Shown here one piece after another: positions 1 through 64,000 of a DNA stretch of 64,000 nt (the first letter of the stretch is position 1; the number at the start of each line of letters is the position of its first letter). The stretch spans positions 64,001 through 128,000 of the forward strand of contig JAEOUA010000011.1 of the NCBI GenBank assembly GCA_016839555.1, in the 5' to 3' direction. A program made the translations under genes and the position numbers. The stretch comes from Promethearchaeota archaeon. Lineage in GTDB: Archaea; Asgardarchaeota; Lokiarchaeia; Sigyniarchaeales; SOKP01. The notes beneath the pieces were generated by a model. It did not search any database, was not told the origin of the DNA, and was given only the letters and a program-made list of their open reading frames with translations.

Positions 1-179
1 TGCACTTTTTCAAGAATATGCATCTTAATTTAAGATAATATGGGAAAGTTTAACTTCTTTCACTTTTGACTTTTTCCTTACTTTTTAAAAAAATTTTAAA
101 AGAAAATTTTATTTTTCTATGTAAGTTATAAAAAATTTATTAGATTTTTAGTTAAATATTAAAGGATGTAGTTTTTAAG

Positions 180-434
180 ATGTCAGATAATAAAGAGTCA
201 ACAGGCTTCGTAAAGTGGTTTGATGCTCGCAAAGGCTATGGTTTTATCCAAGTTTCTGACGGAGAAAATGATGAAGATGATGTGTTTGTTCATTTCTCAA
301 ACATCGAGATGGAAGGCTTTAAAAAGCTCGATATGGGGGATGAAGTAAAATTCATATTGAAAAAGAATGAAGATAATGATAAAGGACCTGAAGCTTTAAA
401 CGTGAGAGTAGTCGCAAAAGACCGACGATTTTAA
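180..434 (+). CDS. cspA: Cold-shock domain protein
   Basis: GFVKWFDARKGYGFI (RNP1) and DVFVHFS (RNP2) motifs, plus KGPEALNV. Confidence 0.95.
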   Translation: MSDNKESTGFVKWFDARKGYGFIQVSDGENDEDDVFVHFSNIEMEGFKKLDMGDEVKFILKKNEDNDKGPEALNVRVVAKDRRF

Positions 435-515
435 AAATATTTTCAATAATTTTGATTTTTATCTACTTATCTTTCTTTTTATATAATCTTGTTTATTTCT
501 TTATTTTGAAAGGTA

Positions 516-1864
516 TTAATAAGTATCTTCCCATCTAAAATCCAAAGTGACAAAATTTTTTGTGTAAAAATAACAAATAAGAAATACTATAGACGCTATG
601 GGGCCCCATAATACCATCCCAATCGAATTTAGGGAATTATAATTAATGGGGATTGAAAGAATAATACCAATCAAAAAAATCCCAAAAGCTTGAAATAGGT
701 TGATAATAATAGAAGGAAAACCCGCATAAATACCCGCTCTTAATTCTCCGGTTTCTTTTTGGTCATTTTCGGCTATATCAGCATAAAGTATGTATGGAAA
801 TAGATACCAGCCCGCAATTATAGTGGCTATCCCAACTATAAAGATAATTCCGAGAAATAGATAATTACCCAAAGGAATTATTGCTAATAATATAATCGGG
901 AGAAAAGCTGCACCAATCAGAAATAGATATAAAAGTGTTTTTTTTTTACCGAATCTATCTATGGCAATCCTCCAAATATGCAAAAATAGAAAAATAGCTA
1001 ATAATAAGAATATTGAAATCACCATATAATCAGCTCCTCTTAAATGTAAGGCTTCTTCTGCATACTTTAACATTGTATTAGTGATCATTGTTAACCCTAA
1101 CCCTACAATACCCATCATTAAAGCTATTAACATATAATTTTTATTTTTTAATATTTTTTCCAGATTTTCTTTCATATTTGATTTTATTTTATGCTGAGGT
1201 TCAGTTGGTAGAAATATAACAACTAAATAAAAAAAATAACAGTAAACACTCCAAATAAAGCAACCGGTAAAGAATATGTTAATGAAACTGGAGCATTGAT
1301 ATAAAACTGTAATCTAACAATATATTCGGTTAAAATCAATAGTGAAAAAACAGCCACAATTATATTACCAATATAATTAAAAGAATTTTGAATTTGTGAA
1401 ATTTTCGGTCGTTCCTTTACTAAAAAGAGCTCAGCCATCCAAGCTTGATAGGGAGTTGTAACTGCATAACTAGCCCTAAAAACAATATCCCACAGTAATT
1501 ACCAAAAAAATAATATATCCTTATTCCTTAAATCTTTTATAAATTGTGCAGGTAATAACAGAAAAACAATAGATATTCCCAAGAAAGGAGCAAAGAGGAG
1601 TATATATGGTTTTCTTCTTCCTAATTTGGTATATTTTCGATCACTAATCCATCCCAATAAAAATTGGGAAGCCGCAATTGTTAAATATCCTATGGCAAGA
1701 GCAATAGCGGCTCGAAAAGAATCTAAACCATAACCGGTAGTATAAAGAGTAAATAAAGCCCAACTTTCAATTCCAAGTATTGTTGATGTTCCCAAGCGGG
1801 GTAAACAAAATAAAAAGCGTTCTCCGATCCCAGTTTTCTCTTGAATGGATTCAATTAAATTCAA
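516..1864 (-). pseudogene. GPH/MFS_2-family sugar-cation symporter, disrupted
   Basis: Three ORF pieces join into one protein. An in-frame TAA at 1499-1501 gives ...ILFFW*LLWDIVFRASYAVTTPYQAWMAELF, and there is a frameshift in an 8-T run near 1229-1236. Motifs GWISDR-x-TKLGRRKPY and YADIAEND-x-TGELRAGIYAG. Confidence 0.8.
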
Positions 1865-2105
1865 ATAAATTCTCCGAAATAATCGTTAAAATTTAAAGTA
1901 AATGATTAATATTTTTTTAAAAAAGATTTTGCTTTAAACAATTATTTTAATGTTAAACCTTATTTAAATTTTCAAATATAACCTCTATATGCAACTAGAC
2001 TAGAAATCTCATTATTTAATTTAATAATATTTACTCGATAACTAAAAATTGAGGTTAAAAATTAGAGAATGAGTATAGTGGAAATAAATTTCATTTTTAT
2101 ATTAA

Positions 2106-3116
2106 TTATTCTTCTTCTTCCTCATCCCAACCAAGTTCTTTTAAAACGGCGTCTAGTGACTCAGATTCTTCTTCCAGGATAAAATCAGTATCATACTCTT
2201 TTGCTATTTGAGAGTCGAAATCAGGTGGTGTTAATTCCTCTAATGAAGGTAATTCTTCGGATGATAGAGGCTCTTGTGTTTCTGAGCTGAAAGGCGCTTG
2301 GGCTTTGATAGGTGGTGTAGTTTTGATCTTTTCTTCTATAGAAGGTTCTTCTCCCACTTCCATAGGTTCATAATCATCAAGAGGGACAGGTGGAATTTCA
2401 TCTTCATATACGGGAAATTTTCTCAAGAGAGAGGGTTCTATTGTTTCCATTTTAGCTTCAGTAGGCATAGTCTCTATTGGCTTTATGGTTTCTCCTGGGA
2501 TTGATACTATATTTTGCTCATTTTTTGGTTGGAATTGATCTTCATCAAGTCCTTCCTTCTCCCATTTATCTAGAAATCCTAATAAACCATCTAAAGCTTC
2601 TTTATCTTGTTCAACTGATGGTTTAGCAATAAATTGTTCTTTTTTTTGCTCCTCTTCTTCCTTTTCTTTCTGCTTTCGAATTTTTTCTAATTCTTCCTCT
2701 TCTAAAGATAAGGTCATTTCTGTAAGTTCTCCGCCAGAAATGATATAATTTAATTTTCTGCTTAATTCTCTGAGATATCCTAAATAATATCCTATTCTAT
2801 ACATTGCGTTTAATGCGCCAAAAATAATATATTCGTCATTAATTGCCATTAAAATACTATATCCTGATTTATTATGAAGAATAATTTCCTTCAGAGAACC
2901 ATGATTGGTTGATTCACTTAATCTAAGCCCTAAATCGATTAAGGCTGTACTTGACGCAGAAGTAGCATCAGCATTGAGTTCTATTGAGTCCGCACTCGAT
3001 ACCTTCATACCAACTCGGGATAATACCGATAAATTGTCTAAATCCGTGGCTTCTTCTTCTTCTTTTAAAAGATCTCGTATTTTTATTCGTATTTCTTCCT
3101 CTAAAGAAGCTGACAT
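2106..3116 (-). CDS. Roadblock/LC7 (LAMTOR/MglB-like) domain protein with a long acidic, Pro-rich C-terminal tail
   Basis: The first ~125 aa show the roadblock pattern (SVLSRVGMKVSS...ATSASSTALIDLG...LKEIILHNKSGYSILMAI...RIGYYLGYLRELSRKL); the rest is E/P-rich. Confidence 0.75.
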   Translation of the reverse strand: MSASLEEEIRIKIRDLLKEEEEATDLDNLSVLSRVGMKVSSADSIELNADATSASSTALIDLGLRLSESTNHGSLKEIILHNKSGYSILMAINDEYIIFGALNAMYRIGYYLGYLRELSRKLNYIISGGELTEMTLSLEEEELEKIRKQKEKEEEEQKKEQFIAKPSVEQDKEALDGLLGFLDKWEKEGLDEDQFQPKNEQNIVSIPGETIKPIETMPTEAKMETIEPSLLRKFPVYEDEIPPVPLDDYEPMEVGEEPSIEEKIKTTPPIKAQAPFSSETQEPLSSEELPSLEELTPPDFDSQIAKEYDTDFILEEESESLDAVLKELGWDEEEEE

Positions 3117-3256
3117 CTCTTTTTATTTAAAATTATTTTAAGATTATTTTGTAAATATATTCAAAAATTACATAAAATGCCAATTTAAAAAAATTTACTA
3201 TTTTGGGTTACTAATGAAATTAAGATTACATTTTACTTATAATTATTCGGTTGAAT

Positions 3257-3994
3257 TTACAAAAATTTATTAATTTTGGTTTGCTCCTCCGATTTTTGTC
3301 CAGCTAATTTCTCATCTGTTAATTTTTGCTTAAAAGAATACCCTGTAAAATTTTCGATCAAGTCTTTTACTTGCTCCAAAACTTTATACGGAGTGAGATG
3401 ACTTGTATCTATTTGAAAAATTCTATCTCTATTTTCCTCTGTGAAGAGGATTTGATTATAGAAAGATAATACGTTTTTTAAATAATCTTTTTCAAATTCA
3501 TTCCAGCGTTTTCTCTGCTTCTCTAAAGAACCACGTTTTATTGTACGTTTTATTATAATTTCTGGGTCAGCTGTGAGATAGATGATCTTATCTTCTCTCC
3601 ATTTGACAGAATTATAGGTATCTAAAATCAATTGATAATCCTTTTCTTTGAGAAATAGAGCTTTTGAATATACTAAAACACAAAGGGGCGTCCTATCTAA
3701 AACTACTATACGTCCATTATATCTATTATCAAAATTCCATATATTTTTGTTTCTTTTTATTAATTGCTGGAGAAAATGAATTTCCGAGCGAAATGCAATC
3801 TGTTTATTTCTTGATCCCAGAGGAAATGGTGGTTTTTTTACATATCGTTCTGGAAAAAACTTAAATTTAGGATTATCTTCGGTTTCATTTTTTAATAAGT
3901 AAAAGATTGTGGTTTTTCCTACTCCATGCGCTCCTGAAATTGAGAAGACTATATTATCCTTGCTTCCTTTATTTCTATATTTTGTTCTAACCAC
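3257..3994 (-). CDS. Deoxynucleoside/thymidylate kinase-family P-loop kinase
   Basis: ISGAHGVGKTT, FFPE, VVLDRT and IIYLTADPEIIIKR...RG motifs; GTG start after GGAG. Confidence 0.8.
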   Translation of the reverse strand: MVRTKYRNKGSKDNIVFSISGAHGVGKTTIFYLLKNETEDNPKFKFFPERYVKKPPFPLGSRNKQIAFRSEIHFLQQLIKRNKNIWNFDNRYNGRIVVLDRTPLCVLVYSKALFLKEKDYQLILDTYNSVKWREDKIIYLTADPEIIIKRTIKRGSLEKQRKRWNEFEKDYLKNVLSFYNQILFTEENRDRIFQIDTSHLTPYKVLEQVKDLIENFTGYSFKQKLTDEKLAGQKSEEQTKINKFL

Positions 3995-4210
3995 GCTAGT
4001 AAACTCCTATTTCCAAAATTTTTTATTTTTTTACATTCAAATCCATTTATCTTATGAATTTTTTTCCAGATAATCTAAATTATTAATTTAATAATTTTTT
4101 ATTTTAATGTGAAATAGTAAATTTAATATATATTTAATAAATATATCCGAAATGGTATCTAAAAATTAAAACACGCACTTATATTACTAAAATTTCAAAA
4201 ATATAAAAAA

Positions 4211-5290
4211 TTAAAGTATTAATAGAATAATCAAGCTTGAGACATTATAAATTAAAGAGGCAATTATGGGGCATATCAAATTTCCTTTTCCCGCCTCATA
4301 AATAATCCCCAGAATAAGAGCGAGTAGAAAATATATAGGAAAAAATAATAATCCTATGGGAAAAGAAAGTACCGCATATATTCCCGAATAAGCTAATGCA
4401 ACAATTAAAATTACAAAGAGTTTATTTTTTATATCATAACCAAATCTCTCTTTTAGAGCGTTATGTAAGGTTCCTCTAAACAAGATTTCTGATGAAATAG
4501 ATGCAAAACAAATCATTATGGTAAGAATTATGAACCAATGTAATTCAGCATTATTAATGATTAAAGAATTCATCAAAATTGGTGTAATATCAAAAAAATT
4601 TTCTAATCCAAGGTCTAACATAGCGTTAATTAAAAATTCTGAAAAGATATCAAAAAATATTAACCCAACCCCTCCCGCGATCCCGATTATAAGGGCAATT
4701 ATCAAATTTTTTTTAGTAAAATCAAATCCAAGTTTTTTATAACTATGACGATTTGTATTTATATACCATATGGGGTATAATCCAAGAAGAATCTCGGGCA
4801 ATTGACCAATTATTATACTTAAAATATTTTGTTCTGGCAAAATAAATAATGTAATAAGCAACATAGTAGTAATATAAACTAATAAACTAGTTGTAAATAC
4901 CGATGTTCCTTCTTTTAAATTCCATTTATCCCTTTTTAATATATGTTCTTCTTCTGGTTCAAGTTTCTTGTCAGTAAATATAAAACCCGATTTTGTCGGG
5001 GAAGTATATTCTTCAAAGGGTGGCAATTCTTCTAATTCATTATTGCATATCGGACATTGTTTTAGAATAGGTGATTTTATTAATGCTCCGCAATTTGAAC
5101 ATTTTCTAACTGGAACTTCCTTCCTTTTTGTCACAATAGGAGCTGGCTCCCTTTTTTTATCTTTCAGATGTAAGGGTTCTTTTACTACCAATTTGCCGCA
5201 ATTTGGGCAATATACTTCTCCAAATTTGACTTTTGCACCACAATACACACAATATTTTACTAATCGATCATCTTGTTCTTCTTCGGGCAT
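4211..5290 (-). CDS. Double zinc-ribbon protein fused to a CPBP/Abi (CAAX protease-like) membrane domain
   Basis: Four CxxC pairs at the N-terminus; multi-TM C-terminus with SEILFRG and YE..GNL.CPII motifs. Confidence 0.75.
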   Translation of the reverse strand: MPEEEQDDRLVKYCVYCGAKVKFGEVYCPNCGKLVVKEPLHLKDKKREPAPIVTKRKEVPVRKCSNCGALIKSPILKQCPICNNELEELPPFEEYTSPTKSGFIFTDKKLEPEEEHILKRDKWNLKEGTSVFTTSLLVYITTMLLITLFILPEQNILSIIIGQLPEILLGLYPIWYINTNRHSYKKLGFDFTKKNLIIALIIGIAGGVGLIFFDIFSEFLINAMLDLGLENFFDITPILMNSLIINNAELHWFIILTIMICFASISSEILFRGTLHNALKERFGYDIKNKLFVILIVALAYSGIYAVLSFPIGLLFFPIYFLLALILGIIYEAGKGNLICPIIASLIYNVSSLIILLIL

Positions 5291-5393
5291 GATATTCTAT
5301 GATGAATGAATAAGTTTAATATTAAATAATTTATCATAATAAATCTAAATTACATAGTTTATTATAATAATTTAATAATAAGGAACATTAATT

Positions 5394-6554
5394 TTGTTGA
5401 ATATGAAAAGTGAAGAACGGGTTAAAAGAGCATTTCATTTTAATAATCCAGACAGAGTTCCTTTATCATGCTTAACTTTAAAAACCGATTTTTTTCCCGT
5501 GAGTATTTATCCCCCAAAATCATGGCAACCTATAAAATATCCTCCTCATGTCCAAGGAGGTGTAGATTCAATTTCAAAGCTATTTTATCGCCTGGTTATT
5601 TATAAATGGAAACAGAAATATAGAAAAAAAGCAAGTTATCCACGAAAATGGTGGGAATTCCCCCATAAAAGTATCGATGAGTGGAAAAATATTTGGAGAT
5701 CATCTGGTACTAAATCTAACGATATTACAAAGGGACACCCTTTACATGGACCATTACAAGATAATTGGGATTTCCTCGAAGAATTTAACATTCCTGATGT
5801 TTCAAATGAAAAACGATATAGAATCTTAAAAATGGGAATATGGAAATTCTTAGGAAGAAATAGATATACAGTAGGTGAGCTCCAACCAAATGGATTTTTC
5901 GCCTTATGCTCACAGATTAGGGGATTTAGTAATTTTTTAGTAGATTTAGCACGCAAGCCTAAGCAAGTTGAACAATTAATAAACAAAATTTTACCATATT
6001 TCTTCACTCTAATAAGAAAATACAAAGAGTATTATCCTTCTCTTAATAGCGTAATTATAGCTGATGATATGGGTACGCAAAAATCTCCGTTTATGAGTCC
6101 CGCTATTTTTAGAAAATTATTAAAAGAGCCTTATAAAAAAATAATAGATTTAACGCATGATTTAGAAATGGATTTTATATTGCATTCATGTGGAGATATT
6201 TTTCAACTAATGCCAGATATGATTGACGCAGGAGTGGATGTGTTTGAATTTGATAGTCCTCATATGGTTGGAGTGGAAAACTTCAAACAATTCGCTAGGC
6301 AAAAACAAGTTGCTTTCTGGTTATCTTCAAATATTCAGAGTACTTATACCTTAGGAACTCCAAAAGATGTAGAGAAGGAAATTAAGTATTATATAAAAGA
6401 AGTTGGAAATAATAACGGAGGATTGGCTATTTATGAATATATGTCTAATAAAGCGTTAAGAACACCTAAAGAAAACATAATTGCTCAGCGGGAAGCTGTC
6501 GAAAAATGGGGAAATTACAATGATGATAATAAAATTGATTGGATTGAAAATTAA
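5394..6554 (+). CDS. Uroporphyrinogen decarboxylase / MtaA-CmuA methyltransferase-family TIM barrel
   Basis: MKSEERV...PDRVP, DEW, IRGF, ADDMGTQ, LHSCG, GTPKDV motifs; the ATG at 5403 is the likelier start. Confidence 0.85.
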   Translation: MLNMKSEERVKRAFHFNNPDRVPLSCLTLKTDFFPVSIYPPKSWQPIKYPPHVQGGVDSISKLFYRLVIYKWKQKYRKKASYPRKWWEFPHKSIDEWKNIWRSSGTKSNDITKGHPLHGPLQDNWDFLEEFNIPDVSNEKRYRILKMGIWKFLGRNRYTVGELQPNGFFALCSQIRGFSNFLVDLARKPKQVEQLINKILPYFFTLIRKYKEYYPSLNSVIIADDMGTQKSPFMSPAIFRKLLKEPYKKIIDLTHDLEMDFILHSCGDIFQLMPDMIDAGVDVFEFDSPHMVGVENFKQFARQKQVAFWLSSNIQSTYTLGTPKDVEKEIKYYIKEVGNNNGGLAIYEYMSNKALRTPKENIIAQREAVEKWGNYNDDNKIDWIEN

Positions 6555-6671
6555 TAACACAGAAAGACCTTCTTTTTTTCTTAAATAAAATAGTAATAAT
6601 TATAATCTAAAATATTAAAATTATAATAACAACATAATATTATTAAGATATATCTTCAAAATATTTGAAAT

Positions 6672-7865
6672 ATGAATTCAAAAGAGCTTGTTAAAGCAGC
6701 ACTTTATTTTAATAAACCTGAAAGAGTTCCTCTCTTCTATGATGTAAGAGGTGATATTTGCCCTTTATTAACTCAATATTCAGAAGATTGGACCCCCGGA
6801 TGGAATGAAGGTGAAGAAAATCTATTTCCTCATGTACGAGTGGGCTATAATTGGGATAAGCCTCCTTGGGCAAAAAAAAACCCTGAATATGAGGATAATA
6901 AATGGAAATCCATCCCTCATGAAGAAATAGATGAATGGGGATGTATTTGGAATTTAAGAGGTAACGATAAGAATATGGGGCATCCTGGAAGGGCGCCTAT
7001 AAATGATTGGAAAGAATATGACGAGTTTATCGAAATATATAATCCAGATCCAATGGATAAAAGCCGTTATGACTTTGCGTTAGAATTAAAAAAATCATTT
7101 GGCAAAGATCGATATAGAATGGTCGTTATTGCTGATTTTGGTCCTTTTCAGAGAGCTTCAACTATTCGGGGATTTTCTAAGTTCCTAATAGACCATAGAA
7201 AGAATCCAGAAATGGTAAAGAGATCATTACAAAGAGAAACTGAGTGGCATGTTCAAGCAATGAAAGCTTGCTACAAATATGGGCTAGAGCCCCACGGTTT
7301 TTGGATTGTAGATGACTTAGGAGAGCAAACAGGTCCATTTTTCAGTCCAAAAATATTCAAGCAATTCTATAAAGACGTATATAAAACATTATGCGATGAG
7401 GCTCATCAATTAGGTGCGGAAGTACATTTACATTGCTGCGGAAAGGTAGATCTTCTATTACCATCATTAATAGAATGGGGATTAGACGCTATTGAGTTTG
7501 ACAGTCCCAGAATGAGTGGGTATCCAGATCTAAGAAAGTTTAGAGGCAAAATAATGTTTTGGGGATGCGTGAATATACAATCCATTTATACCAAAGGAAC
7601 GCCCGAGGAAGTAGAAAGGGAAGTCTGGCACATGGTTCGCAATCTTGGAACCAAGGATGGAGGATTTGGAGCCTATTTTTATCCTACTCCCACTGATCTA
7701 AATACGCCTAAGATAAATATTAAAGCGTTTCAAAAAGGTCTTAAAAACTATGGAGATTATTCTAAAATACCAGAAGAGTGGTGGGAATATCCTTTGCCAG
7801 ATGGATGGGATGATTTTACCGTGCCTTTACTTCCTCCCACACCATTATTAAGCAAAAAAAATTGA
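6672..7865 (+). CDS. Uroporphyrinogen decarboxylase-family protein (paralog of the upstream gene)
   Basis: PERVP, DEWGCIW, IRGF, DDLGEQ, LHCCG, EFDSP, GTPEEVE. Confidence 0.85.
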   Translation: MNSKELVKAALYFNKPERVPLFYDVRGDICPLLTQYSEDWTPGWNEGEENLFPHVRVGYNWDKPPWAKKNPEYEDNKWKSIPHEEIDEWGCIWNLRGNDKNMGHPGRAPINDWKEYDEFIEIYNPDPMDKSRYDFALELKKSFGKDRYRMVVIADFGPFQRASTIRGFSKFLIDHRKNPEMVKRSLQRETEWHVQAMKACYKYGLEPHGFWIVDDLGEQTGPFFSPKIFKQFYKDVYKTLCDEAHQLGAEVHLHCCGKVDLLLPSLIEWGLDAIEFDSPRMSGYPDLRKFRGKIMFWGCVNIQSIYTKGTPEEVEREVWHMVRNLGTKDGGFGAYFYPTPTDLNTPKINIKAFQKGLKNYGDYSKIPEEWWEYPLPDGWDDFTVPLLPPTPLLSKKN

Positions 7866-7959
7866 TTGACATTATATTTTGGGGATATATTCTAATTAAT
7901 CAAATTTCATAGGAGATATAAATAAATCAAATGGAAAAACACAAAAAAGGGTTGAAAAA

Positions 7960-8574
7960 ATGAATAAAACTATAAAGGGAATACCAATATATCTTATATT
8001 TGCGATATTAGCGAATATTTTCTATTATGGTTTTTTAATACCAGCTGCATTTTTATATCCTGGATATTCACCCTTTCTATACACAGTTTCCGCATTAGGA
8101 AATACCGAGAAAAATCCTAATGCTTGGTTTCTTTTCAGTATTTCATTGATTTTGATTGGAATCGTATTAGTTCCATATTTTTTTGACATGAAAAAATGGT
8201 ATGAGACTCAACCAAATTTCAAAAAATTCATAATAGCTATTCAAATAATCGGATATTTCAATAGTTTCTCTTTGATAATGATAGCAATTTTTCCAACCAA
8301 TACAGCTTCTGACTTACATAGCTTTTGGAGCATAATGAATTTCTTTTGTATAGAATTGATAATAATACTCGTTGTTATCGGCTTAAGAAAGCATCCCTCT
8401 TATTGGAAGCGTATTTCTATAATTGCAGCGGTGGATTTTGTGCTTTGCGCAACATATCTTACCTTACTTCGAGTTTATAGAGCAATTGCGACCATATTTG
8501 AATGGTTAACTTTCATATTCGCTTTAGGCATTATATTATTAATTGCTATAAACATGTATAAAAAAGGATTATAA
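7960..8574 (+). CDS. DUF998-like membrane protein
   Basis: YPGYS...TVSALG, IFP...LH and FEW motifs; about 6 TM helices. Confidence 0.7.
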   Translation: MNKTIKGIPIYLIFAILANIFYYGFLIPAAFLYPGYSPFLYTVSALGNTEKNPNAWFLFSISLILIGIVLVPYFFDMKKWYETQPNFKKFIIAIQIIGYFNSFSLIMIAIFPTNTASDLHSFWSIMNFFCIELIIILVVIGLRKHPSYWKRISIIAAVDFVLCATYLTLLRVYRAIATIFEWLTFIFALGIILLIAINMYKKGL

Positions 8575-8869
8575 GACTAAGCTTTTTTTTCTTCAAGTTT
8601 AGTGGAATTATGTAGATTTCAATAAATCTCAATGAATCAAAGTTTTGAAATAACAACTAATTTTATTTAAAATTTTTTTAAAAATTAACATATTTTTGGA
8701 TATCTGGTTTTCTAAATAAACCATTGTCTTTTAATTTAAAAATATTGTTTCAATAATAAGGGTTTGGTTGATCTCACCAACTTAGTTATTGGTTTCATAT
8801 TATAATAATGAAATCTTGGTTGAATAAATTTTTTTTTATGGAAAAGAGATAATTAGACAAAAAACATTA

Positions 8870-10195
8870 TTATTTATACTTTTCATTTTTTCGACTGACA
8901 TTATACATTTCCATTAATAATAATCCATGATAGTAAGAAATAGAATCAAAAAATCCATCACCTTCGTTTATTCCTGCATATACTAACGCTAATTGAGCAT
9001 TTAAGGCAGCTTTTATGAGTAACTCCATTCCTTTATAGATTAAGTTTGGGCTCCACGTACCTTGATAAGGGTTCGCCCACCAGACAGGACATGAATGAAG
9101 AGCTCTATCATAAAACCATCGTGCTGCTTTGTAATGATTTTCCACTTTCCAATTTTGCGTTAAATCAAGGTTATCTGCTAAATTCATTAATTTGTTTAGA
9201 CTTTTCATGGCTTTCCAATAAAATACATGAATATCATTTTCTGGGTGTTTCCATAAGGGATAATAAACATTGCATTCTAAATCTTTAGATGAGGTGCTCC
9301 AACTTGAGGATATGGGAATAATTTTTTCCTCTGCTATAGGAAAGTAATTTTCCAAATTGGACATAAATTCAATTTCTATAGAATCAAGCTCTAGCCTATC
9401 ATTCTCAAGCTCATTACTATTAATTTGATTATGAGGCTCAAAATTAGGTGAAATATTATTAATTACTCCTTCTTGAATTAGATCTAAGGCTTTTCCAATG
9501 AATGTTTTTTCATAATTCTTTATATGCCACCCAAAAGTCTCTCCGTCCATTGCTGTTATAATATACGTATCATTTTTGTTCTTATCTTTCTCATTTTTAT
9601 GCAGGAGTCCTATTTCAATCAAAAATTTTTTTGCTGTTATTTTTTTGAAAGAAATTTTGTTACTTAAGATATCATCCCGAAAAAATAATTTCAAACCATG
9701 TGGAGAGGTATAGATTTTATCATAAAACCATGATTTAGGACATGCGATACCACTCATAATTAACCATTGATATCCTAATTCTCTAACGATTTTTCCCACA
9801 TTTGGAGATATGGCTAATTCAGGAGGAAAAAATCCTGTTTTTTTCCAATGATCTCCAAATACCATCCGATTTAGTTCTTCATTTAATTGAATTTGATGTA
9901 AGATTTCTTTTTCAGGGATTAAAGGTAAAATGGGATGAAATTTTGCAGTTCCTAAGATCTCAACTTTGTTTTCCGAATTCAAGTTTTGTAATAGTTCAAT
10001 TGTATCAGACATACCATATTCATTAAGTAGTTCAATAAGGACGCCATTTATATTTATACTGAATTTGGCGTTATCATATTTTTCTATTACTTCAAATAAT
10101 GGTTTATAACATTCACGATTGATTTTTCTTAATACTTCAACTTCTTGAGTGGGTGGTTGATATAAATGGAGTAAGGGAGCCCAATAAGTGGTCAT
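8870..10195 (-). CDS. Glycoside hydrolase family 57
   Basis: HLYQP, HPILPL, FFPPELA (nucleophile), DGETFGWH (acid/base), HSC.WW. Confidence 0.9.
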   Translation of the reverse strand: MTTYWAPLLHLYQPPTQEVEVLRKINRECYKPLFEVIEKYDNAKFSININGVLIELLNEYGMSDTIELLQNLNSENKVEILGTAKFHPILPLIPEKEILHQIQLNEELNRMVFGDHWKKTGFFPPELAISPNVGKIVRELGYQWLIMSGIACPKSWFYDKIYTSPHGLKLFFRDDILSNKISFKKITAKKFLIEIGLLHKNEKDKNKNDTYIITAMDGETFGWHIKNYEKTFIGKALDLIQEGVINNISPNFEPHNQINSNELENDRLELDSIEIEFMSNLENYFPIAEEKIIPISSSWSTSSKDLECNVYYPLWKHPENDIHVFYWKAMKSLNKLMNLADNLDLTQNWKVENHYKAARWFYDRALHSCPVWWANPYQGTWSPNLIYKGMELLIKAALNAQLALVYAGINEGDGFFDSISYYHGLLLMEMYNVSRKNEKYK

Positions 10196-10349
10196 AGTAA
10201 TTTCTATTAATTCTTTTAATTTTCTATTATAATTGTTTCTAAATTTTCTATTTAGAAAATATATTTTTTAAGTATTTCAAAGAATCATAGATTTTAAATA
10301 TATTCGCGCATATTAAAAACTCAATTAATTAAAAAGGGGAATAAACAAT

Positions 10350-10811
10350 ATGCCTCAGATTGTAAAAGGGGGAAAATATGTTTTTGGGTGGTCAAAAGTA
10401 AATGAACAAGGCAGAATTATGATACCAAAAGAGTCTATGGAAGAATACAATTATTTTGAAGGTCAAAAAGTATTTTTAATGCCTGGAAGTAAGAAATCAG
10501 GAGGGTTTGGAATAACCACCTATGAAAAATTAAATGAGTCCAAATTAAGCTCCATTTTGAAAAACAATCCTGATTTGGCTCAATTCAAATTAGAGAAAGG
10601 AAAAATAAAAGAAATCAAAGGAAAAACTTTTTGTTGGGAAAAAATTCAAAATAATAACATTAAAATGTCTGAGAATGCTTTAAAGGTATTTGGAATTAAT
10701 CCGGGAAATTTTTTACTCGCAGTAAGAGGGAGTAATTTATCGCTAGGATTTATATCAAAAGGTCCAATTTATGAAGAGGCTAAAAAACATCCAGAAATTC
10801 CAATTTTTTAA
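10350..10811 (+). CDS. Conserved hypothetical protein, duplicated AbrB/MraZ-like swapped hairpin
   Basis: KVNEQGRIMIPKE..EEY...G and a second copy, IKMSENALKVFGINPG. Confidence 0.55.
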   Translation: MPQIVKGGKYVFGWSKVNEQGRIMIPKESMEEYNYFEGQKVFLMPGSKKSGGFGITTYEKLNESKLSSILKNNPDLAQFKLEKGKIKEIKGKTFCWEKIQNNNIKMSENALKVFGINPGNFLLAVRGSNLSLGFISKGPIYEEAKKHPEIPIF

Positions 10812-10921
10812 GAATAATGGTTTGTTTCTAATTATCCCTTTTAAATATTAAAATATAAAAAATATAGATTTGAAATATTTTTTATATAAATTTTAAATAG
10901 TTTTTAATCTAATATTTTTCT

Positions 10922-12343
10922 ATGAATAAAAAAGAAAATAGAAAAATTGATACGAATTCTAAAGACCTTTTTGAAACGTCGTTAGGGACAAAAGTTGCTT
11001 ATGGTAATGGAGTTTTGGCAGATAATTTAGCGCTACAAAACTTTTCATATCTTGGATTCAGTTTTTATTTTGCAGTTGTAGGTTTACCCGTGATGCTCGT
11101 AAGTATTGGATACATCCTTTGGTCTATCTGGGATGCCATTAATGATCCATTAATAGGGGTTTTATCAGATCGGACAAGGACAAAATGGGGGCGCCGTAAA
11201 CCCTGGATCTATATCTCAATTGTTCCCCTATGTCTGACAATTATTTTTATTTGGGCTCCACCACAGGGTAATATACTTATTACTTTTGTGTATTTTATAA
11301 TTATGTTGATTTTGTTTGATCTGTTTAATACTATGTATACTGTTAATTTCAATTCTCTTTGGCCTGAAATGTTTCTTACTGTCGAAGAGAGAAGTGCTTT
11401 AGGCGTATCGCGAAGCATATTTATGATCATAGGACTGGCAATTGCGTTTTTATTACCTGAATTTATTATAGAGGATATACCTAATAGATATAATCTTCCA
11501 AATACCCCTTATCAATACTTACTTAATGGAATTATTGCATCAATTATTATTCTAATTACGGTTCTGATCATGTTAAAATTTGGCGCGTTTGAGCGCAAAG
11601 AATTTTCGAAAGATGTATATACTACTCCTTCTTGGAAAAATGCTTTTAAAATCACGCTAAAAAATAAATTATTTGTACTATATTGTATTGTTGCGCTTGC
11701 TATCTATATCGTGTATAGTATACTTCCTCCGATGCTTCCGTTTTATGCAGAATACGTAATTGGGATGCAAGAACCTGGACTTCTCTTATTCCTTGGTCTT
11801 TTGGTGGGAGCCATTTCTACTCCATTATGGATGCATTTACGTGAAAAATTAGGGGTAAGAAAATCATTTTTTATTGCATTAACATATTGGGCTGCCTTTT
11901 TTCTCATCTTTTTATTCGCATTCAATGAAATTCTGGCTTATATTATTGTATCTTTTATGGGTGTGGGGTTAGGAGGTTCTCTTTATCTTTATGATCAAGG
12001 AATTGCTGAAATTATAGATGATGATGAAGTTCACTCTGGTATGGAAGTACGTCGTGAAGGAGCCTATTATGGAGTAATCTCACTTTTCAATAGATTTTCA
12101 AATGCCATCAATGCATTAGTAATAGGTTTAGTTTTTACGGGTGTAGGTTGGGCTGAATATGTACCAAAAGAAGATGTTAATGTGATTTTTGGACTTCAAT
12201 TTTTAGTATGTATTTGGCCTATAATCATAATTGTTATAGCATTAATTATGTTATATTTATGGCCACTTCATGGAAAGAGGCTTGAAGAAAACCAAAAATT
12301 ATTGGATAAATTACATAAACAAAAACGAAGTAAAATTCGTTAA
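10922..12343 (+). CDS. GPH/MFS_2-family glycoside-cation symporter
   Basis: WDAINDPLIGVLSDRTRTKWGRRKPW and RREGAYYG motifs; about 12 TM helices. Confidence 0.9.
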   Translation: MNKKENRKIDTNSKDLFETSLGTKVAYGNGVLADNLALQNFSYLGFSFYFAVVGLPVMLVSIGYILWSIWDAINDPLIGVLSDRTRTKWGRRKPWIYISIVPLCLTIIFIWAPPQGNILITFVYFIIMLILFDLFNTMYTVNFNSLWPEMFLTVEERSALGVSRSIFMIIGLAIAFLLPEFIIEDIPNRYNLPNTPYQYLLNGIIASIIILITVLIMLKFGAFERKEFSKDVYTTPSWKNAFKITLKNKLFVLYCIVALAIYIVYSILPPMLPFYAEYVIGMQEPGLLLFLGLLVGAISTPLWMHLREKLGVRKSFFIALTYWAAFFLIFLFAFNEILAYIIVSFMGVGLGGSLYLYDQGIAEIIDDDEVHSGMEVRREGAYYGVISLFNRFSNAINALVIGLVFTGVGWAEYVPKEDVNVIFGLQFLVCIWPIIIIVIALIMLYLWPLHGKRLEENQKLLDKLHKQKRSKIR

Positions 12344-12359
12344 TATTAAATTAAGTATT

Positions 12360-13193
12360 ATGAAAAAAAGTAAAGTTCTATATGAGGGAGATCCAGGATT
12401 AGCATTAATTACTGGGGCTGCTGGAGGTATCGGATCTTCATTTGCAGAAAAATTGGCTGGAGAAGGCTTTGATCTTATTTTAGTTGATATGAGAGAGAAT
12501 GCTTTACTTGAAATTGCCGAAAAAATAAAGAAGGAGAAAGGGATTAAAGTAGAAACTATAGTTGCTAATTTATCAATAAAAGAAGATATTTTAGCTGTAG
12601 AAAGACGTATCAAACAATTAAAAAATTTAACAATGTTGATTAATAACGCAGGATTTGGCATTAAGGATGGCTATTTAGCAACAACTCCAATTGAAAAACA
12701 ATTGGAAATGATTAATGTCCACAATATTGCCCCTACGAGGTTTATTGTCGCAGCATTACCCAATATGATGGAAAATAATCGAGGGGATATAATAAATGTA
12801 TCCTCCTTATTAGCAAGAATTCCTTTAATGGGCAATGCATTGTATTGTGCGACAAAATCATATTTAGTAAAGCTGACTGAAACTTTACATTTGGAAATAT
12901 ATGACACAAAATTACGAGTTCAGGTTTTATTACCGGGCTTCGTCCGAACAGGTTTTCACGAAGCTATGGGTGATGATATGTCTACTGGGGAATGGGATAA
13001 ATATCCCTGGATGGATCCTGAAGAAGTTGTAGAAGAATCCATAGATGGACTACTGAAGGGAAAAGTAATATGCCTTCCTGGAAAAAAAACTAGGCATTTT
13101 TGGTGGAAAATTCGATTAGTCCCTCGAAAATTGAGGTACAAAATGTCTATTAAACAATCAAAAAAATCGATGGAGAGTGTGAAAAAAGGTTAA
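12360..13193 (+). CDS. Short-chain dehydrogenase/reductase
   Basis: TGAAGGIG, NNAG, NVSS, YCATK, PGFVRT; ATG at 12360 preferred over the overlapping 12270 start. Confidence 0.92.
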   Translation: MKKSKVLYEGDPGLALITGAAGGIGSSFAEKLAGEGFDLILVDMRENALLEIAEKIKKEKGIKVETIVANLSIKEDILAVERRIKQLKNLTMLINNAGFGIKDGYLATTPIEKQLEMINVHNIAPTRFIVAALPNMMENNRGDIINVSSLLARIPLMGNALYCATKSYLVKLTETLHLEIYDTKLRVQVLLPGFVRTGFHEAMGDDMSTGEWDKYPWMDPEEVVEESIDGLLKGKVICLPGKKTRHFWWKIRLVPRKLRYKMSIKQSKKSMESVKKG

Positions 13194-13196
13194 AAG

Positions 13197-15221
13197 ATGA
13201 AGATCGTAAAAATGATTAAGTTTTTTTTCAAAAAACTTGAATTGGCTTATTTATTATTCTTAAGAGGCAAAAAGAATATAAAAATTCCCCTTGCTGATGG
13301 TATAAACTTATATGCTGATGTATTTCGTCCTAATGGGAGGGGGCCTTGGCCTGCTATTATTACTGCTGTTCCCTACCATAAAGATGATGTGGCTGGCGCT
13401 GAATCTATTTTCGAAACTTATGATTATCTTAAAGCTAAGTATGTAATTGTATTGATTGATTTGCGTGGTCATGGCTCTTCCGAGGGTATAACAGAAGAGC
13501 CCCTTGATTGTTTGAAAGAAGATGATTTATACGAATTAGTGGAATGGTGTGCCAAACAAAAATGGTCTAATGGAAAAGTTGGAATGAAAGGTGAATCATA
13601 TGGGGGGATGACAGCATTACAGGCTGCTACCACTAATCCACCAAGTTTAAAGGCAATTTTTGACTTTATGGCTCCAGCATTTTTTTATAAAAATCTTGCA
13701 TTTCTGGGAGGATCACTAAATATGATTGGGATGTGTGGTGCGTGGTTAGGATTTATGAATTTAATAACTCTATTTCCTCCCCTTTACATAAAAAATCGCC
13801 CAGATTGGAAAGAATTATGGAATAAGCATCTTGATTCATATTTGCCCTATCTAATAAAACCGTCGGATCATATTACTTATGATGAATATTGGAAAACCCT
13901 TGATATTCCCGTGGAAAAAATCACCATTCCTACATTAATTATGGAGGGTTGGTGGGATTTTGCTCGAGATGATGGATTTCAGATTTATCAGAAAGTTAAA
14001 GGTCCTAAGAAATTATGTATTGGTCCTTGGGTCCATATTTTTCCAAGTCTTCAACCTTTAGAGCAAATTGATGAAGTTGAGTATGGAATCTCTTGGTTTA
14101 ACTACTGGTTAAAAGGAAAAGAAAACCAATTTTTGAAGGAACCGGCATTATCTTTATATTTAATGGGGGCAGACGAATGGACTTATGCGGATGAATGGCC
14201 CCCAAAAAACACTCAAGAAAAAGTATATTATCTAGAGAAGGACGGGAAATTGACTAATAAACCTGAAGATATAGAGGCAAAAGTTGAATATCAACATATT
14301 CCTGAAGTAGGTATTAATTCTGGCTATATGATTGTGTATCCGTTGGGATTGGATTATCCTAAAGATCAATCACAAGATGATGCAAAATCATTAACTTTTG
14401 ATAGTTTAGCCTTGAATGAACCTTTACAAATTGTTGGTGCCCCTCAAATAAATTTGACTCTCTCAACAGATATGCCTGATGCAGCAATTACCGCTAAATT
14501 ATGCGACTTAGCCCCTAATGGTTCATCCACTTTAATTTCCACTGCTTCTCGTAGATTAAGCTTTCGAAAAAGCTATTCAAACCCAACCTTACCGGAAGCT
14601 GGAAAAATTTATGAGATGGAAATGGAATTTTTTAATACGGACTATCTTATTAAATCGGGAAATAAATTACGCCTTTCTATTGCTTTAAGTGATTTTCCAC
14701 GAATCTTTCCATTGCCTTACACAGGCAAAATTACTCTACATTTTGGAAAGGATTATCTACAAAAATTGTCATTAAAATTAATAAAGCCTAATAATAAGAA
14801 AACTGGTCAAAAACCTGAATTTAACCCACCAGACTTATCCTTTATGGAATATCTTATGAAAGGACAAAAAGAACCAATTATGGAATTAAAATATTCACAA
14901 AATCCAGAAACAAATGAAATAAACGTTCATGGGGAGACAGAATATGAATTCCCTCTGCAATATTTAAAATTACCATTTATTCTCAACAGTTCCTATGATG
15001 CATCAATTATAGCTGGGAAACCAGACACCGCTAAAGTAGAAGCCAATGGGTTTGCTAACTTTGAATTAGAAGGTAATTATTATAAAATTTCCACCAAACA
15101 ATTAGTTTCACAGGAAAAAGTTGAAATATGGGCTAAAATATTAGAAAATAATAATATTTATTTTGAGAAAGATTTTGAAAAACAGTTGAATTGGGTTAGC
15201 CTAGGTACAGAAGAAACTTAA
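13197..15221 (+). CDS. CocE/NonD-family (S15) serine hydrolase
   Basis: DGINLYADVFRP, DLRGHGSSEG, WSNGKVGMKGESYGG, GWWD, GPWVH. Confidence 0.92.
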   Translation: MKIVKMIKFFFKKLELAYLLFLRGKKNIKIPLADGINLYADVFRPNGRGPWPAIITAVPYHKDDVAGAESIFETYDYLKAKYVIVLIDLRGHGSSEGITEEPLDCLKEDDLYELVEWCAKQKWSNGKVGMKGESYGGMTALQAATTNPPSLKAIFDFMAPAFFYKNLAFLGGSLNMIGMCGAWLGFMNLITLFPPLYIKNRPDWKELWNKHLDSYLPYLIKPSDHITYDEYWKTLDIPVEKITIPTLIMEGWWDFARDDGFQIYQKVKGPKKLCIGPWVHIFPSLQPLEQIDEVEYGISWFNYWLKGKENQFLKEPALSLYLMGADEWTYADEWPPKNTQEKVYYLEKDGKLTNKPEDIEAKVEYQHIPEVGINSGYMIVYPLGLDYPKDQSQDDAKSLTFDSLALNEPLQIVGAPQINLTLSTDMPDAAITAKLCDLAPNGSSTLISTASRRLSFRKSYSNPTLPEAGKIYEMEMEFFNTDYLIKSGNKLRLSIALSDFPRIFPLPYTGKITLHFGKDYLQKLSLKLIKPNNKKTGQKPEFNPPDLSFMEYLMKGQKEPIMELKYSQNPETNEINVHGETEYEFPLQYLKLPFILNSSYDASIIAGKPDTAKVEANGFANFELEGNYYKISTKQLVSQEKVEIWAKILENNNIYFEKDFEKQLNWVSLGTEET

Positions 15222-15423
15222 TCAAATTTTTTTGATGTTTTTTTTAGCCTAAATTTCAATATTCTAAGAAATAACAATGTATAATCATCATACTATATAA
15301 TCATTTTTTAATTTCAGTAAAATGATGAGATATTAAACTCCATTTTTATAGGGTTAATAGATTAAATAAAAATTTAAATAAAATACAATAGAATATTATA
15401 TTATATAAATTATAAATCTAAAA

Positions 15424-16161
15424 ATGAAAACAATGACATTGGAAGGTTTAACTCAATTAGATTTTCTTAATGGAATTTTCTCATTATTATTTATACTTAT
15501 TGTTATCATTATCGGAATTAAACTTATATCTGTTTACTTTAAATATCAGAAAATAGAGATGATTACAGTTGGTTTAGCTTGGATTTTTTTAAGTTCGGCA
15601 TGGTGGGGAATTATAATATTATTTTTAGGATATGTATTTTTTGATTATAGAATTGGAACGGTTCCTTACTTAATTATTGGGAATATATTTGTTCCAGTAG
15701 CTTTGGTTTGTTGGATATATTCATTTAGCAGTATGACATATCCTCAATATAAGAAAAGGATTGTTCTGATTTATTCTGCAATCTCTATTGTTTATGAAAT
15801 TTTTTTAATAATACTCTTAATTATTGATTATAGACTAATTGGGCACTTTGAGACGGAATTCTATTTAGTTTCTGAAATTTATCCCACAATTTATCAAATA
15901 TTTGCTGTTGCAACTGCCATCGTTACTGGTATTATCTTTACTAGGAAAGCTTTAGAATCTGAAAATGAAGAGATAAGATGGAAAGGCAGATTTTTATTAA
16001 CTGCATTTATCACTTTTACAATTGCAGCATTTGCGGAAGCGATTATTCTCTTAACCCCATTATTATTGGTAATAATGAGAATTATTTTAATATTTAGTAC
16101 TTTTGCATATTATCTAGGATTCTTTTTACCCAAATTCCTGTCTAAGTGGTTAATCTCTTAG
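15424..16161 (+). CDS. Hypothetical ~7-TM membrane protein
   Basis: About seven hydrophobic segments; no catalytic motif seen. Confidence 0.6.
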   Translation: MKTMTLEGLTQLDFLNGIFSLLFILIVIIIGIKLISVYFKYQKIEMITVGLAWIFLSSAWWGIIILFLGYVFFDYRIGTVPYLIIGNIFVPVALVCWIYSFSSMTYPQYKKRIVLIYSAISIVYEIFLIILLIIDYRLIGHFETEFYLVSEIYPTIYQIFAVATAIVTGIIFTRKALESENEEIRWKGRFLLTAFITFTIAAFAEAIILLTPLLLVIMRIILIFSTFAYYLGFFLPKFLSKWLIS

Positions 16162-16249
16162 AAAAATTGATATATTTTTATCTGGTTAAGATAAAATTAA
16201 AAATTTAAATTTTTATTTTTTTTTTATAAAAATTATCGAAATTATAGGT

Positions 16250-17497
16250 TTAACTTATTAAGCTTCGAATTGTTGAAATAATCTTATCCAAGTCTTTTTT
16301 ATTCAATCCAGGATGGGGAGAGATTGTCAATACTTTTTTGAGAACATTTTCAGCGATAGGACATAATCCTTCTTCATAATTCGCAGTACCTTGATATAAA
16401 GGACAATCAAAAGGGCAATGGGTTCTATGACCATGACCTATCTTATTTCTATATGAAGGTTCCAAATACATTGGTGTATCAAATAAAGGATCTGCCATAA
16501 TCCCATTTTTGACTAAAGTTTTCCACAATTCATCTCTCGTTAAATTAGCTTTAGTTTCATTTATTTTAATTACATATTCATTAAATACGTGCATTACATT
16601 TTCTGGAACATATGGTAATTCTATATTCTTAAGATTGGCAAGCCCAATCGACAAATATGCAGAGTTTTCAATTCTTCTTTGATTTAGTAAATCTATTTTT
16701 TCCATCTGAGCAATACCTACTGCTGATGTTAATTCGGTAGGTTTATAATTATATCCTAATATTTCTGCGGTTCCGATAAGTCTACCATTTCTTTGGGTTC
16801 CATAATGATGATTTCGCTCACTTATTGATTCTGCCAATTCTTCATTATTCGTAGTAATCATTCCTCCTTCACCCGTAAATAATTGTTTCCCTGCTCCAAA
16901 ACTGAAGCATGCTATATCCCCAAAAGTACCAATTTTTTTACCGGAATATTTTGCACCCATTGCTAAAGCGCAATCTTCTATAACAATTAAATTATTTTCT
17001 TCACCAATTTTTTTTATTTGATCTATTTCTGCTGGGCAACCATAGATGTGGACGGCAATAATTGCTTTAGTTCTTTCCGTAATTTTTTTACTCAAATCAT
17101 TAGGATCCATATTTAATGTTCTAGGATTAATATCAACAAAAATAGGAATGGCATTATTATAGACAATACAATTTGCAGTTGCTAAAGAAGAAATTGCAGG
17201 TATTAAAACTTCATCTCCGGGACCTGCTAGTGTTGCCATACATAAAGATAATGCTGTACTTTCAGAACTCGTGGCTATTGCAAATTTTGCATCTTGATAT
17301 TTGGCAACTTTATTTTCAAAAATTTTTGTTTTATTGCCAATTTTGGTTCCAAGTCTTTTTGATCTTATAACTTCTAAAACTTGCATTTCCTCCTCTTCAC
17401 CAATCCAGAATGCATCTAAATATTTATCCGCCGCTATGAGGAGACCTTTAAGAAATTCTTTATCCCCTAATTTTTCTATATCCAATTTAATTTTCAC
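16250..17497 (-). CDS. DegT/DnrJ/EryC1/StrS PLP-dependent aminotransferase
   Basis: GPGDEV, VHIYG, IEDCA, SFGAGKQLFTGEGG (PLP lysine), GYNY; overlaps the end of the kinase gene. Confidence 0.92.
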   Translation of the reverse strand: MKIKLDIEKLGDKEFLKGLLIAADKYLDAFWIGEEEEMQVLEVIRSKRLGTKIGNKTKIFENKVAKYQDAKFAIATSSESTALSLCMATLAGPGDEVLIPAISSLATANCIVYNNAIPIFVDINPRTLNMDPNDLSKKITERTKAIIAVHIYGCPAEIDQIKKIGEENNLIVIEDCALAMGAKYSGKKIGTFGDIACFSFGAGKQLFTGEGGMITTNNEELAESISERNHHYGTQRNGRLIGTAEILGYNYKPTELTSAVGIAQMEKIDLLNQRRIENSAYLSIGLANLKNIELPYVPENVMHVFNEYVIKINETKANLTRDELWKTLVKNGIMADPLFDTPMYLEPSYRNKIGHGHRTHCPFDCPLYQGTANYEEGLCPIAENVLKKVLTISPHPGLNKKDLDKIISTIRSLIS

Positions 17498-18929
17498 CTT
17501 TATTAAAAAAATGAGATTCTAGTTCCATATATTTTTTAAAATATTTATCATATTCCTCAACATTTTTAGGATCTGGGTTAGTAATATCTATTATTTCTAT
17601 CCAATCTATTATGTGCGTGAAATGTTCGAAAACCCCTACCCCATATCCAGCTAAAAAAGCATCTGCCAAAGCAACATTATTTTCTATATAAATTTGAGGT
17701 TTACCTACAATATCACTTACAATTTGTCTCCAGATTTTACTCTTTGCCCCTCCTCCTGTCGCGATAATTCTCCCTTTAAGTGGATCTTTCTTAAATTTTT
17801 CTAATCCTTGTCGAATAGCATATCCCCATGATTCTAGAATTGCTCGATAGAAATGTTTTTTTGTATGTGCTATAGATAAACCATAAATTATCCCTCTTGC
17901 TTTAGGATCATAGGTGGGGGTTCGCTTTCCGCGAAGATAGGGAATAAAAATTAATCCCTCCGATCCGAGAGGTATTTTTTCCGCTTCCTTATCAAGCTCT
18001 TGGTATATATTATTTTGAAATTTACTCATCTCATATTGACAAAAGTTATTTCTGAACCATTTTAACGATTCCCCAGTTGTTAATAGATAGGTTAATAAAG
18101 TTATTAATGGAAACTTACCCATTGCTATTTTTTCTAATTCTTGATGAAGTATTACACAATAGCCAGCCGTTCCATAATTTATAACACAATCGTTCTTATT
18201 AATGGCGCCAACACCAAGCATATTAGCAAAAGAATCCGCAGTACCAACTATTACTGGGATGCTTTTTTTAAGGTTAGTTTCTTTTGCCGCTTTTTGAGTG
18301 ACCTTTCCAATGATTTTTACAGCGGGATATTTAGGTGGAATAATAGATGGAGGGATTCCTAATTTTTCACAGAGCCCATTATATAAACCAATAAAACTTG
18401 TTGCAGATAAATTATCAATAGAATATTTATTTGTTAATTTGTATGTAATATAATTATGACTACTCAGAATCATCTCGGTGTCCTTAAATTTTTCAGGTTC
18501 ATGGGTTTTAAACCATAGTAATTTAGGGAGTATTTCTTCTGATGTTAGTTCTAAATGATAATTATCTTTAATGAATTTTACTTCATTGATGCATCTATTA
18601 TCAGAATAAAGTATTGCATTTCTCAGAGGCTTTCCCTCCTTACTAATCGGACATAAATCAGGATATGAGCCACTCACTCCAATTGCTTTAATATTAGAAG
18701 GTTCGATCTTCCCTTTTTTTAATAGATCTTTAACAATTTTAATGAAATGTTCCCACCAATCTTTCTCTGGATCTTGTTCTGCCCACCCTGGTTTTGGAGT
18801 TATAATATTATGTTCCAGCGAAGAATCCGCTACAATTTTCCCCTCTATATTAATTATCAAACCTCTAACTATTGTGGTTCCTATATCAACTCCAAGTAAA
18901 AAGTCCGATTTCTTCGTTTTTTCTGAGAT
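17487..18929 (-). CDS. FGGY-family carbohydrate kinase (xylulokinase-like)
   Basis: The frame stays open upstream of the track's TTG (18860) to 18935 and encodes the conserved LGVDIGTT motif. Also GWAEQDP, AILYSDNR, PYLRGKRTP, GGGAKS. Start placed at ATC 18929 by SD spacing (inferred). Confidence 0.85.
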   Translation of the reverse strand: MSEKTKKSDFLLGVDIGTTIVRGLIINIEGKIVADSSLEHNIITPKPGWAEQDPEKDWWEHFIKIVKDLLKKGKIEPSNIKAIGVSGSYPDLCPISKEGKPLRNAILYSDNRCINEVKFIKDNYHLELTSEEILPKLLWFKTHEPEKFKDTEMILSSHNYITYKLTNKYSIDNLSATSFIGLYNGLCEKLGIPPSIIPPKYPAVKIIGKVTQKAAKETNLKKSIPVIVGTADSFANMLGVGAINKNDCVINYGTAGYCVILHQELEKIAMGKFPLITLLTYLLTTGESLKWFRNNFCQYEMSKFQNNIYQELDKEAEKIPLGSEGLIFIPYLRGKRTPTYDPKARGIIYGLSIAHTKKHFYRAILESWGYAIRQGLEKFKKDPLKGRIIATGGGAKSKIWRQIVSDIVGKPQIYIENNVALADAFLAGYGVGVFEHFTHIIDWIEIIDITNPDPKNVEEYDKYFKKYMELESHFFNKGEN

Positions 18930-19154
18930 AAGAATTCACTTCCTATATTAATTTAGTTTTTTCCTTTAATTATTATTAAAAATAAGATATATTCCTAATT
19001 AAGAGATTTATCTATTTTTACGCAACTGTTTAACTATATTAATAATTTCAATATGAATTTTTCGATATCTAAGTATTTTTAGAAAAATTTGATTTAGTAA
19101 ATGAATATGGATCTATTTTTCAATAATTATTTTAGCTTCAAATTTATATATCTA

Positions 19155-20291
19155 TTATTTCTCAATAATAGTTTCTTCAATAGCAGTACCAAAGTGAGTG
19201 GCTCCTGGCCCAATATGTACTAATACTTTATCTCCTTCTTTTAGATCTACAACAGATTTCGCATCCCCTTCTGGATCTACAAGACGAATAGTTTCCGCGT
19301 TTTGACAGATACAACTTATAGGAATTTTTTTCCCAGCTTGCTCCGATTGCATTTCAAATCTTAACATAGGACGAGTTTCGATTTTAACCCTTCCCACAGA
19401 CGCAATTCTAACTGCTCCTTTCGAATTTATCACTAAAACCTTATCTCCACCTTTTATTTCACTTAGGTACTTAGTTCTATATAATTCTTCTTTATTTCGA
19501 TCCTCTTCTGGTACTAATATATACGCAGATACATCTCCTGCATTTACCCGGAAAGGCCGCGAAGCTACAAATTGCGTCTCAAATACTTCTGCATGAATTA
19601 AAGCAAATCCTTTTGCGGTACTTCCCACTAACATTCCTTCCCCAGGTAAAAGTAATGAAGTAGTATCTACACAAACTCTATCACTCTCTGGGATGGCCTG
19701 AATATTTAGTATTTCTGCCTCTTTCAATTCAATCTTAAATCCGACTCCAATCAAATTCTTAAGTTCAATAATATCATTTGCCGTTTTGGGAGTAAATAAG
19801 ATTCCATCAACGCCAATTTCCAGGGTTTTCAGCATTAATTCCGCTTCCGCTAAATTTTCTACTTTGGCAATTAATTCCGTATCCTTTTTATGCATTTCTG
19901 CGATTAAATTCTCAAAAGGAATAATTTTCCAATCCGATGCGGATACTATTATAAAATTTAGTTTAGTATTATTGGATAATCTCTTAATTTCCAATTCATC
20001 TTCTTTAGATTTTAGTTCTTTATAATATCCTATACTTTTTTTGATATCTTTTTCCTCTAAAATTCGTTCTAATTCAGTAAGATCCTTATAAATAACATAA
20101 TCAACATCCAATTCAGAATTCCATCCGAAAGTTTTTACCCGTTCTATATTTTTAAATTCCGAAAGGGTATTATTTGATACAAGAAAATTTAAAATATCTC
20201 TATTAAATGCCTCTTGAACAAGTTCTTTAAAATCTTCTTCCTTTTTTTGAAAATTGAGTATAATTCTTTTCATTTTTGAATCATTTTTCAA
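19155..20291 (-). CDS. aroB': 3-dehydroquinate synthase II (archaeal type)
   Basis: DWKIIPFENLIA, LEIGVDG, DRVCVDT, GEGMLVGS, RPFRVNAG, GRVKIETRP, QNAETIRL, HFG. Confidence 0.95.
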   Translation of the reverse strand: MKNDSKMKRIILNFQKKEEDFKELVQEAFNRDILNFLVSNNTLSEFKNIERVKTFGWNSELDVDYVIYKDLTELERILEEKDIKKSIGYYKELKSKEDELEIKRLSNNTKLNFIIVSASDWKIIPFENLIAEMHKKDTELIAKVENLAEAELMLKTLEIGVDGILFTPKTANDIIELKNLIGVGFKIELKEAEILNIQAIPESDRVCVDTTSLLLPGEGMLVGSTAKGFALIHAEVFETQFVASRPFRVNAGDVSAYILVPEEDRNKEELYRTKYLSEIKGGDKVLVINSKGAVRIASVGRVKIETRPMLRFEMQSEQAGKKIPISCICQNAETIRLVDPEGDAKSVVDLKEGDKVLVHIGPGATHFGTAIEETIIEK

Positions 20292-20464
20292 ATTCTAAAC
20301 TAGAAAAATATTTCTAATTTAAATAATCTTATATTCTCAAAATTTTACTTTCTTTTTTACTTTAGATCGAAGATTTTAAAACTTTTTAGAAAATTTTTCT
20401 TTAAATATGATTGAAAAATGATTGTTATAACAAAATAGAAATATTAATTAAAAAGATAAAGAAA

Positions 20465-20824
20465 ATGGAAGAAATATATATAGTTGAGGGCAAAAGTCAA
20501 GGAAAAAAATATGCCAAATATATATTCTATGGTATAATCGCGTTTTTAGCCATATACATGCCTTTTTTTGGAAGTGATCTAAGATATCAATTAGGAGCAA
20601 TCTTCGATATGGCTTTCAATATAATTGGTTGGTTTTGCGTTTTTGGGGGTATAATTTATATCCTTTTGGGAGTTTTGGGGCTATTTGGAAGAAATATCTT
20701 AATCGGAAGAATCATTATAGGAGCATTATTACTGTGGGTTGGTTGTTGGATGACGGGAATTGCTATTAATTTTTTTGGGGTTGATTTCGGAGGTTCATCT
20801 GCTTCATCTAAAGGATATCATTAA
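20465..20824 (+). CDS. Small Gly-rich membrane protein (about 3 TM)
   Basis: Hydrophobic helices; ATG 20465 preferred because the TTG at 20411 abuts the TATA element. Confidence 0.65.
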   Translation: MEEIYIVEGKSQGKKYAKYIFYGIIAFLAIYMPFFGSDLRYQLGAIFDMAFNIIGWFCVFGGIIYILLGVLGLFGRNILIGRIIIGALLLWVGCWMTGIAINFFGVDFGGSSASSKGYH

Positions 20825-20891
20825 AAAAAAGAGGTTCGCCGAAAAAAATCCCGCTTTTTTATTATTAAGTTTCTTTATTATATGCTGTAAA

Positions 20892-22046
20892 TTATAGATT
20901 CTTTTCAATTGCATCTAATTCCTTTAAGATCCACTTCTTAAACTTAGCAAAATCAGAAACAGAAGGGATTTTACCCTTCTCAGAAGAATCTTTAGCTACA
21001 TTTCTCTGATTAAATATTTTTGTATTCGTTTTTTTGGATTTAGAATCAATTGTGCCTGATATTAATTCAGTTATTATCTTTTGAGGGATTTTTAATTTTG
21101 TTAAAATTTCTTCGAATTCTATATAATCGTTTTCTTGTAATTCATATTTTGTTTGGTTCATTTTTATCCATTCCTCTAAAAAATCTTTTGGAATACCCTC
21201 CTTCCAATGATGTTTTCTAAGATAATTATATAATAATTGGGGAGAGTATAGTTCACTTAGTTCTAAATTACTCTTATTAACATGTTTATCTTGATATTCA
21301 TGAAGCGATTGGATGAATTCTTCTCTCAGCTTTTTATTATGATTAGTAATAATATCAAATTCTCCGGAGAAATCAATAATTTTCTCAGGGGGCTTATAAA
21401 ATCTTTTTCTTTTTGTTAAAATGTCCTCAGGGAGGGTTATATTATAATAATTTTTAGTAAATTCTAAAATTTTAGGAAATTCATCTTCATCATAATTCTT
21501 TAGTATTTTTGATAAATTAATCGAGTCGGGATTCTTATTTAATTCTATATATAATTGATTAGCGGTGATCTTGATGTTTTGAAGGTTGTCTCGAAGAATC
21601 TCAATATTATCTGCCAATGAAATCAAGATTTGCTCAAATTTTAAGTCAACATTACTAAAATCATAATTAAGGAATTTATCCGTCTTTTTATTGTAAAAAA
21701 TATAGTGATTATTACTCTCTGACAACAAATTAGTTATATTCTGATTCACATTAAGGATACAATGCACATCCTTCAATTCTAATAGGTCTTTCGCCTTTTT
21801 TTTGTCTAAATTATAAATTAAATAGAAATTTGGAGTATGAATATCTGAATAAGAATCATTTAATATGACTTCTTTAAGGTCATAAAGGGCGGTAGATTCT
21901 AAATCAATTAAATTATAGCCAATAGTAAAGACTTCTAATCCTCTAAGATTTTTTAAATCTACATAGGGATAAATTACCAGATTTTTTTGTTGAAAAAATA
22001 ATAAATGCAGGAATTCCGGTTTAATGAAATCGAATGCTGTATCCAT
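20892..22046 (-). CDS. Hypothetical protein
   Basis: 384-aa ORF with a GGAGG SD, downstream of the GTPase; no family recognised. Confidence 0.7.
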   Translation of the reverse strand: MDTAFDFIKPEFLHLLFFQQKNLVIYPYVDLKNLRGLEVFTIGYNLIDLESTALYDLKEVILNDSYSDIHTPNFYLIYNLDKKKAKDLLELKDVHCILNVNQNITNLLSESNNHYIFYNKKTDKFLNYDFSNVDLKFEQILISLADNIEILRDNLQNIKITANQLYIELNKNPDSINLSKILKNYDEDEFPKILEFTKNYYNITLPEDILTKRKRFYKPPEKIIDFSGEFDIITNHNKKLREEFIQSLHEYQDKHVNKSNLELSELYSPQLLYNYLRKHHWKEGIPKDFLEEWIKMNQTKYELQENDYIEFEEILTKLKIPQKIITELISGTIDSKSKKTNTKIFNQRNVAKDSSEKGKIPSVSDFAKFKKWILKELDAIEKNL

Positions 22047-22106
22047 TTGCCTCCCTTAATTGGTTGTTTAATTAATATTAGAATATATAAAAAGAACTTG
22101 AAATAA

Positions 22107-22763
22107 CTATTTGGAATTAAATACATTGAATAAAACTTGCCCTAATAAATCTCGAAAAGTTTCAGCAACATTCTTTCCTTTTAATGCAACAGTTCTATAC
22201 ACTACAAATGTTCCATCAGAATATTTCTCTTCTTGTGGTAATCCTAATTTCTTTTTAAACTCATCAATCTTAATTTTATTTTCTATATCTCTCTTATTAA
22301 GCTGAATAACATACGGAATTCTTCGCGGACTGGCGAAGCTGAGTAATTCACGAAAACTTCGTTTATTTTGTTCGAGCTTATCTTTCTCTGAATCTCCCAC
22401 AAATACGATTCCATCAGCTCCTTCCAAGACATATTCTCTAGTAGAAAGAAAACGCTCCTGACCCGTACAAGTGACGATATGAACAATAATAGTATAATCA
22501 ATACCATTCACGCTTGCTTCAAAAGATAGAAACATAGAATCCTGCCATAATGTTCTTCCATCTTCCGTTTCAATCGAATAGCCATCCGTAATACGATTAT
22601 GATCAAATTTCTCCTTCAACCTAAAAAAATTGGTAGTCTTTCCAGACTCTCCAGGACCCCAATACACAATTTTTAACTGAATAATATTTCCTAATAAAAT
22701 TCCTGTAGAATCTATAGATACTTCTGAACTTATATTTTCATTTTCTACGTGTTTTTTCATCAT
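22107..22763 (-). CDS. MglA/Rup-like small GTPase
   Basis: KIVYWGPGESGKTTN, GRTL, TCTGQ (MglA-type G3), GADGIVFV.DS, QLNKRD; ATG after a GGTGA SD. Confidence 0.9.
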   Translation of the reverse strand: MMKKHVENENISSEVSIDSTGILLGNIIQLKIVYWGPGESGKTTNFFRLKEKFDHNRITDGYSIETEDGRTLWQDSMFLSFEASVNGIDYTIIVHIVTCTGQERFLSTREYVLEGADGIVFVGDSEKDKLEQNKRSFRELLSFASPRRIPYVIQLNKRDIENKIKIDEFKKKLGLPQEEKYSDGTFVVYRTVALKGKNVAETFRDLLGQVLFNVFNSK

Positions 22764-22792
22764 TAATAAAATCACCTTTAAGTATAGGCTTA

Positions 22793-23338
22793 TTAAATAG
22801 TACCTATTTTATCGCCGAATAATTGTTTTTTCAATGTCTTGATATGATCTTTTAATTCATCTTCATTCATTTTTAACACATTTTTAATAGGGATAGAATT
22901 TTCAATTTCTCTTTTTATTGCTGTCGCAAATCGTTGCATCTGTAGGATTAATACACCAATGTTTACATTATTATCAGTTAAAAGAACAATGAGGATTTGT
23001 CGCTTTCTTTCGTTTCCAATATTTACATCAATAATGGATTTGACAAATAATCGCATATTATTGTAAATTATAGTGGCTCGATCTAAGTAATCCGCCTCGA
23101 AAAAATCTTGCCCTTGTCGTGCAACTCCGTATAATGCTGCTCCCAAGGAAGAGAGGTTCCAATAATTCAATCCTTTATCAAACTGAGGATCCAATGCGAT
23201 TATTTTGGCATCTTGATCAACAGCAATTAATCCATAGATATAACCTTTCCGCGTAAGTTTACCATAGCTCATTCTGATTTCGCTCAGAATATCGCTAATC
23301 GTATTTTCATATAATACTTTCGGAATTGTTTCTGTCAT
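22793..23338 (-). CDS. Roadblock/MglB-like protein
   Basis: GLIAVDQDAKII...LSSLGAALYGVA...NVNIGVLILQM roadblock-type pattern; directly upstream of the MglA-like gene. Confidence 0.7.
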   Translation of the reverse strand: MTETIPKVLYENTISDILSEIRMSYGKLTRKGYIYGLIAVDQDAKIIALDPQFDKGLNYWNLSSLGAALYGVARQGQDFFEADYLDRATIIYNNMRLFVKSIIDVNIGNERKRQILIVLLTDNNVNIGVLILQMQRFATAIKREIENSIPIKNVLKMNEDELKDHIKTLKKQLFGDKIGTI

Positions 23339-23496
23339 GTTCTCAACTCAAAACTTTTTTTGAAAGATATAAAAAATAAATCTATATAAAGAAAAAGTCG
23401 AAAATTATAATTTTTCATTTTTTGATTTTTTCCTTTAAATATAAATGAGAGATCAAAAGGGTATAATTTTTTAAAAACCAGTAAAATGGTGTTTAA

Positions 23497-24744
23497 ATGG
23501 TAGAAACAATTCCTACTGCATATATTCCAAAACAAAAAGTAATTTTAAGTGAAATTAATCCCCCATATGCACAAAATTTTATAAATCCATTCTTAGAATT
23601 CACTAATTTACATCTTTTTGAAGAATTCAAACTTGATGTAAATATTAGAAAGAAAATAAAAAATCGGAAAAACCCTACTTTAAAGTTGGCAGAACCTAAA
23701 CATGCTGAAACTATCGCTGAAATAGTAAAAGAAGACTATGAAGGGACATATCCTTATAAAGAGATGGAAGATCCTACTGAAATTAAAAAAATGATCAATT
23801 CAGGAAAATATAAATTTGTCTTATTTTTAAATGAAAAGAATGAAATTATGGGATCTACTTGTTTTGTTCTTAATTTAAAGGAAAAAAAAGGGTATCTACG
23901 GAGCCTAGTAGTGAGAAAAAAATCTCTTGGGATAGTTGATGCAACTAAAGCTTATGTTGGAAGTTGTTTGGCAATTTGGAATATGTTCAGAGATAAAATA
24001 TTAATTTGGTGGGGTGAAGCACGTACCGCAGATGCAAAATCCCAATATATCAATCGTTTATGTAGCGTTCGACCAATAGCATTTTTACCGAATAAGGATA
24101 TCTTTTATAATAAAATAGAATCAGATTTAGTAATGATTTCTTATGATGAGCGCGTTTTCAGAGAATTTCATAGCAAAAAAAGGCCTAGAATTATCCCTTG
24201 TGTTGCTGGATGCTTTTATTTCTCTAATATGCAATATGACTTAACTATACCCGAAATTATCTTTCCAAAGCTTAAAAAGGAAATGAATCCCTCAAAATTA
24301 ATAAAATTATTCAAAAATCTGAAAGTTCAAAAAACCGTGGATAAATTCAATTACATCACTTATAGATTTACTCTAAAAAACTCTAAATCTTATTTTAAAT
24401 TCTTATTTACACCTCGAGTTAACAATTTTGAGAAAACAGAATATAAAGTGAAGAATTTAGAGGAGTTATTTGTTTTTTTGCAGAAATTTAAAAAAATGGC
24501 GAGAAAACTGGATATTAGATATATGGAAGCGCTTGTTTCGGCTTATGAACCTTCCCATCAAATATTATTTAGAGATTTAGGATTAATTCCACGAGGCTAT
24601 ATCCCTGCATTTCAATATAATAAAAAAAAGAATCATTTTGAAGATTCAATTCTGTTTAATTATTATACAGGAACTCTTTCATATGAACCCGAATTAATTC
24701 CTGAGGGTAAGCAATTGTTAAAATTCTTAAATTTAAAGTTTTGA
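23497..24744 (+). CDS. Tandem GNAT-fold protein
   Basis: N-terminal KGYLRSLVVRKKSLG motif A and a C-terminal YMEALVSAY...LFRDLGLIPRGYIP GNAT-like end. Confidence 0.6.
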   Translation: MVETIPTAYIPKQKVILSEINPPYAQNFINPFLEFTNLHLFEEFKLDVNIRKKIKNRKNPTLKLAEPKHAETIAEIVKEDYEGTYPYKEMEDPTEIKKMINSGKYKFVLFLNEKNEIMGSTCFVLNLKEKKGYLRSLVVRKKSLGIVDATKAYVGSCLAIWNMFRDKILIWWGEARTADAKSQYINRLCSVRPIAFLPNKDIFYNKIESDLVMISYDERVFREFHSKKRPRIIPCVAGCFYFSNMQYDLTIPEIIFPKLKKEMNPSKLIKLFKNLKVQKTVDKFNYITYRFTLKNSKSYFKFLFTPRVNNFEKTEYKVKNLEELFVFLQKFKKMARKLDIRYMEALVSAYEPSHQILFRDLGLIPRGYIPAFQYNKKKNHFEDSILFNYYTGTLSYEPELIPEGKQLLKFLNLKF

Positions 24745-24845
24745 TAAAACTTTATCGTCATCTTTTTAATTTTTAATATATTTTAAAATTTTTTTTTGGA
24801 TTTTTTCTTTAAATATGAATAAAAAAAATATATGATAGAATTATT

Positions 24846-25256
24846 ATGACCCTCTTTAAAATAAATTATAGGTTGAGATCTATAAAAGATCCATTTAATT
24901 ATAGAGAAATAATCGAAAACATAGTATTAGACGAAAATACAGGTAAAGTCTTTTTAAAAGAATTCAAAAAAATTTTAAAAAACTTAGAATCTTTAAAAAT
25001 TGATAATAATATTAAAATTAAAAAACTGAAATATTTCCTGAAATCCTATAAATTAAAAGACATCAGTAATGAAACAAAAGAAATAATTATTAAGGCTCAT
25101 AGAAATATCGAAAATAAAAAAGGAGCTCTTAAGATTATAACAAATTTCAATTCAGATTTAAATCATATATCTAATAAAGATATATTTGATAAAGATTCAG
25201 AATTAAACTTTGATTCAAAAAGAATCCCTCTATTAATACCAGAAAAAATGCATTAA
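24846..25256 (+). CDS. Hypothetical protein
   Basis: 136-aa ORF preceded by the shared promoter element. Confidence 0.55.
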   Translation: MTLFKINYRLRSIKDPFNYREIIENIVLDENTGKVFLKEFKKILKNLESLKIDNNIKIKKLKYFLKSYKLKDISNETKEIIIKAHRNIENKKGALKIITNFNSDLNHISNKDIFDKDSELNFDSKRIPLLIPEKMH

Positions 25257-25513
25257 AAATATAGATATGATTTTTTTATTTTTATCTAATTTTTAACTAA
25301 TTTCTATAATAATTATAGAAAATTCTTTTTCTATATTTTGATTAAATTATGATAAAATTAATTTAAGATCTGAATTTAATGAAAAATTAGATTAAATATT
25401 TAATTTATAGCATAATTTATAAAGAAAGGACTTTAAAAACTTCTTTTGAAAATAAATTTAAAATAGAAAAAATTTTTAAAAAATTATAAATAATTAATAA
25501 GAAGTGATTTTAT

Positions 25514-26338
25514 TTGAATAAAAAAGAAAAATATTTAATTGGTATAATTTCACCAACGATTATTGGTTTAATAATAACTCTTATTCTTTTTATTGCCAAT
25601 TTAGACCCAATAATTAAAACCATTAATGCATATGAAGGAACTTGGATTATAATAGTAATAATAATAATAAGAATAATTTTATTAGCCGGAATGAGTGCAT
25701 ATATGTTTAAGCAATGGTTTAACCAAGAGCATCAATATTTATCAGATATTCCTTTTTTATTTGCACTATTCTTTTTACTTGTAATCTTCGGAAAATCTTT
25801 TGACTTACTTTATAATCTGACATATTATTTTACTGATAGATTCACTTTTTTGATAATACTAAAGGTTCGTTTCTTAATAGGAGCATTAAGTCTTTCCCCT
25901 ATGTATTATCTGAGCATAGGAATGATATTGTTTTTCTTGTCTCTTTATGAAAAATATAAGAAACTAGATGATAAGAAAGTTTCAAACCAAATCCAATTAA
26001 TTACTCTATCAATTATAATTCTTTTGATATCAGCGCTAATTATAATTTTTTTAGATGATGAAACTAATAAGATAATTTTACCTGCAATAGTAATCCCATC
26101 ATTCTTAACCATTGTTTTGATATTTTACTTCGCTTATAAAAACAAAAGATTGTCGCAAGTAAATCCCTTAATTCTGGCAATTGGATTTTCTGCATATTTA
26201 ATTTCTCAAATAATTAGACCAATTTTTCAAATAATTTTTGGAAATGAGGTGCCATTCATCTTTTTTTCAGAATTACTAGACCTGATTATCTATTTTGTTA
26301 TTTTTATTGGTTTAATAAAAAAAATAGAATATGATTAA
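25514..26338 (+). CDS. Hypothetical multi-TM membrane protein
   Basis: About 8 hydrophobic segments; TTG start 6 nt after a GAAGTGA SD. Confidence 0.65.
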   Translation: MNKKEKYLIGIISPTIIGLIITLILFIANLDPIIKTINAYEGTWIIIVIIIIRIILLAGMSAYMFKQWFNQEHQYLSDIPFLFALFFLLVIFGKSFDLLYNLTYYFTDRFTFLIILKVRFLIGALSLSPMYYLSIGMILFFLSLYEKYKKLDDKKVSNQIQLITLSIIILLISALIIIFLDDETNKIILPAIVIPSFLTIVLIFYFAYKNKRLSQVNPLILAIGFSAYLISQIIRPIFQIIFGNEVPFIFFSELLDLIIYFVIFIGLIKKIEYD

Positions 26339-26400
26339 AAATTAAATCTAAATATAATAATTTTTATTTAGTAATTTTTTATCATTTGTTAATCAATAAT

Positions 26401-27567
26401 TTAATTTCTAATTCTTTTTTGTAAAACAATATGTTTTCTAATTGGTTTTGAATGGGGAAAAATAGTTTTAATTGCTTTATCATTATTGGACCATATGGTA
26501 GTACCTTCCACATAGGTAATTCCATTCAATCCTGTGATAATTCTTCCAATATTATTTAATGCTGAGAATATACCTCTCCCAGCGTATTCTTTTCGTATCA
26601 TAACCGTATCAACATTTGCATCTATCAGAGGTAAGTTTTGCCAGATCTGATATAAATTCGGTAAAGACCATATAAATCCCACTATTTCTCCGGTTTTGCT
26701 ATCGAACGCAAAAGGAGCCCATGTTACCACTTTTTCTAAATCGCAAGATTTCATAGATTTAATAAAAATTGGGTTATCGGTATAGTCTTGAGGATTAAAA
26801 TCTTTGGGAAGCTTGTAATGTGAGGGAGGCACCATTTCATATAAGTGAAAGAATTCTTCAAGTCGCTTCTCCCCTCCTGATGCGTCTGCAAGTATCGTAT
26901 GAAAAGTATGCTGTGCCATTTCCATCATCTCTTCTTTTCGATCTCTCATTTCTGATATAGTAAGGTATTTTATTTCGATATCCCTTAGGTATCTATCACC
27001 TTTTTTCCACTTATCTTGGGTAACATAAACACAGGTATACTTTGACTCAATTTTATATCCTAATCTCTTTAAATAGTTTAATTCCTTCAAATCGGGATGA
27101 TTATATGCTACACCAGACATCATTTTATGCTTAAATCCTTCGGTCTGAAATCCGATTCCTCCAATTATTTTCGGAAAATTGATTGGTCCCCGAATTTTTC
27201 TGATATGATGCTCTTTAATGTAGCGTTCACAATTTTCTATTAATATTCTACAAGATGTGAAATCTAAGGCATTAAGCCAGCCAAATGTTCCGCATTTTCT
27301 TCCATAACTTTTATATTCTGTATCTATTTGACAAACTACGATTCCCGTTATTTTTTTTCCTTTTTTTGTAATAAATACTTTAATTTTGTAATCTTCTTCA
27401 TTAAATTTCTTTTGTAAATAATTAAGAAGATGAAAAATTACTTTTTTTTTTAATTTGTCCATTGGTACATAGAGTAATTCTTTGAAAGCACATCGTATTT
27501 GGCTAATATTTTTAGTATCAAAAACCTTAATAGAATAACTGATTTCTTCAACTATTTGTTGTGTCAT
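26401..27567 (-). CDS. Tandem GNAT N-acyltransferase (YghO-like)
   Basis: GTFGW, IRGPIN, YN.P...LKRLGY, LPNL, IRKEYAGRGI, TIWSNN. Confidence 0.75.
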   Translation of the reverse strand: MTQQIVEEISYSIKVFDTKNISQIRCAFKELLYVPMDKLKKKVIFHLLNYLQKKFNEEDYKIKVFITKKGKKITGIVVCQIDTEYKSYGRKCGTFGWLNALDFTSCRILIENCERYIKEHHIRKIRGPINFPKIIGGIGFQTEGFKHKMMSGVAYNHPDLKELNYLKRLGYKIESKYTCVYVTQDKWKKGDRYLRDIEIKYLTISEMRDRKEEMMEMAQHTFHTILADASGGEKRLEEFFHLYEMVPPSHYKLPKDFNPQDYTDNPIFIKSMKSCDLEKVVTWAPFAFDSKTGEIVGFIWSLPNLYQIWQNLPLIDANVDTVMIRKEYAGRGIFSALNNIGRIITGLNGITYVEGTTIWSNNDKAIKTIFPHSKPIRKHIVLQKRIRN

Positions 27568-27759
27568 TTAAAATCATTTTATATTTTATAAATTTGGAGA
27601 AAAAATTTTACATTCATATTTAAAGAAAAAATTTTAAAAATTTTTTATTTAAAAAAGAGTAAAAATTTGGAAAAATAGACAAAAATCATTATTTCAGATT
27701 TTTTCTTTAAATATACTTAAGAATAAAAACCATAAAAATAATAATATTAAGATAGGATT

Positions 27760-28914
27760 ATGAGAGAAATTAATCATTTCTGTCAAAATTGCATTTTACC
27801 AAATGGATTTCTGGATATTATATTGAATGAGGAAAGAATATGCAATTTTTGTAGAGATCCTCATTATAAAAATTCTAATTGGTCTAAAACACAACCCACA
27901 GCAAAATTAAGAGACTTTGCAATCCAAAATTGGCAAAGAACGATTCAAAATGTAAGAAATAAAAATATTGGTAAAAAATATGATTGTGTTTTAGGATATT
28001 CGGGAGGAAAAGACTCCACTGCATTATTAGATATGCTTATTAATGAGCTCGATTTGAAACCGCTGGCAATTACGGTTGATACAGGACAGTTAACACAAAT
28101 AGCTAAAGAAAACATAAAGAAAACCCTTAATACTTTACATTATTCTGCTCATCATCTTTTTATTGAAAGGGCAAAAAAAACTTTTTCTAAATTATATGAA
28201 TACCTTTTTCTAAATCATCATTCCAATGAAAAAATCCTAACAGGAAAGATATGTGATTATTGTTCTGATCTTATTCATTCCTTACTTACTAAAGAAGCCA
28301 TGAAAAGGAGTATACCTCTTGTTATTCTTGGTTACTCCCCTGATCAGATAAAAAGATATTTTTATGAAATCCCGAAAAGTGAAATTAAAAATCAATGGTA
28401 CCCTAATTTTATTCTAAAAACTCCATTTACCGATGACGATCGAGAATTTTTTCTTAATGTAAAGGATATTGATGATGATAGGGTCCCAAGAATCTTACTA
28501 CCTTATCATGTTATTTCCTATAAAGAAGATAAAATTATAGAAAAAGTCAATTCGAGAAATTTAATTGAGAAAGGAAAAGCTGATCCAATATTAACAAATT
28601 GCCATGTAGTAAAAGCTGCATTAATGTATGATCTTTATCGATATGGAGGTTTATCATATGCTCTACAATATGCTGAATTAGTAAGACAGGAATCTAATGA
28701 AGAGAGACGAAAAAAATCTCGTAAAAAATGGTTAAGATTATATAAAAATGTAGCAAAATCAATATTGCAAGGAAACTTTGATAAAAAAGGAATAGAGAAC
28801 TTTTTTAATCAGATTAATATTTCTAAAACTGAATTAATTCAAGTGATTAGAAATCAATTAGAAAAAGACCCAAATAAAGACTTGATTTTAGAGAATATCA
28901 ATTTGCTCAAATAA
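27760..28914 (+). CDS. N-type ATP pyrophosphatase (PP-loop; N-acetyl-sugar amidotransferase-like)
   Basis: N-terminal CQNC and CNFC, YDCVLGYSGGKDS, LAITVDTG, CDYC, TNC. Confidence 0.8.
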   Translation: MREINHFCQNCILPNGFLDIILNEERICNFCRDPHYKNSNWSKTQPTAKLRDFAIQNWQRTIQNVRNKNIGKKYDCVLGYSGGKDSTALLDMLINELDLKPLAITVDTGQLTQIAKENIKKTLNTLHYSAHHLFIERAKKTFSKLYEYLFLNHHSNEKILTGKICDYCSDLIHSLLTKEAMKRSIPLVILGYSPDQIKRYFYEIPKSEIKNQWYPNFILKTPFTDDDREFFLNVKDIDDDRVPRILLPYHVISYKEDKIIEKVNSRNLIEKGKADPILTNCHVVKAALMYDLYRYGGLSYALQYAELVRQESNEERRKKSRKKWLRLYKNVAKSILQGNFDKKGIENFFNQINISKTELIQVIRNQLEKDPNKDLILENINLLK

Positions 28915-28984
28915 AAAATTTGTCTTCTCTATTTATATTACTTCAAATTTTTCAAATTTAGACATTTTTAAGAAATTTAAAAAC

Positions 28985-29701
28985 TCAAATTCTATCTTCA
29001 ATGGCAGTATTAAAAATTCTTTTCAAATCCTTATTGTAATATTTATTCTTTTTCCAATCTTGTTCGGTTAAAAAGAATTTTCCAAAGGGATTCAAGGTTT
29101 TTTCTTCACCGATGGTAGTTATACCGAGATGTCCTGCTAATATTAGAAAATTCTCCGAAAGTAAGGGATTATAGATAATTTTATTTTTAATATTACTAAA
29201 TAAAAGCTCTTGGTCTCCACCCAGAAGATTTGATCGTCCTATACTTCTTCTAAATATGAGATCTCCTGTAAAGATGATACCATCATAATTATTCCCCCTA
29301 AAAGTTCGAATATCATTAGAGTAAAGGCTAATTCCGCCCGGACTGTGTCCAGCTGTTTCTAAAACAGTTAATTTAAAATCTTTATTTCTTAGAACATCTC
29401 CTTCTTTTAACCATTGATCAGCTTTTTTAAAAATAATATGTTGAAATGCATGTTTATTGTAGAGAAGCGGGATATCAAAATAATTTTTAAGAAATTTATA
29501 TGCTCCAGTATGATCCGGATGTGCATGAGTCAGGATAATACCTATCGGGTGCGCATTTAAATCATCAATTGTTTTTATAATGAGATCTTCTTCGGCTCCA
29601 GGGTCTATTATGTATATCTCATTAGTATTTTTCGAACCAACTAAATAGCAATTACAACCATATGAGCCAACAATTAATTTTTCAAGAATATAGTGGGCCA
29701 T
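28985..29701 (-). CDS. MBL-fold metallo-hydrolase (glyoxalase II-like)
   Basis: NCY, IDPG, THAHPDHTG, GHSPG, FTGD, GH. Confidence 0.92.
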   Translation of the reverse strand: MAHYILEKLIVGSYGCNCYLVGSKNTNEIYIIDPGAEEDLIIKTIDDLNAHPIGIILTHAHPDHTGAYKFLKNYFDIPLLYNKHAFQHIIFKKADQWLKEGDVLRNKDFKLTVLETAGHSPGGISLYSNDIRTFRGNNYDGIIFTGDLIFRRSIGRSNLLGGDQELLFSNIKNKIIYNPLLSENFLILAGHLGITTIGEEKTLNPFGKFFLTEQDWKKNKYYNKDLKRIFNTAIEDRI

Positions 29702-29750
29702 TAGTTATACTTATGATCTTTCTAATTAAATAAAATAAAGAATAAATATA

Positions 29751-30695
29751 TTATAATATTTCTAAGATTGATTTTTTGGTAAAATGAATTTCTTTTTGGT
29801 TTGAATATTCATTTTCTTTTATAAAAACATTGAGAAGCTTTACAGCCATTCCTTTTTCGATTATCTTTAAAATATCAATTGCTTTCATATCCCATACATT
29901 TACTTCGATTGAACCTGTTTTGTCAGTTAATCCTAATTTTAGAAGAAACGATTTTTCACCATTATTTTTTGTAAATTCCTTTAATTCATAGCCGTTGATA
30001 AAGCCTGACGCAGATGTGATAAATCCGTCTGTCTTTAACAAATCCTTTATTTTTAGACTTACATTCTTCTTATTTTTATGTTGATATTGATATTCTGAGA
30101 GATCTAAATTCTCAATATTAACATCTTTAAGTTGGGAGCTAATCTTTTTAGGGATATCATCTGGCTCTAGAATAATTTTACTTTTTTTAGAAACATGGAC
30201 TTCAATTTTTTCATTTAATCCTATTTTTGAGTATCCATTGATAATACGTATGATTTTTCCTTTTGAAAAGAAATCTGATTTCATAATTTTGGATGGTTCA
30301 TTCCATAAAACAATTTTTATCATTCCAGTTGCATCAGCAAGTAAGAATGAACCCATAATTCCAGGAGTACCATCTTTTCTTACAAATTCTTTCAATGGAA
30401 ATATATCAATAATTTTTCCTAGTAGGACAAGATTCGTCATATTTTCTTTGATTTCAGCAATATCTATTAAAAACTCATTATAGTCAATTTCTTGTCCAAT
30501 TTCTTCATAAACCTCTTGATCTATATCAGGGGAAAGGATTTGGATTCCGTTTTCTTTAGCTATCAAAAATAATGCTCCTTGTTTGGTAATAAATCCGTGA
30601 AACTCTCGTTCTTTTTTTTCTATTTCTTCTTTTAACTCTTCTTCTGAAAAACCAATCTTTAATAAATAGTTATATACCTCTTGAATCTCGCTCAT
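29751..30695 (-). CDS. Replication protein A-like ssDNA-binding protein (N-terminal helical domain plus 2 OB folds)
   Basis: FHGFITKQGALFLIAKENG, EFVRKDGTPG...LADATGMIKIVLW, LTDKTGSIEVNVW. Confidence 0.88.
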   Translation of the reverse strand: MSEIQEVYNYLLKIGFSEEELKEEIEKKEREFHGFITKQGALFLIAKENGIQILSPDIDQEVYEEIGQEIDYNEFLIDIAEIKENMTNLVLLGKIIDIFPLKEFVRKDGTPGIMGSFLLADATGMIKIVLWNEPSKIMKSDFFSKGKIIRIINGYSKIGLNEKIEVHVSKKSKIILEPDDIPKKISSQLKDVNIENLDLSEYQYQHKNKKNVSLKIKDLLKTDGFITSASGFINGYELKEFTKNNGEKSFLLKLGLTDKTGSIEVNVWDMKAIDILKIIEKGMAVKLLNVFIKENEYSNQKEIHFTKKSILEIL

Positions 30696-31296
30696 TCTTA
30701 CTCAATACCCCTGTTTCAATCATTTTATTTTTAGTCTTATAAAAAGCATATGCGGAACAATTAGTAATAGCTCGAATATTTTCTACCAGGATTTTATTTT
30801 TGAAATGTGAATCATTTAAGTCTGTTATATATAATGTAAGTGCTAATTGGGTAGAGATTGTTGGCCAAAAATTTGCTTTAGTGAAAAAAACATGAAGGGA
30901 ATTGAGATTGATTTTAGCTCGATTATAATTAAAAAGCGGAGCAATCTTGTAAATCTTATGAAGATATACTTTCAATTTGTTATATAATAATGGTTTTCTA
31001 TGTTCCCAAGGAAATTTATATGATTTCAAAAAAGATGCATAAAAATACAAATTTCTAAGTGTTTTATTAATAATATTAGAAGTTAAAGGTTGGGAAATAG
31101 ATACTTTTTCTGAAATAGTAATTATTTTTTGAATTGGTAATGTTGATAATATATTTAAACTGCCTCGTGGAAAACAAATAGAGAAGTTTCTAAATAATAC
31201 ATTTAGAATGTTAGTTCTAATTTCTTTAAGACATAAATTATAGCTTAAAGGATTTGCAGTTTTATCTTTAAATATAACTGTAAAAGTATTTGCCAT
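30670..31296 (-). CDS. Hypothetical protein, possible cyclin/TFIIB-like C-terminal helices
   Basis: Overlaps the RPA start; P.ISTQLALTLYI...ILVENIRAITNCSAYAF resembles a TFIIB repeat. Confidence 0.55.
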   Translation of the reverse strand: MANTFTVIFKDKTANPLSYNLCLKEIRTNILNVLFRNFSICFPRGSLNILSTLPIQKIITISEKVSISQPLTSNIINKTLRNLYFYASFLKSYKFPWEHRKPLLYNKLKVYLHKIYKIAPLFNYNRAKINLNSLHVFFTKANFWPTISTQLALTLYITDLNDSHFKNKILVENIRAITNCSAYAFYKTKNKMIETGVLSKNERDSRGI

Positions 31297-31402
31297 TTTT
31301 CATTTTATCTTTTTTTTAGATTCTTAAAAGAGAATCTATTGACTCTATTTAAATAAAAAATGAAATTAAAAATGGACTCCGTGGTGAATTTTTAAAACTA
31401 TT

Positions 31403-32500
31403 TTAAAAGATCATATCTAAGGTCTTTTGGATAGTTTTTGGACGGTTTAATTCATATTGAAAATATTTTAAGGCGTTATAAAAGTTAGAAATCAAAATTT
31501 CGGTGTTCTTAGAAACTCTTTCCTTGTTTAAATTATGCTCTTTACATAATAAATAGAAGAGGCGCCTCTTATCAGGGGGATTCCAAAATATATCTTTGTC
31601 AAAAAAATCTAAGACTTCGGGTAAGAGAAATAATTTCCGAATTTTTAAAATTATTTTAGCATCAAGCTGAGAAAAATTATACTCGTCTTTTTTATGTTTA
31701 ATAATATTTTCCACATTTTCATATTGCTTTATTAGTTTCAATGCCGTCTTAGGACCAATATTTTTAATTCCTTCGAAGTAATCGGTTTTTAACAAAATTG
31801 CTAAATCAACTAGTTGAAATTGGTTTATATCCATTGTGGTTAAATTTTGCTGGAGATCAATAGCTAATGGGGTAATCTTCTGATATATCCATCGTCCCTG
31901 AATCTTCCTTCGCAAAGATTTTGAAAGGTTTTGTAATAGTTGAGGGCATCCGAACAATAAAGAATCAAAATCTTGGGAGTTGGAATAATCAGCAAAATTG
32001 TTTTTCACTATTGAAGCACATTGCGATTCGGCAGATGCCGGAGAGTCTATTACAGGAACTCCGATTGCTCTAAGTAATTCTTTTGATTCTTGGATTATAT
32101 TCGGCCATAAATATTCCTTTGAAAGGGCAATTCTTCTCGCTAATATGAAATTTTTACTATTAAGCGCATTTTTATATCGTTTTTGAGTGATACGAAAATC
32201 ATTTAATTGATTCTTGGTAATCACGCGCTTAAGTTCAGAGACCCTTCCATCGAAACAAAAGATGGGGAAAATATTTTTTGAATACAAAAATTTTACTCGA
32301 TATAACAGCCCATATAGATGGGAGATTGGTCTCTGCGTTCTATCAAGAATGAGATCGCTATGAAAAATCGTAGGGTTCTTATGACTAAAATGCAGTAAAC
32401 TCATAATAATATTGGGGGCGTCAACTGCGATGATGGAACCCTTTAATTCCGCAAGAGTTCTTTCTCTCCTCTGAATAATCGGATTTAATTTTACACCCAT
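31403..32500 (-). CDS. fen: Flap endonuclease-1 (XPG family) paralog
   Basis: MGV, IAVDA.N, SHLYGLLYR, FDG, SQDFDSLLFG, TDY..GIKNIGPKTA; C-terminal PIP box QKTLDMIF. Confidence 0.9.
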   Translation of the reverse strand: MGVKLNPIIQRRERTLAELKGSIIAVDAPNIIMSLLHFSHKNPTIFHSDLILDRTQRPISHLYGLLYRVKFLYSKNIFPIFCFDGRVSELKRVITKNQLNDFRITQKRYKNALNSKNFILARRIALSKEYLWPNIIQESKELLRAIGVPVIDSPASAESQCASIVKNNFADYSNSQDFDSLLFGCPQLLQNLSKSLRRKIQGRWIYQKITPLAIDLQQNLTTMDINQFQLVDLAILLKTDYFEGIKNIGPKTALKLIKQYENVENIIKHKKDEYNFSQLDAKIILKIRKLFLLPEVLDFFDKDIFWNPPDKRRLFYLLCKEHNLNKERVSKNTEILISNFYNALKYFQYELNRPKTIQKTLDMIF

Positions 32501-32550
32501 AATGTCATCAAATTATCCAAGCTATTAAATAAGTTATTATGAAGAGTATT

Positions 32551-32775
32551 TCAGATACGAATGCTAAAATATTCAAGACCTGTATGCACGCCACATACTA
32601 TTAGTAAAATAATAGATATAATAATTACATAAAACATATTATGGCGTCGGAATCGAGGCATCACTAATAGTCCAATGAGCCCCACAATTAAGCCCAATAA
32701 TCCGAGTATAGAGCCCAAAGCAATCAGGAATTCTACTCCCTCCATCATATCGCCAATATAATCTAATAATACCAT
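32551..32775 (-). CDS. Small two-helix membrane protein (VirB2/CedA1 pilin-like architecture)
   Basis: Two hydrophobic helices separated by the basic loop PRFRRH; has its own promoter element. Confidence 0.6.
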   Translation of the reverse strand: MVLLDYIGDMMEGVEFLIALGSILGLLGLIVGLIGLLVMPRFRRHNMFYVIIISIILLIVCGVHTGLEYFSIRI

Positions 32776-32842
32776 AATGAATCTATTTAATGAAATTATT
32801 TAAATAAAAAATCTTGACAGAATTAGAAAAAAGAAACTATCC

Positions 32843-33064
32843 TTATATTCCCCACAATTCTTTCATGATGCTAATAATCATCATAATATTATTAATGGAA
32901 AGGATGGATTCATCCTTATAGTACTCAAAATCAGCTTTTTCAAACTCATTGTGGCAATGTGGACACTCAAAGGTATCGCCATAATCTATAATTTTAGTCA
33001 TACCGCAATAGGGGCAGTGATATTGTTTCTTTGGTTTTTCATTTAGGTGATTAAATAGTTCCAT
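32843..33064 (-). CDS. Small zinc-ribbon protein
   Basis: CPYC...CPHC. Confidence 0.7.
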   Translation of the reverse strand: MELFNHLNEKPKKQYHCPYCGMTKIIDYGDTFECPHCHNEFEKADFEYYKDESILSINNIMMIISIMKELWGI

Positions 33065-33191
33065 CTGATCTTGTATATGACCAATCCTATTTAAACAAAA
33101 AGATTACAATCTCATTAAAATGTGAAACTATTTTTTCTTTAAATAAAAAGGCAAGATATTGTGCTTAACTAAATAAATTACCTTCTAAACT

Positions 33192-33509
33192 ATGAGAGAA
33201 TTGGAAGAAATTGGAGATTGCCCCCAATGCGGGTGCACGTTGATGATGTATAAAACTTCCAACTATAAGCGATTCGTAAAGTGCGAGGTATGTGGGAACT
33301 CCTATCCTGTACCTAAGAGTGGAAGCATTCATTCCTCAGCACTGTTATGTCCCCTCCGCAAATATCCGATATTGATCATTCAAAAAGAAAATTCCAAAGC
33401 GTATTTCTGGACGGATCGACCATGTTTCAGCTGTACGCATTATGATAAATGCCAAGAAGTTACATCATTAATCCAAGAATTTAGTCAATTAGAGGTGTAT
33501 GGCTATTAA
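33192..33509 (+). CDS. Zinc-ribbon protein resembling topoisomerase I C4 fingers
   Basis: IGDCPQCG.TL...KRFVKCEVCG, CP...CFSC...C. Confidence 0.7.
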   Translation: MRELEEIGDCPQCGCTLMMYKTSNYKRFVKCEVCGNSYPVPKSGSIHSSALLCPLRKYPILIIQKENSKAYFWTDRPCFSCTHYDKCQEVTSLIQEFSQLEVYGY

Positions 33510-34623
33510 TACCAAGAAATATATACATAAAAAATTTGGCTATATTATCCTTTTATTCGTCTGCTTGATGGGGGTCATTGTGATCGGTATTACATTAAAT
33601 GCTCATCATAAAGACCAATATGATAATGAATATGTTTATTCTTATATCTTGCATCAAATGCTTTTTCAAAAGGAAGAGATATCTTCCCCTGTACATAGCT
33701 CGATTCAAAGCAGTGAATATACTGACATGTTAGTGGATAAGGTATATACCTTTCTAGAGGGACACTATATATTGAATATTTCAGATCTCTATCTTATTAA
33801 AGGTTTTCGGTATTCTATTAGACTTGCAATAGTAACTGATAATCACCAATGCAATATGGAAATTAATCTTACGGATCCTATTGGGTGGTCTTACTATATT
33901 TTTGCTACAGATGGAAACAAGTTAACCTTTAATGAGTATCGGGAAATTCCCTATGGTGCGGCAAGAACGGGAAATCACACCCTTTATTTTGAGAAATTAG
34001 ACGGTCCCAATCTCAATATCCATATCCAAGTGATCAATGAAGGATTATGTTATGAGCTCTTTGATCCAGGGGAGAATATCTATTGGATAGATCTTATCCC
34101 GATTTCGCGACCAGAACCCCCTTCCGCAGGCATCAATTATCAAAAATATCTTTATTTATTACCACAACGAATGTATAGCATCCATATTTCGAGAGTGTCC
34201 GCAGTGCGCGCCGATTATTCCAATAAAATATATGTAGATCATAATGTGGTAGATCCTTCGGAGGATCATATTTCCTTTCCTATTTATACTCATAAACTTA
34301 TGAATGGGCTCTTTGAAGAAGATCAATATCACTTTGGCACGGCGATTCAAGGTACCTACCTGTTTAATTTTACTTTTTACCCTGATATGGAATATACCAA
34401 TATCTTACTCTTTGTGGTGGATGAGGGACAAATTGCTACTGGACAAAAGCCTCTTCCGTTTAATATTAGCTATTTGTTATCACTCGATCTCGAAGCTCCT
34501 GAGATCGTTCCCTCGGTATCTATGCCATTTGAGGCGCAATTGGGGCTCGGAATTGGAATCGGCTCTTTAATTATCATTGGACTTTCCATCGCGTTTTATA
34601 CGAAGCATAAATCGAATTTGTGA
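33499..34623 (+). CDS. Secreted/surface protein with N-terminal signal-anchor and C-terminal TM helix
   Basis: Hydrophobic N-terminus, beta-rich body, C-terminal TM followed by a basic tail. Confidence 0.7.
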   Translation: MAINTKKYIHKKFGYIILLFVCLMGVIVIGITLNAHHKDQYDNEYVYSYILHQMLFQKEEISSPVHSSIQSSEYTDMLVDKVYTFLEGHYILNISDLYLIKGFRYSIRLAIVTDNHQCNMEINLTDPIGWSYYIFATDGNKLTFNEYREIPYGAARTGNHTLYFEKLDGPNLNIHIQVINEGLCYELFDPGENIYWIDLIPISRPEPPSAGINYQKYLYLLPQRMYSIHISRVSAVRADYSNKIYVDHNVVDPSEDHISFPIYTHKLMNGLFEEDQYHFGTAIQGTYLFNFTFYPDMEYTNILLFVVDEGQIATGQKPLPFNISYLLSLDLEAPEIVPSVSMPFEAQLGLGIGIGSLIIIGLSIAFYTKHKSNL

Positions 34624-34741
34624 TCCTTTTCACTTTTCTTTTTTTAATATCTTATTTTTTTTCAAAATTTGGTATAAAAGATACTAACGACGGAATATCG
34701 ACATAAATATTAAAAACTAGAAAATCATAATACCCTCTATA

Positions 34742-35188
34742 TTGTTAAAGCTAGATATTTTTTTCATCCCTATGGAAAAACCATCATCTTATTACGATTG
34801 GCAATTGAGTTATCAAGAAAATCCCTCCGATAGCTTAAATAGGAAAATAAAGGATATTTTAAACAAATATTCGGACAGAAAAACTCTCTATAAAACAGCT
34901 TCCATTTCGAATTCCTTATTTAATATAGAAAAACTTGATTTTGAGGGAGGGATTTTAGAATGTTCTATAAAAGCAGAAGATCAAAATAAGCTTAAAATTA
35001 TTATTGATACTAAAAAGCGGATAATCTCTCATAAGTGCAGAGAATTTAAAGCACTAAACAACTATCGTAAAAAATTCTGCTCTCATCTGCTTAAATTATG
35101 TTTTATTTTACAGGAAAAAGCACCAACCCAATTAATCTCTTTTTTAAAAGATATAACTACTTATGATTATAATTTTTTTCCCAAATAA
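34742..35188 (+). CDS. Stand-alone SWIM-type zinc-finger protein
   Basis: Beta strands followed by SHKC-x13-CSHLLKL (HxC...CxH variant); ATG at 34772 is a likely start. Confidence 0.7.
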   Translation: MLKLDIFFIPMEKPSSYYDWQLSYQENPSDSLNRKIKDILNKYSDRKTLYKTASISNSLFNIEKLDFEGGILECSIKAEDQNKLKIIIDTKKRIISHKCREFKALNNYRKKFCSHLLKLCFILQEKAPTQLISFLKDITTYDYNFFPK

Positions 35189-35232
35189 TATAAAATTTGT
35201 TGAAAAAAAGAATAAAAAGAACATAGATTTTA

Positions 35233-36480
35233 TTATTCTGCTTGTTTTTGCCACTCTTCTATCATAGAATTGGATACACCACTTATTTTTGAGGAAAGTT
35301 CCTTGGGATCCGCATCTAATAGATCCTCTACGCTATGAATTCCTTGTTCCTTGAGGCTTTCTAAGGTACCCTTGCCAATGCCTTTAATGTCAGTCAATTT
35401 TTTAATATTAGAGCTTTCACTTTCTTCATCTTCATCCTCTTCGTCGAAAGAATCATCATCCTCGCTTTCTTCATACACCGTTTCTATATCAAATTCCAAG
35501 CTTTTTGCTTGAGGTAAATCCACTTCTTCTGAATCGGCAACCCCTGCACTGGTAATATAAAATTCACATTCCTCAGGAGGAAGGTCAGGTGCGTCCACTA
35601 TGATCGCACGTCGTTTCAAGGAACTATTAGATGAAAAACCTTTTGTTTTAAACATTATACGAAAGTGGCATCCGTGAGCGACGATATTACCTCCTATGGC
35701 ATCATCGGCAGAAAATAATCCTTTTATTTGCACTGCCACTTGATTTGTCACTAGAATTGCGGCGTTATACATTTCAGCAATTCGTGAAAGTGCGTGGATC
35801 ATATTATTTAAGACACATTGTCGTTTCGCTAACATACCAATCCCCACATATTCTGCTCTGAGGAGCGCCATCAAGCTGTCAACGATTACAAGGCGAACAT
35901 TACGATTCTTACAGAGTGTTTCAGCCTTGAGTATCATTTGGTCTTGATGATCAGAGCTAAAGATTCTCGCATGAAATACTTTTGATAAAGCTTCCTTAGG
36001 ATCTATCTTAAATCTTTTAGCAATTCGGATTATTTTACTACGTGAAAAGGTGTTTTCAGTGTCAATATAGGCAACCGAGCCTCCTAATCCTCCTTTTTTT
36101 TTGGATAATTGGACGGTTACCGCAAGAGTATGTGCTAAATTTGTTTTTCCAGATTTAAAAGGTCCATAAACTTCTGTTACTTTACCTGTTTGCATTCCAC
36201 CTCCTAAGATACGATCTAATTCAGACGAGCCTGTAGTAAAGAACTCTGTATTTTCGTCCATTTCTGATACAGGCGTAAATTCAGTCATATTAAGCGCGTT
36301 GCGAGCATTCCAGATCAGTGTTTTGACGGTTTTTTCCCCGAGTCCTTTAATTTCCGATACAACAATTTGAGAGGACATCGCAAGCATTTCTGCGGTTGAG
36401 ATCCCATTCTCTTGGAGAAGTTTTATATGACGTGAGTTGATTCCTTTAATCTGGCTTAATTCTGCTATTTTATTATACAC
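35233..36480 (-). CDS. radA: RadA/Rad51-family recombinase paralog with an extra C-terminal HhH domain
   Basis: TTGSSELDRILGGG, GPFKSGKT, YIDTENTF, VIVDS, RAEYVG...RQ, TNQV, GGNIVAH. Confidence 0.9.
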   Translation of the reverse strand: MYNKIAELSQIKGINSRHIKLLQENGISTAEMLAMSSQIVVSEIKGLGEKTVKTLIWNARNALNMTEFTPVSEMDENTEFFTTGSSELDRILGGGMQTGKVTEVYGPFKSGKTNLAHTLAVTVQLSKKKGGLGGSVAYIDTENTFSRSKIIRIAKRFKIDPKEALSKVFHARIFSSDHQDQMILKAETLCKNRNVRLVIVDSLMALLRAEYVGIGMLAKRQCVLNNMIHALSRIAEMYNAAILVTNQVAVQIKGLFSADDAIGGNIVAHGCHFRIMFKTKGFSSNSSLKRRAIIVDAPDLPPEECEFYITSAGVADSEEVDLPQAKSLEFDIETVYEESEDDDSFDEEDEDEESESSNIKKLTDIKGIGKGTLESLKEQGIHSVEDLLDADPKELSSKISGVSNSMIEEWQKQAE

Positions 36481-36630
36481 CCCACAATTATTTCTTTTTT
36501 AAATTCTAGTTTATTATAGTTATCATTTTTTAAAGTTAGAATTATATAAAGAAAAAATTCTAAGGAATGGGTTGAGAACCTAAAAATAAAAAAACAGTTA
36601 AGATTATACAAAAAGCGATATTTTCTTCCA

Positions 36631-36649
36631 AAATCCTTTACAAGGATTT
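36631..36649. promoter_or_regulatory. Inverted repeat AAATCCTT-tac-AAGGATTT between divergent promoters
   Basis: Perfect 8-bp arms with a 3-nt spacer, just upstream of CGAAAAGG-TTTTATAA. Confidence 0.4.
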
Positions 36650-36745
36650 AGAAAAAGTCCGAAAAGGTTTTATAAAATCAATACTAATATCATTATAAAT
36701 TTCATAAAAAGGTAAAATTTAATTCATAAATTTGAGGAAATTGAG

Positions 36746-37558
36746 ATGCCAAAAATAGAACTTGATAATGGTTATAAACTTAATTATTTGGATAAAGGAA
36801 AGGGAAAAAATTTAGTATATATTCATGGATTCTTGGGAAGTTCATGGTTATATGAGGATTTTGTAGAATATTTTTCAAATAACTATAGGGTTATAGCAAT
36901 AGATCATTTAGGCCATGGAAAAAGCGATAAACCAAAATCTGAATTATATAAATTAAGGGATTTGACGCAATATGTGGAAGAAACGCTATCAAAAATAATT
37001 GGTGATGAAAAGATCATCTTACACGGGCATAGTATGGGGGGAATGATAGCCTTAATTTATGCTACTACTCCAGAGTATGCGAAACGATTAGAGGGATTGG
37101 TTCTAATGGCTACGGCACCGAAATTACAAAATCCTGGTTTAGTCAAATATATAGAAGATATTAAAGCAGACAAAATGAAAATGATAGATCGTGAGGTTGT
37201 TGAGACTATATTCGTTAATTTATGTTTCAATCGTAAATATAGAAAAAAAGATCCTGCTCTTGTTGAAGAATTTGTAAATAAGACTCTGGAAAATGAAGAA
37301 TTTGTTGGAAGACGGACTATGGTATCAATTGTAGAAGATTATAATGTTGAGGATAAAATTGATCAAATCGAAGTCCCTACTCTAATATTAACGGGAGATA
37401 AAGACATTTTCATACTACCTGAAGAATCTAAAGAAATGCATAAAAAAATTCCTAATTCAGAATTAGTTGTATTTTCTCCTAATATTGGTCATATGATTAA
37501 TTATGAGGCCAAAGACGAATATATTGAAAAAATGGAAGAGTTTCTAGCTAAAATTTAA
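36746..37558 (+). CDS. Alpha/beta hydrolase
   Basis: HGF, DHLGHGKS, GHSMGG, GDKD, GH. Confidence 0.93.
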   Translation: MPKIELDNGYKLNYLDKGKGKNLVYIHGFLGSSWLYEDFVEYFSNNYRVIAIDHLGHGKSDKPKSELYKLRDLTQYVEETLSKIIGDEKIILHGHSMGGMIALIYATTPEYAKRLEGLVLMATAPKLQNPGLVKYIEDIKADKMKMIDREVVETIFVNLCFNRKYRKKDPALVEEFVNKTLENEEFVGRRTMVSIVEDYNVEDKIDQIEVPTLILTGDKDIFILPEESKEMHKKIPNSELVVFSPNIGHMINYEAKDEYIEKMEEFLAKI

Positions 37559-37744
37559 TTTTTTTTAATTTTTTAAGAATTATTCAATTCTACTCTTTAA
37601 GAGCAAATTTATATGGAAAAAATTGATTAATTTAATTTGGTTTAAACGTGCTTTTAGTCATTTATTATTTTGCTTTCTACCAGAATTATTATCTAATAAT
37701 GATAATAGAGATTTAAGAGAAAAATTAAAAAAAAGAATTTAAAA

Positions 37745-38122
37745 TTAGTGTAATTTTACTATTTCTTCTAATTTTTTAATATATTCTTTTGGAGAAATTC
37801 CATGTAATAAGGCAGTATGCATCAATTTCATATTAATCTCATTTGAATCCATATTTTCTTTTTCTGAAATAACATTAAGAATATACTTTTTTAATGAGAA
37901 TTTTTCAGATGATTCTTTTCCAAAATATCCCCCATAGGCGATCATTAAATTTAAAATTAGTTCAATATCATCTTTAGAGAATTTATTTCTACATTTTTTA
38001 CATATGGGGATAAAGAGGAATTCTGATTGATAACCAGCTGAAAGATCTGAAATATTGGCTCGACATACCCCACATTTTAATATTTTTGAATCCTCTTTAG
38101 ATACGGCATGCATAATGATCAT
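37745..38122 (-). CDS. Small zinc-finger hypothetical protein
   Basis: CGVC...ICKKC. Confidence 0.65.
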   Translation of the reverse strand: MIIMHAVSKEDSKILKCGVCRANISDLSAGYQSEFLFIPICKKCRNKFSKDDIELILNLMIAYGGYFGKESSEKFSLKKYILNVISEKENMDSNEINMKLMHTALLHGISPKEYIKKLEEIVKLH

Positions 38123-38243
38123 TCTGAAGTAAAAATATTTAGAATTTAAACAATGGTTATATTAGTAAGAAATTGAAAATATTTAAAGAAAAATTAAAAT
38201 TATTTCAAAATAAATATAAAGAATTTTCTTTTTTGGATGAAGA

Positions 38244-38990
38244 TTAAGCTTGAAATTTGATCCCTCTTTCTGTCAAATGAATATTGAATGAGTGAGTTGT
38301 ATTATAATAATGGAAATTTAATTGCCTTTGATTTAAAAAAACATCTTTTTTTAATTCTATATTTAAGGATTGTAAATTTTCAAATAAAAGATGGTTGAAC
38401 ATAACAGTTTTTTCTTTTTTAGGATTATAAGAAACTTCATGAATTAAGATCAATAATATATTATTTCTTCCGCAAAAAAAGAGCAGTGGTAATAATACCG
38501 AATCAAAAAAATCATCTAAAATGGAAGTTGTGAGATTAATATCAGAGTATTTAGAGATTTCAAATCGAAGATGATGGGAAATATTATCTATAATTAAAAC
38601 TTTAACTTTTGGGGGTAAATCTATTTTCTTATTAGAAATCTTAATTAGAATTTCAGAAAGTTGATAATAATCTTGACAAGCCTTTTCAGGTATAACCAAA
38701 ATATGATTTTTAATATAATTAAGCTCTGCATCTCTATTTTTGTACATTTTCATTAAACGTTTCTTTGAAAAGTTTTCAGCAGCTTGTACCCATATGCAAT
38801 AGTTTTCATTTCTTTCTAATTTTATTAATAAGTATCTTAATAGTTGCATTGCATAGGTAGTTTTTCCTGTTCCTGCTTTTCCATATATATTTACGAGGGA
38901 AAATCGAGGGAATAATTTTGTAATAATTTCCCGTTGAGAAAATCGCTTATTTTGCAATATGGCATTAATTTCTTCTTCTTTTAATACCAT
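38244..38990 (-). CDS. RadB/Rad51-paralog-like RecA-fold ATPase
   Basis: NIYGKAGTGKTT, ENFSKKRL, VLIIDNIS..LR, ILIHEV; no N-terminal HhH domain. Confidence 0.75.
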   Translation of the reverse strand: MVLKEEEINAILQNKRFSQREIITKLFPRFSLVNIYGKAGTGKTTYAMQLLRYLLIKLERNENYCIWVQAAENFSKKRLMKMYKNRDAELNYIKNHILVIPEKACQDYYQLSEILIKISNKKIDLPPKVKVLIIDNISHHLRFEISKYSDINLTTSILDDFFDSVLLPLLFFCGRNNILLILIHEVSYNPKKEKTVMFNHLLFENLQSLNIELKKDVFLNQRQLNFHYYNTTHSFNIHLTERGIKFQA

Positions 38991-38992
38991 TT

Positions 38993-39352
38993 TTATTCCT
39001 CGAAAAGCTTCAATATTTTTTGCTTCTGCTGTTCAATAAGCTGCATTCTTTTTGTACGATTTTCCGATTGTTTACTGATTTTTATTTGATCGGAGACTGG
39101 ATTATTCTCAGAAAAATTAAACATTTGCTGTACCATCATAAAAGTCATAAAGTCATTAATAGATTGCGAGCTCTGATTAGTTCGATTTCCAAACAGAAAT
39201 CCCCTTGTAAACCCTCTTTTATTTTTCTTTCTAATCTTTGAAAAGAGCCAAATTGTTAAAAAAGTACCAACAATTATTAAAGCTACAATGGGACTTTTAC
39301 TAAATAACATTATTATCACTAAAAATACCATTATATAGCATAATCCTTTCAT
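38993..39352 (-). CDS. Small membrane-anchored hypothetical protein
   Basis: Two short N-terminal hydrophobic helices; GGTGA SD; 2 nt upstream of the RadB-like start. Confidence 0.65.
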   Translation of the reverse strand: MKGLCYIMVFLVIIMLFSKSPIVALIIVGTFLTIWLFSKIRKKNKRGFTRGFLFGNRTNQSSQSINDFMTFMMVQQMFNFSENNPVSDQIKISKQSENRTKRMQLIEQQKQKILKLFEE

Positions 39353-39413
39353 ATATTTTTTCTCACCATGTAAATTATTATTACCCTTTTTTGATTAAGT
39401 TTTATTATTTTCA

Positions 39414-40160
39414 TCACCACTGCCCTCTTTCTATTGTTTCTTTTATCTTGTTATTGGATTTCAAACGATTTCGATATAAATCACGTGATAATCCAGATGT
39501 ATTATGAAAAGTAATTCTGCTTTTCACCCACATAACGAATCTTTTTATTCCGATAAATAAATATTTTAAAATATAATATAAAATACCAGTAAAAATAAAA
39601 TAAAGAAATGTCAAGTAAAATGGCAAATAAAAATTAGCAAAGTATATAATTATATATATAAATCCTCCTGAAATTATAACTAAAATGATTTGATATAATG
39701 AATAGATCTTATCATCACAAAATGTCCAACCAATCATTTTAAAGTCGTGATTGGAGGGTTTTGCTCCCAATAGAAGCGAAAGAAAACAGATGCCCGCAAA
39801 TACCTTGTAAAGTAACTCTATATCAATTTTAAACATAATGCAAAACATTCCATAAGCTATATAGCTACAAAACACCAAAGGGGCTAAGGAAATTAACGCA
39901 ATCTGAAGAAAGGTCACTCTTTCTGTTGCATCGAACTGGACAAATCCAAATTGTCTCTTATAATATATCTTCATTTTCTTGGGTTTCACACCGGTTATGA
40001 TACACATAATTAGATGCGATAATTCGTGAAAGAGAATTCCAACCACACCTATAGTTTTAAAGTAGGTTTTTTGTCGGATTTTCTTTGGAATAATAAATTT
40101 TAACAAAATATTACATCCCAAAATAAATCCAAAAAGTAAAAGATCATTTAGCATAGGCAT
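39414..40160 (-). CDS. M50-like intramembrane zinc metalloprotease
   Basis: GILFHELSHL, GFV, ISLAPL, PS.HD motifs within TM segments. Confidence 0.8.
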   Translation of the reverse strand: MPMLNDLLLFGFILGCNILLKFIIPKKIRQKTYFKTIGVVGILFHELSHLIMCIITGVKPKKMKIYYKRQFGFVQFDATERVTFLQIALISLAPLVFCSYIAYGMFCIMFKIDIELLYKVFAGICFLSLLLGAKPSNHDFKMIGWTFCDDKIYSLYQIILVIISGGFIYIIIYFANFYLPFYLTFLYFIFTGILYYILKYLFIGIKRFVMWVKSRITFHNTSGLSRDLYRNRLKSNNKIKETIERGQW

Positions 40161-40593
40161 ATTACTTATCCAATATATATAAATGAAAACTCTTGTTATA
40201 GAAGAAAAAAGATTTCTTTGTTATAATAAGTTTGTTAAATAGATAGCCTTAACATTAATAAAATAAACCATTTTATAAATAACTCTGTTTTCTGCCTGTC
40301 CCTAGCATATTAGGCTTTTGTTCTCAGAATAAGGCTATACAACTGATTTCATTTTGGTAGTAATTTTTTTAAAGATTAGAATATAATTTTGATTGCAAAA
40401 TTCTTACTGAAATATATTCAGTATATATAAATATCTTGATGAACATCGCTCATAATATCAAAACTAAATTAAAAAAAGTTGAACAATTTCTAAAAATCGA
40501 TAGCTTTATAAATCAAACTCCTTCCTAATATTACTCAAGAAAAATTGAAAATAAAAGGATCAACAAAAAATAGATATATATTGTGATATAAAA

Positions 40594-41847
40594 ATGGCAA
40601 TAAAAAATAATCCTGAAAATCCATCTGTGAGTGATATGGATCTTACTTGTGATTTATGTAAATCTAAAGAAATTTTAGAGACTAACCAAGGATACGTGTG
40701 CTCAGAATGTGGACTTGTCTTGCAAACTCCTCGAATGCAATACCATAGACCTTTTATGCAAAAAAAAATACAACATGAGGTCTCTAATGGGAGTACTTCT
40801 ATAGGGTATCAAAAAGAACGTCTCAGAGATAAGCATTCTTCTCAATTAAAAAGATTGCAAAAGATTCAACAGACTAAATCGAATGAAGATTATATAAATC
40901 AATTTGCTAGTATAGAGATTTCTCGCTTACTCACAGGTTTATCATTACCTCGCTCTTTTAAAGATCCTATATTTAAAGTATTTAAAGAGATTCGAAAACA
41001 ACTACAAAAAGGAACAAAATATCGAAATCCAGATAAATTACTTCCAACATTAATTTATTTCTATTGTAAGAAAGAGAGTATGGCAATTAATGAACAAAAA
41101 TTATTAGATATTGCAAAAGTGGAAAAAAAAGAGTATAATTATTGCAAATTAAAAATTTCACGTCTTATTCCTGAATATTATGAGCGTGATCGTAAGGACC
41201 TTATCATGAATAAAGTTTTGGGAATCTCGGAGCAATATAATTTAGGGATGGATTTTTATTATGACGCAAAAAAGGTTTTGATAAATTTATGGGAAGGAGT
41301 TAAATGTACTACTGATGATGTAATTGCTGGATTAATATCATCTGTTGCTGTATTATGTAATTATCGTAATAAGATTACTATAAGCTCTATATGTAGTGCA
41401 TTAAACATCCAAATGAGCTCTATTCAGTCTCAAGTAAAACGTAAACTTATCAAGCGATTTAATGTTCCTGGATTTGAGAGTCTCGTAAAATCTGCTGACC
41501 TGGTGAAAACAATCATTTACAAAGTAGGGATACTAAAAAATCAAAAAACCGAGGAGGATATAAAAACTATTAATTCTGACAAAGTTAGCAATAAGAGAGA
41601 AAATGAATCTAAAATTATTGAGGTTAAAGTAAAAGCTTATGCTCAAAATCCTTCAAATCAATCGGGAGAACAATATATTTTTGCCATTAATAATAATAAT
41701 TTAAATCCTCTTTATCTAATGTTAAAAATTAATAAATTTAAAAAAAAAAGAAAGGTTATAAAAAATCGCTCAGAGTTTCAAAAACAGCTTAAATTTCATT
41801 CGATAGTATTTCATTATCCTACAGGACCCCCTGAAATATATTCCTAA
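40594..41847 (+). CDS. tfb: Divergent transcription factor B (TFIIB) paralog
   Basis: Zn ribbon CDLC...GYVCSECGLV, LKRLQK linker, EISRLLTGLSLP (first cyclin repeat), KITISSICSALNIQMSSI (second repeat), C-terminal extension. Confidence 0.85.
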   Translation: MAIKNNPENPSVSDMDLTCDLCKSKEILETNQGYVCSECGLVLQTPRMQYHRPFMQKKIQHEVSNGSTSIGYQKERLRDKHSSQLKRLQKIQQTKSNEDYINQFASIEISRLLTGLSLPRSFKDPIFKVFKEIRKQLQKGTKYRNPDKLLPTLIYFYCKKESMAINEQKLLDIAKVEKKEYNYCKLKISRLIPEYYERDRKDLIMNKVLGISEQYNLGMDFYYDAKKVLINLWEGVKCTTDDVIAGLISSVAVLCNYRNKITISSICSALNIQMSSIQSQVKRKLIKRFNVPGFESLVKSADLVKTIIYKVGILKNQKTEEDIKTINSDKVSNKRENESKIIEVKVKAYAQNPSNQSGEQYIFAINNNNLNPLYLMLKINKFKKKRKVIKNRSEFQKQLKFHSIVFHYPTGPPEIYS

Positions 41848-41856
41848 TATGATTCA

Positions 41857-41937
41857 AACCAGAATAAGTTTTTATTCTGGTTATTACTTCCACTTTTTTT
41901 AATTTTTTCCTTTTCTTTCTTTTCTTTTTTCTCTTTT
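41857..41937 (+). terminator. Hairpin plus pyrimidine tracts after tfb
   Basis: AACCAGAATAA-gttt-TTATTCTGGTT (11-bp stem) followed by long T-rich runs. Confidence 0.6.
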
Positions 41938-42008
41938 AACATAACTATTTTTTCTTTAAATATTCGGAGAAAATATCCACTTAAATGAAATTTATATTTT
42001 AAATTAAA

Positions 42009-44975
42009 ATGAAGAAAAGTAAATCTCTATCGACGATAAGTTTCATAATTGTTTTATGCATAATGACTGCGATAATTCCATATTTAGTAAGTCCTAACTT
42101 ATCACGAAATCATTTAATTAATACTGATAATGCAACTTTAGATAATATTCAAAATTCAGATGGGATATCCAATCCGGATATTATCGAAACGATGATTAAT
42201 AAATATATCAATGATTATGACTCCAGTGGAATCTTTTCCTCCTATTATGAGCCTTCATTACAAGGTATTTATTTTGTCCTATCGGTATTAAATGCTTCTG
42301 AGAAACTAAATATCATTAATCAAACTGAACTTTCGGAGATTATTATGAGTTATTATGATGAAAATACTGGTATATTTTTAGATGAATACGCCAGAAGATA
42401 TCTGGACACGGATTTTGAATTAAAATACTACCCATTGAGCACATTATTGGAAGTGAATTCCTATGCTATCTTATCATTAGAAATCTTAGGAGAATTAGAC
42501 TTAATAAATTCTCAAGATATGATCGATTTTATTTGGAGCTGTTATGATTCCAGCACAGGAGGTTTTATCGGACAATTGTATGATACTAACCTTCACGAGA
42601 ATTTTAAAACGCCCACCTTAGATAATACCTATTACGCAATCAAAACCTTAGATATCCTCTTAGAGAATTGGCAAGGATACAGCACTCAAAAAACGCAAAT
42701 TATTAATTTCATACAAGATCTACAAGTGATAGATCAAGGCTATGAGCTCTATGGAGGCTTCGAAAATGATATGAATGAGGACTTTTTATCGATTGTGGCG
42801 TATGGTCCCAATATGCTTTCCAGTTATTATGCGGTAAAAGCATTAAAGATATTCGGCGTAGAAAGCTCTATTAATATGGATTTATTTTATCATTTCTTAA
42901 GCAATAGTTATCACCAAAACGGCGATTATTTTGTTTATGACGACTATAATATCTATCTTAATTATTCTATATTTGCTGCTACTGCTATGGGCTTAGATCT
43001 TTCCATACTTATGGGTTATACTGGAATAAATGAAACAGAAACACTCAGATTTTTGCTAAATAATAGAAACGAATTAGGTATTTGGGACTCCACAACATAT
43101 TATGGCTTTTATGAGCTACTTGACACCTTTCAAATTATACGTTCTCTTTTAGAAGCTAATAAAATAAGTGAATTAAGCACTGAGGATAAAAATGAGATTG
43201 TTAATGCCATGGAAATGTTTGAAAGTTATCGGGGCTATAGTTTTACCTCTAAGGAATATATGAAAATAGATCTTATGTATTCCATTATTCACTCATGCGC
43301 TCTATATGATCGTATCTCAGATTTAGAATTACAGGATCTATATCTCTATTTTAAGCAAGCATATTATGATTTACAATCAAATGATTGGAGTGGTTTTTAT
43401 GGTTATACTAATATTGACAAAGAGTATAAGTATTTTCGATTGCTTCCTATAGAATTTTATAATGAAGGCATGCATAATTTTAGTATTTATATGGATTATC
43501 ATAACAATCATAAGTTTACCTATCGAGCCTTAAGTTCCTTGGAAAAACTCTTTAAGTTGGATGATTTTGAAACTATTTTTAATCTCACAGAACTCATAGA
43601 AAGCATTGAAAATTGTCAAATTATGGAAGAGACTTCGGACTATTTTGGAGCATTCATACCTTTTGAATTCTGGAAATCACAACCATTAGCGGACCAAGAG
43701 AAAATGATATTTTTCGAACAAACGTATTTTGCGATAAAGACCTTAGCATATCTTACTGAATACCTAGGAATCGGCAATATTTCAAATACAAATGTTGATT
43801 TAGATGCGGTATATACTTATACTTTGAAAAATATTGAGGAAACTCCGCAAATTCTTTACTATAATCCAGAATGTACTGATAATCCGGAGATTATTCTCAA
43901 AAACACCTATTATCTCATTGATTTATTCAAACTCATGAATGAATACTCTTTACCAGACCAAAAAATTAAAAATCTTGTGCTTCAAACTATTAATTACTCA
44001 AATATCGAAAGCGTTTTTTATAGTTATAAGATAGATGAGTCACTGTCTCTTCAGATCGAGTTTGACTTGGATCAAACGCATAGCTTGATAAAAAGCATTT
44101 TCGATGAGAAGGAGCAAGAATTATATCTCACGCCACAACAAGAAAAGTTAAATTATGAAATTCTCTATTGGCTAAGTTATATGGCAGTAAATGACGAATA
44201 TCGCTGCATTATCGATTATGATACTACTGTGCAATTGAATGGATGCAATTATATCAACGCATCTATTTGTAATATTGTCTTAGAAGGATTAGGTCCTTAT
44301 GCAATCTTAAAATTAGAAAGTGAGCAGTTAGGCACACATACTTTTGATGAAACAGGAGAGGGGAATTACGAATATATTGCAAATGTTCCTTTAGATCCTG
44401 CAAATTATCCCATAGTGTATGCAAATGTGTGCCTTTATGAGGCCTCACAAAGGATAAAAGGATATCCATTTTCCTTTACCACAGAGTATATATTTGATTC
44501 TTTATTTTCGGTCAGCAATTCCACAGATACTAGAGATATAGTGATTCAAGCACATCTTTCTACTGCTACAGGAAATGTTTCGCTTTATAATGGAATTGCA
44601 TACGTGGATATTTATCGCAATGGAGAATTTGTCCAAAAGAAATTTCTCAATATGCAAGATTATGCGGATCATACGGAATTCATCGATACCATAAGTTATA
44701 ACCTCTCGGGAGAATATAGGCTTGAACTTTATGTAAACGATGGGTTAGAAACATCCTACCATCACATTGGAACTTATATCTTTACATATATTGCCTCTTC
44801 TGATTCAGTTTTCTCGGGCTTTCCTTTCCTTCTAGATATGGAATTCAATACTGAGAAAAATAATGTATCATTAAAAGCAAATTCAATGGCATTATTTCCC
44901 CTTTTCATCAGCTTAATTGCCCTCCCTATCGGAATTATCGCATATACTACCTATCGAAAGAAAAAGCGCTCCTAG
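42009..44975 (+). CDS. Large surface-anchored protein with prenyltransferase/squalene-oxidase-type (alpha/alpha barrel) repeats
   Basis: Signal peptide; repeats such as FIWSCYDSSTGGF, TYYAIKTL, IQDLQ...GGF, SYYAVKAL, TYFAIKTL; C-terminal TM plus RKKKRS. Confidence 0.8.
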   Translation: MKKSKSLSTISFIIVLCIMTAIIPYLVSPNLSRNHLINTDNATLDNIQNSDGISNPDIIETMINKYINDYDSSGIFSSYYEPSLQGIYFVLSVLNASEKLNIINQTELSEIIMSYYDENTGIFLDEYARRYLDTDFELKYYPLSTLLEVNSYAILSLEILGELDLINSQDMIDFIWSCYDSSTGGFIGQLYDTNLHENFKTPTLDNTYYAIKTLDILLENWQGYSTQKTQIINFIQDLQVIDQGYELYGGFENDMNEDFLSIVAYGPNMLSSYYAVKALKIFGVESSINMDLFYHFLSNSYHQNGDYFVYDDYNIYLNYSIFAATAMGLDLSILMGYTGINETETLRFLLNNRNELGIWDSTTYYGFYELLDTFQIIRSLLEANKISELSTEDKNEIVNAMEMFESYRGYSFTSKEYMKIDLMYSIIHSCALYDRISDLELQDLYLYFKQAYYDLQSNDWSGFYGYTNIDKEYKYFRLLPIEFYNEGMHNFSIYMDYHNNHKFTYRALSSLEKLFKLDDFETIFNLTELIESIENCQIMEETSDYFGAFIPFEFWKSQPLADQEKMIFFEQTYFAIKTLAYLTEYLGIGNISNTNVDLDAVYTYTLKNIEETPQILYYNPECTDNPEIILKNTYYLIDLFKLMNEYSLPDQKIKNLVLQTINYSNIESVFYSYKIDESLSLQIEFDLDQTHSLIKSIFDEKEQELYLTPQQEKLNYEILYWLSYMAVNDEYRCIIDYDTTVQLNGCNYINASICNIVLEGLGPYAILKLESEQLGTHTFDETGEGNYEYIANVPLDPANYPIVYANVCLYEASQRIKGYPFSFTTEYIFDSLFSVSNSTDTRDIVIQAHLSTATGNVSLYNGIAYVDIYRNGEFVQKKFLNMQDYADHTEFIDTISYNLSGEYRLELYVNDGLETSYHHIGTYIFTYIASSDSVFSGFPFLLDMEFNTEKNNVSLKANSMALFPLFISLIALPIGIIAYTTYRKKKRS

Positions 44976-45076
44976 CTTCTAAGTTTTTTTTTCTTATTTT
45001 TTTATTTTTTCTTTTTATATTCTAATTGTTAATTAAATACATAGCATATAAGAATGAAATTAAATGATCATGGTCT

Positions 45077-45697
45077 ATGGAAGTTGCTAACAATAATAAA
45101 AAACAGGCAGTTTTTTCGAAAATAATTGCATTTATCGAGGCATTGAAAGCATTCGAGAATAATTATGATAAGAAGCTTAATATAAACAAATTATTTTCTT
45201 TAATGAGTGTCCCGGTTAATGATCGAAAAGTATATATTGATATTCTTCTGGAATTTCAAGAAATATTTCATAAGATATTAAAAGATTATGAATTAAATAT
45301 TATTGAAAAAGATGGATGCACCTATCTCAAAACAAAAAAAACACATTTTATTAAAAATCGCTTAGAAAATAATATTTCTCATAAAAAGGAAAATTTTACC
45401 GAAAAAATGGAATTATCTAAATCGGATTTAGTATTTTGGAATGATTTCATTTACTCATTTAAAAATGTCCGGAGAGGTAAGGGTTTCGATTTATCTCATA
45501 ATACTTCTGAAATCTGTAAAACTTTAGGGTTTCTGAAGCAAAAATATCCTTGTTTATTCTTTTCAAATGGCAATGGATTAGTATATCCTTCGAAATTTGG
45601 TGTTGAATTAGGTTCGAAAATTAATAGTTATATCAAGGTTAATCACGATTTTAAACAAATATTTTTATATGGCTGCAAAATAAGTATAAAAAAGTAA
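45077..45697 (+). CDS. Hypothetical protein (possible winged-helix)
   Basis: 206-aa ORF; YPCLF...NGLVYPSKFG.ELG looks like a wing motif. Confidence 0.6.
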   Translation: MEVANNNKKQAVFSKIIAFIEALKAFENNYDKKLNINKLFSLMSVPVNDRKVYIDILLEFQEIFHKILKDYELNIIEKDGCTYLKTKKTHFIKNRLENNISHKKENFTEKMELSKSDLVFWNDFIYSFKNVRRGKGFDLSHNTSEICKTLGFLKQKYPCLFFSNGNGLVYPSKFGVELGSKINSYIKVNHDFKQIFLYGCKISIKK

Positions 45698-45844
45698 AAA
45701 ATCTCCTTATTTTAAGTACCTTTCTATTCATTAATAAGATGGCTATTAAAGGACAATCACAATTCCAGCATACTCTGAATAAATTTTAGGAGTTGTATAT
45801 TTTTTCTTTTTATAAATTCATACGATATAATAAAGTAAATAAAA

Positions 45845-47941
45845 ATGAGCAATCTAAAAAGTAGGATTAGCGAAAACCAAATTGAGAATATGTTTTTAAA
45901 GACCGAAAATCTGGAATTCCGGCAATATCAATTAGCGATCGCCAATAAATGTGTTTCTAAAAATTCACTAGTGGTCTTACCGACTGGGTTAGGAAAGACT
46001 ATTGTTGCAGTACTAATTGCCGCGAAAACATTAGAGATTTCTCCGCCTAATAGCAAAATAATAGTGATGGCACCTACTAGACCGCTCATTAATCAACATT
46101 ACGACACATTTTTAGACTTTTTGACTGTTCCAGAATCTAAATTTTGTGTTTTAACGGGGAAGAATTCACCTGAAGTTAGACCTACTGAATTTTTAGATCA
46201 TCAGATTTTGTTTTTTACTCCGCAAACCTTACGTAATGATATCGTTTCGAAAAAATATGATTTAAAAAATGTATGTCTAATGATTTTCGATGAAGCACAC
46301 CATGCTTCGGGCGATTATCCTTATAATATATTAGCCGAGCAATATATTGAACAAAATCCAGATGGGACCATTTTAGCCTTAACTGCTTCTCCGGGAGCGA
46401 GTAAAGAAAAAATCACTGAATTATGTAAAGCGCTGTATATCCCTCCCGATAATATTCATATTCGAATAAGAAAGGATTTTGATGTGAAGAATTATATAAA
46501 GGCAATGGATATTTATAAGATCGGTGTAAATTTAACCTCCCTTATGGAAGCCGTGCGAAAAATTTTGTTTACTATTTTGGAAGAATGTTTACAATATCTT
46601 TCACGTTTGGGTTTTATTTCCATCAAATCTCCACAATTACATCAAAAGATTATTCGAAAAGATTTATTAGAACTGAATCGTAAATTAGTCTCGATAATTT
46701 CTGGAGAAGGAGATAAGACGGGAGCATATAAAGGACTTTCTGTGAACGCTCAGGGCCTTATTTTATTTCATATGTTAGAATTAGTAGAGCAACAGGGATT
46801 GGATGTCTTATTAAATTACTTGGAAAAGTTAATGCAAGATGCAAGAAAAAGAAATAGCTCTAAAGCGAACCGTATATTAGCCTCAGACAGTCGGATAAGA
46901 CGAATGCATCTAGAACTATTGAAAAGAAACGACTGCGAGCCGAATATTCTGATTCATCCTAAATTTCTCATTTTAAAAAATATCTTGCTTGATGAATTAA
47001 CGAAGAATCCAGACTCTCGGATCTTAGTGTTTGTCAAATTACGAGCCTCGGTAAAAAATATTGTTAAAAGACTTAAAACTTATGAAAAGATTAGAGCGAT
47101 TCGATTTGTGGGACAAACAACCAAGTCTAAGGATGATAAGGGGCTCACACAAACCAAACAACTCGAGATTCTTAAGAAGTTTAAAAAAGGAGAATATAAC
47201 GTATTAGTGGGTACCAATGTCGCTGAAGAGGGATTGGATATAGCCGAATGCGACTTAGTAATATTTTACGATGTTGTTGCATCAGAGATCCGCTTAATCC
47301 AGCGAAAAGGAAGGACTGCCCGCCATAGAGAAGGGAAAGTGATAATACTGTATTGTCGTAATACCAATGATGAGACATATTTATTGATTGCATTAAATCG
47401 TTTGAAACAAATGCAGAGCAATTTAAAAAAAGCACCAAAAAACTCTATTCCTACTGAAAAGGATATGACGCAATCGCACTTAGGAAAGTATATCAATGAC
47501 AAATCAAAACCACAAATTAAAAAAAAAAAGTCGACTCAAACAAATTTAAATGAATCTAAGATAGCTATAAGTTCAAAATTTCCTATGAAATATGGGCTTC
47601 GAAAAGATCTTTCAAAAGAAAATATTAGTTTTAATATTCAGAAGTCAGATTTTCATCTCATTCTTTTTAATAGAATACTGATTCAGGTCCTTAAACCCAC
47701 AGAATTTTTAGAAGCAAAATTGAAGGGAATAAATTCTAAACTTAAAAATAAATTTGAATTAATTGTATTTATTTTCGACTTCACAGAGTTTCACGAGTCT
47801 TTTACGAATGAGAAGCTTCTATTTAAGCAAAAATTACTGGATTTTGGTAGTAAACAAGATTTTCAAATAATACCTATTGATATACCTGAGGAGCTTTCTT
47901 TCATCGTCAAAAATATTTATCACCATAACAATAATAAGTAA
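45845..47941 (+). CDS. hef: Hef/FANCM/Mph1-family DEAH helicase with degenerate C-terminal ERCC4-like domain
   Basis: RQYQ, LPTGLGKT, APTRPL, TPQ, DEAHHA.G.Y, TASPG, HPK, FVGQ, EEGLDI, SEIRLIQRKGRTAR. Confidence 0.92.
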   Translation: MSNLKSRISENQIENMFLKTENLEFRQYQLAIANKCVSKNSLVVLPTGLGKTIVAVLIAAKTLEISPPNSKIIVMAPTRPLINQHYDTFLDFLTVPESKFCVLTGKNSPEVRPTEFLDHQILFFTPQTLRNDIVSKKYDLKNVCLMIFDEAHHASGDYPYNILAEQYIEQNPDGTILALTASPGASKEKITELCKALYIPPDNIHIRIRKDFDVKNYIKAMDIYKIGVNLTSLMEAVRKILFTILEECLQYLSRLGFISIKSPQLHQKIIRKDLLELNRKLVSIISGEGDKTGAYKGLSVNAQGLILFHMLELVEQQGLDVLLNYLEKLMQDARKRNSSKANRILASDSRIRRMHLELLKRNDCEPNILIHPKFLILKNILLDELTKNPDSRILVFVKLRASVKNIVKRLKTYEKIRAIRFVGQTTKSKDDKGLTQTKQLEILKKFKKGEYNVLVGTNVAEEGLDIAECDLVIFYDVVASEIRLIQRKGRTARHREGKVIILYCRNTNDETYLLIALNRLKQMQSNLKKAPKNSIPTEKDMTQSHLGKYINDKSKPQIKKKKSTQTNLNESKIAISSKFPMKYGLRKDLSKENISFNIQKSDFHLILFNRILIQVLKPTEFLEAKLKGINSKLKNKFELIVFIFDFTEFHESFTNEKLLFKQKLLDFGSKQDFQIIPIDIPEELSFIVKNIYHHNNNK

Positions 47942-47964
47942 GAAAATTCAGGAGGACATAATCG

Positions 47965-48498
47965 ATGATTGAAGAGCACAACAGCATTAAAAAAGACTCA
48001 AAACCTTATATTATATTTAAATGTTCCAAGTGTAAACAATATATGTATGTAAAGCCTACGCAAAAGACGAAAAAATGCTTAAGATGCGGAAGAACGCATA
48101 CAATTCAAAAGATTAAGAGGTTTAATGAGATTGAAATCGTGGAAGGAATGAGTGCGGCGGTACAACGCGTAAAAGAATTGCAAAACCAATATGCAATAGA
48201 AAAATTACAAGGAGTCCTCAATCTAAAGGGTGAAGATAGTTTTTCTATTGTTGTTCATAAAAAAAAAGTCTATTTAAATGAATTTGAAACAATTTGTATG
48301 AATAAATCTTTGGAAAAAAGATTTATTGACTTATTACAAGATCTCTCAAAAAAATATAGTCAATTTCCGAGATATATGATTGAACTGGTAGCGGAAGAAT
48401 ACAACATTGAAAAAAAAGAAATTGAATTGCTGATTCGTCAGTTTCTCGATCAAAAAAAATTAATTTCGCTCAATAACAATTACTTTACAATCAATTAA
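47965..48498 (+). CDS. DUF1922-like zinc-ribbon protein with a C-terminal winged-helix-like segment
   Basis: YIIFKCSKC...TKKCLRCG; GGAGG SD; co-oriented downstream of hef. Confidence 0.7.
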   Translation: MIEEHNSIKKDSKPYIIFKCSKCKQYMYVKPTQKTKKCLRCGRTHTIQKIKRFNEIEIVEGMSAAVQRVKELQNQYAIEKLQGVLNLKGEDSFSIVVHKKKVYLNEFETICMNKSLEKRFIDLLQDLSKKYSQFPRYMIELVAEEYNIEKKEIELLIRQFLDQKKLISLNNNYFTIN

Positions 48499-48532
48499 TA
48501 AAAATTAAAAATTAATAAAAAAATATAGTAAT

Positions 48533-48706
48533 TTAAAAAATGGATCGAGCTTTTTTCTTTAGTTCTCTAAGCCTCTGCTTATATTCTGGACATTCTTTAT
48601 AGTTTGGAAACTTGCAAATTGTTTCGGACTGCGGCATGATACAACTCTGATCAAAGGGGCAATAGAGAATATGCGCCTTAAAGCCTGCCTTCCCGTGCGA
48701 ACTCAT
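48533..48706 (-). CDS. Small 57-aa four-cysteine protein (absent from the ORF track)
   Basis: MSSHGKAGFKAHILYCPFDQSCIMPQSETICKFPNYKECPEYKQRLRELKKKARSIF*; TATA element about 21 nt upstream. Confidence 0.65.
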   Translation of the reverse strand: MSSHGKAGFKAHILYCPFDQSCIMPQSETICKFPNYKECPEYKQRLRELKKKARSIF

Positions 48707-48813
48707 AATGTTTATAATTTTATATATATATTTAAATGAAAACTAGATCCCATACTTTTAAATCTGAATGAGCCATATGAAAAAGTGATTTATTTAAAAT
48801 TATACAAGAGTTA

Positions 48814-49011
48814 TTATTCCAATTCTTTTTTAAGCTGATTTATATGTTCTTCGGTTAATGTTTGCAAGTTGGTTGAATCATTGCTTTCCTTAAAAATTGA
48901 GAAAGAAATAAAGATTTTTCTTCTTAAATAATTCAGAATTGAACTGAAATCCTTATCATGAATTTCCCTTTTTCTTTGAAATCCATTCTTTTCTTTAAGT
49001 TTACTGCTCAT
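48814..49011 (-). CDS. Small hypothetical protein
   Basis: 65 aa; the shared promoter element lies about 22 nt upstream. Confidence 0.5.
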   Translation of the reverse strand: MSSKLKEKNGFQRKREIHDKDFSSILNYLRRKIFISFSIFKESNDSTNLQTLTEEHINQLKKELE

Positions 49012-49054
49012 ATATCCAATATCAATCCAATGTATTTAAAAGAAAAAATAATTT

Positions 49055-49342
49055 TTATCCCGTTTCTTGCATTTTTTTGAGATATAATTTCATAAAATAG
49101 CGCTGGCTCTTGCAGTAGTCCCGTCTTTGAGCATCCGTAATACTTTTACTATTTAAGAGGATATTAAGTTGCTTAAGGATTGTAAGATATTCTTGAGTGG
49201 TTCTCTTAGGCTCTCGTTTTATTTTAATATCAATTTTTCCTTTTAAAAAAGTTTGCGATGATGAAGTTTGAGGAATGGTAAATGAGAATTTTTCTTTCTT
49301 TTTTTCATCTTTTTCAACCCCAAAGTCGGAATCTAATGACAT
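49055..49342 (-). CDS. Small hypothetical protein
   Basis: 95-aa ORF downstream of the helicase, same strand. Confidence 0.55.
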   Translation of the reverse strand: MSLDSDFGVEKDEKKKEKFSFTIPQTSSSQTFLKGKIDIKIKREPKRTTQEYLTILKQLNILLNSKSITDAQRRDYCKSQRYFMKLYLKKMQETG

Positions 49343-49416
49343 TATAAAATATAAAAATTTGATAATTATATTGACTCTATTCTATATACACCAGCAACAA
49401 ATAAAAAGAAAAAATT

Positions 49417-51963
49417 TTACTTTTTAGGAAACGTTTTTATAGCACTTTCTATAATACTTTTACAGAGTTTTACACCAAGCCCCGTCTTATGATGTAAATG
49501 GTAGGGAGTATCTTTTGCTACTTGTTCGGAGGTGTGATAGCCTGCAGTAAACAAAATTCTGCCTCGTACCCGTGCCACGTGTTTTAGTCGTAGAATCAAA
49601 TCGAATAATTCTTCTTTTATCCCATAATGAATGCGAATTCGAAGCGTCTCACACATCTCGGCGATCTTTTCCATATCATTCTGGATATCTCTTCCGGAGG
49701 AACTTAGATGTTCAGCGATAATACCAATAAAGGTGATAATACGCTCTAAATTATCTTTCACCGACATTAAATCGCCCGCCATAATATTATGTCTTTCCAA
49801 AATGTCTTCTAAAGTCACTTCATCTGCCCATTCGATAATGGGCTCCAAAAATTTGCGATTCCTAACCTTCCTTTCTGAGAGAAGAATATCATAAGCTTCC
49901 TGAATGAGATCTTGGTATGATTCTATTAGCCGATTTTCCAATTTACTTCGAATAAGAACACCAGATACAGGATAGAGATAAAGTCGAATAATCAGTTTTC
50001 CAAATTGCGAGCATTTCACTGTAGAATCAGAATTTTTAAGGATCAATCCCTTTTCAAAAAGATAATTGAGGATATACTGACTTTTAATGCATTTCGGAAG
50101 AATATTATTTACGTATTTTTGCACCCGTTTATCGGGGATCTGAAGCAAATACAGCAAGAAAGCGGTAATATGATCGCAAAACTCAAATGCAAACTTATTA
50201 TCCACGAAATTATCGGAAATACCGTTTTTGAATCCGCAAGAACATCGAATCCCTTTTTCAATATTAAAATCACAATAAAAAACCCCATAGCAAGATTTAA
50301 TATAGCCCGCAATTGTTTCTCCGCTGAGCTTAGTAATTTTGATTTGATTATCTTGCTTTCTCATTTTTTTTACTTGGTTTGGATTAGAATGAAGTTTTAG
50401 AATATTTAAGGGATTTATCTCTTCAATTAATAACAGTTGTTCTATTGGAAGGGGATGCTTCATTTTATGCTCAATTATATACCAAAAATAAGTTTTTCTA
50501 AAAAATGATTTCAAAGCCTCCAAAGTAATATTTTTTTCTTCATACACCCTCAGTAATACTTGTTCTTTCAAAGTATTAATGTCATTTAATCCTGATTTTA
50601 AATCTTCATATTTTGGTAGGAGTTTATTAGCAGATACGTCCATATTAAAAAAATGATCTTCAATCCACATCTTTTCTTCTATATTATTAACAAGGATTAT
50701 ACCGTAGCCCACGGTATCTAATCCTGGACGTCCAGCTCTTCCCAACATCTGAAATACCTCATTGGATGAAAAAGGCAAAAAATAAGAAAAGCCATCGCCG
50801 TTTTCGTAAAATCCCTTAAAATTGCTAATATTATATCCTGACGTCACATAGCGTTTAAAGTCTTTTAAAATAACTACGCGAGCAGGGACATTTACCCCAG
50901 CAGCTAATGTAGTGGTACAACATATAACTTTGAGAATTCGCCTTCGATAATTATCTTCCACTAACTTTCTTTCCTTGGGTAATAATCCAGCATGATGAAA
51001 AGCAATCCCATATTCCACTAATTTGCGGAGTTCTTTATTACCTCCTCGAAGATTATCCAATTTCTCCGAGATTTCCTTACAGATAGCTGCTTCATTTTCT
51101 TCTAAGAAATGGTGGGAAATAGATTTAAGCAAAGAGGCAGTTTTTTGAGTAGCTTTTCTAGTTCTTACAAAAATCAACACTTGTCCTTTATTCTCCAATG
51201 TTTTTTTGGTATAGCGCTGTATAGTAGATTTTTTATTCTGCGACACTTCTATCTGAAAATGAAGCGGTACAGGACGTTTATCTGAAGTAATGAGAATTGT
51301 TTTGTTGCCTAAAGAATTTAGCCACGAGTTAAAGAATTTCGGGTTGTTAATGGTCGCCGAAAGACCAATGATTTGCGGGGAATTTAAGATTTCGTTTAAT
51401 CTCACAATCAGAGATTCTAATCGGGGACCTCGGGAATTTTCTCCAATAAAGTGGATCTCATCAATTATAATAGTAGCAATATCGAAAATCCATTCTTTAT
51501 CGTAAAAATTGCGAATAATAGAATCCATTTTTTCATAGGTGGTTACAATTATATCCGCTTTTTCTAATTTAGAATCATCTACATCATAATCTCCAATAGA
51601 TAATTCGATATTTACTCTAAAACGAGAATATAATGTTTTAAAGTGAAAATATTTTTCTGTGGCAAGTGCTTTATAGGGTACCAAATAGATGGATTTGCCA
51701 AACTCTTGAAAAATATTATATATCGCACAGATCTCACCTATCAATGTTTTTCCACTCCCCGAAGGTGCGCAGATGAGAAAGGATTTGCGGAAAAACAGTC
51801 CTTTTTGGATAGCTTCTTTTTGTATTTTCCGCAATTCGAAAATTTTGGATTCTAATAGAACTCGTAAGATTCGATCATCCGGAATGAGCTTAAAGATCTC
51901 TTTTTCTTCAAGATCCTCCAATTGCTTTTCTTGGTCTGAATCAGTATAATCTAAAATAGTCAT
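49417..51963 (-). CDS. Hel308/Ski2-like SF2 helicase with an inserted SWIM zinc finger
   Basis: APSGSGKT, VPYKALA.EK, TYEK, DEIH, RGPRLE, LSAT, HHAGL, TLAAGVNVPA, QMLGRAGRPG; insert CSC...FCDH. Confidence 0.92.
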   Translation of the reverse strand: MTILDYTDSDQEKQLEDLEEKEIFKLIPDDRILRVLLESKIFELRKIQKEAIQKGLFFRKSFLICAPSGSGKTLIGEICAIYNIFQEFGKSIYLVPYKALATEKYFHFKTLYSRFRVNIELSIGDYDVDDSKLEKADIIVTTYEKMDSIIRNFYDKEWIFDIATIIIDEIHFIGENSRGPRLESLIVRLNEILNSPQIIGLSATINNPKFFNSWLNSLGNKTILITSDKRPVPLHFQIEVSQNKKSTIQRYTKKTLENKGQVLIFVRTRKATQKTASLLKSISHHFLEENEAAICKEISEKLDNLRGGNKELRKLVEYGIAFHHAGLLPKERKLVEDNYRRRILKVICCTTTLAAGVNVPARVVILKDFKRYVTSGYNISNFKGFYENGDGFSYFLPFSSNEVFQMLGRAGRPGLDTVGYGIILVNNIEEKMWIEDHFFNMDVSANKLLPKYEDLKSGLNDINTLKEQVLLRVYEEKNITLEALKSFFRKTYFWYIIEHKMKHPLPIEQLLLIEEINPLNILKLHSNPNQVKKMRKQDNQIKITKLSGETIAGYIKSCYGVFYCDFNIEKGIRCSCGFKNGISDNFVDNKFAFEFCDHITAFLLYLLQIPDKRVQKYVNNILPKCIKSQYILNYLFEKGLILKNSDSTVKCSQFGKLIIRLYLYPVSGVLIRSKLENRLIESYQDLIQEAYDILLSERKVRNRKFLEPIIEWADEVTLEDILERHNIMAGDLMSVKDNLERIITFIGIIAEHLSSSGRDIQNDMEKIAEMCETLRIRIHYGIKEELFDLILRLKHVARVRGRILFTAGYHTSEQVAKDTPYHLHHKTGLGVKLCKSIIESAIKTFPKK

Positions 51964-52206
51964 ATAAAAAAAATTTATTAAATAGAATGAATTGAGATGA
52001 AAATCATATTTATTGAGACTATTTAAACAAAAAGAGAAATATTTTTTTTATTGTTGATAATATCTCTCTCTCACGCAATACTTTTTTGAAAATTTAATGC
52101 GAAATTTCATATAAAAAAGGAATAGAATGTTTTAATTTTATCAAGTCGGTTTCATGCATTTTTTAATTTTTCCTTTAAATATAGTCAATTAATTGTAGTA
52201 TTAATT

Positions 52207-53811
52207 ATGAATAATATAATAGATAATATCTCTGATGATGCAAATAAGCAATCATGGGATATCACTTATTTGTTATCGATGGCAGAAAACGCACTCGAAA
52301 GTGGTGATATTGAACACGCTATGAGTTTAGCTCTGGGCGGAATGAAACTAGCAAAAAGCTCTAACGCTCAGTATTATCAAAAAGAATTTAGGGATATTAT
52401 TGGGAAAATTGAAGAGAATGAAGGAAGAAATAATACAAATAATACTAAAACTCCATCATATAATTCCCAAAAATCAAAAAAATTAGAATTGGATGGAGAA
52501 AAAAAAATATCTACTGAGAAGTTAAATCAAATATTGCGACTTAATAAAAATTTAGAGAATAAGGAGACACACGAAAACTTAGAAACGAAAGCTAATAAAG
52601 ATCCTTCTGAGTTCAAATCTTTTTTGAAAAATATGAATAATCCTTTAAAAATCAATTCCAAAAAAAGTCCATCAAATGTCAAAAAAACCATTCATAATAT
52701 GAAAAGCCAAATTTCTAACAAGATCAAAAATTCTTTTCTTGAACAGAAATATTTTTTGATAAATTCACTCCAAAATATTCAAGGGATTGATTTTCTCGCC
52801 CTTAAAACCATAGAAATCACAAAACATAAATTTTTAGTGCTATTAATCCCTATAAAATGGTGCCAAAATACCAGAGAGCATATCATAATCGAAGAGTATA
52901 ATGTCCGATTTGCTCATCATATAAGTGAAAATCAGTCAAAATTAAGCAAAATAATGCATCAAGATTTAATATTATTAAGGCAATCGCAAATCGAGATAAT
53001 AAGAGAAATCGCCGAGCAACAAACTTTATATGATATAATTAAACGATTTCTTAAGGAAAATTTTACAATGGAGACATTTCAGAATAATCAATGTGTCTAT
53101 TTTCATAATGGGCTGAGAGAATATAAAGTAATCACCTCGCCAATATATATTAGTACGCAAAAAATTGGTTTTTTAGAGAAGGTGTTACCTTACCCCTATC
53201 AGCGATCTTCAAATATTCATTTTGCAGAGTTAGATAAATTATCACTCCTTTTATCGTTCATAGAACAGAAATATGCGGCAATCACAGAATATTCTGAGGA
53301 AGAAAATACCATTCAACATCAATCAGAGCAATATAATAATTACTTAGACAGAATCCAAAAATGCTCGATACCATTTATCCCTGTTTCACTGTTATTATTG
53401 ATTTTAAGTATCTTTTTTGCAGGAGATTCTTTTATGATCTTATTAGGCTCAGGAATTTTTTTTCTGGTGCTCTATGGCATTCTTTTTGCCTTTTTTACAA
53501 TCATGTATCTTAAGACTATTTCTAAGATTAAGAATGAGCTGCAGAATTCCACCAACATGAATTCTCGCCCACCTTTACTGGATGAAACAGATTTAGAACT
53601 GATCGCTCAATATTTTCCTGAACAAGAAATGGAACAATTTATTTATGAATGTTTTGGAAAAGATTATGAGTTTGGTACGACTACATTTCATTATAATAAT
53701 AATTATATAACACCAAAAGAAGATCTTGAGAGACCTCAAGAGCGTACAGATAAAGCGGAGAATAACAAAAAGGAAGCCCTATCTAAATATATCCAACTTT
53801 TAGAGGACTAA
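52207..53811 (+). CDS. Hypothetical membrane protein (helical N-terminus, low-complexity linker, 2 TM near the C-terminus)
   Basis: First gene of a tightly packed operon. Confidence 0.75.
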   Translation: MNNIIDNISDDANKQSWDITYLLSMAENALESGDIEHAMSLALGGMKLAKSSNAQYYQKEFRDIIGKIEENEGRNNTNNTKTPSYNSQKSKKLELDGEKKISTEKLNQILRLNKNLENKETHENLETKANKDPSEFKSFLKNMNNPLKINSKKSPSNVKKTIHNMKSQISNKIKNSFLEQKYFLINSLQNIQGIDFLALKTIEITKHKFLVLLIPIKWCQNTREHIIIEEYNVRFAHHISENQSKLSKIMHQDLILLRQSQIEIIREIAEQQTLYDIIKRFLKENFTMETFQNNQCVYFHNGLREYKVITSPIYISTQKIGFLEKVLPYPYQRSSNIHFAELDKLSLLLSFIEQKYAAITEYSEEENTIQHQSEQYNNYLDRIQKCSIPFIPVSLLLLILSIFFAGDSFMILLGSGIFFLVLYGILFAFFTIMYLKTISKIKNELQNSTNMNSRPPLLDETDLELIAQYFPEQEMEQFIYECFGKDYEFGTTTFHYNNNYITPKEDLERPQERTDKAENNKKEALSKYIQLLED

Positions 53812-53829
53812 TTATTGGTGATTTTTGAG

Positions 53830-54558
53830 ATGAAAACAAATTTATTGTTTAAATTGCTCTATTTTATTGGGTGCGGAATTGCGTTTTTAGGGATATTTTT
53901 TGATTTTTATTCCTATGATGTTTTTATTTTAGGTAATATTAAGCTTACTTCGTGGAGTTATAACTTATTTGAGGGATGGAATGTAAATAATACATTTGAA
54001 GCATCCTTTTTTGCTACCTTAAATCCTTTCTTTTTTATAATCATAGTGTTTTTATTATTAAAATACCCTCCTATACTCTCCATTAGTCCATTATTTCACA
54101 TTATTTTTTTGGGTGTAATTATTACCTCTGTATTATGTTTGCTATTTAAAGGATTAGAAGACTCAAAAAATTTATCGGATTTGACATTTTATGCATTTTT
54201 ACATATATTTTTATTGTTGTTAGTAGGGTTTTACACTATAGTATTTCCCATGTTTTATTTAATTCCCCATAACCTTTATTTTCCGTTTACAACCATTAGA
54301 GAGCCATTTTTAGGAATAACATATCATTATTTTTTGGGTATTGGCTATTTTTTAGAATTTATTGCATTTATATTACTTTTTCCTTATGCTGTTTTTTATT
54401 TGCAAACAGTGAGAAACTATGAAATTTCAGATGAAAGCACTCAAATAACTGAGGAATTAATAAATAAAGCAAATATAAGAATCGATATTGATAAATTAAT
54501 CGCAGAAGAGGAGTTCAAGTTTAAATTTAAAACTCATATGGAGGGTAAGCGTAAATGA
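53830..54558 (+). CDS. Hypothetical polytopic membrane protein
   Basis: 4-5 TM helices; ATG after a GGTGA SD; ATGA overlap with the next gene. Confidence 0.75.
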   Translation: MKTNLLFKLLYFIGCGIAFLGIFFDFYSYDVFILGNIKLTSWSYNLFEGWNVNNTFEASFFATLNPFFFIIIVFLLLKYPPILSISPLFHIIFLGVIITSVLCLLFKGLEDSKNLSDLTFYAFLHIFLLLLVGFYTIVFPMFYLIPHNLYFPFTTIREPFLGITYHYFLGIGYFLEFIAFILLFPYAVFYLQTVRNYEISDESTQITEELINKANIRIDIDKLIAEEEFKFKFKTHMEGKRK

Positions 54559-55484
54559 ATGATCAAACCACATACGAAAAATTACACGCTTTAATTACCG
54601 TTTGTAAGCGAACGCAAAATTATAAAAAATTGGCACACACGGGTTATTTTTTGTTAAGCAATCAAGTAAATGAGATAGGTATACGATTAGGATTCCGTGT
54701 GAGAAAGACAGTAACCCAATCAAAATCCTCTAAATTTTTTACAAACAAAGGTTCTTACCAGAAGGAGACAATTTATGATTATTTAAATCAGATTAATAAT
54801 AGTTTCTCAACTAATCTTGATATAGAAATATTTAATGCCGATTTTCTTAAAAATTTGAAAAAGGCAGAGCTTCTATATATAAAATCAAGTGGAAAACTAA
54901 GATTATATCAAATTGCAACCCTTTTTGAGCTTTATTTTAAGTTAAAGGAACTCGAAGTCCCTAATCTTCGTAAAAAAATATCGAGCACTAAGCTACATAA
55001 TGTAGTCCCCTTTTATATGTATTCTTCGTTACTCTCTCCAACTAATTCATATAAAAATAAAGATGACAACCAGAGATTAGGGATAAAAAATTTAATATTT
55101 TTTGAGTTACAGAAAAAAGAGAATGTTCTAAAAGCTGAACTCCAACAGGATTATAATCCTAAATTATTAGAGGATATGTTGATATTGAAACAAATCAAGA
55201 AATCTTTTAAAAAATCTCCTTCCGATAAGATAAAAATAAGAAATTCATTATCAGAAAGTTTTTCTTATCAAAAATCACTGAATTCTCTTTATGGTTATTT
55301 CATTTTTGGGCTCTTTTTCGGTTTTTTTTGTTTAGGAATTAATATAATTGGGCTAATATTAATAAGTCCCTTTTTATTAGGGGCATTAGGCTTTTTTCTC
55401 TTATTGATATTAGGATCGACCATACTTTTCTTTTATATATATTGGACGAATTTCCTAAATAAAAAAGAAGTGATGCCCATTTGA
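54555..55484 (+). CDS. Hypothetical protein with 2 C-terminal TM helices
   Basis: Overlaps both neighbours by 4 nt. Confidence 0.75.
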   Translation: MNDQTTYEKLHALITVCKRTQNYKKLAHTGYFLLSNQVNEIGIRLGFRVRKTVTQSKSSKFFTNKGSYQKETIYDYLNQINNSFSTNLDIEIFNADFLKNLKKAELLYIKSSGKLRLYQIATLFELYFKLKELEVPNLRKKISSTKLHNVVPFYMYSSLLSPTNSYKNKDDNQRLGIKNLIFFELQKKENVLKAELQQDYNPKLLEDMLILKQIKKSFKKSPSDKIKIRNSLSESFSYQKSLNSLYGYFIFGLFFGFFCLGINIIGLILISPFLLGALGFFLLLILGSTILFFYIYWTNFLNKKEVMPI

Positions 55485-58400
55485 AATATGAAAGAAGCAG
55501 TAATAACAATATGAATAAGGAATTCTATAGTAATGAGAGGAAGGAAGAAATATTAAAGGGAAAATCCTCGAGTTATTTAAATATATGGGAGAAAATACCT
55601 TCCTATAAAGATATTAATACCAATATCGGTATTATGAGATTTATTACTCTATTTACTCTAACAGGAATATTAATACTGTTCTCATTTTATGTGATTGGAA
55701 ATATTTTTTTTTCCATTATATTTCCCACTTCTTTAATATCTATTTTTCTGATAGGTTTTCGGGAAAATATTTTTCTTTTTTCGGGACTTGGAAAGTATAA
55801 ATACGGTCAAGTCCACCCGTTTAGAAATTTCCGATTTTGGCAAATAGATGAGCATCAAGATACTTTATATTTAACAAATACACAAGATTTAATTCACACA
55901 GGTATAAGATTATATAAAATATCAGTAATTCCCGAAAATATCCAGCCTAATTTAAATCATTTTATCAAGTCTTTATACATTTCTAAGATCCCGTTTTCCT
56001 ATCAAGTTGTTCAAACACCATTAGTTCAAAATACATCTGAAAGTATGAATATCACGATCCTCTTTGCACTTTCTTATTATGTTAAAGGGATCATAAGCAA
56101 AATAAAAATAACTAAAATTAAAGATGCGTTAGAAATATTTAGTTATACCTTTGAGAGTGCGTGTATTGCAAATCTAGCACATTATAAAATCGAAAGCCTA
56201 TCTGGAGTTGAATTGATTTATGCGTTTAGATCCTTAATAAGTTTAGTTGCAGAAGAACCAAAAAATTTCTCGGATGGAAATAGCTTCATAAGAAAAATAG
56301 ATAACAATTCAGTGCTTAAGCTTATAGTTATGTCGGTCATAATAATTTATATTTTTATATTGATTGGTCTTTCTCCAATAAAATTTTATTGGGCATTAGT
56401 TATAAATGGAGGATTCTTCTGTATATTCTTATCTCTTTTTTGGCGTGAAGCTTTATATGGTATTACTCAATTTAGTTTTCTTAAAAATAATGAATCTTAT
56501 AAAATTATTGAACCCTTCAAAGAAATCTCCTTTTATCGCTTTCGACCCTTTAGAGATATATTATTTATTCATAGTAATAATAAGGTTCTTACTGGAATTC
56601 ATTTTTTTAATGTAAAATTTGCCCTTCCACCACAGTTTTTATCAAAAGATCGTTTTATTGGTCGGATAGAAAAATTTTTTAGAGCAATTGTAAGTAAAAA
56701 GCTTCCTTTTACTTATACTCTGATAACATCACCAATATTTTGGGAAATTTTTGAAAAAGAGGGTTTAAAGCATGTGATCCCTAGTATCGCTATAGAATTG
56801 CGTCAAAGAAAAAAGGAATATGAATGGGAGCAATGGTTAGATATGAGAAGCGGAATCTGGAGGGTGATAGATCTCTATTCCATTCAAGAGCATGTCCTTA
56901 CAACGCACATTAATGAGGATTCGTTATATAAACTTTCAAAAAAATTGAATCAAAGTTCAAATGCATTTTTAAACCTATTTAAAGCCAATATTTCTAATTA
57001 CGAGATTGAACCATTAAATTCAAAATATATCTTTCCAGGGATATATGCTATCTTTTTAAAATCAAAATTTTTCAGGATGAATGGAACTCACTTAAATTAT
57101 TTGTTGTTGCAGGGAAAAACAATAATAAACCTAATGGAACTTTCTTCAGTATTTAAAAAAGGAATAGAGACGAGATTAGCGGCAGAATTTAATACCCCTC
57201 TTAATTTATCCAATTTTATTACCATCGGTAAGACACTTAATACCGAATTTTTGAAAGAAGAGGTTCCAGCGGGATTTACTCTTGATCAAGTGAAGAATCT
57301 ATTAATAACCAATGGCACATTCCGCAATCGAGAAAACTTGTTGCAGAAAATCGTGGTGGAATTGGTTAAGCATAAAACTCCCTCTATAGTTTTTGATTAT
57401 AATGGTACATTTACTAAATTCCTTCCTTATTTCGCGGGGAGCCGATTTGAAGATGATTTGTTGTTTTTTTCTTTAGGGAAAAATTTTCAATTGGATCCTT
57501 TCGATTCAGATATTCCTTATGATAAAGAAAGGGACGCCTATATAGATTATATCGTGGACATCTTGGCAATGGTCTATAAACAAAGAAAACTCATAATGGA
57601 TAGTTTAAGGGAAATCTTAAAGGAAGAGAATTTCTCGTATGCTGAATTCCTATTGGATGTGAAAAATAAAAATATTTGGGAAAAAAATTCGGGCATGGAT
57701 TCGCTTGTTTCGATGCTTAATAAAATTAAAGAAGTACCAAGCGTAATATCCAATAAAACTGAAGAAGATTCTGGAACTGAGAGATGGGCTGAGGATCAAG
57801 TTTATGCATATCAATTCGTGCAGAATGATAAGACTATCATTATAGATCTCTCCATATTTCGGGATTTAGAACCTAAAGTTTTTATGGCGTTTGTTATTAT
57901 TGCAAAGATCATATTTTATATGGCACAATTTCAAGACGAAGTAGATTCTATGTATGAAAAATTGATCATTATTCCTAATGGAGATATTATCTTTGATAAT
58001 TTTTATCTCGATACACAGATCAATTATCGTTACGGTAAAGTGATGAAACTTCTTCAACCACTTCACATTCTCAATCTTGGTGTGGTAATGACTTCCAATC
58101 AAATTCGATATCTTCATCCCAATGTGTTTAACTATTTTGCCAATATTGTTACGTTTAAAGCGACTGATAAGCGAGATATCAACGCCTTGAAAAATCAGAT
58201 GAGTCTGCAAGAATTACATGGCGTAGGATACTATAGTTCATCAAGAAATGATTCCTATCAAATCCAATTTCTTATGAATCTTAAAGAGAATGAAATTATT
58301 GTGAAGCGAGCAGACTTCCTTCAACCATTTCCTGTGATAATAGAACAGGATCAGTTAAATGAATTAATGCCTGTAAGGCAAGAAGAGATAAATGAGTATA

Positions 58401-59374
58401 TGTCGCAGCAAGGATATGATCTTTACGATAAAGAGAGCAGAATTCTTTCCAGTACGCAAAAAACCCTTTTTGAACAACACTTTAAGAATTATATTATATT
58501 TTTGGATGAAATCATTAAATTTTTTAGTATCTTGCAGACATTAGATAATGTAGGTAATTTATATAAAAGCAAAATAAAAGATGAATTACTTAAAATCATT
58601 TATCCAAAAGTACAGAAAAAGTTTGGTAAAGATAAACGACAGATAAAGCTTATCAGAGATAAATTATTCAATATTTTCTTACAACATAGTTATATCATCG
58701 AGAATCACCCCCGAAGAGCAAGTGGATCTCAATCAATCAGACCATCTTATTCGGTGGGGCCTCAGTATCAAGAATCTCTTGATGATTACTTCGAAACGGA
58801 ACAAGAAAGACCGACTAAGATTTCAGTTGAAACTCTTGAACACGAATCAGATAAAAATAGCAATTTTGAAAAAATTCTTGGAATAGAATCAAATGAAAAA
58901 GAAGAAAATTATATAGTAACAAAAAATCATAATCAAAAGGATATTAAAGAAATTTTATTAGATTATTCTTCGAAATTATTGGAAAATCTAATCGATATTT
59001 CGGTATTTATTGATGAAAAGAAATATGAAAAGGCAATTATATTGGAGCGCGCAGTTTTAACTGATTTTTTAGTTAATGTGTATTGTTCATTTTATCCCGA
59101 AGAAAAGAATGAAATGCCGGAATTATTGATAGATAAGGCTACTACATTTTTACTAAAGAATGTACCCCTTTCCATCAGTAGAAAATATGTAGACGATCTC
59201 TTAGAACGATGTAAATTACAAGAAATCAAGGAAGATAATATAGAAGAATATAAACTTGAAATAAACCAGCTTTCAGATTTACTTTTCGAATTCTTCACTA
59301 CTTTCCATAATGATATAAGAAAATTAATAAAGAATAATGAAAAAAATAAAAGGAATTATGAAATGTTATGGTGA
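55481..59374 (+). CDS. Large membrane-anchored HerA/VirB4/FtsK-fold protein with degenerate Walker motifs
   Basis: ITIGK...KNLLITNGTFRNRE...SIVFDYNGTF, TIIIDLS, LIIIPNGD, GVVMTSNQ..YL...V..F..IVTFK...D follow the HerA/VirB4 motif order. Confidence 0.7.
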   Translation: MKYERSSNNNMNKEFYSNERKEEILKGKSSSYLNIWEKIPSYKDINTNIGIMRFITLFTLTGILILFSFYVIGNIFFSIIFPTSLISIFLIGFRENIFLFSGLGKYKYGQVHPFRNFRFWQIDEHQDTLYLTNTQDLIHTGIRLYKISVIPENIQPNLNHFIKSLYISKIPFSYQVVQTPLVQNTSESMNITILFALSYYVKGIISKIKITKIKDALEIFSYTFESACIANLAHYKIESLSGVELIYAFRSLISLVAEEPKNFSDGNSFIRKIDNNSVLKLIVMSVIIIYIFILIGLSPIKFYWALVINGGFFCIFLSLFWREALYGITQFSFLKNNESYKIIEPFKEISFYRFRPFRDILFIHSNNKVLTGIHFFNVKFALPPQFLSKDRFIGRIEKFFRAIVSKKLPFTYTLITSPIFWEIFEKEGLKHVIPSIAIELRQRKKEYEWEQWLDMRSGIWRVIDLYSIQEHVLTTHINEDSLYKLSKKLNQSSNAFLNLFKANISNYEIEPLNSKYIFPGIYAIFLKSKFFRMNGTHLNYLLLQGKTIINLMELSSVFKKGIETRLAAEFNTPLNLSNFITIGKTLNTEFLKEEVPAGFTLDQVKNLLITNGTFRNRENLLQKIVVELVKHKTPSIVFDYNGTFTKFLPYFAGSRFEDDLLFFSLGKNFQLDPFDSDIPYDKERDAYIDYIVDILAMVYKQRKLIMDSLREILKEENFSYAEFLLDVKNKNIWEKNSGMDSLVSMLNKIKEVPSVISNKTEEDSGTERWAEDQVYAYQFVQNDKTIIIDLSIFRDLEPKVFMAFVIIAKIIFYMAQFQDEVDSMYEKLIIIPNGDIIFDNFYLDTQINYRYGKVMKLLQPLHILNLGVVMTSNQIRYLHPNVFNYFANIVTFKATDKRDINALKNQMSLQELHGVGYYSSSRNDSYQIQFLMNLKENEIIVKRADFLQPFPVIIEQDQLNELMPVRQEEINEYMSQQGYDLYDKESRILSSTQKTLFEQHFKNYIIFLDEIIKFFSILQTLDNVGNLYKSKIKDELLKIIYPKVQKKFGKDKRQIKLIRDKLFNIFLQHSYIIENHPRRASGSQSIRPSYSVGPQYQESLDDYFETEQERPTKISVETLEHESDKNSNFEKILGIESNEKEENYIVTKNHNQKDIKEILLDYSSKLLENLIDISVFIDEKKYEKAIILERAVLTDFLVNVYCSFYPEEKNEMPELLIDKATTFLLKNVPLSISRKYVDDLLERCKLQEIKEDNIEEYKLEINQLSDLLFEFFTTFHNDIRKLIKNNEKNKRNYEMLW

Positions 59375-59380
59375 TTTATC

Positions 59381-59773
59381 ATGGAATCAGAAAATAACGC
59401 AATATTAAGTTTATTTTTCGATTTATTAGAAAGAACCATTTTAAATGTGGACCAATTGAAAAAATTAAAACAAATTAGTAAAGAGTTTGGAATCCAAGAA
59501 GATAGAATTTCAGAATTTATGGAATATTTTATAACTTATTTACTAGATGTCTTAGAGAAACAAAAAAAAAGATTACCAAAATTTATTTATAGGTTATTTA
59601 TCTCTCAATCCTCAAATTATTACTCAAATCAAAATCAAAATATTAATGAAAGAAATTCAGAAGAAAAAAATTCAAAAATTAAAGAACTTGAGGGTTCATT
59701 AATACAGAGAGATGAACTTTTAGAAAAAATAGCACAGCGCCTTGACATCATCCGCAAAAAAATAGCAGACTAA
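59381..59773 (+). CDS. Hypothetical coiled-coil protein, last gene of the operon
   Basis: GGTGA SD overlapping the upstream stop; helical C-terminus. Confidence 0.65.
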   Translation: MESENNAILSLFFDLLERTILNVDQLKKLKQISKEFGIQEDRISEFMEYFITYLLDVLEKQKKRLPKFIYRLFISQSSNYYSNQNQNINERNSEEKNSKIKELEGSLIQRDELLEKIAQRLDIIRKKIAD

Positions 59774-59841
59774 GAAGAAAATAAGCAGAAAATAGAATAC
59801 TTTACTTACAACCACTTCAAAAGGGAGAAGTAAAGAAGATT

Positions 59842-59863
59842 TCTACTTTATATATAAAGTAGA
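59842..59863. repeat. Perfect 22-bp palindrome TCTACTTTATATATAAAGTAGA
   Basis: Sequence equals its own reverse complement. Confidence 0.85.
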
Positions 59864-60295
59864 TCACCAAAAGACAAAAATCCAGGGATTTAAGTAAAGT
59901 TTCTATTCCCTAGGGTCTTTATTTATGACCCCCATCTTACTTTATTTTAAGGTCATATTTAAATCTAAGGGTTTTAGATTCTTAATATAAAAATTAAAAA
60001 TAGATATCTAATGCGAAAAAGGTTATATGAACAAGAAAATTAAAAAACATTTCAATTTATTATCTCTTGAATGAGAATTTCAAATTGTCTCTTTTTATTT
60101 GAAAAATCACTATAATTCTTTTCAATTTGAACTATTTAACAATTTTTGGACTATAAAAATATTTTTAACTATGATTATCTTATATTGTTAAAATAGATCG
60201 ATAATTGTTAAATTTTTAAATTTATTTCATTATATTAATTATAAGATATTAATAAAAAATATAGAGATTTTTTGATTTCAAAAGGGTGATTTAAG

Positions 60296-60943
60296 ATAGG
60301 ACTTAAAGATAAGCTCTTCCCGAAAAAAAACCGTGATAAGGACGTTACTATAACGAAAGCCAAAACACATATCAGGAAATTAGCTCTTTCCAATAAAAAT
60401 TATAGCCAGCGAGCTGAAATTAGTAGAAAGAATGCGAAAATTGCATTAAAGCGCGGTGAAAAAGATAGAGCGAAGAATTATCTTATTCAATATAAAAATT
60501 ATCAGAGAAAAATGGATAGAGCCAATAAAATCAGAACAAGAATAGAGAGACAAATTCAAGCAATCGAGGAGGGACAGTTAGTCGCAGATACCGGTAATTT
60601 AATGGGTGGGATGAGGGATCAACTAAAAGGAATTGCTACAAAGGCATCTCCTACTGAGGCTGCTGAGATAGCTGAAGATTCTGAATTGTATGTAACTGAA
60701 ATAGAGGAGGCTGCAGATATTTTAGCTGGTGATCCAGAGATTGATTTGGCAATTTCAATAGACGATGAATTGGAGAAATTAGAATCAGAAATGTTGTTAG
60801 AGCAAGGTGGAGAAATGCCTGAAGTGCCTGCCGATGATTTGCAATACATTTCTGACGTGCCTCTTGAAGAATTACCTCAAGAGGATTCCAAAGACAAACT
60901 TGAAGAAGAAATAAAAAAGCTTCGCGAAGAATTGGAAAAATAA
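60296..60943 (+). CDS. ESCRT-III / Snf7-family protein
   Basis: Open frame from ATA 60296: (M)GLKDKLFPKK...AKIALKRGEKDRAKNYLIQYK...IDDELEKLESEM...MPEVP...LEEEIKKLREELEK. The track ORF (60512) lacks the first 72 codons. Confidence 0.85.
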   Translation: MGLKDKLFPKKNRDKDVTITKAKTHIRKLALSNKNYSQRAEISRKNAKIALKRGEKDRAKNYLIQYKNYQRKMDRANKIRTRIERQIQAIEEGQLVADTGNLMGGMRDQLKGIATKASPTEAAEIAEDSELYVTEIEEAADILAGDPEIDLAISIDDELEKLESEMLLEQGGEMPEVPADDLQYISDVPLEELPQEDSKDKLEEEIKKLREELEK

Positions 60944-60951
60944 TTTAATCT

Positions 60952-61983
60952 TCATTTTTTCACTGAATTTATTGCGGATACCATATTTTTTAATTTTCTG
61001 AATGCGATTTGATAACCAAATTCTTCTTTTTCAAAAAGCTGTCTAATTGAACCAAATCCACAATCCGGTTTTACAAACAAGTTTTTTTGACCGTATAAAT
61101 CAATCGCCTTCTTGATGCTATTTATAATTTCAGGGACCTTTTCAACATAATCCTCAATTTTACCGTTTTGTATTGGTTGTAATTTAGTTTTCACCGCACC
61201 GAATGCCAAAAATTTATCTTCTTGCATAAAATGCTCTTTTTGGAAAATATCATAGTTTTTAGGATTTGTTTGGAATTCGTGATCTAACACATTTACTTCT
61301 GTTTGTAATAATATATCTCGTAATTTCGGGCTTATTTGACCACATACATGAACTGAAGATAATTCTTTAATACCCGAAATCGCTTTATTTAAGGTTTTGA
61401 TAATAAAATCTTCAGAATGAAACATGACGCGTTTTCCAATCAGAAGACTCAAGATAGGTTCATCCATAGAGATAAGATTTATTCCCATATCACTATAAGC
61501 TTTCCCGATCTGCTTCATGATTTCTGCAAATTTATCTACAATCCAATCAACCATAATTGCTTTAGGTTCATTAAAAATAATGGGTTTTATCCCTTTAGCA
61601 AGGGTTTCTTTTAAAATAATTTCACTTGCTAGGGTAAATGGTCCTGTTAAACAAGCTTTTAATCCTTTAATTTTTTTTTCAAGATTTGGATGGGTATTCA
61701 TGAAATTCACTAGAAATTTTCCATATTGTAAAGCTACAGGTCGAGTAGGAATTTCAAAATCATTAAATAGATAAAAATTATTATTCTCTTGAACAAGCTC
61801 GGGAATTTCCTTACTTAACGGCGATAAAAATTGCGATATCATATCAATGAGTTGACCATAGCAGACATAATCAATCCCTATATTGATTTGGTCATTAATT
61901 GTTCGTGCGAGATTTTCGTCCGTATTTTCAAGCGGAAACGAGCCAACTACAGTAGAATAGAGCCCATTATCTTTTAAATCCAT
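60952..61983 (-). CDS. Cobalamin-independent methionine synthase (MetE catalytic-domain-only, archaeal type)
   Basis: STVVGSFP, GQ, TGPFTLA, MDEP, HVCG, HEF, PDCGF zinc ligands. Confidence 0.85.
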   Translation of the reverse strand: MDLKDNGLYSTVVGSFPLENTDENLARTINDQINIGIDYVCYGQLIDMISQFLSPLSKEIPELVQENNNFYLFNDFEIPTRPVALQYGKFLVNFMNTHPNLEKKIKGLKACLTGPFTLASEIILKETLAKGIKPIIFNEPKAIMVDWIVDKFAEIMKQIGKAYSDMGINLISMDEPILSLLIGKRVMFHSEDFIIKTLNKAISGIKELSSVHVCGQISPKLRDILLQTEVNVLDHEFQTNPKNYDIFQKEHFMQEDKFLAFGAVKTKLQPIQNGKIEDYVEKVPEIINSIKKAIDLYGQKNLFVKPDCGFGSIRQLFEKEEFGYQIAFRKLKNMVSAINSVKK

Positions 61984-62092
61984 ATAATGTATAAGATTAA
62001 AAAAAATTTAAATTTATAAGGTTTAATAAAATTGTAATAAAATAAAAATATTTTACCCTTTATAAGAAATTAAAAAGATAGAAAGTATTAGA

Positions 62093-64000
62093 TTACCATC
62101 GAAATTCTTCTTTTAAACGTAAATTCTTAATTTTAGTATTAACATTAAAAAGGTCTCTTTTTAGAGATAGATGACTTTTCATAAAATCCTTACGCGTTAT
62201 CTCTCCTTCATCGAATTTATTTTCAAATTTTTTCATTGTTTCTAAAATACTATACCGTTCTCCTTCAAGTTTATTATATTTTTCCTGTAAATCTTCAAGT
62301 TCTTTCTCATAAGAATTAAATTCAAAATCACTTCGGCCTTGATAATTGGATGGAAATCGTTCATTTTGAAAATATTCGGAGAAATGATTTCGATTATAAT
62401 CAGGAAAATCAGAATTTATATGGGGAGTATTGACCCATGACTGAGAAGATCTATTCAATGATCTAAAATTCATAAAATCATTAGCTGCTCTATTCACTTG
62501 GTTTAGAAAGGGCTGTCCATATTCTTTTTGAGCTTGCTCCAATTTTTTCATAAGGAAACTCTTTTCTTCCTTATTAGAATTGGGATTTTTATTATAATTG
62601 TGATATCTAGAAGGACAATTCTTGAATTGTTGAAGATCGAACCTATTTTCAAATCCTCCCTTATCATTATAATTATTAGAAGGAAAATAATTACAGGCAT
62701 TGGGATTATTTTGATAAAATGGAGGTTTATCATTAGAAGAGAAAAAATTTCTCTGATTATTAAAATTAGAATCAAAATGATTGGAATTTTGATAATTATT
62801 GTAATAATTAGGTGATATGTTAGAATCCCCATCATATGATTGAAATTGATTTATGTGTTGGGAATTTTGAATTTTTATTTGATTTTTTTCGCTATTTATA
62901 TTGCATCTTAAACTAAAAAAGGAATTTATACCTTCTTCAATGAAATTCTTCAAACTACTCAAATCAATATCTATATTGGTAAGCTTTTGCCAAGATTTTT
63001 TATCATAAATACTGGTTTCATCAAAATTTCTTGCTAATAAGATATATTCTATTACTCGTGAAATCGCATCATTAGGAAGAGTAAGCTCGTAATTGCCGTA
63101 AGCAAATTCAATATAGAGTTTTTTAAATAGTTTGCCAATTTCTTTAATTCGTATGATATCCTCGACAGGGGCTTTAAAAATGAGATTTTGTTTATTTTTT
63201 ATTACACCATATTCATGCACGAAAGAAAGGTCATAATTCGTAATAAATAACACTCCTTTTTGTCTCTGAAGAACTCCTTTATTAGTATGACTATTTGACA
63301 GTTTAGCATGAATCGCATAAATCGGTTTTTCATCCTCAGCTAAATTTATAAATCTCTTATATTCTAAGAAAAAATCTGTGATTTTATTTATAAATTTCAA
63401 ATTTTTTTTAATTGAATTAAGTTCTTCTTCAATTTTTTCAATTTTCTTTTCAATAAAAGATTCAATTGATTTATGACTCTCATGAAGATTATCTAATATA
63501 CCTTCAATAATTCTTACATTATCGTTAGGCTGTGAATAAATGTCAAAAAAATAATCTTTATTTAATGCTAAATGATGGAAATATATGTTTATTTTTTCTA
63601 GAAGAGTACTTTCAAGATATTCTAATAACTTAAATATGGAAACTAATTCGGATTCCATTTTAGGAAAATGGTAACATTTAATTGGAGGATCTCTGGCCTT
63701 TTTAATATTATCTCGTGTTAAATGTAGGGCATTAATAAGGTTTCTAAACGGCTTTATAAGCATACGTGTATTTTTGATCAATTCCAAAAATCTTTGTTCT
63801 AAATCCTCTTTTTTTTCAAAGATATTGACGATTCTATGAGAACTACATCTAGGACAAGATTTAATATTTTGATTTGTTTTAATTACATTTTCTGAACCAC
63901 ATTCTTCACATATTCGTTTATTTCCTGATTCCTCAATATTTTTAGAATTACATTCTTGACAAATAAAAGTCTCTACTTTCTCATTCGCTAAACAGTCAGA
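62093..64000 (-). CDS. Multi-domain protein (zinc ribbons, coiled coil, PH/GRAM-like domain, N-rich low-complexity region); 5' end is outside the window
   Basis: The frame is open to position 64000 and adds CQEC, CEEC and CPRC; GVLFITNYDLSF...PVEDI..I pattern. Confidence 0.75.
   Translation of the reverse strand, partial: SDCLANEKVETFICQECNSKNIEESGNKRICEECGSENVIKTNQNIKSCPRCSSHRIVNIFEKKEDLEQRFLELIKNTRMLIKPFRNLINALHLTRDNIKKARDPPIKCYHFPKMESELVSIFKLLEYLESTLLEKINIYFHHLALNKDYFFDIYSQPNDNVRIIEGILDNLHESHKSIESFIEKKIEKIEEELNSIKKNLKFINKITDFFLEYKRFINLAEDEKPIYAIHAKLSNSHTNKGVLQRQKGVLFITNYDLSFVHEYGVIKNKQNLIFKAPVEDIIRIKEIGKLFKKLYIEFAYGNYELTLPNDAISRVIEYILLARNFDETSIYDKKSWQKLTNIDIDLSSLKNFIEEGINSFFSLRCNINSEKNQIKIQNSQHINQFQSYDGDSNISPNYYNNYQNSNHFDSNFNNQRNFFSSNDKPPFYQNNPNACNYFPSNNYNDKGGFENRFDLQQFKNCPSRYHNYNKNPNSNKEEKSFLMKKLEQAQKEYGQPFLNQVNRAANDFMNFRSLNRSSQSWVNTPHINSDFPDYNRNHFSEYFQNERFPSNYQGRSDFEFNSYEKELEDLQEKYNKLEGERYSILETMKKFENKFDEGEITRKDFMKSHLSLKRDLFNVNTKIKNLRLKEEFRW

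What the first reader, a model, noticed from the sequence alone, without database searches (positions are those of the whole stretch)
20394..52182. Island-wide non-canonical promoter: a T-tract replaces the BRE in front of the TATA box at ~19 genes
Seen: TTTTT(T)C(C)TTTAAATA occurs near-identically upstream of the genes starting at 20465, 23497, 24846, 27567(-), 27760, 33192, 38122(-), 42009 and 52207. Close variants precede 23338 (roadblock/MglA), 31296 (RPA operon), 32775, 33064, 36480 (radA), 40160 (M50 protease/RadB-like), 45845 (hef), 48706, 49011 and 51963 (Hel308). All are correctly oriented. Several sit 21-25 nt from the ATG, which is the spacing expected for leaderless archaeal transcripts. 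Other genes in the window have purine-rich BRE-TATA instead (CGAAAAGG-TTTTATAA at 36660; CGATAGC-TTTATAAA at ~40498 for tfb itself). I did not see the element before genes in 1-19 kb. Established: the archaeal BRE is purine-rich and is read by the HTH in TFB's second cyclin repeat. Inference: the divergent TFB at 40594 acts like an alternative sigma factor and switches on this whole gene set.
Basis: partly seen in the sequence, partly recalled or inferred. Interest (0 to 1): 0.92.

Follow-up and report, generated by a model that had tools for sequence, protein, structure and literature searches.

The report
T-tract promoter regulon in a Lokiarchaeon
About twenty transcription units in a 40-kb gene cluster of an Asgard (Lokiarchaeial) genome share a promoter that has a run of T's plus a C where the usual purine-rich BRE sits, and this promoter type, the cluster and a very divergent TFB-like factor encoded inside it are conserved together across a whole family, which suggests, but does not prove, a sigma-factor-like switch.

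Summary
The exact 15-mer (T5-Y-Y + TTTAAATA) occurs 17 times in the 3.74-Mb genome, and 8 of those lie in the 33-kb island, where 0.15 are expected. About 21 of about 25 transcription units between 20.39 and 59.8 kb start with it or a close variant. No gene in 1-19 kb does.

It looks like a real promoter. The TATA box is canonical, and an initiator-like T-A sits 22 nt after it. The distance to the ATG peaks at 21-24 nt (leaderless) and at 45-57 nt.

The cluster and the motif are conserved before orthologous genes in at least 12 related genomes of five other genera, with protein identity down to 24-40%. They also recur at a paralogous mini-cluster on another contig. The element is therefore a family-wide regulon signal. 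It is not a terminator, a composition effect or a strain-specific mobile element.

The gene at 40594 is a true TFB homologue with a Zn ribbon and two cyclin repeats. Its BRE-recognition helix is rewritten: both invariant Arg are replaced by invariant Gln. The gene lacks the motif and has its own conserved promoter element.

That this protein reads the T-tract is supported only by linkage, co-distribution and the altered helix. No binding or transcript data could be obtained.

The parts
20393..59773 (.). The conserved gene cluster ('island'). It has about 25 transcription units, about 21 of which carry the T-tract promoter. The edges are sharp: a 3-dehydroquinate synthase II gene ends at 20273 on the left, and a 738-nt gap follows 59773 on the right.
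20393..20407 (+). T-tract promoter of 20465 (119 aa, unknown function)
   Evidence: 22.5 bits
23380..23400 (-). T-tract promoter of the operon 23338-20892 (181-aa protein, Arf/Ras-like GTPase, 384-aa protein)
   Evidence: 20.9 bits
23427..23441 (+). T-tract promoter of 23497 (415 aa)
24801..24815 (+). T-tract promoter of 24846 (136 aa)
   Evidence: 25.3 bits
27617..27631 (-). T-tract promoter of 27567 (388 aa)
27699..27713 (+). T-tract promoter of 27760 (PP-loop ATPase-like, 384 aa)
31346..31360 (-). T-tract promoter (A at -1) of the operon 31296-28985 (208-aa protein, OB-fold RPA-like protein, metallo-beta-lactamase)
32797..32811 (-). T-tract promoter of 32775 (74 aa), probably with the FEN1-like gene 32500-31403. 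It lies 21 nt from the ATG.
33085..33105 (-). T-tract promoter (G at -1) of 33064 (73-aa Zn-ribbon protein), 23 nt from the ATG
33131..33145 (+). T-tract promoter of 33192-34623 (Zn-ribbon protein plus a 374-aa protein)
36543..36557 (-). Variant (TTTATATA box) before the accessory RadA paralog 36480-35233
38180..38194 (-). T-tract promoter of 38122 (125 aa)
40172..40193 (-). Weak variant before the operon 40160-38244 (M50B-like peptidase, 119-aa protein, KaiC/RadB-like ATPase). The orthologues have strong copies 21 nt from the ATG. Coordinates are approximate.
40594..41847 (+). Divergent TFB-like protein (417 aa): Zn ribbon, two cyclin repeats, a rewritten HTH recognition helix (residues 274-283) and a tail of about 100 aa. 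It has no T-tract promoter.
40470..40593 (+). The TFB-like gene's own promoter and leader: an A-rich BRE, TTTATAAA, and a conserved AACTCCTWCC element just after the TATA box. It is about 97% identical in relatives whose protein is 70-83% identical.
41948..41962 (+). T-tract promoter of 42009 (988 aa, prenyltransferase-like toroid domain)
45002..45022 (+). Variant (TTTTTATA box) before 45077 (206 aa). Coordinates are approximate.
   Evidence: 14.0 bits
45797..45817 (+). Variant before 45845 (Hef-like helicase plus a DUF1922 protein). Coordinates are approximate.
   Evidence: 11.8 bits
49033..49047 (-). Variant before 49011 (65 aa), 21 nt from the ATG
52017..52037 (-). T-tract promoter (G at -1) of the Hel308-like helicase 51963-49417
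52167..52181 (+). T-tract promoter of the five-gene operon 52207-59773 (membrane proteins plus a 1287-aa protein with a HerA/VirB4-fold domain)

Best explanation
The element is a specialised basal promoter. It consists of an A, six T's and a C directly abutting a consensus TATA box, with transcription starting about 22 nt after the box. This promoter marks a conserved regulon in one family of Lokiarchaeia. The regulon contains accessory paralogs of RadA, RPA, FEN1, Hef and Hel308, a membrane operon with a HerA/VirB4-fold protein, a small GTPase module, and many proteins of unknown function. The most likely reader of the T-tract is the cluster's own divergent TFB paralog (40594). It keeps the Zn ribbon, the B-reader-like segment and both cyclin repeats, but its BRE-recognition helix carries Gln and Ser where canonical TFBs carry Arg and Val. 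This TFB gene is transcribed from an ordinary A-rich BRE/TATA promoter that has its own conserved control element. Whatever induces the TFB gene would therefore switch on the whole set, much as an alternative sigma factor does. Shown: the motif, its specificity, its promoter-like geometry, its conservation, and the fold and helix change of the TFB. Inferred: that this TFB binds the T-tract, that the set is co-induced, and the biological role of the set (possibly DNA transfer or recombination).
For: Motif statistics. Ten of the sites lie in divergent spacers. Aligning 116 sites from this genome and its relatives at the motif gives 98-100% T at -6 to -3, 69% C at -1 and 65% A at -8. It shows no other conserved upstream position. 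A is found 22 nt after the box in 75-78% of sites, and T followed by a purine in 50% of sites against 20% at generic TATA-like octamers (p = 1e-10). Generic promoters are A-biased at the BRE position, and TTTTTC before a TATA box shows no sense-strand bias outside the cluster. The motif and its spacing are conserved before orthologues in G003, G005, G007, G013, G029, G033, G046, G054, G058, G060, G074, G076 and two metagenome contigs. The paralogous cluster on C7 has its own TFB-like copy and the motif. TFB-like fold: phmmer against PDB TFIIB gives 1e-4; NCBIfam TFB gives 2.6e-6; the AF2 core has pLDDT 80-90; all top Foldseek hits are TFIIB/TFB/Brf; hhalign against this genome's TFBs gives 98% probability and E = 4e-14 over 265 columns. 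Nine of the ten canonical TFBs match TEVT-x-R-x-R by pattern search (the tenth was not inspected), whereas the TFB-like family keeps an almost invariant M-S-T-I-Q-x-Q-V. The full-length TFB-like orthologues lack the motif in all 14 loci examined, while a shorter second copy in G033/G007 carries a weak one. The TFB-like family was found in 51 of 66 genomes of the same family and in 1 of 14 from other families. Motif counts against the reversed control were 558 to 194 in the family and 28 to 32 outside it.
Against: Fifteen of 66 same-family genomes gave no TFB-like match, yet as a group they still show a two-fold motif excess. G037 (99% complete) has strong motif copies before homologues of 33499 and 23497 but no detectable TFB-like gene. 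Assembly gaps are a possible cause, because the neighbouring gene is also missing or begins at a contig edge. Two further TFB-like paralogs in this genome (C1:138793 and C11:280241) are not surrounded by T-tract promoters. The motif weight matrix was trained on island sites, so scores within the genome are partly circular. The exact-pattern counts and the relatives are the independent support. Related genomes are not statistically independent.
Confidence: 0.5

Rival explanations
1. The promoter class and the regulon are the same, but the T-tract plus C is the site of a separate sequence-specific regulator (a repressor or activator sitting on the BRE position). Initiation then uses a housekeeping TFB. 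The TFB-like protein is only another member of the cluster, or it acts without reading the T-tract, as Sulfolobus TFB3 does.
For: The motif excess persists in same-family genomes where no TFB-like gene was found. The genome has ten canonical TFBs and many small Zn-ribbon proteins in the cluster that could bind DNA. Two TFB-like paralogs are not linked to the motif.
Against: The element is asymmetric, has no dyad, and always directly abuts the TATA box at a fixed register. No second conserved block appears upstream. This pattern is typical of a core-promoter element read by the pre-initiation complex and is not typical of an operator. All nine canonical TFBs that match the pattern share the same Arg-bearing recognition helix. 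The strongest conservation, at -6 to -3, lies where the TFB HTH contacts DNA in solved TBP-TFB-DNA complexes (general knowledge of PDB 1D3U, not tested here).
Confidence: 0.28
2. The T-tract acts through DNA shape alone. A rigid tract that excludes histones would make these promoters strong and constitutive with the ordinary factors, so there would be no dedicated reader and no switch.
For: Oligo(dA:dT) tracts disfavour wrapping around histones (general knowledge), and Asgard archaea have histones. The motif is short and AT-rich.
Against: The motif is restricted to one gene set and its paralogs and is not found on housekeeping genes. The C at -1 and the A at -8 are conserved across genera. There is no motif excess in sister families of similar base composition.
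Confidence: 0.08
3. The cluster is, or descends from, a mobile element or virus whose genes carry element-specific promoters.
For: The repair genes are extra, divergent paralogs of chromosomal genes. A HerA/VirB4-fold membrane protein is present. A second partial copy of the gene set lies on another contig. Many of the genes have no known family.
Against: There is no tRNA gene in the window and no integrase or transposase family among the Pfam hits. The ten unknown proteins tested had no PHROG hit. PADLOC gave only generic helicase and PP-loop similarity. The cluster is syntenic in five other genera at 24-76% protein identity and lies inside a 1.18-Mb contig. Its GC content is like that of the rest of the genome. 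An ancient origin of this kind is not excluded, and it would not contradict the regulon reading.
Confidence: 0.07
4. The T-runs are oligo-T terminators of upstream genes, or a by-product of the 30% GC composition, that happen to lie next to TATA boxes.
For: Some copies follow a co-oriented gene (for example 24801 after 24744 and 41948 after 41847). These could also help to stop read-through.
Against: Ten copies lie in divergent spacers, where no gene ends upstream. Dinucleotide shuffles give 2.6 matches against 18 observed. The reversed-pattern control is three-fold lower across the family. The register to the TATA box is fixed and the C is conserved.
Confidence: 0.02

Closest known systems
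Alternative TFB paralogs of Halobacterium/Haloferax (TfbA-G) and their partly distinct regulons
   Same: The genome carries several TFB paralogs (ten canonical plus four TFB-like). The idea is the same: a paralog directs RNA polymerase to a subset of promoters.
   Different: To my knowledge, haloarchaeal paralogs keep the canonical recognition helix, and their promoters differ only subtly. Here the helix is rewritten and the BRE position holds the opposite base class. The target genes are also clustered around the factor gene.
Sulfolobus TFB2 (cell-division wave) and TFB3 (UV response, Ups pili and Ced DNA import)
   Same: A TFB paralog drives a discrete programme. The TFB3 regulon combines a membrane DNA-transfer machine with a HerA-superfamily ATPase (CedB) and DNA-damage genes. 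That content resembles this cluster's HerA/VirB4-fold operon plus recombination paralogs.
   Different: TFB2-bound promoters are reported to have BREs similar to those of TFB1 promoters (bioRxiv 10.64898/2026.09.06.749720, read). TFB3 lacks the DNA-binding core (general knowledge). The protein here is full length with both cyclin repeats, and a distinct cis element accompanies it.
Bacterial alternative sigma-factor regulons, such as the competence sigma ComX with its cin-box
   Same: One dedicated initiation factor, one distinctive core-promoter element and a compact gene set that includes recombination and DNA-handling proteins. The factor gene itself is under separate control.
   Different: The machinery is unrelated (TBP/TFB against sigma). 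This is an analogy of logic only.
Canonical archaeal BRE-TATA promoter
   Same: An 8-bp TATA box matching the consensus. An initiator-like T-A lies at the canonical distance, with AT-rich positions around -10.
   Different: The 8 bp upstream of the TATA box are A, six T's and a C. Generic promoters, as well as the neighbouring genes at 36746 and 40594, have an A/G-rich BRE at that position.

Membership tests
TFB/TFIIB family (protein 40594) | N-terminal Zn ribbon with four Cys | tested here: met
   C19, C22, C36 and C39 are invariant in 26 homologues. The segment aligns to the ribbon of canonical TFBs. Pfam Zn_Ribbon_TF is only faint, at E = 1e-3.
TFB/TFIIB family (protein 40594) | Two cyclin-fold repeats forming the core domain | tested here: met
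   The AF2 model has helices at 97-189 and 200-311 with pLDDT 80-90. Foldseek aligns about 196 columns to the TFB cores 1d3u_B and 1ais_B, and all top hits are TFIIB/TFB/Brf. hhalign gives 98.2% probability.
TFB/TFIIB family (protein 40594) | Reaches the curated Pfam TFIIB (PF00382) score | tested here: not met
   There was no PF00382 hit at E <= 1e-3. The gene is not among the 20 PF00382 matches in the genome.
TFB/TFIIB family (protein 40594) | C-terminal HTH with the canonical BRE-reading residues (T-E-V-T-x-R-x-R) | tested here: not met
   The HTH helices are present, but the aligned residues are Q-M-S-T-I-Q-S-Q. The substitutions are conserved across the TFB-like family.
TFB/TFIIB family (protein 40594) | Binds TBP on the TATA box and recruits RNA polymerase | not testable with these tools
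   This needs biochemistry. TBP is not assembled in this genome, although it was found in 11 of 12 relatives searched.
Archaeal core promoter | TATA box about 22-30 nt before the transcription start, with an initiator | tested here: inconclusive
   The sequence signal is present: A at +22 after the box in 75-78% of sites, and the ATG lies at 21-24 nt in 31 of 116 sites. No mapped TSS is available.
Archaeal core promoter | Purine-rich BRE directly upstream of the TATA box | tested here: not met
   T is 98-100% at -6 to -3. Generic promoters of this genome are A-biased at those positions.
Intrinsic oligo-T terminator | Lies downstream of a co-oriented gene's stop codon | tested here: not met
   Ten sites lie in divergent spacers.
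Integrated mobile element or provirus | Integrase, tRNA target, viral hallmark genes, patchy presence among close relatives | tested here: not met
   No tRNA gene in the window. No integrase family among the Pfam hits. No PHROG hits in the ten unknown proteins tested. The cluster is syntenic across six genera. Flanking direct repeats were not searched for.
HerA/VirB4 (FtsK-HerA) ATPases (protein 55511, residues 520-1100) | HerA/VirB4 fold | tested here: met
   AF2 pLDDT is 82. Foldseek matches HerA 4d2i at E = 2e-12 and VirB4 4ag5 at TM 0.64. The nearest named Atlas clusters are DUF87/HerA/CedB.
HerA/VirB4 (FtsK-HerA) ATPases (protein 55511, residues 520-1100) | Walker A P-loop (G-x4-G-K-S/T) | tested here: not met
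   No G-K-S/T was seen at the expected strand-helix junction when reading the sequence and the family consensus. There was no Pfam hit. The judgement was made by eye.

The most novel reading that the evidence does not exclude
The 410-440-aa TFB-like family of Lokiarchaeia is a true alternative initiation factor whose rewritten recognition helix (Arg to Gln) reads a T-tract in place of the BRE. Induction of this factor switches on a dedicated programme of DNA transfer and recombination, comprising a HerA/VirB4-fold membrane machine and accessory RadA, RPA, FEN1, Hef and Hel308 paralogs. That would be the first clear case of a TFB paralog with its own, categorically different core-promoter code. 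It would be found in the closest archaeal relatives of eukaryotes and would be a functional analogue of a competence sigma regulon.
Probability: 0.3. Interest if true: 0.9.

Novelty: new variant of a known kind. Interest (0 to 1): 0.72.

Why it matters
Whether archaeal TFB paralogs can act like sigma factors, each with its own promoter code, has been debated since multiple TFBs were found in haloarchaea. Clear paralog-specific BREs have been hard to show. This case pairs a sharply different cis element with a TFB whose DNA-reading helix is changed at the positions known to set BRE specificity. The two travel together across a family of Asgard archaea. That makes the question directly testable with a few recombinant proteins and one promoter fragment. 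The finding also defines a regulon of about 40 genes, most of unknown function. It includes accessory recombination proteins and a novel membrane complex with a HerA/VirB4-fold protein, in the lineage closest to eukaryotes.

Tried and rejected
(1) A ZOOPS expectation-maximisation search for the generic promoter drifted to GC-rich noise and was dropped. tRNA upstream regions were too few (12 genes found) to give a consensus. The generic BRE bias was estimated from sense-versus-antisense comparisons instead.

No RNA evidence was obtained, and read laying was not used.

(3) Complex prediction with TBP from a same-genus genome plus the TFB-like core returned 'no answer' (score 0.00, controls not run). 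It counts neither for nor against binding.

(4) Pfam at relaxed thresholds, NCBIfam, PHROGs and PADLOC on the unknown cluster proteins gave nothing beyond generic helicase, PP-loop and Zn-ribbon similarity.

(5) Transitive Pfam annotation of distant homologues of 55511 was uninformative. The fold search settled that question.

(6) Covariation between variants of the TFB-like helix and motif variants was examined. Genus g4 has N-Y in the helix where other genera have Q-S, and it has more A at -1. However, the C7 cluster of this genome also prefers A at -1 with an unchanged helix, so no conclusion is possible.

(7) The leader of 40594 does not form a notably stable RNA structure (z = -1.3). Rfam found nothing in the window.

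(8) Literature searches of the held library found no description of this motif or of the TFB-like family.

Full report
SETTING. The window is G000:C11:64001-128000 of a 3.74-Mb assembly in 12 contigs with about 30% GC. The assembly is 92% complete with 6% contamination. Named homologues of the protein at 40594 in public data are almost all labelled Promethearchaeota (Asgard/Lokiarchaeia), with one labelled Hodarchaeales. I called genes with a simple longest-ORF procedure, so individual start codons may be off.

Genome-wide, the two 32-kb bins of this window are the richest of 110 bins. Of the 17 exact copies in the genome, 8 lie in the 33-kb island, where 0.15 are expected. Of the 31 copies of the 14-mer, 9 lie there. 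These nine are all intergenic, all point at a gene, and end 25-57 nt before its start codon. Most of the other 22 are inside coding sequence or far from any gene start. I built a 21-nt weight matrix from 14 island sites. Only 21 positions in the genome score at least 18 bits while also being intergenic and within 100 nt of a start codon, and 14 of them are the island seed sites themselves. Gene by gene, the left edge is sharp. Nothing in 1-19 kb, which holds metabolic genes, scores above 8.7 bits. From 20393 onward nearly every transcription unit carries the element. Weaker variants, with a TTTTTATA or TTTATATA box or one extra T, precede radA (36480), 40160, 45077, 45845, 48706, 49011 and 49342. 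Four units lack the element: 25514, 34772, 36746 and the TFB-like gene 40594. The unit at 52207 is a five-gene operon that ends at 59773, so the cluster is about 40 kb long.

IT BEHAVES LIKE A PROMOTER, NOT A TERMINATOR OR A COMPOSITION EFFECT. Ten copies lie in divergent spacers, where no gene ends upstream. I aligned 116 sites from this genome and its relatives at the motif. The conserved block is A (65%) at -8, T at -7 to -2 (98-100% at -6 to -3), C (69%) at -1, and then the 8-bp TATA box. Nothing further upstream is conserved. Downstream there are weaker signals at +13 and at +18/+19. A clear T-A follows at +28/+29 counted from the first T of the box, which is 22 nt after the box ends. A at that position occurs in 75% of sites even after removing the sites where it is the A of an ATG. 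T followed by a purine occurs in 50% of sites, against 20% at generic TATA-like octamers (Fisher p = 1e-10). The distance from the box to the start codon has one peak at 21-24 nt, implying leaderless or near-leaderless mRNAs, and another at 45-57 nt. This is the canonical archaeal geometry. No mapped transcript ends were available.

IT DIFFERS FROM THE GENOME'S ORDINARY PROMOTERS. Around TATA-like octamers upstream of genes outside the cluster, the six preceding bases are A-biased on the sense strand. For example, ATAAAA occurs 14 times in sense orientation against 0 in antisense, and A is 45-52% at -3 to -6 against 37-40% in antisense. TTTTTC occurs 7 times in sense orientation and 9 times in antisense. 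The generic signal is noisy because the spacers are very AT-rich.

THE CLUSTER AND ITS PROMOTER ARE OLD AND CONSERVED. Two metagenome contigs carry the same gene order, with TFB-like proteins 83% and 70% identical to the one here. One of these contigs is 1.18 Mb long. In both, the motif precedes the same genes. I fetched the neighbourhoods of the TFB-like gene in 12 species-representative genomes from six genera of the same family. Orthologues of 22793, 23497, 26401, 30670, 33192, 37745, 39414, 42009, 52207 and others, at 24-76% protein identity, are again preceded by the motif, often at the same distance. For example, it lies 21 nt before the 39414 orthologue in eight of the ten loci holding one. 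A second, partial copy of the gene set lies at C7:144-168 kb. It holds paralogs of 20465, 22107, 39414, 40594, 42009 and 55511, and carries the same promoter, mostly with A at -1. A few single genes elsewhere carry it too, including a paralog of 24846 at C11:137029. Among 81 genomes of the class, the exact pattern outnumbers its reversed control 558 to 194 within the family. In the other four families the counts are 28 to 32.

WHAT THE GENES ARE. Pfam identifies the following:
- an Arf/Ras-like GTPase (22107);
- a metallo-beta-lactamase (28985);
- an OB-fold RPA-like protein (29751);
- a FEN1/XPG nuclease (31403);
- a Rad51/RadA protein (35233-36480);
- a KaiC/RadB-like ATPase (38244);
- an M50B-like peptidase (39414);
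- a 988-aa protein with a prenyltransferase-like toroid domain (42009);
- a Hef-like helicase (45845) followed by a DUF1922 protein;
- a Hel308-like helicase (49417).

About half of the products match no family. The repair genes are extra paralogs. The genome has two other RadA genes with the standard architecture and higher Rad51 scores (307-310 bits against 237), plus further FEN1, Hef and Hel308 homologues. Residues 520-1100 of the 1287-aa product of 55511 fold with pLDDT 82. The best structural matches are HerA (E = 2e-12) and VirB4 (TM 0.64). The Atlas search also points to DUF87/HerA/CedB clusters. I saw no P-loop in the sequence. No tRNA gene, integrase, viral family or defence-system match supports a mobile element.

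THE TFB-LIKE PROTEIN. The genome has ten canonical TFBs, found by PF00382. None of them is 40594, which reaches only a faint Zn-ribbon hit in Pfam. It is nevertheless a TFB homologue:
- phmmer matches TFIIB structures over residues 92-187 (E = 1e-4);
- the NCBIfam TFB model matches residues 14-190;
- the AF2 model shows a ribbon, two five-helix repeats and a disordered tail;
- all top Foldseek hits are TFIIB, TFB or Brf;
- a profile-profile comparison with six of this genome's TFBs gives 98% probability over 265 columns, from the ribbon to the C-terminal HTH.

In that alignment the canonical recognition helix T-E-V-T-L-R-S-R faces Q-M-S-T-I-Q-S-Q. The two arginines are invariant in the six aligned canonical TFBs. 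In the TFB-like family they are replaced by glutamines that are present in at least 90% of 26 sequences. From general knowledge of the TFIIB/TFB-BRE structures and mutants, the equivalent Val and Arg set BRE specificity, and Gln often reads adenine. That argument is inference.

The TFB-like family occurs in 51 of 66 genomes of the same family and in 1 of 14 genomes from other families. Its gene sits between the 39414 operon and the 42009 gene in the relatives examined. Its full-length orthologues lack the T-tract promoter in all 14 loci.

Its own upstream region is unusually constrained. The last 125 nt are about 97% identical in relatives whose protein is only 70-83% identical. Across genera the region keeps an A-rich BRE, a TATA box and the element AACTCCTWCC just after the box. 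In this genome that 10-mer occurs in gene-proximal spacers only three times. Each occurrence is upstream of a TFB-like gene or of the operon that contains one.

WEIGHING THE MECHANISM. I regard it as close to certain that this is a dedicated core-promoter class marking a conserved regulon. That the clustered TFB-like protein reads it is the best single hypothesis. The evidence is conserved linkage, matching taxonomic distribution, a changed but conserved recognition helix, the fixed register of the element against the TATA box, and the separate control of the factor gene. None of this is direct.

Three observations count against it. First, 15 same-family genomes gave no TFB-like match, yet as a group they show a two-fold motif excess. 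One nearly complete genome has strong motif copies but no detectable TFB-like gene, although the neighbouring gene is also missing there and assemblies are fragmented. Second, two TFB-like paralogs in this genome sit among ordinary promoters. Third, related genomes are not independent samples.

A separate regulator bound at the BRE position is the main rival. Shape-only effects, a mobile-element origin and terminators are less likely, for the reasons given under the rival explanations. The function of the regulon, possibly DNA transfer or uptake coupled to recombination by analogy with the Sulfolobus TFB3/Ced/Ups response, is a guess based on gene content.

COMPARISON WITH WHAT IS KNOWN. Paralog-specific regulons are known for haloarchaeal TFBs and for Sulfolobus TFB2 and TFB3. 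For TFB2, the BREs of target promoters were reported to look like those of TFB1 targets (bioRxiv 10.64898/2026.09.06.749720). I found nothing in the held literature on a T-tract BRE replacement or on this TFB-like family. I therefore rate the finding a new variant of a known kind. Other first-stage readers of this scan had already noted the same motif and the altered helix. I tested both claims here.

Noticed in passing
window 40470-40593; also C7:168588 and C11:279088 in the same genome: The TFB-like genes have their own conserved promoter signature: an A-rich BRE, TTTAWAAA, then AACTCCTWCC 2-4 nt after the box. The 125 nt before 40594 are about 97% identical in relatives whose protein is only 70-83% identical. 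In this genome the 10-mer occurs in gene-proximal spacers only three times, each upstream of a TFB-like gene or of the operon that contains one. It is possibly an operator or a downstream-BRE-like element.
   Followed up: partly
window 55511-59374: A 1287-aa membrane-anchored protein whose residues 520-1100 have a HerA/VirB4 fold (Foldseek E = 2e-12) but show no recognisable Walker A loop. It is the fourth gene of a five-gene operon. It belongs to a family with 145 cluster representatives, many of them about 1250-1300 aa.
   Followed up: partly
window 35233-36480 (-): The RadA paralog in the cluster has its helix-hairpin-helix domain at the C-terminus (residues 360-414), after the Rad51 ATPase domain (81-316). 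The two other RadA genes of the genome (C2:42041 and C3:49766) have the usual N-terminal HhH. Its ORF begins with GTG, and the orthologues are also 415 aa.
   Followed up: partly
whole genome (G000): The genome has ten canonical TFB genes, each with two PF00382 repeats, plus four TFB-like genes of 410-434 aa. No TBP (PF00352) was found in this assembly, although 11 of 12 relatives searched have 1-4 copies. This is probably an assembly gap.
   Followed up: partly
C1:138793-140994 and C11:279269-281545 (outside the window): Two copies of a three-gene operon (117 aa, 177 aa, TFB-like). The first two proteins are 83-85% identical between the copies, but the TFB-like proteins are only about 46% identical. 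Their recognition helix has Arg where the island type has the second Gln.
   Followed up: no
window 48560-48706 (-): A small Cys-rich ORF of about 48 aa, not found by the ORF filter. It is preceded by a T-tract/TATA variant 22 nt from its ATG.
   Followed up: no
window 41848-44975 and C7:162863-167125: The large protein that follows the TFB-like gene in most relatives examined (988 aa here, 1420 aa in the C7 copy) has only a prenyltransferase-like alpha-alpha toroid match. Its function is unknown.
   Followed up: no
I found no Pfam hit for the ORF 60512-60943 and did not pursue it.
   Followed up: no

Follow-up and report, generated by a model that had tools for sequence, protein, structure and literature searches.

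A relocatable accessory island of Lokiarchaeia carrying a TFB paralog, a private promoter motif, and envelope and recombination genes

The window, i.e. the whole 64,000-nucleotide stretch of Lokiarchaeia (SOKP01) DNA analysed here, contains a discrete accessory block of about 40 kb (approximately 20,300-60,200), called the island below. It is accessory and relocatable, was found in one family and occurs in partial form in the sister family, and, judged from sequence, it behaves as one evolutionary and regulatory unit. An envelope and recombination programme driven by a TFB paralog is a well-supported interpretation of its predicted genes, and DNA exchange by the island is plausible.

A sequence-only reading of this DNA had placed the locus at 29751-59773. 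The genes it listed are real, most of them borne out by Pfam, NCBIfam or fold searches, but the unit is larger and more sharply bounded, with a left edge near 20,300. Comparison with the empty site of relatives puts the insertion point between a DHQS gene and Snf7/MetE-like genes. These flanks are adjacent in seven relatives, four of them of the same genus. DHQS and the MetE-like gene are separated by 0.84-0.94 kb in G002, G008, G009 and G010, with Snf7 confirmed in between, by 0.86-0.9 kb in G004 and G006, and by 1.8 kb in G005; the last three genomes carry the island at another place. The Snf7 gene adjoining the island is part of the conserved flank and not of the island, which is bracketed by an imperfect 131-bp direct repeat that includes the DHQS 5' end:

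19155-20291, minus strand: DHQS gene
20211..20343: left repeat copy (functional DHQS 5' end and about 50 nt upstream)
60064..60194: right repeat copy (decayed DHQS 5' fragment, then native DHQS-Snf7 intergenic sequence)

Local alignment of the two copies scored 95, against a mean of 30 and a maximum of 51 for shuffles. The DHQS fragment in the right copy has lost its start and contains stop codons, and this copy can be aligned to the intergenic sequence of the empty site in G002.

When the clustering was compared across Asgard genomes, as had been proposed, gene order proved to be kept while the flanks were scrambled: approximately 25-30 genes are collinear across genera, in differing genomic contexts and with flanking synteny lost. 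The position of the island differs between genomes, even inside one genus, and its presence is polymorphic within genera. In a phylum-wide sample, orthologs of the island RadA paralog (56-82% identical to it) were found in 35 of 54 genomes of one family, in one of five genomes of the sister family and in none of 192 genomes across 28 other Asgard families. Further orthologs occur in two sister-family genomes, G029 and G030, the former bearing FEN1-paralog, Hel308-like, RadB-like and RadA-paralog genes inside 10 kb. The RadA paralog, the FEN1 paralog and Hel308 are jointly absent from four genomes that are 95-99% complete (G001, G008, G009 and G010). Almost all of the islands examined carry a TFB-like gene, among them the minimal, 6-kb island of G228, which lacks nearly everything except the TFB-like, RadA-paralog and GTPase genes and a 73-aa Zn-ribbon gene. 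Each of the five fully flanked islands that were examined, the minimal one included, has the GTPase pair, and the G225 island lacks the membrane operon.

Most transcription units of the island are headed by a promoter motif composed of T5-6, C/G, an optional C and TTTAWATA:

20394+, 23396-, 23427+, 24802+, 27630-, 27700+, 33101-: strict copies
33132+, 36556-, 38193-, 41949+, 52033-, 52167+: strict copies, continued (the whole set spanning 20394..52181)
before 30670-31296, 32551-32775, 45077, 45845, 48814 and 49055: looser copies

The 3.74-Mb genome holds 48 strict matches, and the island, which makes up 1.1% of it, contains 13 of them where 0.5 would be expected (a 25-fold enrichment). Twelve of these precede an ORF start by 23-62 nt, and the thirteenth, at 20394, is 3 nt away from the start given for 20411-20824. 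At positions -6 to -2, T reaches 85-100% in the island promoters, compared with roughly 40% at 668 further TATA-like sites of the same genome, upstream of which the T-run is not found. Five other genomes gave 26 matches in 154 kb of island, compared with one in 129 kb of flanks and none in 63 kb of island-less loci, and even a contig with 42% GC retains the motif. The island genes are very probably co-regulated, and synteny, presence/absence and promoter enrichment together place their clustering beyond chance.

The regulator suggested by the earlier reading was confirmed as a TFB paralog by its domains and by its family profile, which matched only TFIIB/TFB in the PDB (E 1e-5):

40594..41847, plus: divergent TFB paralog (417 aa; Zn ribbon, cyclin repeat 1, tail of about 120 aa)

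Its own promoter lacks the T-run, and we only infer that the protein acts on T-run promoters. The genome encodes three further TFB paralogs and ten canonical TFBs. Another contig, C7, carries a paralogous module of TFB-like, surface, HerA-like, M50B-like and GTPase genes that is devoid of DNA-repair genes; the membrane part is therefore not obligatorily tied to recombination.

The genes for DNA handling, with the small genes among them, are as follows:

29751-30695, minus: RPA-like OB-fold protein (Pfam CDC24_OB3 and OB fold), the sole PF17244 match in the genome
30670-31296, minus: 208-aa protein, overlapping the RPA-like gene by 26 nt
31403-32500, minus: FEN1/XPG paralog (XPG_I, E 8e-20)
32551-32775, minus: 74-aa protein with two TMs, loose promoter motif, followed by the FEN1 paralog
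32843..33064, minus: 73-aa Zn-ribbon protein
33192-33509, plus: topoisomerase-type Zn-ribbon protein, overlapping the 374-aa surface protein gene
34742..35188, plus: 148-aa protein with an HxC...CxH (SWIM-like) motif
35233..36480, minus: RadA/Rad51 paralog (HhH, RecA core, extra C-terminal HhH; Rad51 E 2e-70)
36746..37558, plus: alpha/beta hydrolase, one of many paralogs
38244-38990, minus: RadB/KaiC-like P-loop ATPase (weak match; P-loop GKAGTGKT)
within 37745..40160, minus: 125-aa Zn-finger protein with its own strict promoter copy (38193)
45077..48498, plus: 206-aa protein, Hef-type helicase and DUF1922 Zn-ribbon protein
45845-47941, plus: the Hef-type helicase (698 aa), without ERCC4 nuclease
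48814..49342, minus: two small ORFs (65 and 95 aa), a promoter variant before each
49417..51963, minus: Hel308-type helicase (848 aa)

The RadA paralog has the Walker A sequence GPFKSGKT; two better RadA copies, on C2 and C3, share 64% identity with each other and 38% each with it. The FEN1 paralog is 30% identical to a better copy on C1, and the canonical Hef (helicase and ERCC4) lies at C1:427301-429403. The notion of an atypical second set of DNA enzymes thus holds for RadA, FEN1 and Hef, which are truly extra and divergent, but fails for Hel308, the only detectable copy in the genome with archaeal domain 4, and part of the recombination kit may therefore be housekeeping. The SWIM candidate has no Pfam match and is recognised by its HxC...CxH motif alone; its paralog sits between PolD DP1 and Cdc6 on C12. 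The alpha/beta hydrolase is probably a passenger, as no island promoter precedes it and other islands do not conserve it.

The surface, glycan and GTPase genes, with the other genes near them, are as follows:

20411..20824, plus: 137-aa protein, with a 61% paralog in the C7 module
20892..23338, minus: GTPase operon, supported by synteny
22793-23338, minus: 181-aa GTPase partner
22107-22775, minus: Arf/Ras-family small GTPase (Pfam Arf, E 2.6e-11)
20892-22046, minus: 384-aa protein of the same operon
23497..28914: glycan-modification sub-cluster (two GNAT-like proteins, a 136-aa ORF, a membrane protein and a WbuX-like protein)
23497-24744 and 26401-27567: the GNAT-like proteins (Atlas GNAT clusters, 0.95-0.96, a lead only)
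25514-26338: the membrane protein
27760-28914: WbuX-like N-acetyl-sugar amidotransferase (NCBIfam WbuX, E 3.8e-28, under the curated cut-off)
28985..29701, minus: metallo-beta-lactamase-fold hydrolase (Pfam, E 1.5e-19)
within 33192..34623, plus: 374-aa protein (N-terminal TM, two jelly-roll, CBM/GOLD-like beta-sandwiches, C-terminal TM)
39414-40160, minus: M50B-like 6-TM protein (weak match)
42009..44975, plus: acidic 988-aa surface protein (N-terminal TM/signal, alpha-alpha toroid domain, C-terminal TM anchor)

With its terminal TMs and two beta-sandwiches, the 374-aa protein looks like a surface adhesin or lectin; in its AF2 model (m2e694764a7ea, pLDDT 70.6) each domain reached Z 9-10 to GOLD/CBM domains. 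No fusexin fold was seen in this protein, the single surface protein folded. A 72% paralog of the 988-aa protein adjoins a TFB-like paralog on C7, and the glycan sub-cluster includes a weak FdhC match. Positions 37745..40160 hold four co-conserved genes on the minus strand, of which the closely spaced M50B-like, 119-aa TM and RadB/KaiC-like genes probably form one operon. No type IV pilus genes were detected, and the candidates for the former label 'pilin-like' are short TM proteins, nothing more. A cell-contact component, as the sequence-only reading had proposed, would suit the predicted surface, glycan and adhesin-like genes.

The right part of the island is occupied by the membrane operon:

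52207..59773, plus: five-gene membrane operon (gaps between genes of -4 to +6 nt)
products 1-3: 534 aa (TM hairpin), 247 aa (5 TM), 309 aa (C-terminal TMs)
products 4-5: 1297 aa (N-terminal TMs and a HerA/VirB4-fold pseudo-ATPase), 130-aa coiled-coil protein

The tight packing and the HerA/VirB4-fold member noticed earlier were both upheld, the fold of residues 330-1010 (approximately) of the 1297-aa protein matching HerA and TrwK/VirB4 (Foldseek E 1e-11 to 1e-8); no Pfam family was matched. Its fold and N-terminal membrane anchor resemble those of the FtsK/HerA/VirB4 pumping ATPases, and distant relatives show a weak C-terminal winged-helix match, as in FtsK. However, Walker A is missing in 12 of 12 orthologs, none of the 150 best family matches has a P-loop at the expected position, and a conserved LLITNGxxxxRE replaces it in this family (215 clusters among 1.84 billion representatives). 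As the family lacks Walker A, the protein cannot be a CedB-like motor. No other translocase, pilus ATPase, relaxase or DNA-uptake nuclease was detected in the island.

In Sulfolobales, the Ups/Ced programme depends on the TFB3 paralog. Its Ups pili and Ced importer (CedA/A1/A2/B, CedD/E) are induced by DNA damage (PMC11868833). The island similarly ties a TFB paralog to membrane proteins and DNA recombination, its operon has a layout similar to that of Ced (polytopic membrane protein, small TM-hairpin proteins and TM-anchored HerA/VirB4-fold protein), and its glycan/lectin-type parts could serve cell recognition. On the other hand, its HerA-fold protein has no Walker A, no similarity to Ced proteins is detectable in sequence, and no type IV pilus genes accompany it. 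Ups/Ced genes form dispersed chromosomal operons, whereas the island is a single movable block with a private promoter and with RadA, FEN1, RPA-like and helicase genes of its own.

The fusexin elements of haloarchaea (Moi et al. 2022, PMC9259645) were proposed to act in gene exchange that depends on cell contact. They encode XerC/D integrases and active VirB4/TraG ATPases, and their k-mer spectrum deviates. The island lacks all three, but is likewise an integrated, patchy block that came to light through comparison of genomes that have it with genomes that do not, and combines surface proteins with HerA/VirB4-type genes. In Sulfolobus acidocaldarius, the TFIIB paralog TFB2 is associated with the promoters of a defined gene set and drives the division regulon (bioRxiv 10.64898/2026.09.06.749720). 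A link of a TFIIB paralog to the promoters of a defined set is proposed for the island as well; however, the TFB2 regulon is core and dispersed and controls ESCRT-III division genes, whereas the Snf7 neighbour of the island is flank.

The island might instead encode a programme that acts inside the cell, in stress, DNA damage, the cell cycle or development, without DNA transfer (for example in dormancy, protrusion formation or division), and that would resemble the Sulfolobus regulons of TFB2 for division or of TFB3 for damage. We regard this as unlikely, though less so than the other alternatives. It shares the private promoter and TFB paralog with the exchange reading, a catalytically dead HerA-fold protein suits a scaffold rather than a pump, and a GTPase, an M50B-like protease and glycan enzymes are parts typically seen in envelope or signalling systems. 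Precedents exist in the TFB2 control of division genes (bioRxiv 10.64898/2026.09.06.749720) and in the damage-induced Ced/Ups genes (PMC11868833). Nevertheless, it leaves unexplained both the movable, patchy insertion with its flanking repeat and the island-free, near-complete close relatives. A fortuitous neighbourhood of unrelated housekeeping repair and membrane genes is very unlikely: the sole Hel308 copy and passenger-like genes such as the alpha/beta and MBL hydrolases would suit it, but not the collinearity and joint loss of the genes, nor a motif enrichment repeated in five other genomes.

A serious rival, if a rather improbable one, is an integrated selfish element (provirus- or plasmid-like) with its own transcription factor, in which RadA, RPA, FEN1 and the helicases would support recombination-dependent replication or integration in the manner of T4-like phages, and the envelope genes superinfection exclusion, egress or transfer. 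The sequence-only reading had argued from missing mobility and virion genes against an ordinary plasmid or provirus. Indeed, Pfam, NCBIfam and PHROGs scans found no integrase, replication initiator, primase, terminase or capsid protein in the island. The argument against a mobile element nonetheless fails, because the insertion is a clean 40-kb indel whose flanking direct repeat duplicates the 5' end of a gene, and its site and presence vary within genera. The private promoter class and private TFB also suit such an element. Proteins of the FtsK/HerA superfamily and jelly-roll proteins are characteristic of icosahedral viruses that contain a membrane. FtsK/HerA-type ATPases in archaeal integrated elements have been discussed (PMC4158269). 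However, the jelly-roll protein is TM-anchored and resembles individual CBM/GOLD domains rather than a capsid protein of the double-jelly-roll type, and neither the HerA-like nor the TFB-like protein has relatives in IMG/VR. Tetranucleotide signature and GC content are ordinary, 0 of 17 CRISPR spacers match the island, and its proteins are about as diverged as host proteins.

Confidence in the whole explanation proposed here falls a little short of even; within it, we tentatively take contact-dependent passage of DNA between cells, with integration by homologous recombination, as the most likely purpose. An Asgard system coupling cell contact, DNA transfer and recombination had been suggested before; the conserved unit, its own TFB and the extra RadA, FEN1 and Hef stand, and the Ced-like motor does not. 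The island TFB, transcribed from an ordinary promoter, would read the T-run instead of a normal BRE and so switch on the whole block. The envelope half would remodel the cell surface by means of the glycan amidotransferase, the GNATs, the two-lectin-domain protein and the 988-aa protein, together with the Arf-like GTPase module, the M50B-like/KaiC-like operon and a membrane platform centred on the catalytically dead HerA/VirB4-fold scaffold. The recombination half would be a spare kit, with the RadA paralog for strand exchange, the RPA-like protein as ssDNA binder, the FEN1 paralog removing flaps, and Hel308 and the nuclease-less Hef acting on branched DNA.

Since it was found in one family, in partial form in the sister family and in none of the 192 genomes from 28 other Asgard families, the block is not a trait of the Asgard ancestor, and the bearing on the origin of eukaryotic sex once claimed for it is weakened. 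Such passage of DNA may benefit the host, the spread of the island itself, or both.

The gene cluster that the sequence-only reading had placed at 29751-59773 proved to be a real single unit, but its start had been set too far to the right. The true unit (the island) extends from about 20,300 to 60,200 and also comprises an Arf-like GTPase operon, two GNAT-like genes, a WbuX-like sugar amidotransferase gene and a gene for a membrane protein. The features referred to below are as follows:

20211-20343: left copy of an imperfect direct repeat that brackets the island
31403-32500: FEN1 paralog
33499-34623: 374-aa protein beside the RadA paralog
34742-35188: SWIM-like protein
35233-36480: RadA paralog
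40594-41847: TFB-like gene
49417-51963: Hel308
52207-59773: five-gene membrane operon, gene gaps of -4 to +6 nt
60064-60194: right copy of the imperfect direct repeat
60290-60943 (+): Snf7/ESCRT-III gene
Contig C6, 5-1356 (contig end): CRISPR array with a 37-nt repeat beginning ATAGCAAAGAATGTAGC and 17 spacers of 36-41 nt

In the studied genome (G000; 3.74 Mb, 12 contigs, 30% GC) the island separates a DHQS gene from Snf7 and MetE-like genes. The order DHQS, Snf7, MetE-like is found in G002, which belongs to the same genus, and in the related genomes G008, G009 and G010; all four have a DHQS to MetE-like spacing of 0.84-0.94 kb, compared with 40.7 kb in G000, and keep the further-out synteny on either side of the site. 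G004, G005 and G006, of the same genus, likewise have an empty site, though the island sits on other contigs there; insertion beside DHQS is therefore peculiar to the G000 lineage. In G029, a member of the sister family, the recombination cluster already adjoins DHQS. The Snf7/ESCRT-III gene was considered as an island member and rejected; it is a part of the conserved flank. The conserved N-terminal ~70 residues of its product (Pfam E 2.3e-9) precede any ATG, GTG or TTG, and relatives align from residue 2-3 with 61-77% identity (35% in G009), which calls for an explanation, such as a non-canonical start codon. To the left of DHQS, window positions ~10,200-19,150 form a second G000-specific segment of ~9 kb, recognized because the match of 8870-10195 directly adjoins DHQS in G002, G008 and G009.

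The direct repeat consists of 131-bp copies that are 74% identical (alignment score 95, versus a mean of 30 and a maximum of 51 for shuffles). Its left copy contains the DHQS 5' end in working form; in the right copy this 5' end has decayed, with the start lost and stop codons present. No flanking repeats were found around the islands of G109 and G225, and only noise was returned when other islands were searched by tblastn for fragments resembling the DHQS 5' end. Homology-driven insertion of a circular intermediate would fit the repeat, but this is speculation.

The island shows several features of integrative elements, namely sites left empty in relatives, a direct repeat on its flanks and insertion points that differ between genomes. 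Searches with Pfam, NCBIfam and PHROGs revealed no integrase/recombinase, relaxase or replication initiator, though several island ORFs have no assignment, and the window contains no tRNA genes. PHROGs also gave no match for ten ORFs of unassigned function. The composition of the island is native: its tetranucleotide distance lies at the 78th percentile and its GC content is 0.292, versus 0.296 for the genome. A search of IMG/VR with the HerA-like and TFB-like profiles yielded no relatives, and none of the 17 spacers of the C6 array matched the islands. PADLOC reported only generic helicase matches in the island (HamB-type for Hel308) and nothing in the membrane operon.

The sequence-only reading had called for a comparison of synteny across Asgard genomes. 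The block order is indeed conserved, but only within one family, with a partial form in the sister family. The conserved series comprises the FEN1 paralog, RadA paralog, RadB-like, M50B-like, TFB-like, surface protein, Hef-like, DUF1922 and Hel308 genes and the membrane operon. It is collinear as a whole in G004, G006, G007, G016, G109, G210 and two NCBI MAGs, and scrambled yet contained within 42 kb in G013 and G169. Reduced islands were found in G225 (without the membrane operon), G005 (compact) and G228 (only TFB-like, RadA paralog, zinc ribbon and a GTPase pair). The flanks of the relatives' islands map to scattered G000 contigs; gene order in the background is thus shared over just a few genes, whereas the island keeps ~25-30 genes in order. 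The sister-family genome G029 carries FEN1-paralog, Hel308-like, RadB-like and RadA-paralog genes within 10 kb. Orthologs of the RadA paralog occur in 35/54 genomes of the family and 1/5 of the sister family, and in none of 192 genomes from 28 other families of the phylum. In the near-complete genomes G001, G008, G009 and G010, the RadA paralog, FEN1 paralog and Hel308 are absent together. Such a narrow range argues against an ancestor of eukaryotic sex and weakens the bearing on its origin that had been proposed for the cluster.

That the block forms a single regulon is indicated most strongly by a private promoter. The motif searched for (five T, then C or G, an optional C, and TTTAWATA) has 48 matches in the G000 genome, 13 of them in 20,000-60,500, where 0.5 would be expected. 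The 12 densest 40-kb motif bins of the genome all overlap the island. Twelve of the 13 island motifs are on the correct strand, 23-62 nt ahead of an ORF start; the motif at 20394 is 3 nt from the listed start of 20411-20824. Positions of the T-run are 85-100% T in the island; at 668 other TATA-like sites, the corresponding upstream positions have background composition. Exact or closely similar motifs were found at the GTPase operon, the glycan genes, the RPA operon, the 2-TM/FEN1 unit, both zinc-ribbon units, the RadA paralog, the zinc-finger gene beside the RadB-like operon, the surface protein gene, the 206-aa/Hef/DUF1922 unit, Hel308 and the membrane operon. The promoter in front of the TFB-like gene is of the ordinary kind. 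Matches outside the island mostly precede nothing, and the genes behind them mostly encode proteins without known function and give no functional clue.

In five other genomes, 26 strict motifs were counted in 154 kb of island, versus 1 in 129 kb of flanks and 0 in 63 kb of island-less loci, and the motif is retained upstream of orthologous genes even on a 42%-GC contig. The whole-genome motif excess over the reversed control averages about +11 in island-bearing and +3 in island-less relatives; as these genomes share ancestry, and as G008 and G010 make the contrast less clear, the higher counts are only consistent with such a code and do not constitute a test of it. A single contig of G008 (C286:10,000-61,000) carries eight exact motifs, in a genome without the RadA paralog, FEN1 paralog and Hel308, and this cluster may be another island with the same promoter code.

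The expected TFB paralog was recovered as a divergent TFB with a zinc ribbon and a first cyclin repeat. The CxxC...CxxC of the N-terminal ribbon is invariant in 11 sequences (Pfam Zn_Ribbon_TF E 1e-3), and PDB profile matches of the first cyclin repeat are exclusively TFIIB/TFB chains (E 1e-5 to 1e-3); the NCBIfam TFIIB match (E 2.6e-6) is under the curated cut-off. The second cyclin repeat, with its BRE-reading helix-turn-helix, was not detected by PF00382, the NCBIfam model or the PDB profile. With ten canonical TFB genes containing two cyclin repeats and four divergent TFB-like genes (410-420 aa), the basal-factor set of G000 is unusually large.

A paralogous module is located at C7:144,000-169,000, the next-ranking region in motif density after the island, with 3 strict promoter motifs and no DNA-repair genes. 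It contains a TFB-like gene (67%) beside a gene for a 1420-aa surface protein (72%), a HerA-like pseudo-ATPase (50%) beside an M50B-like protein, an Arf-like GTPase, a roadblock-like protein, a 137-aa-protein paralog and large proteins without assignment.

Nearly all of the genes named from sequence were borne out by Pfam, NCBIfam, PDB-profile and fold searches, i.e. RPA-like OB, FEN1/XPG, Rad51/RadA, Hef-type helicase, DUF1922 zinc ribbon and Hel308, and, by weak matches, a RadB/KaiC-like P-loop protein and an M50B-like membrane protein. The presumed SWIM protein has the HxC...CxH motif, but no family match. A 227-aa paralog of it is encoded between the PolD small subunit and Cdc6/Orc1 genes (C12:34051-37926), a replication-origin-type neighbourhood, and Hel308 carries a SWIM-like CxC...CxH motif (residues 574-598) in a segment inserted between its helicase core and domain 4. 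PDB profile searches with 26401-27567, 23497-24744 and 20892-22046 gave nothing significant.

The view of these enzymes as a second set is true of RadA, FEN1 and Hef, which are extra copies, but not of Hel308. The RadA paralog (PF08423 E 2.3e-70, HHH_5 in two stretches, Walker A GPFKSGKT) has an extra C-terminal HhH, atypical for RadA/Rad51. Two further RadA copies, on C2 and C3, match the Rad51 model more closely; identity is 64% between these two and 38% between them and the island copy. In many relatives, matches to the canonical RadA copies hold one in-frame stop. The FEN1 paralog has the XPG_N and XPG_I nuclease domains and H3TH, and a better FEN1 copy, 30% identical, is encoded on C1. 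The island Hef-type protein consists only of a helicase and a helical bundle, without the ERCC4 nuclease that follows the helicase in euryarchaeal Hef; ERCC4 is present in G000 only on C1, as a helicase-plus-ERCC4 Hef, and on C10. Hel308, with a Ski2-type helicase core and archaeal domain 4, is the sole PF21280 match in the genome; a C4 helicase 29% identical to it is of another family, with DUF5814. Three models detected no further RPA-type proteins in G000.

The proposed HerA/VirB4 fold in the membrane operon was assessed with an AlphaFold model of residues 330-1010 of the 1297-aa protein, built on 11 orthologs (pLDDT 66.6). As the top 50 Foldseek matches in the PDB are all HerA, HerA-containing defence complexes, the related TdpAB complex or VirB4/TrwK (E 1.8e-11 to 1.5e-7), the fold claim holds for the modelled protein, which is predicted to combine a RecA-like P-loop core fold with a TM anchor. 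The Walker A motif GxxxxGK[ST] is absent: all 12 orthologs and paralogs instead have a conserved LLITNGxxxxRE where it would be expected, and a P-loop is likewise missing at this position from all 150 best representatives of the family, which numbers 215 clusters among 1.84 billion. The protein hence appears to be a scaffold rather than a CedB-like motor, a putative membrane-anchored pseudo-ATPase. Three distant members (P0222, P0261 and P0269; 815-980 aa) have weak C-terminal winged-helix matches (HTH_34/PadR), and their layout of TM, motor fold and winged helix recalls FtsK; the conserved segment 1005-1110 of the 1297-aa protein had no significant winged-helix match against PDB sequences. 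The operon also encodes a 5-TM protein (53815-54558) and TM-hairpin proteins, none with a Pfam or NCBIfam match, and a 534-aa protein for which the Atlas search gave no usable match.

Of the surface proteins, that of 988 aa is membrane-anchored. The 374-aa protein has TM helices at both ends and two jelly rolls, whose best matches are single GOLD/CBM domains (Z 9-10); TM-scores against the PRD1 and STIV capsid proteins are just 0.17-0.22, and the model offers no convincing double-jelly-roll capsid match.

The damage-induced Ced/Ups genes of Sulfolobus (PMC11868833) are among the closest comparisons. CedB/CedD are HerA-clade ATPases with functional Walker A/B, often TM-anchored; the island protein shares the fold and the TM anchor, but not Walker A. 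CedA is VirB6-like and polytopic and CedA1/A2 have 2 TM; the island has a 5-TM protein and TM-hairpin proteins, which match no Pfam or NCBIfam family. Pfam families of the Ups type IV pilus (PilB-like ATPase, PilC-like platform, pilins) were not found among the island ORFs. Ced/Ups are damage-induced via a TFB paralog; the island has a TFB paralog and a private promoter. Other relevant reports concern the regulon of the paralog TFB2 in Sulfolobus (bioRxiv 10.64898/2026.09.06.749720), HerA/VirB4-bearing integrated elements in Haloarchaea (PMC9259645) and a second RadA clade in some Asgard archaea (PMC12722695). The literature searched yielded no description of the island or its promoter, of a C-terminal-HhH RadA paralog as part of an accessory block, or of the HerA-fold pseudo-ATPase family.

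Our results firmly support the island as a movable accessory regulon that combines envelope remodelling with a spare recombination kit, and this regulon is very probably driven by the TFB paralog. A serious rival is a selfish integrative element, which would explain the clean insertion, flanking repeat and differing sites as well as the patchiness and the private promoter with its own TFB; against it speak the failure to find integrase, replication or virion genes, the native composition, and the lack of IMG/VR relatives and spacer matches. A programme acting wholly inside the cell, in damage response or development, also fits and accounts for the regulon, but leaves the mobility unaccounted for.

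The reading that uses all parts, and which we infer, is DNA passage between cells followed by recombinational integration. A Ced-like mechanism for it is counted against by the apparently dead ATPase, the lack of pili and the absence of a recognised DNA-uptake enzyme. We consider it rather improbable, yet worth stating, that the island is self-transmissible without an integrase. Its own TFB would turn it on via the private promoter code; lectin and glycan surface parts, together with the HerA/VirB4-fold membrane platform, would establish cell contact; and its RadA paralog, with the RPA-like protein, FEN1 and helicases, would drive homologous recombination of the island itself or of any imported DNA. 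The 74%-identical DHQS repeat would then be the scar of a homology-driven, Campbell-type insertion.

The accessory regulon provides a tangible example, in Asgard archaea, of an alternative code for basal promoters, in which a divergent TFB would be paired with a T-run replacing the BRE, tied to a defined set of ~30 genes. Our analysis also defines a family of putative membrane-anchored HerA/VirB4-fold pseudo-ATPases, and describes the relocation of a 40-kb block in which no integrase is recognisable. Some Lokiarchaeia possess a third, strongly conserved RadA paralog within this accessory programme, alongside surface and membrane genes, an arrangement with the same rationale as that of a recombinase reserved for a particular occasion.
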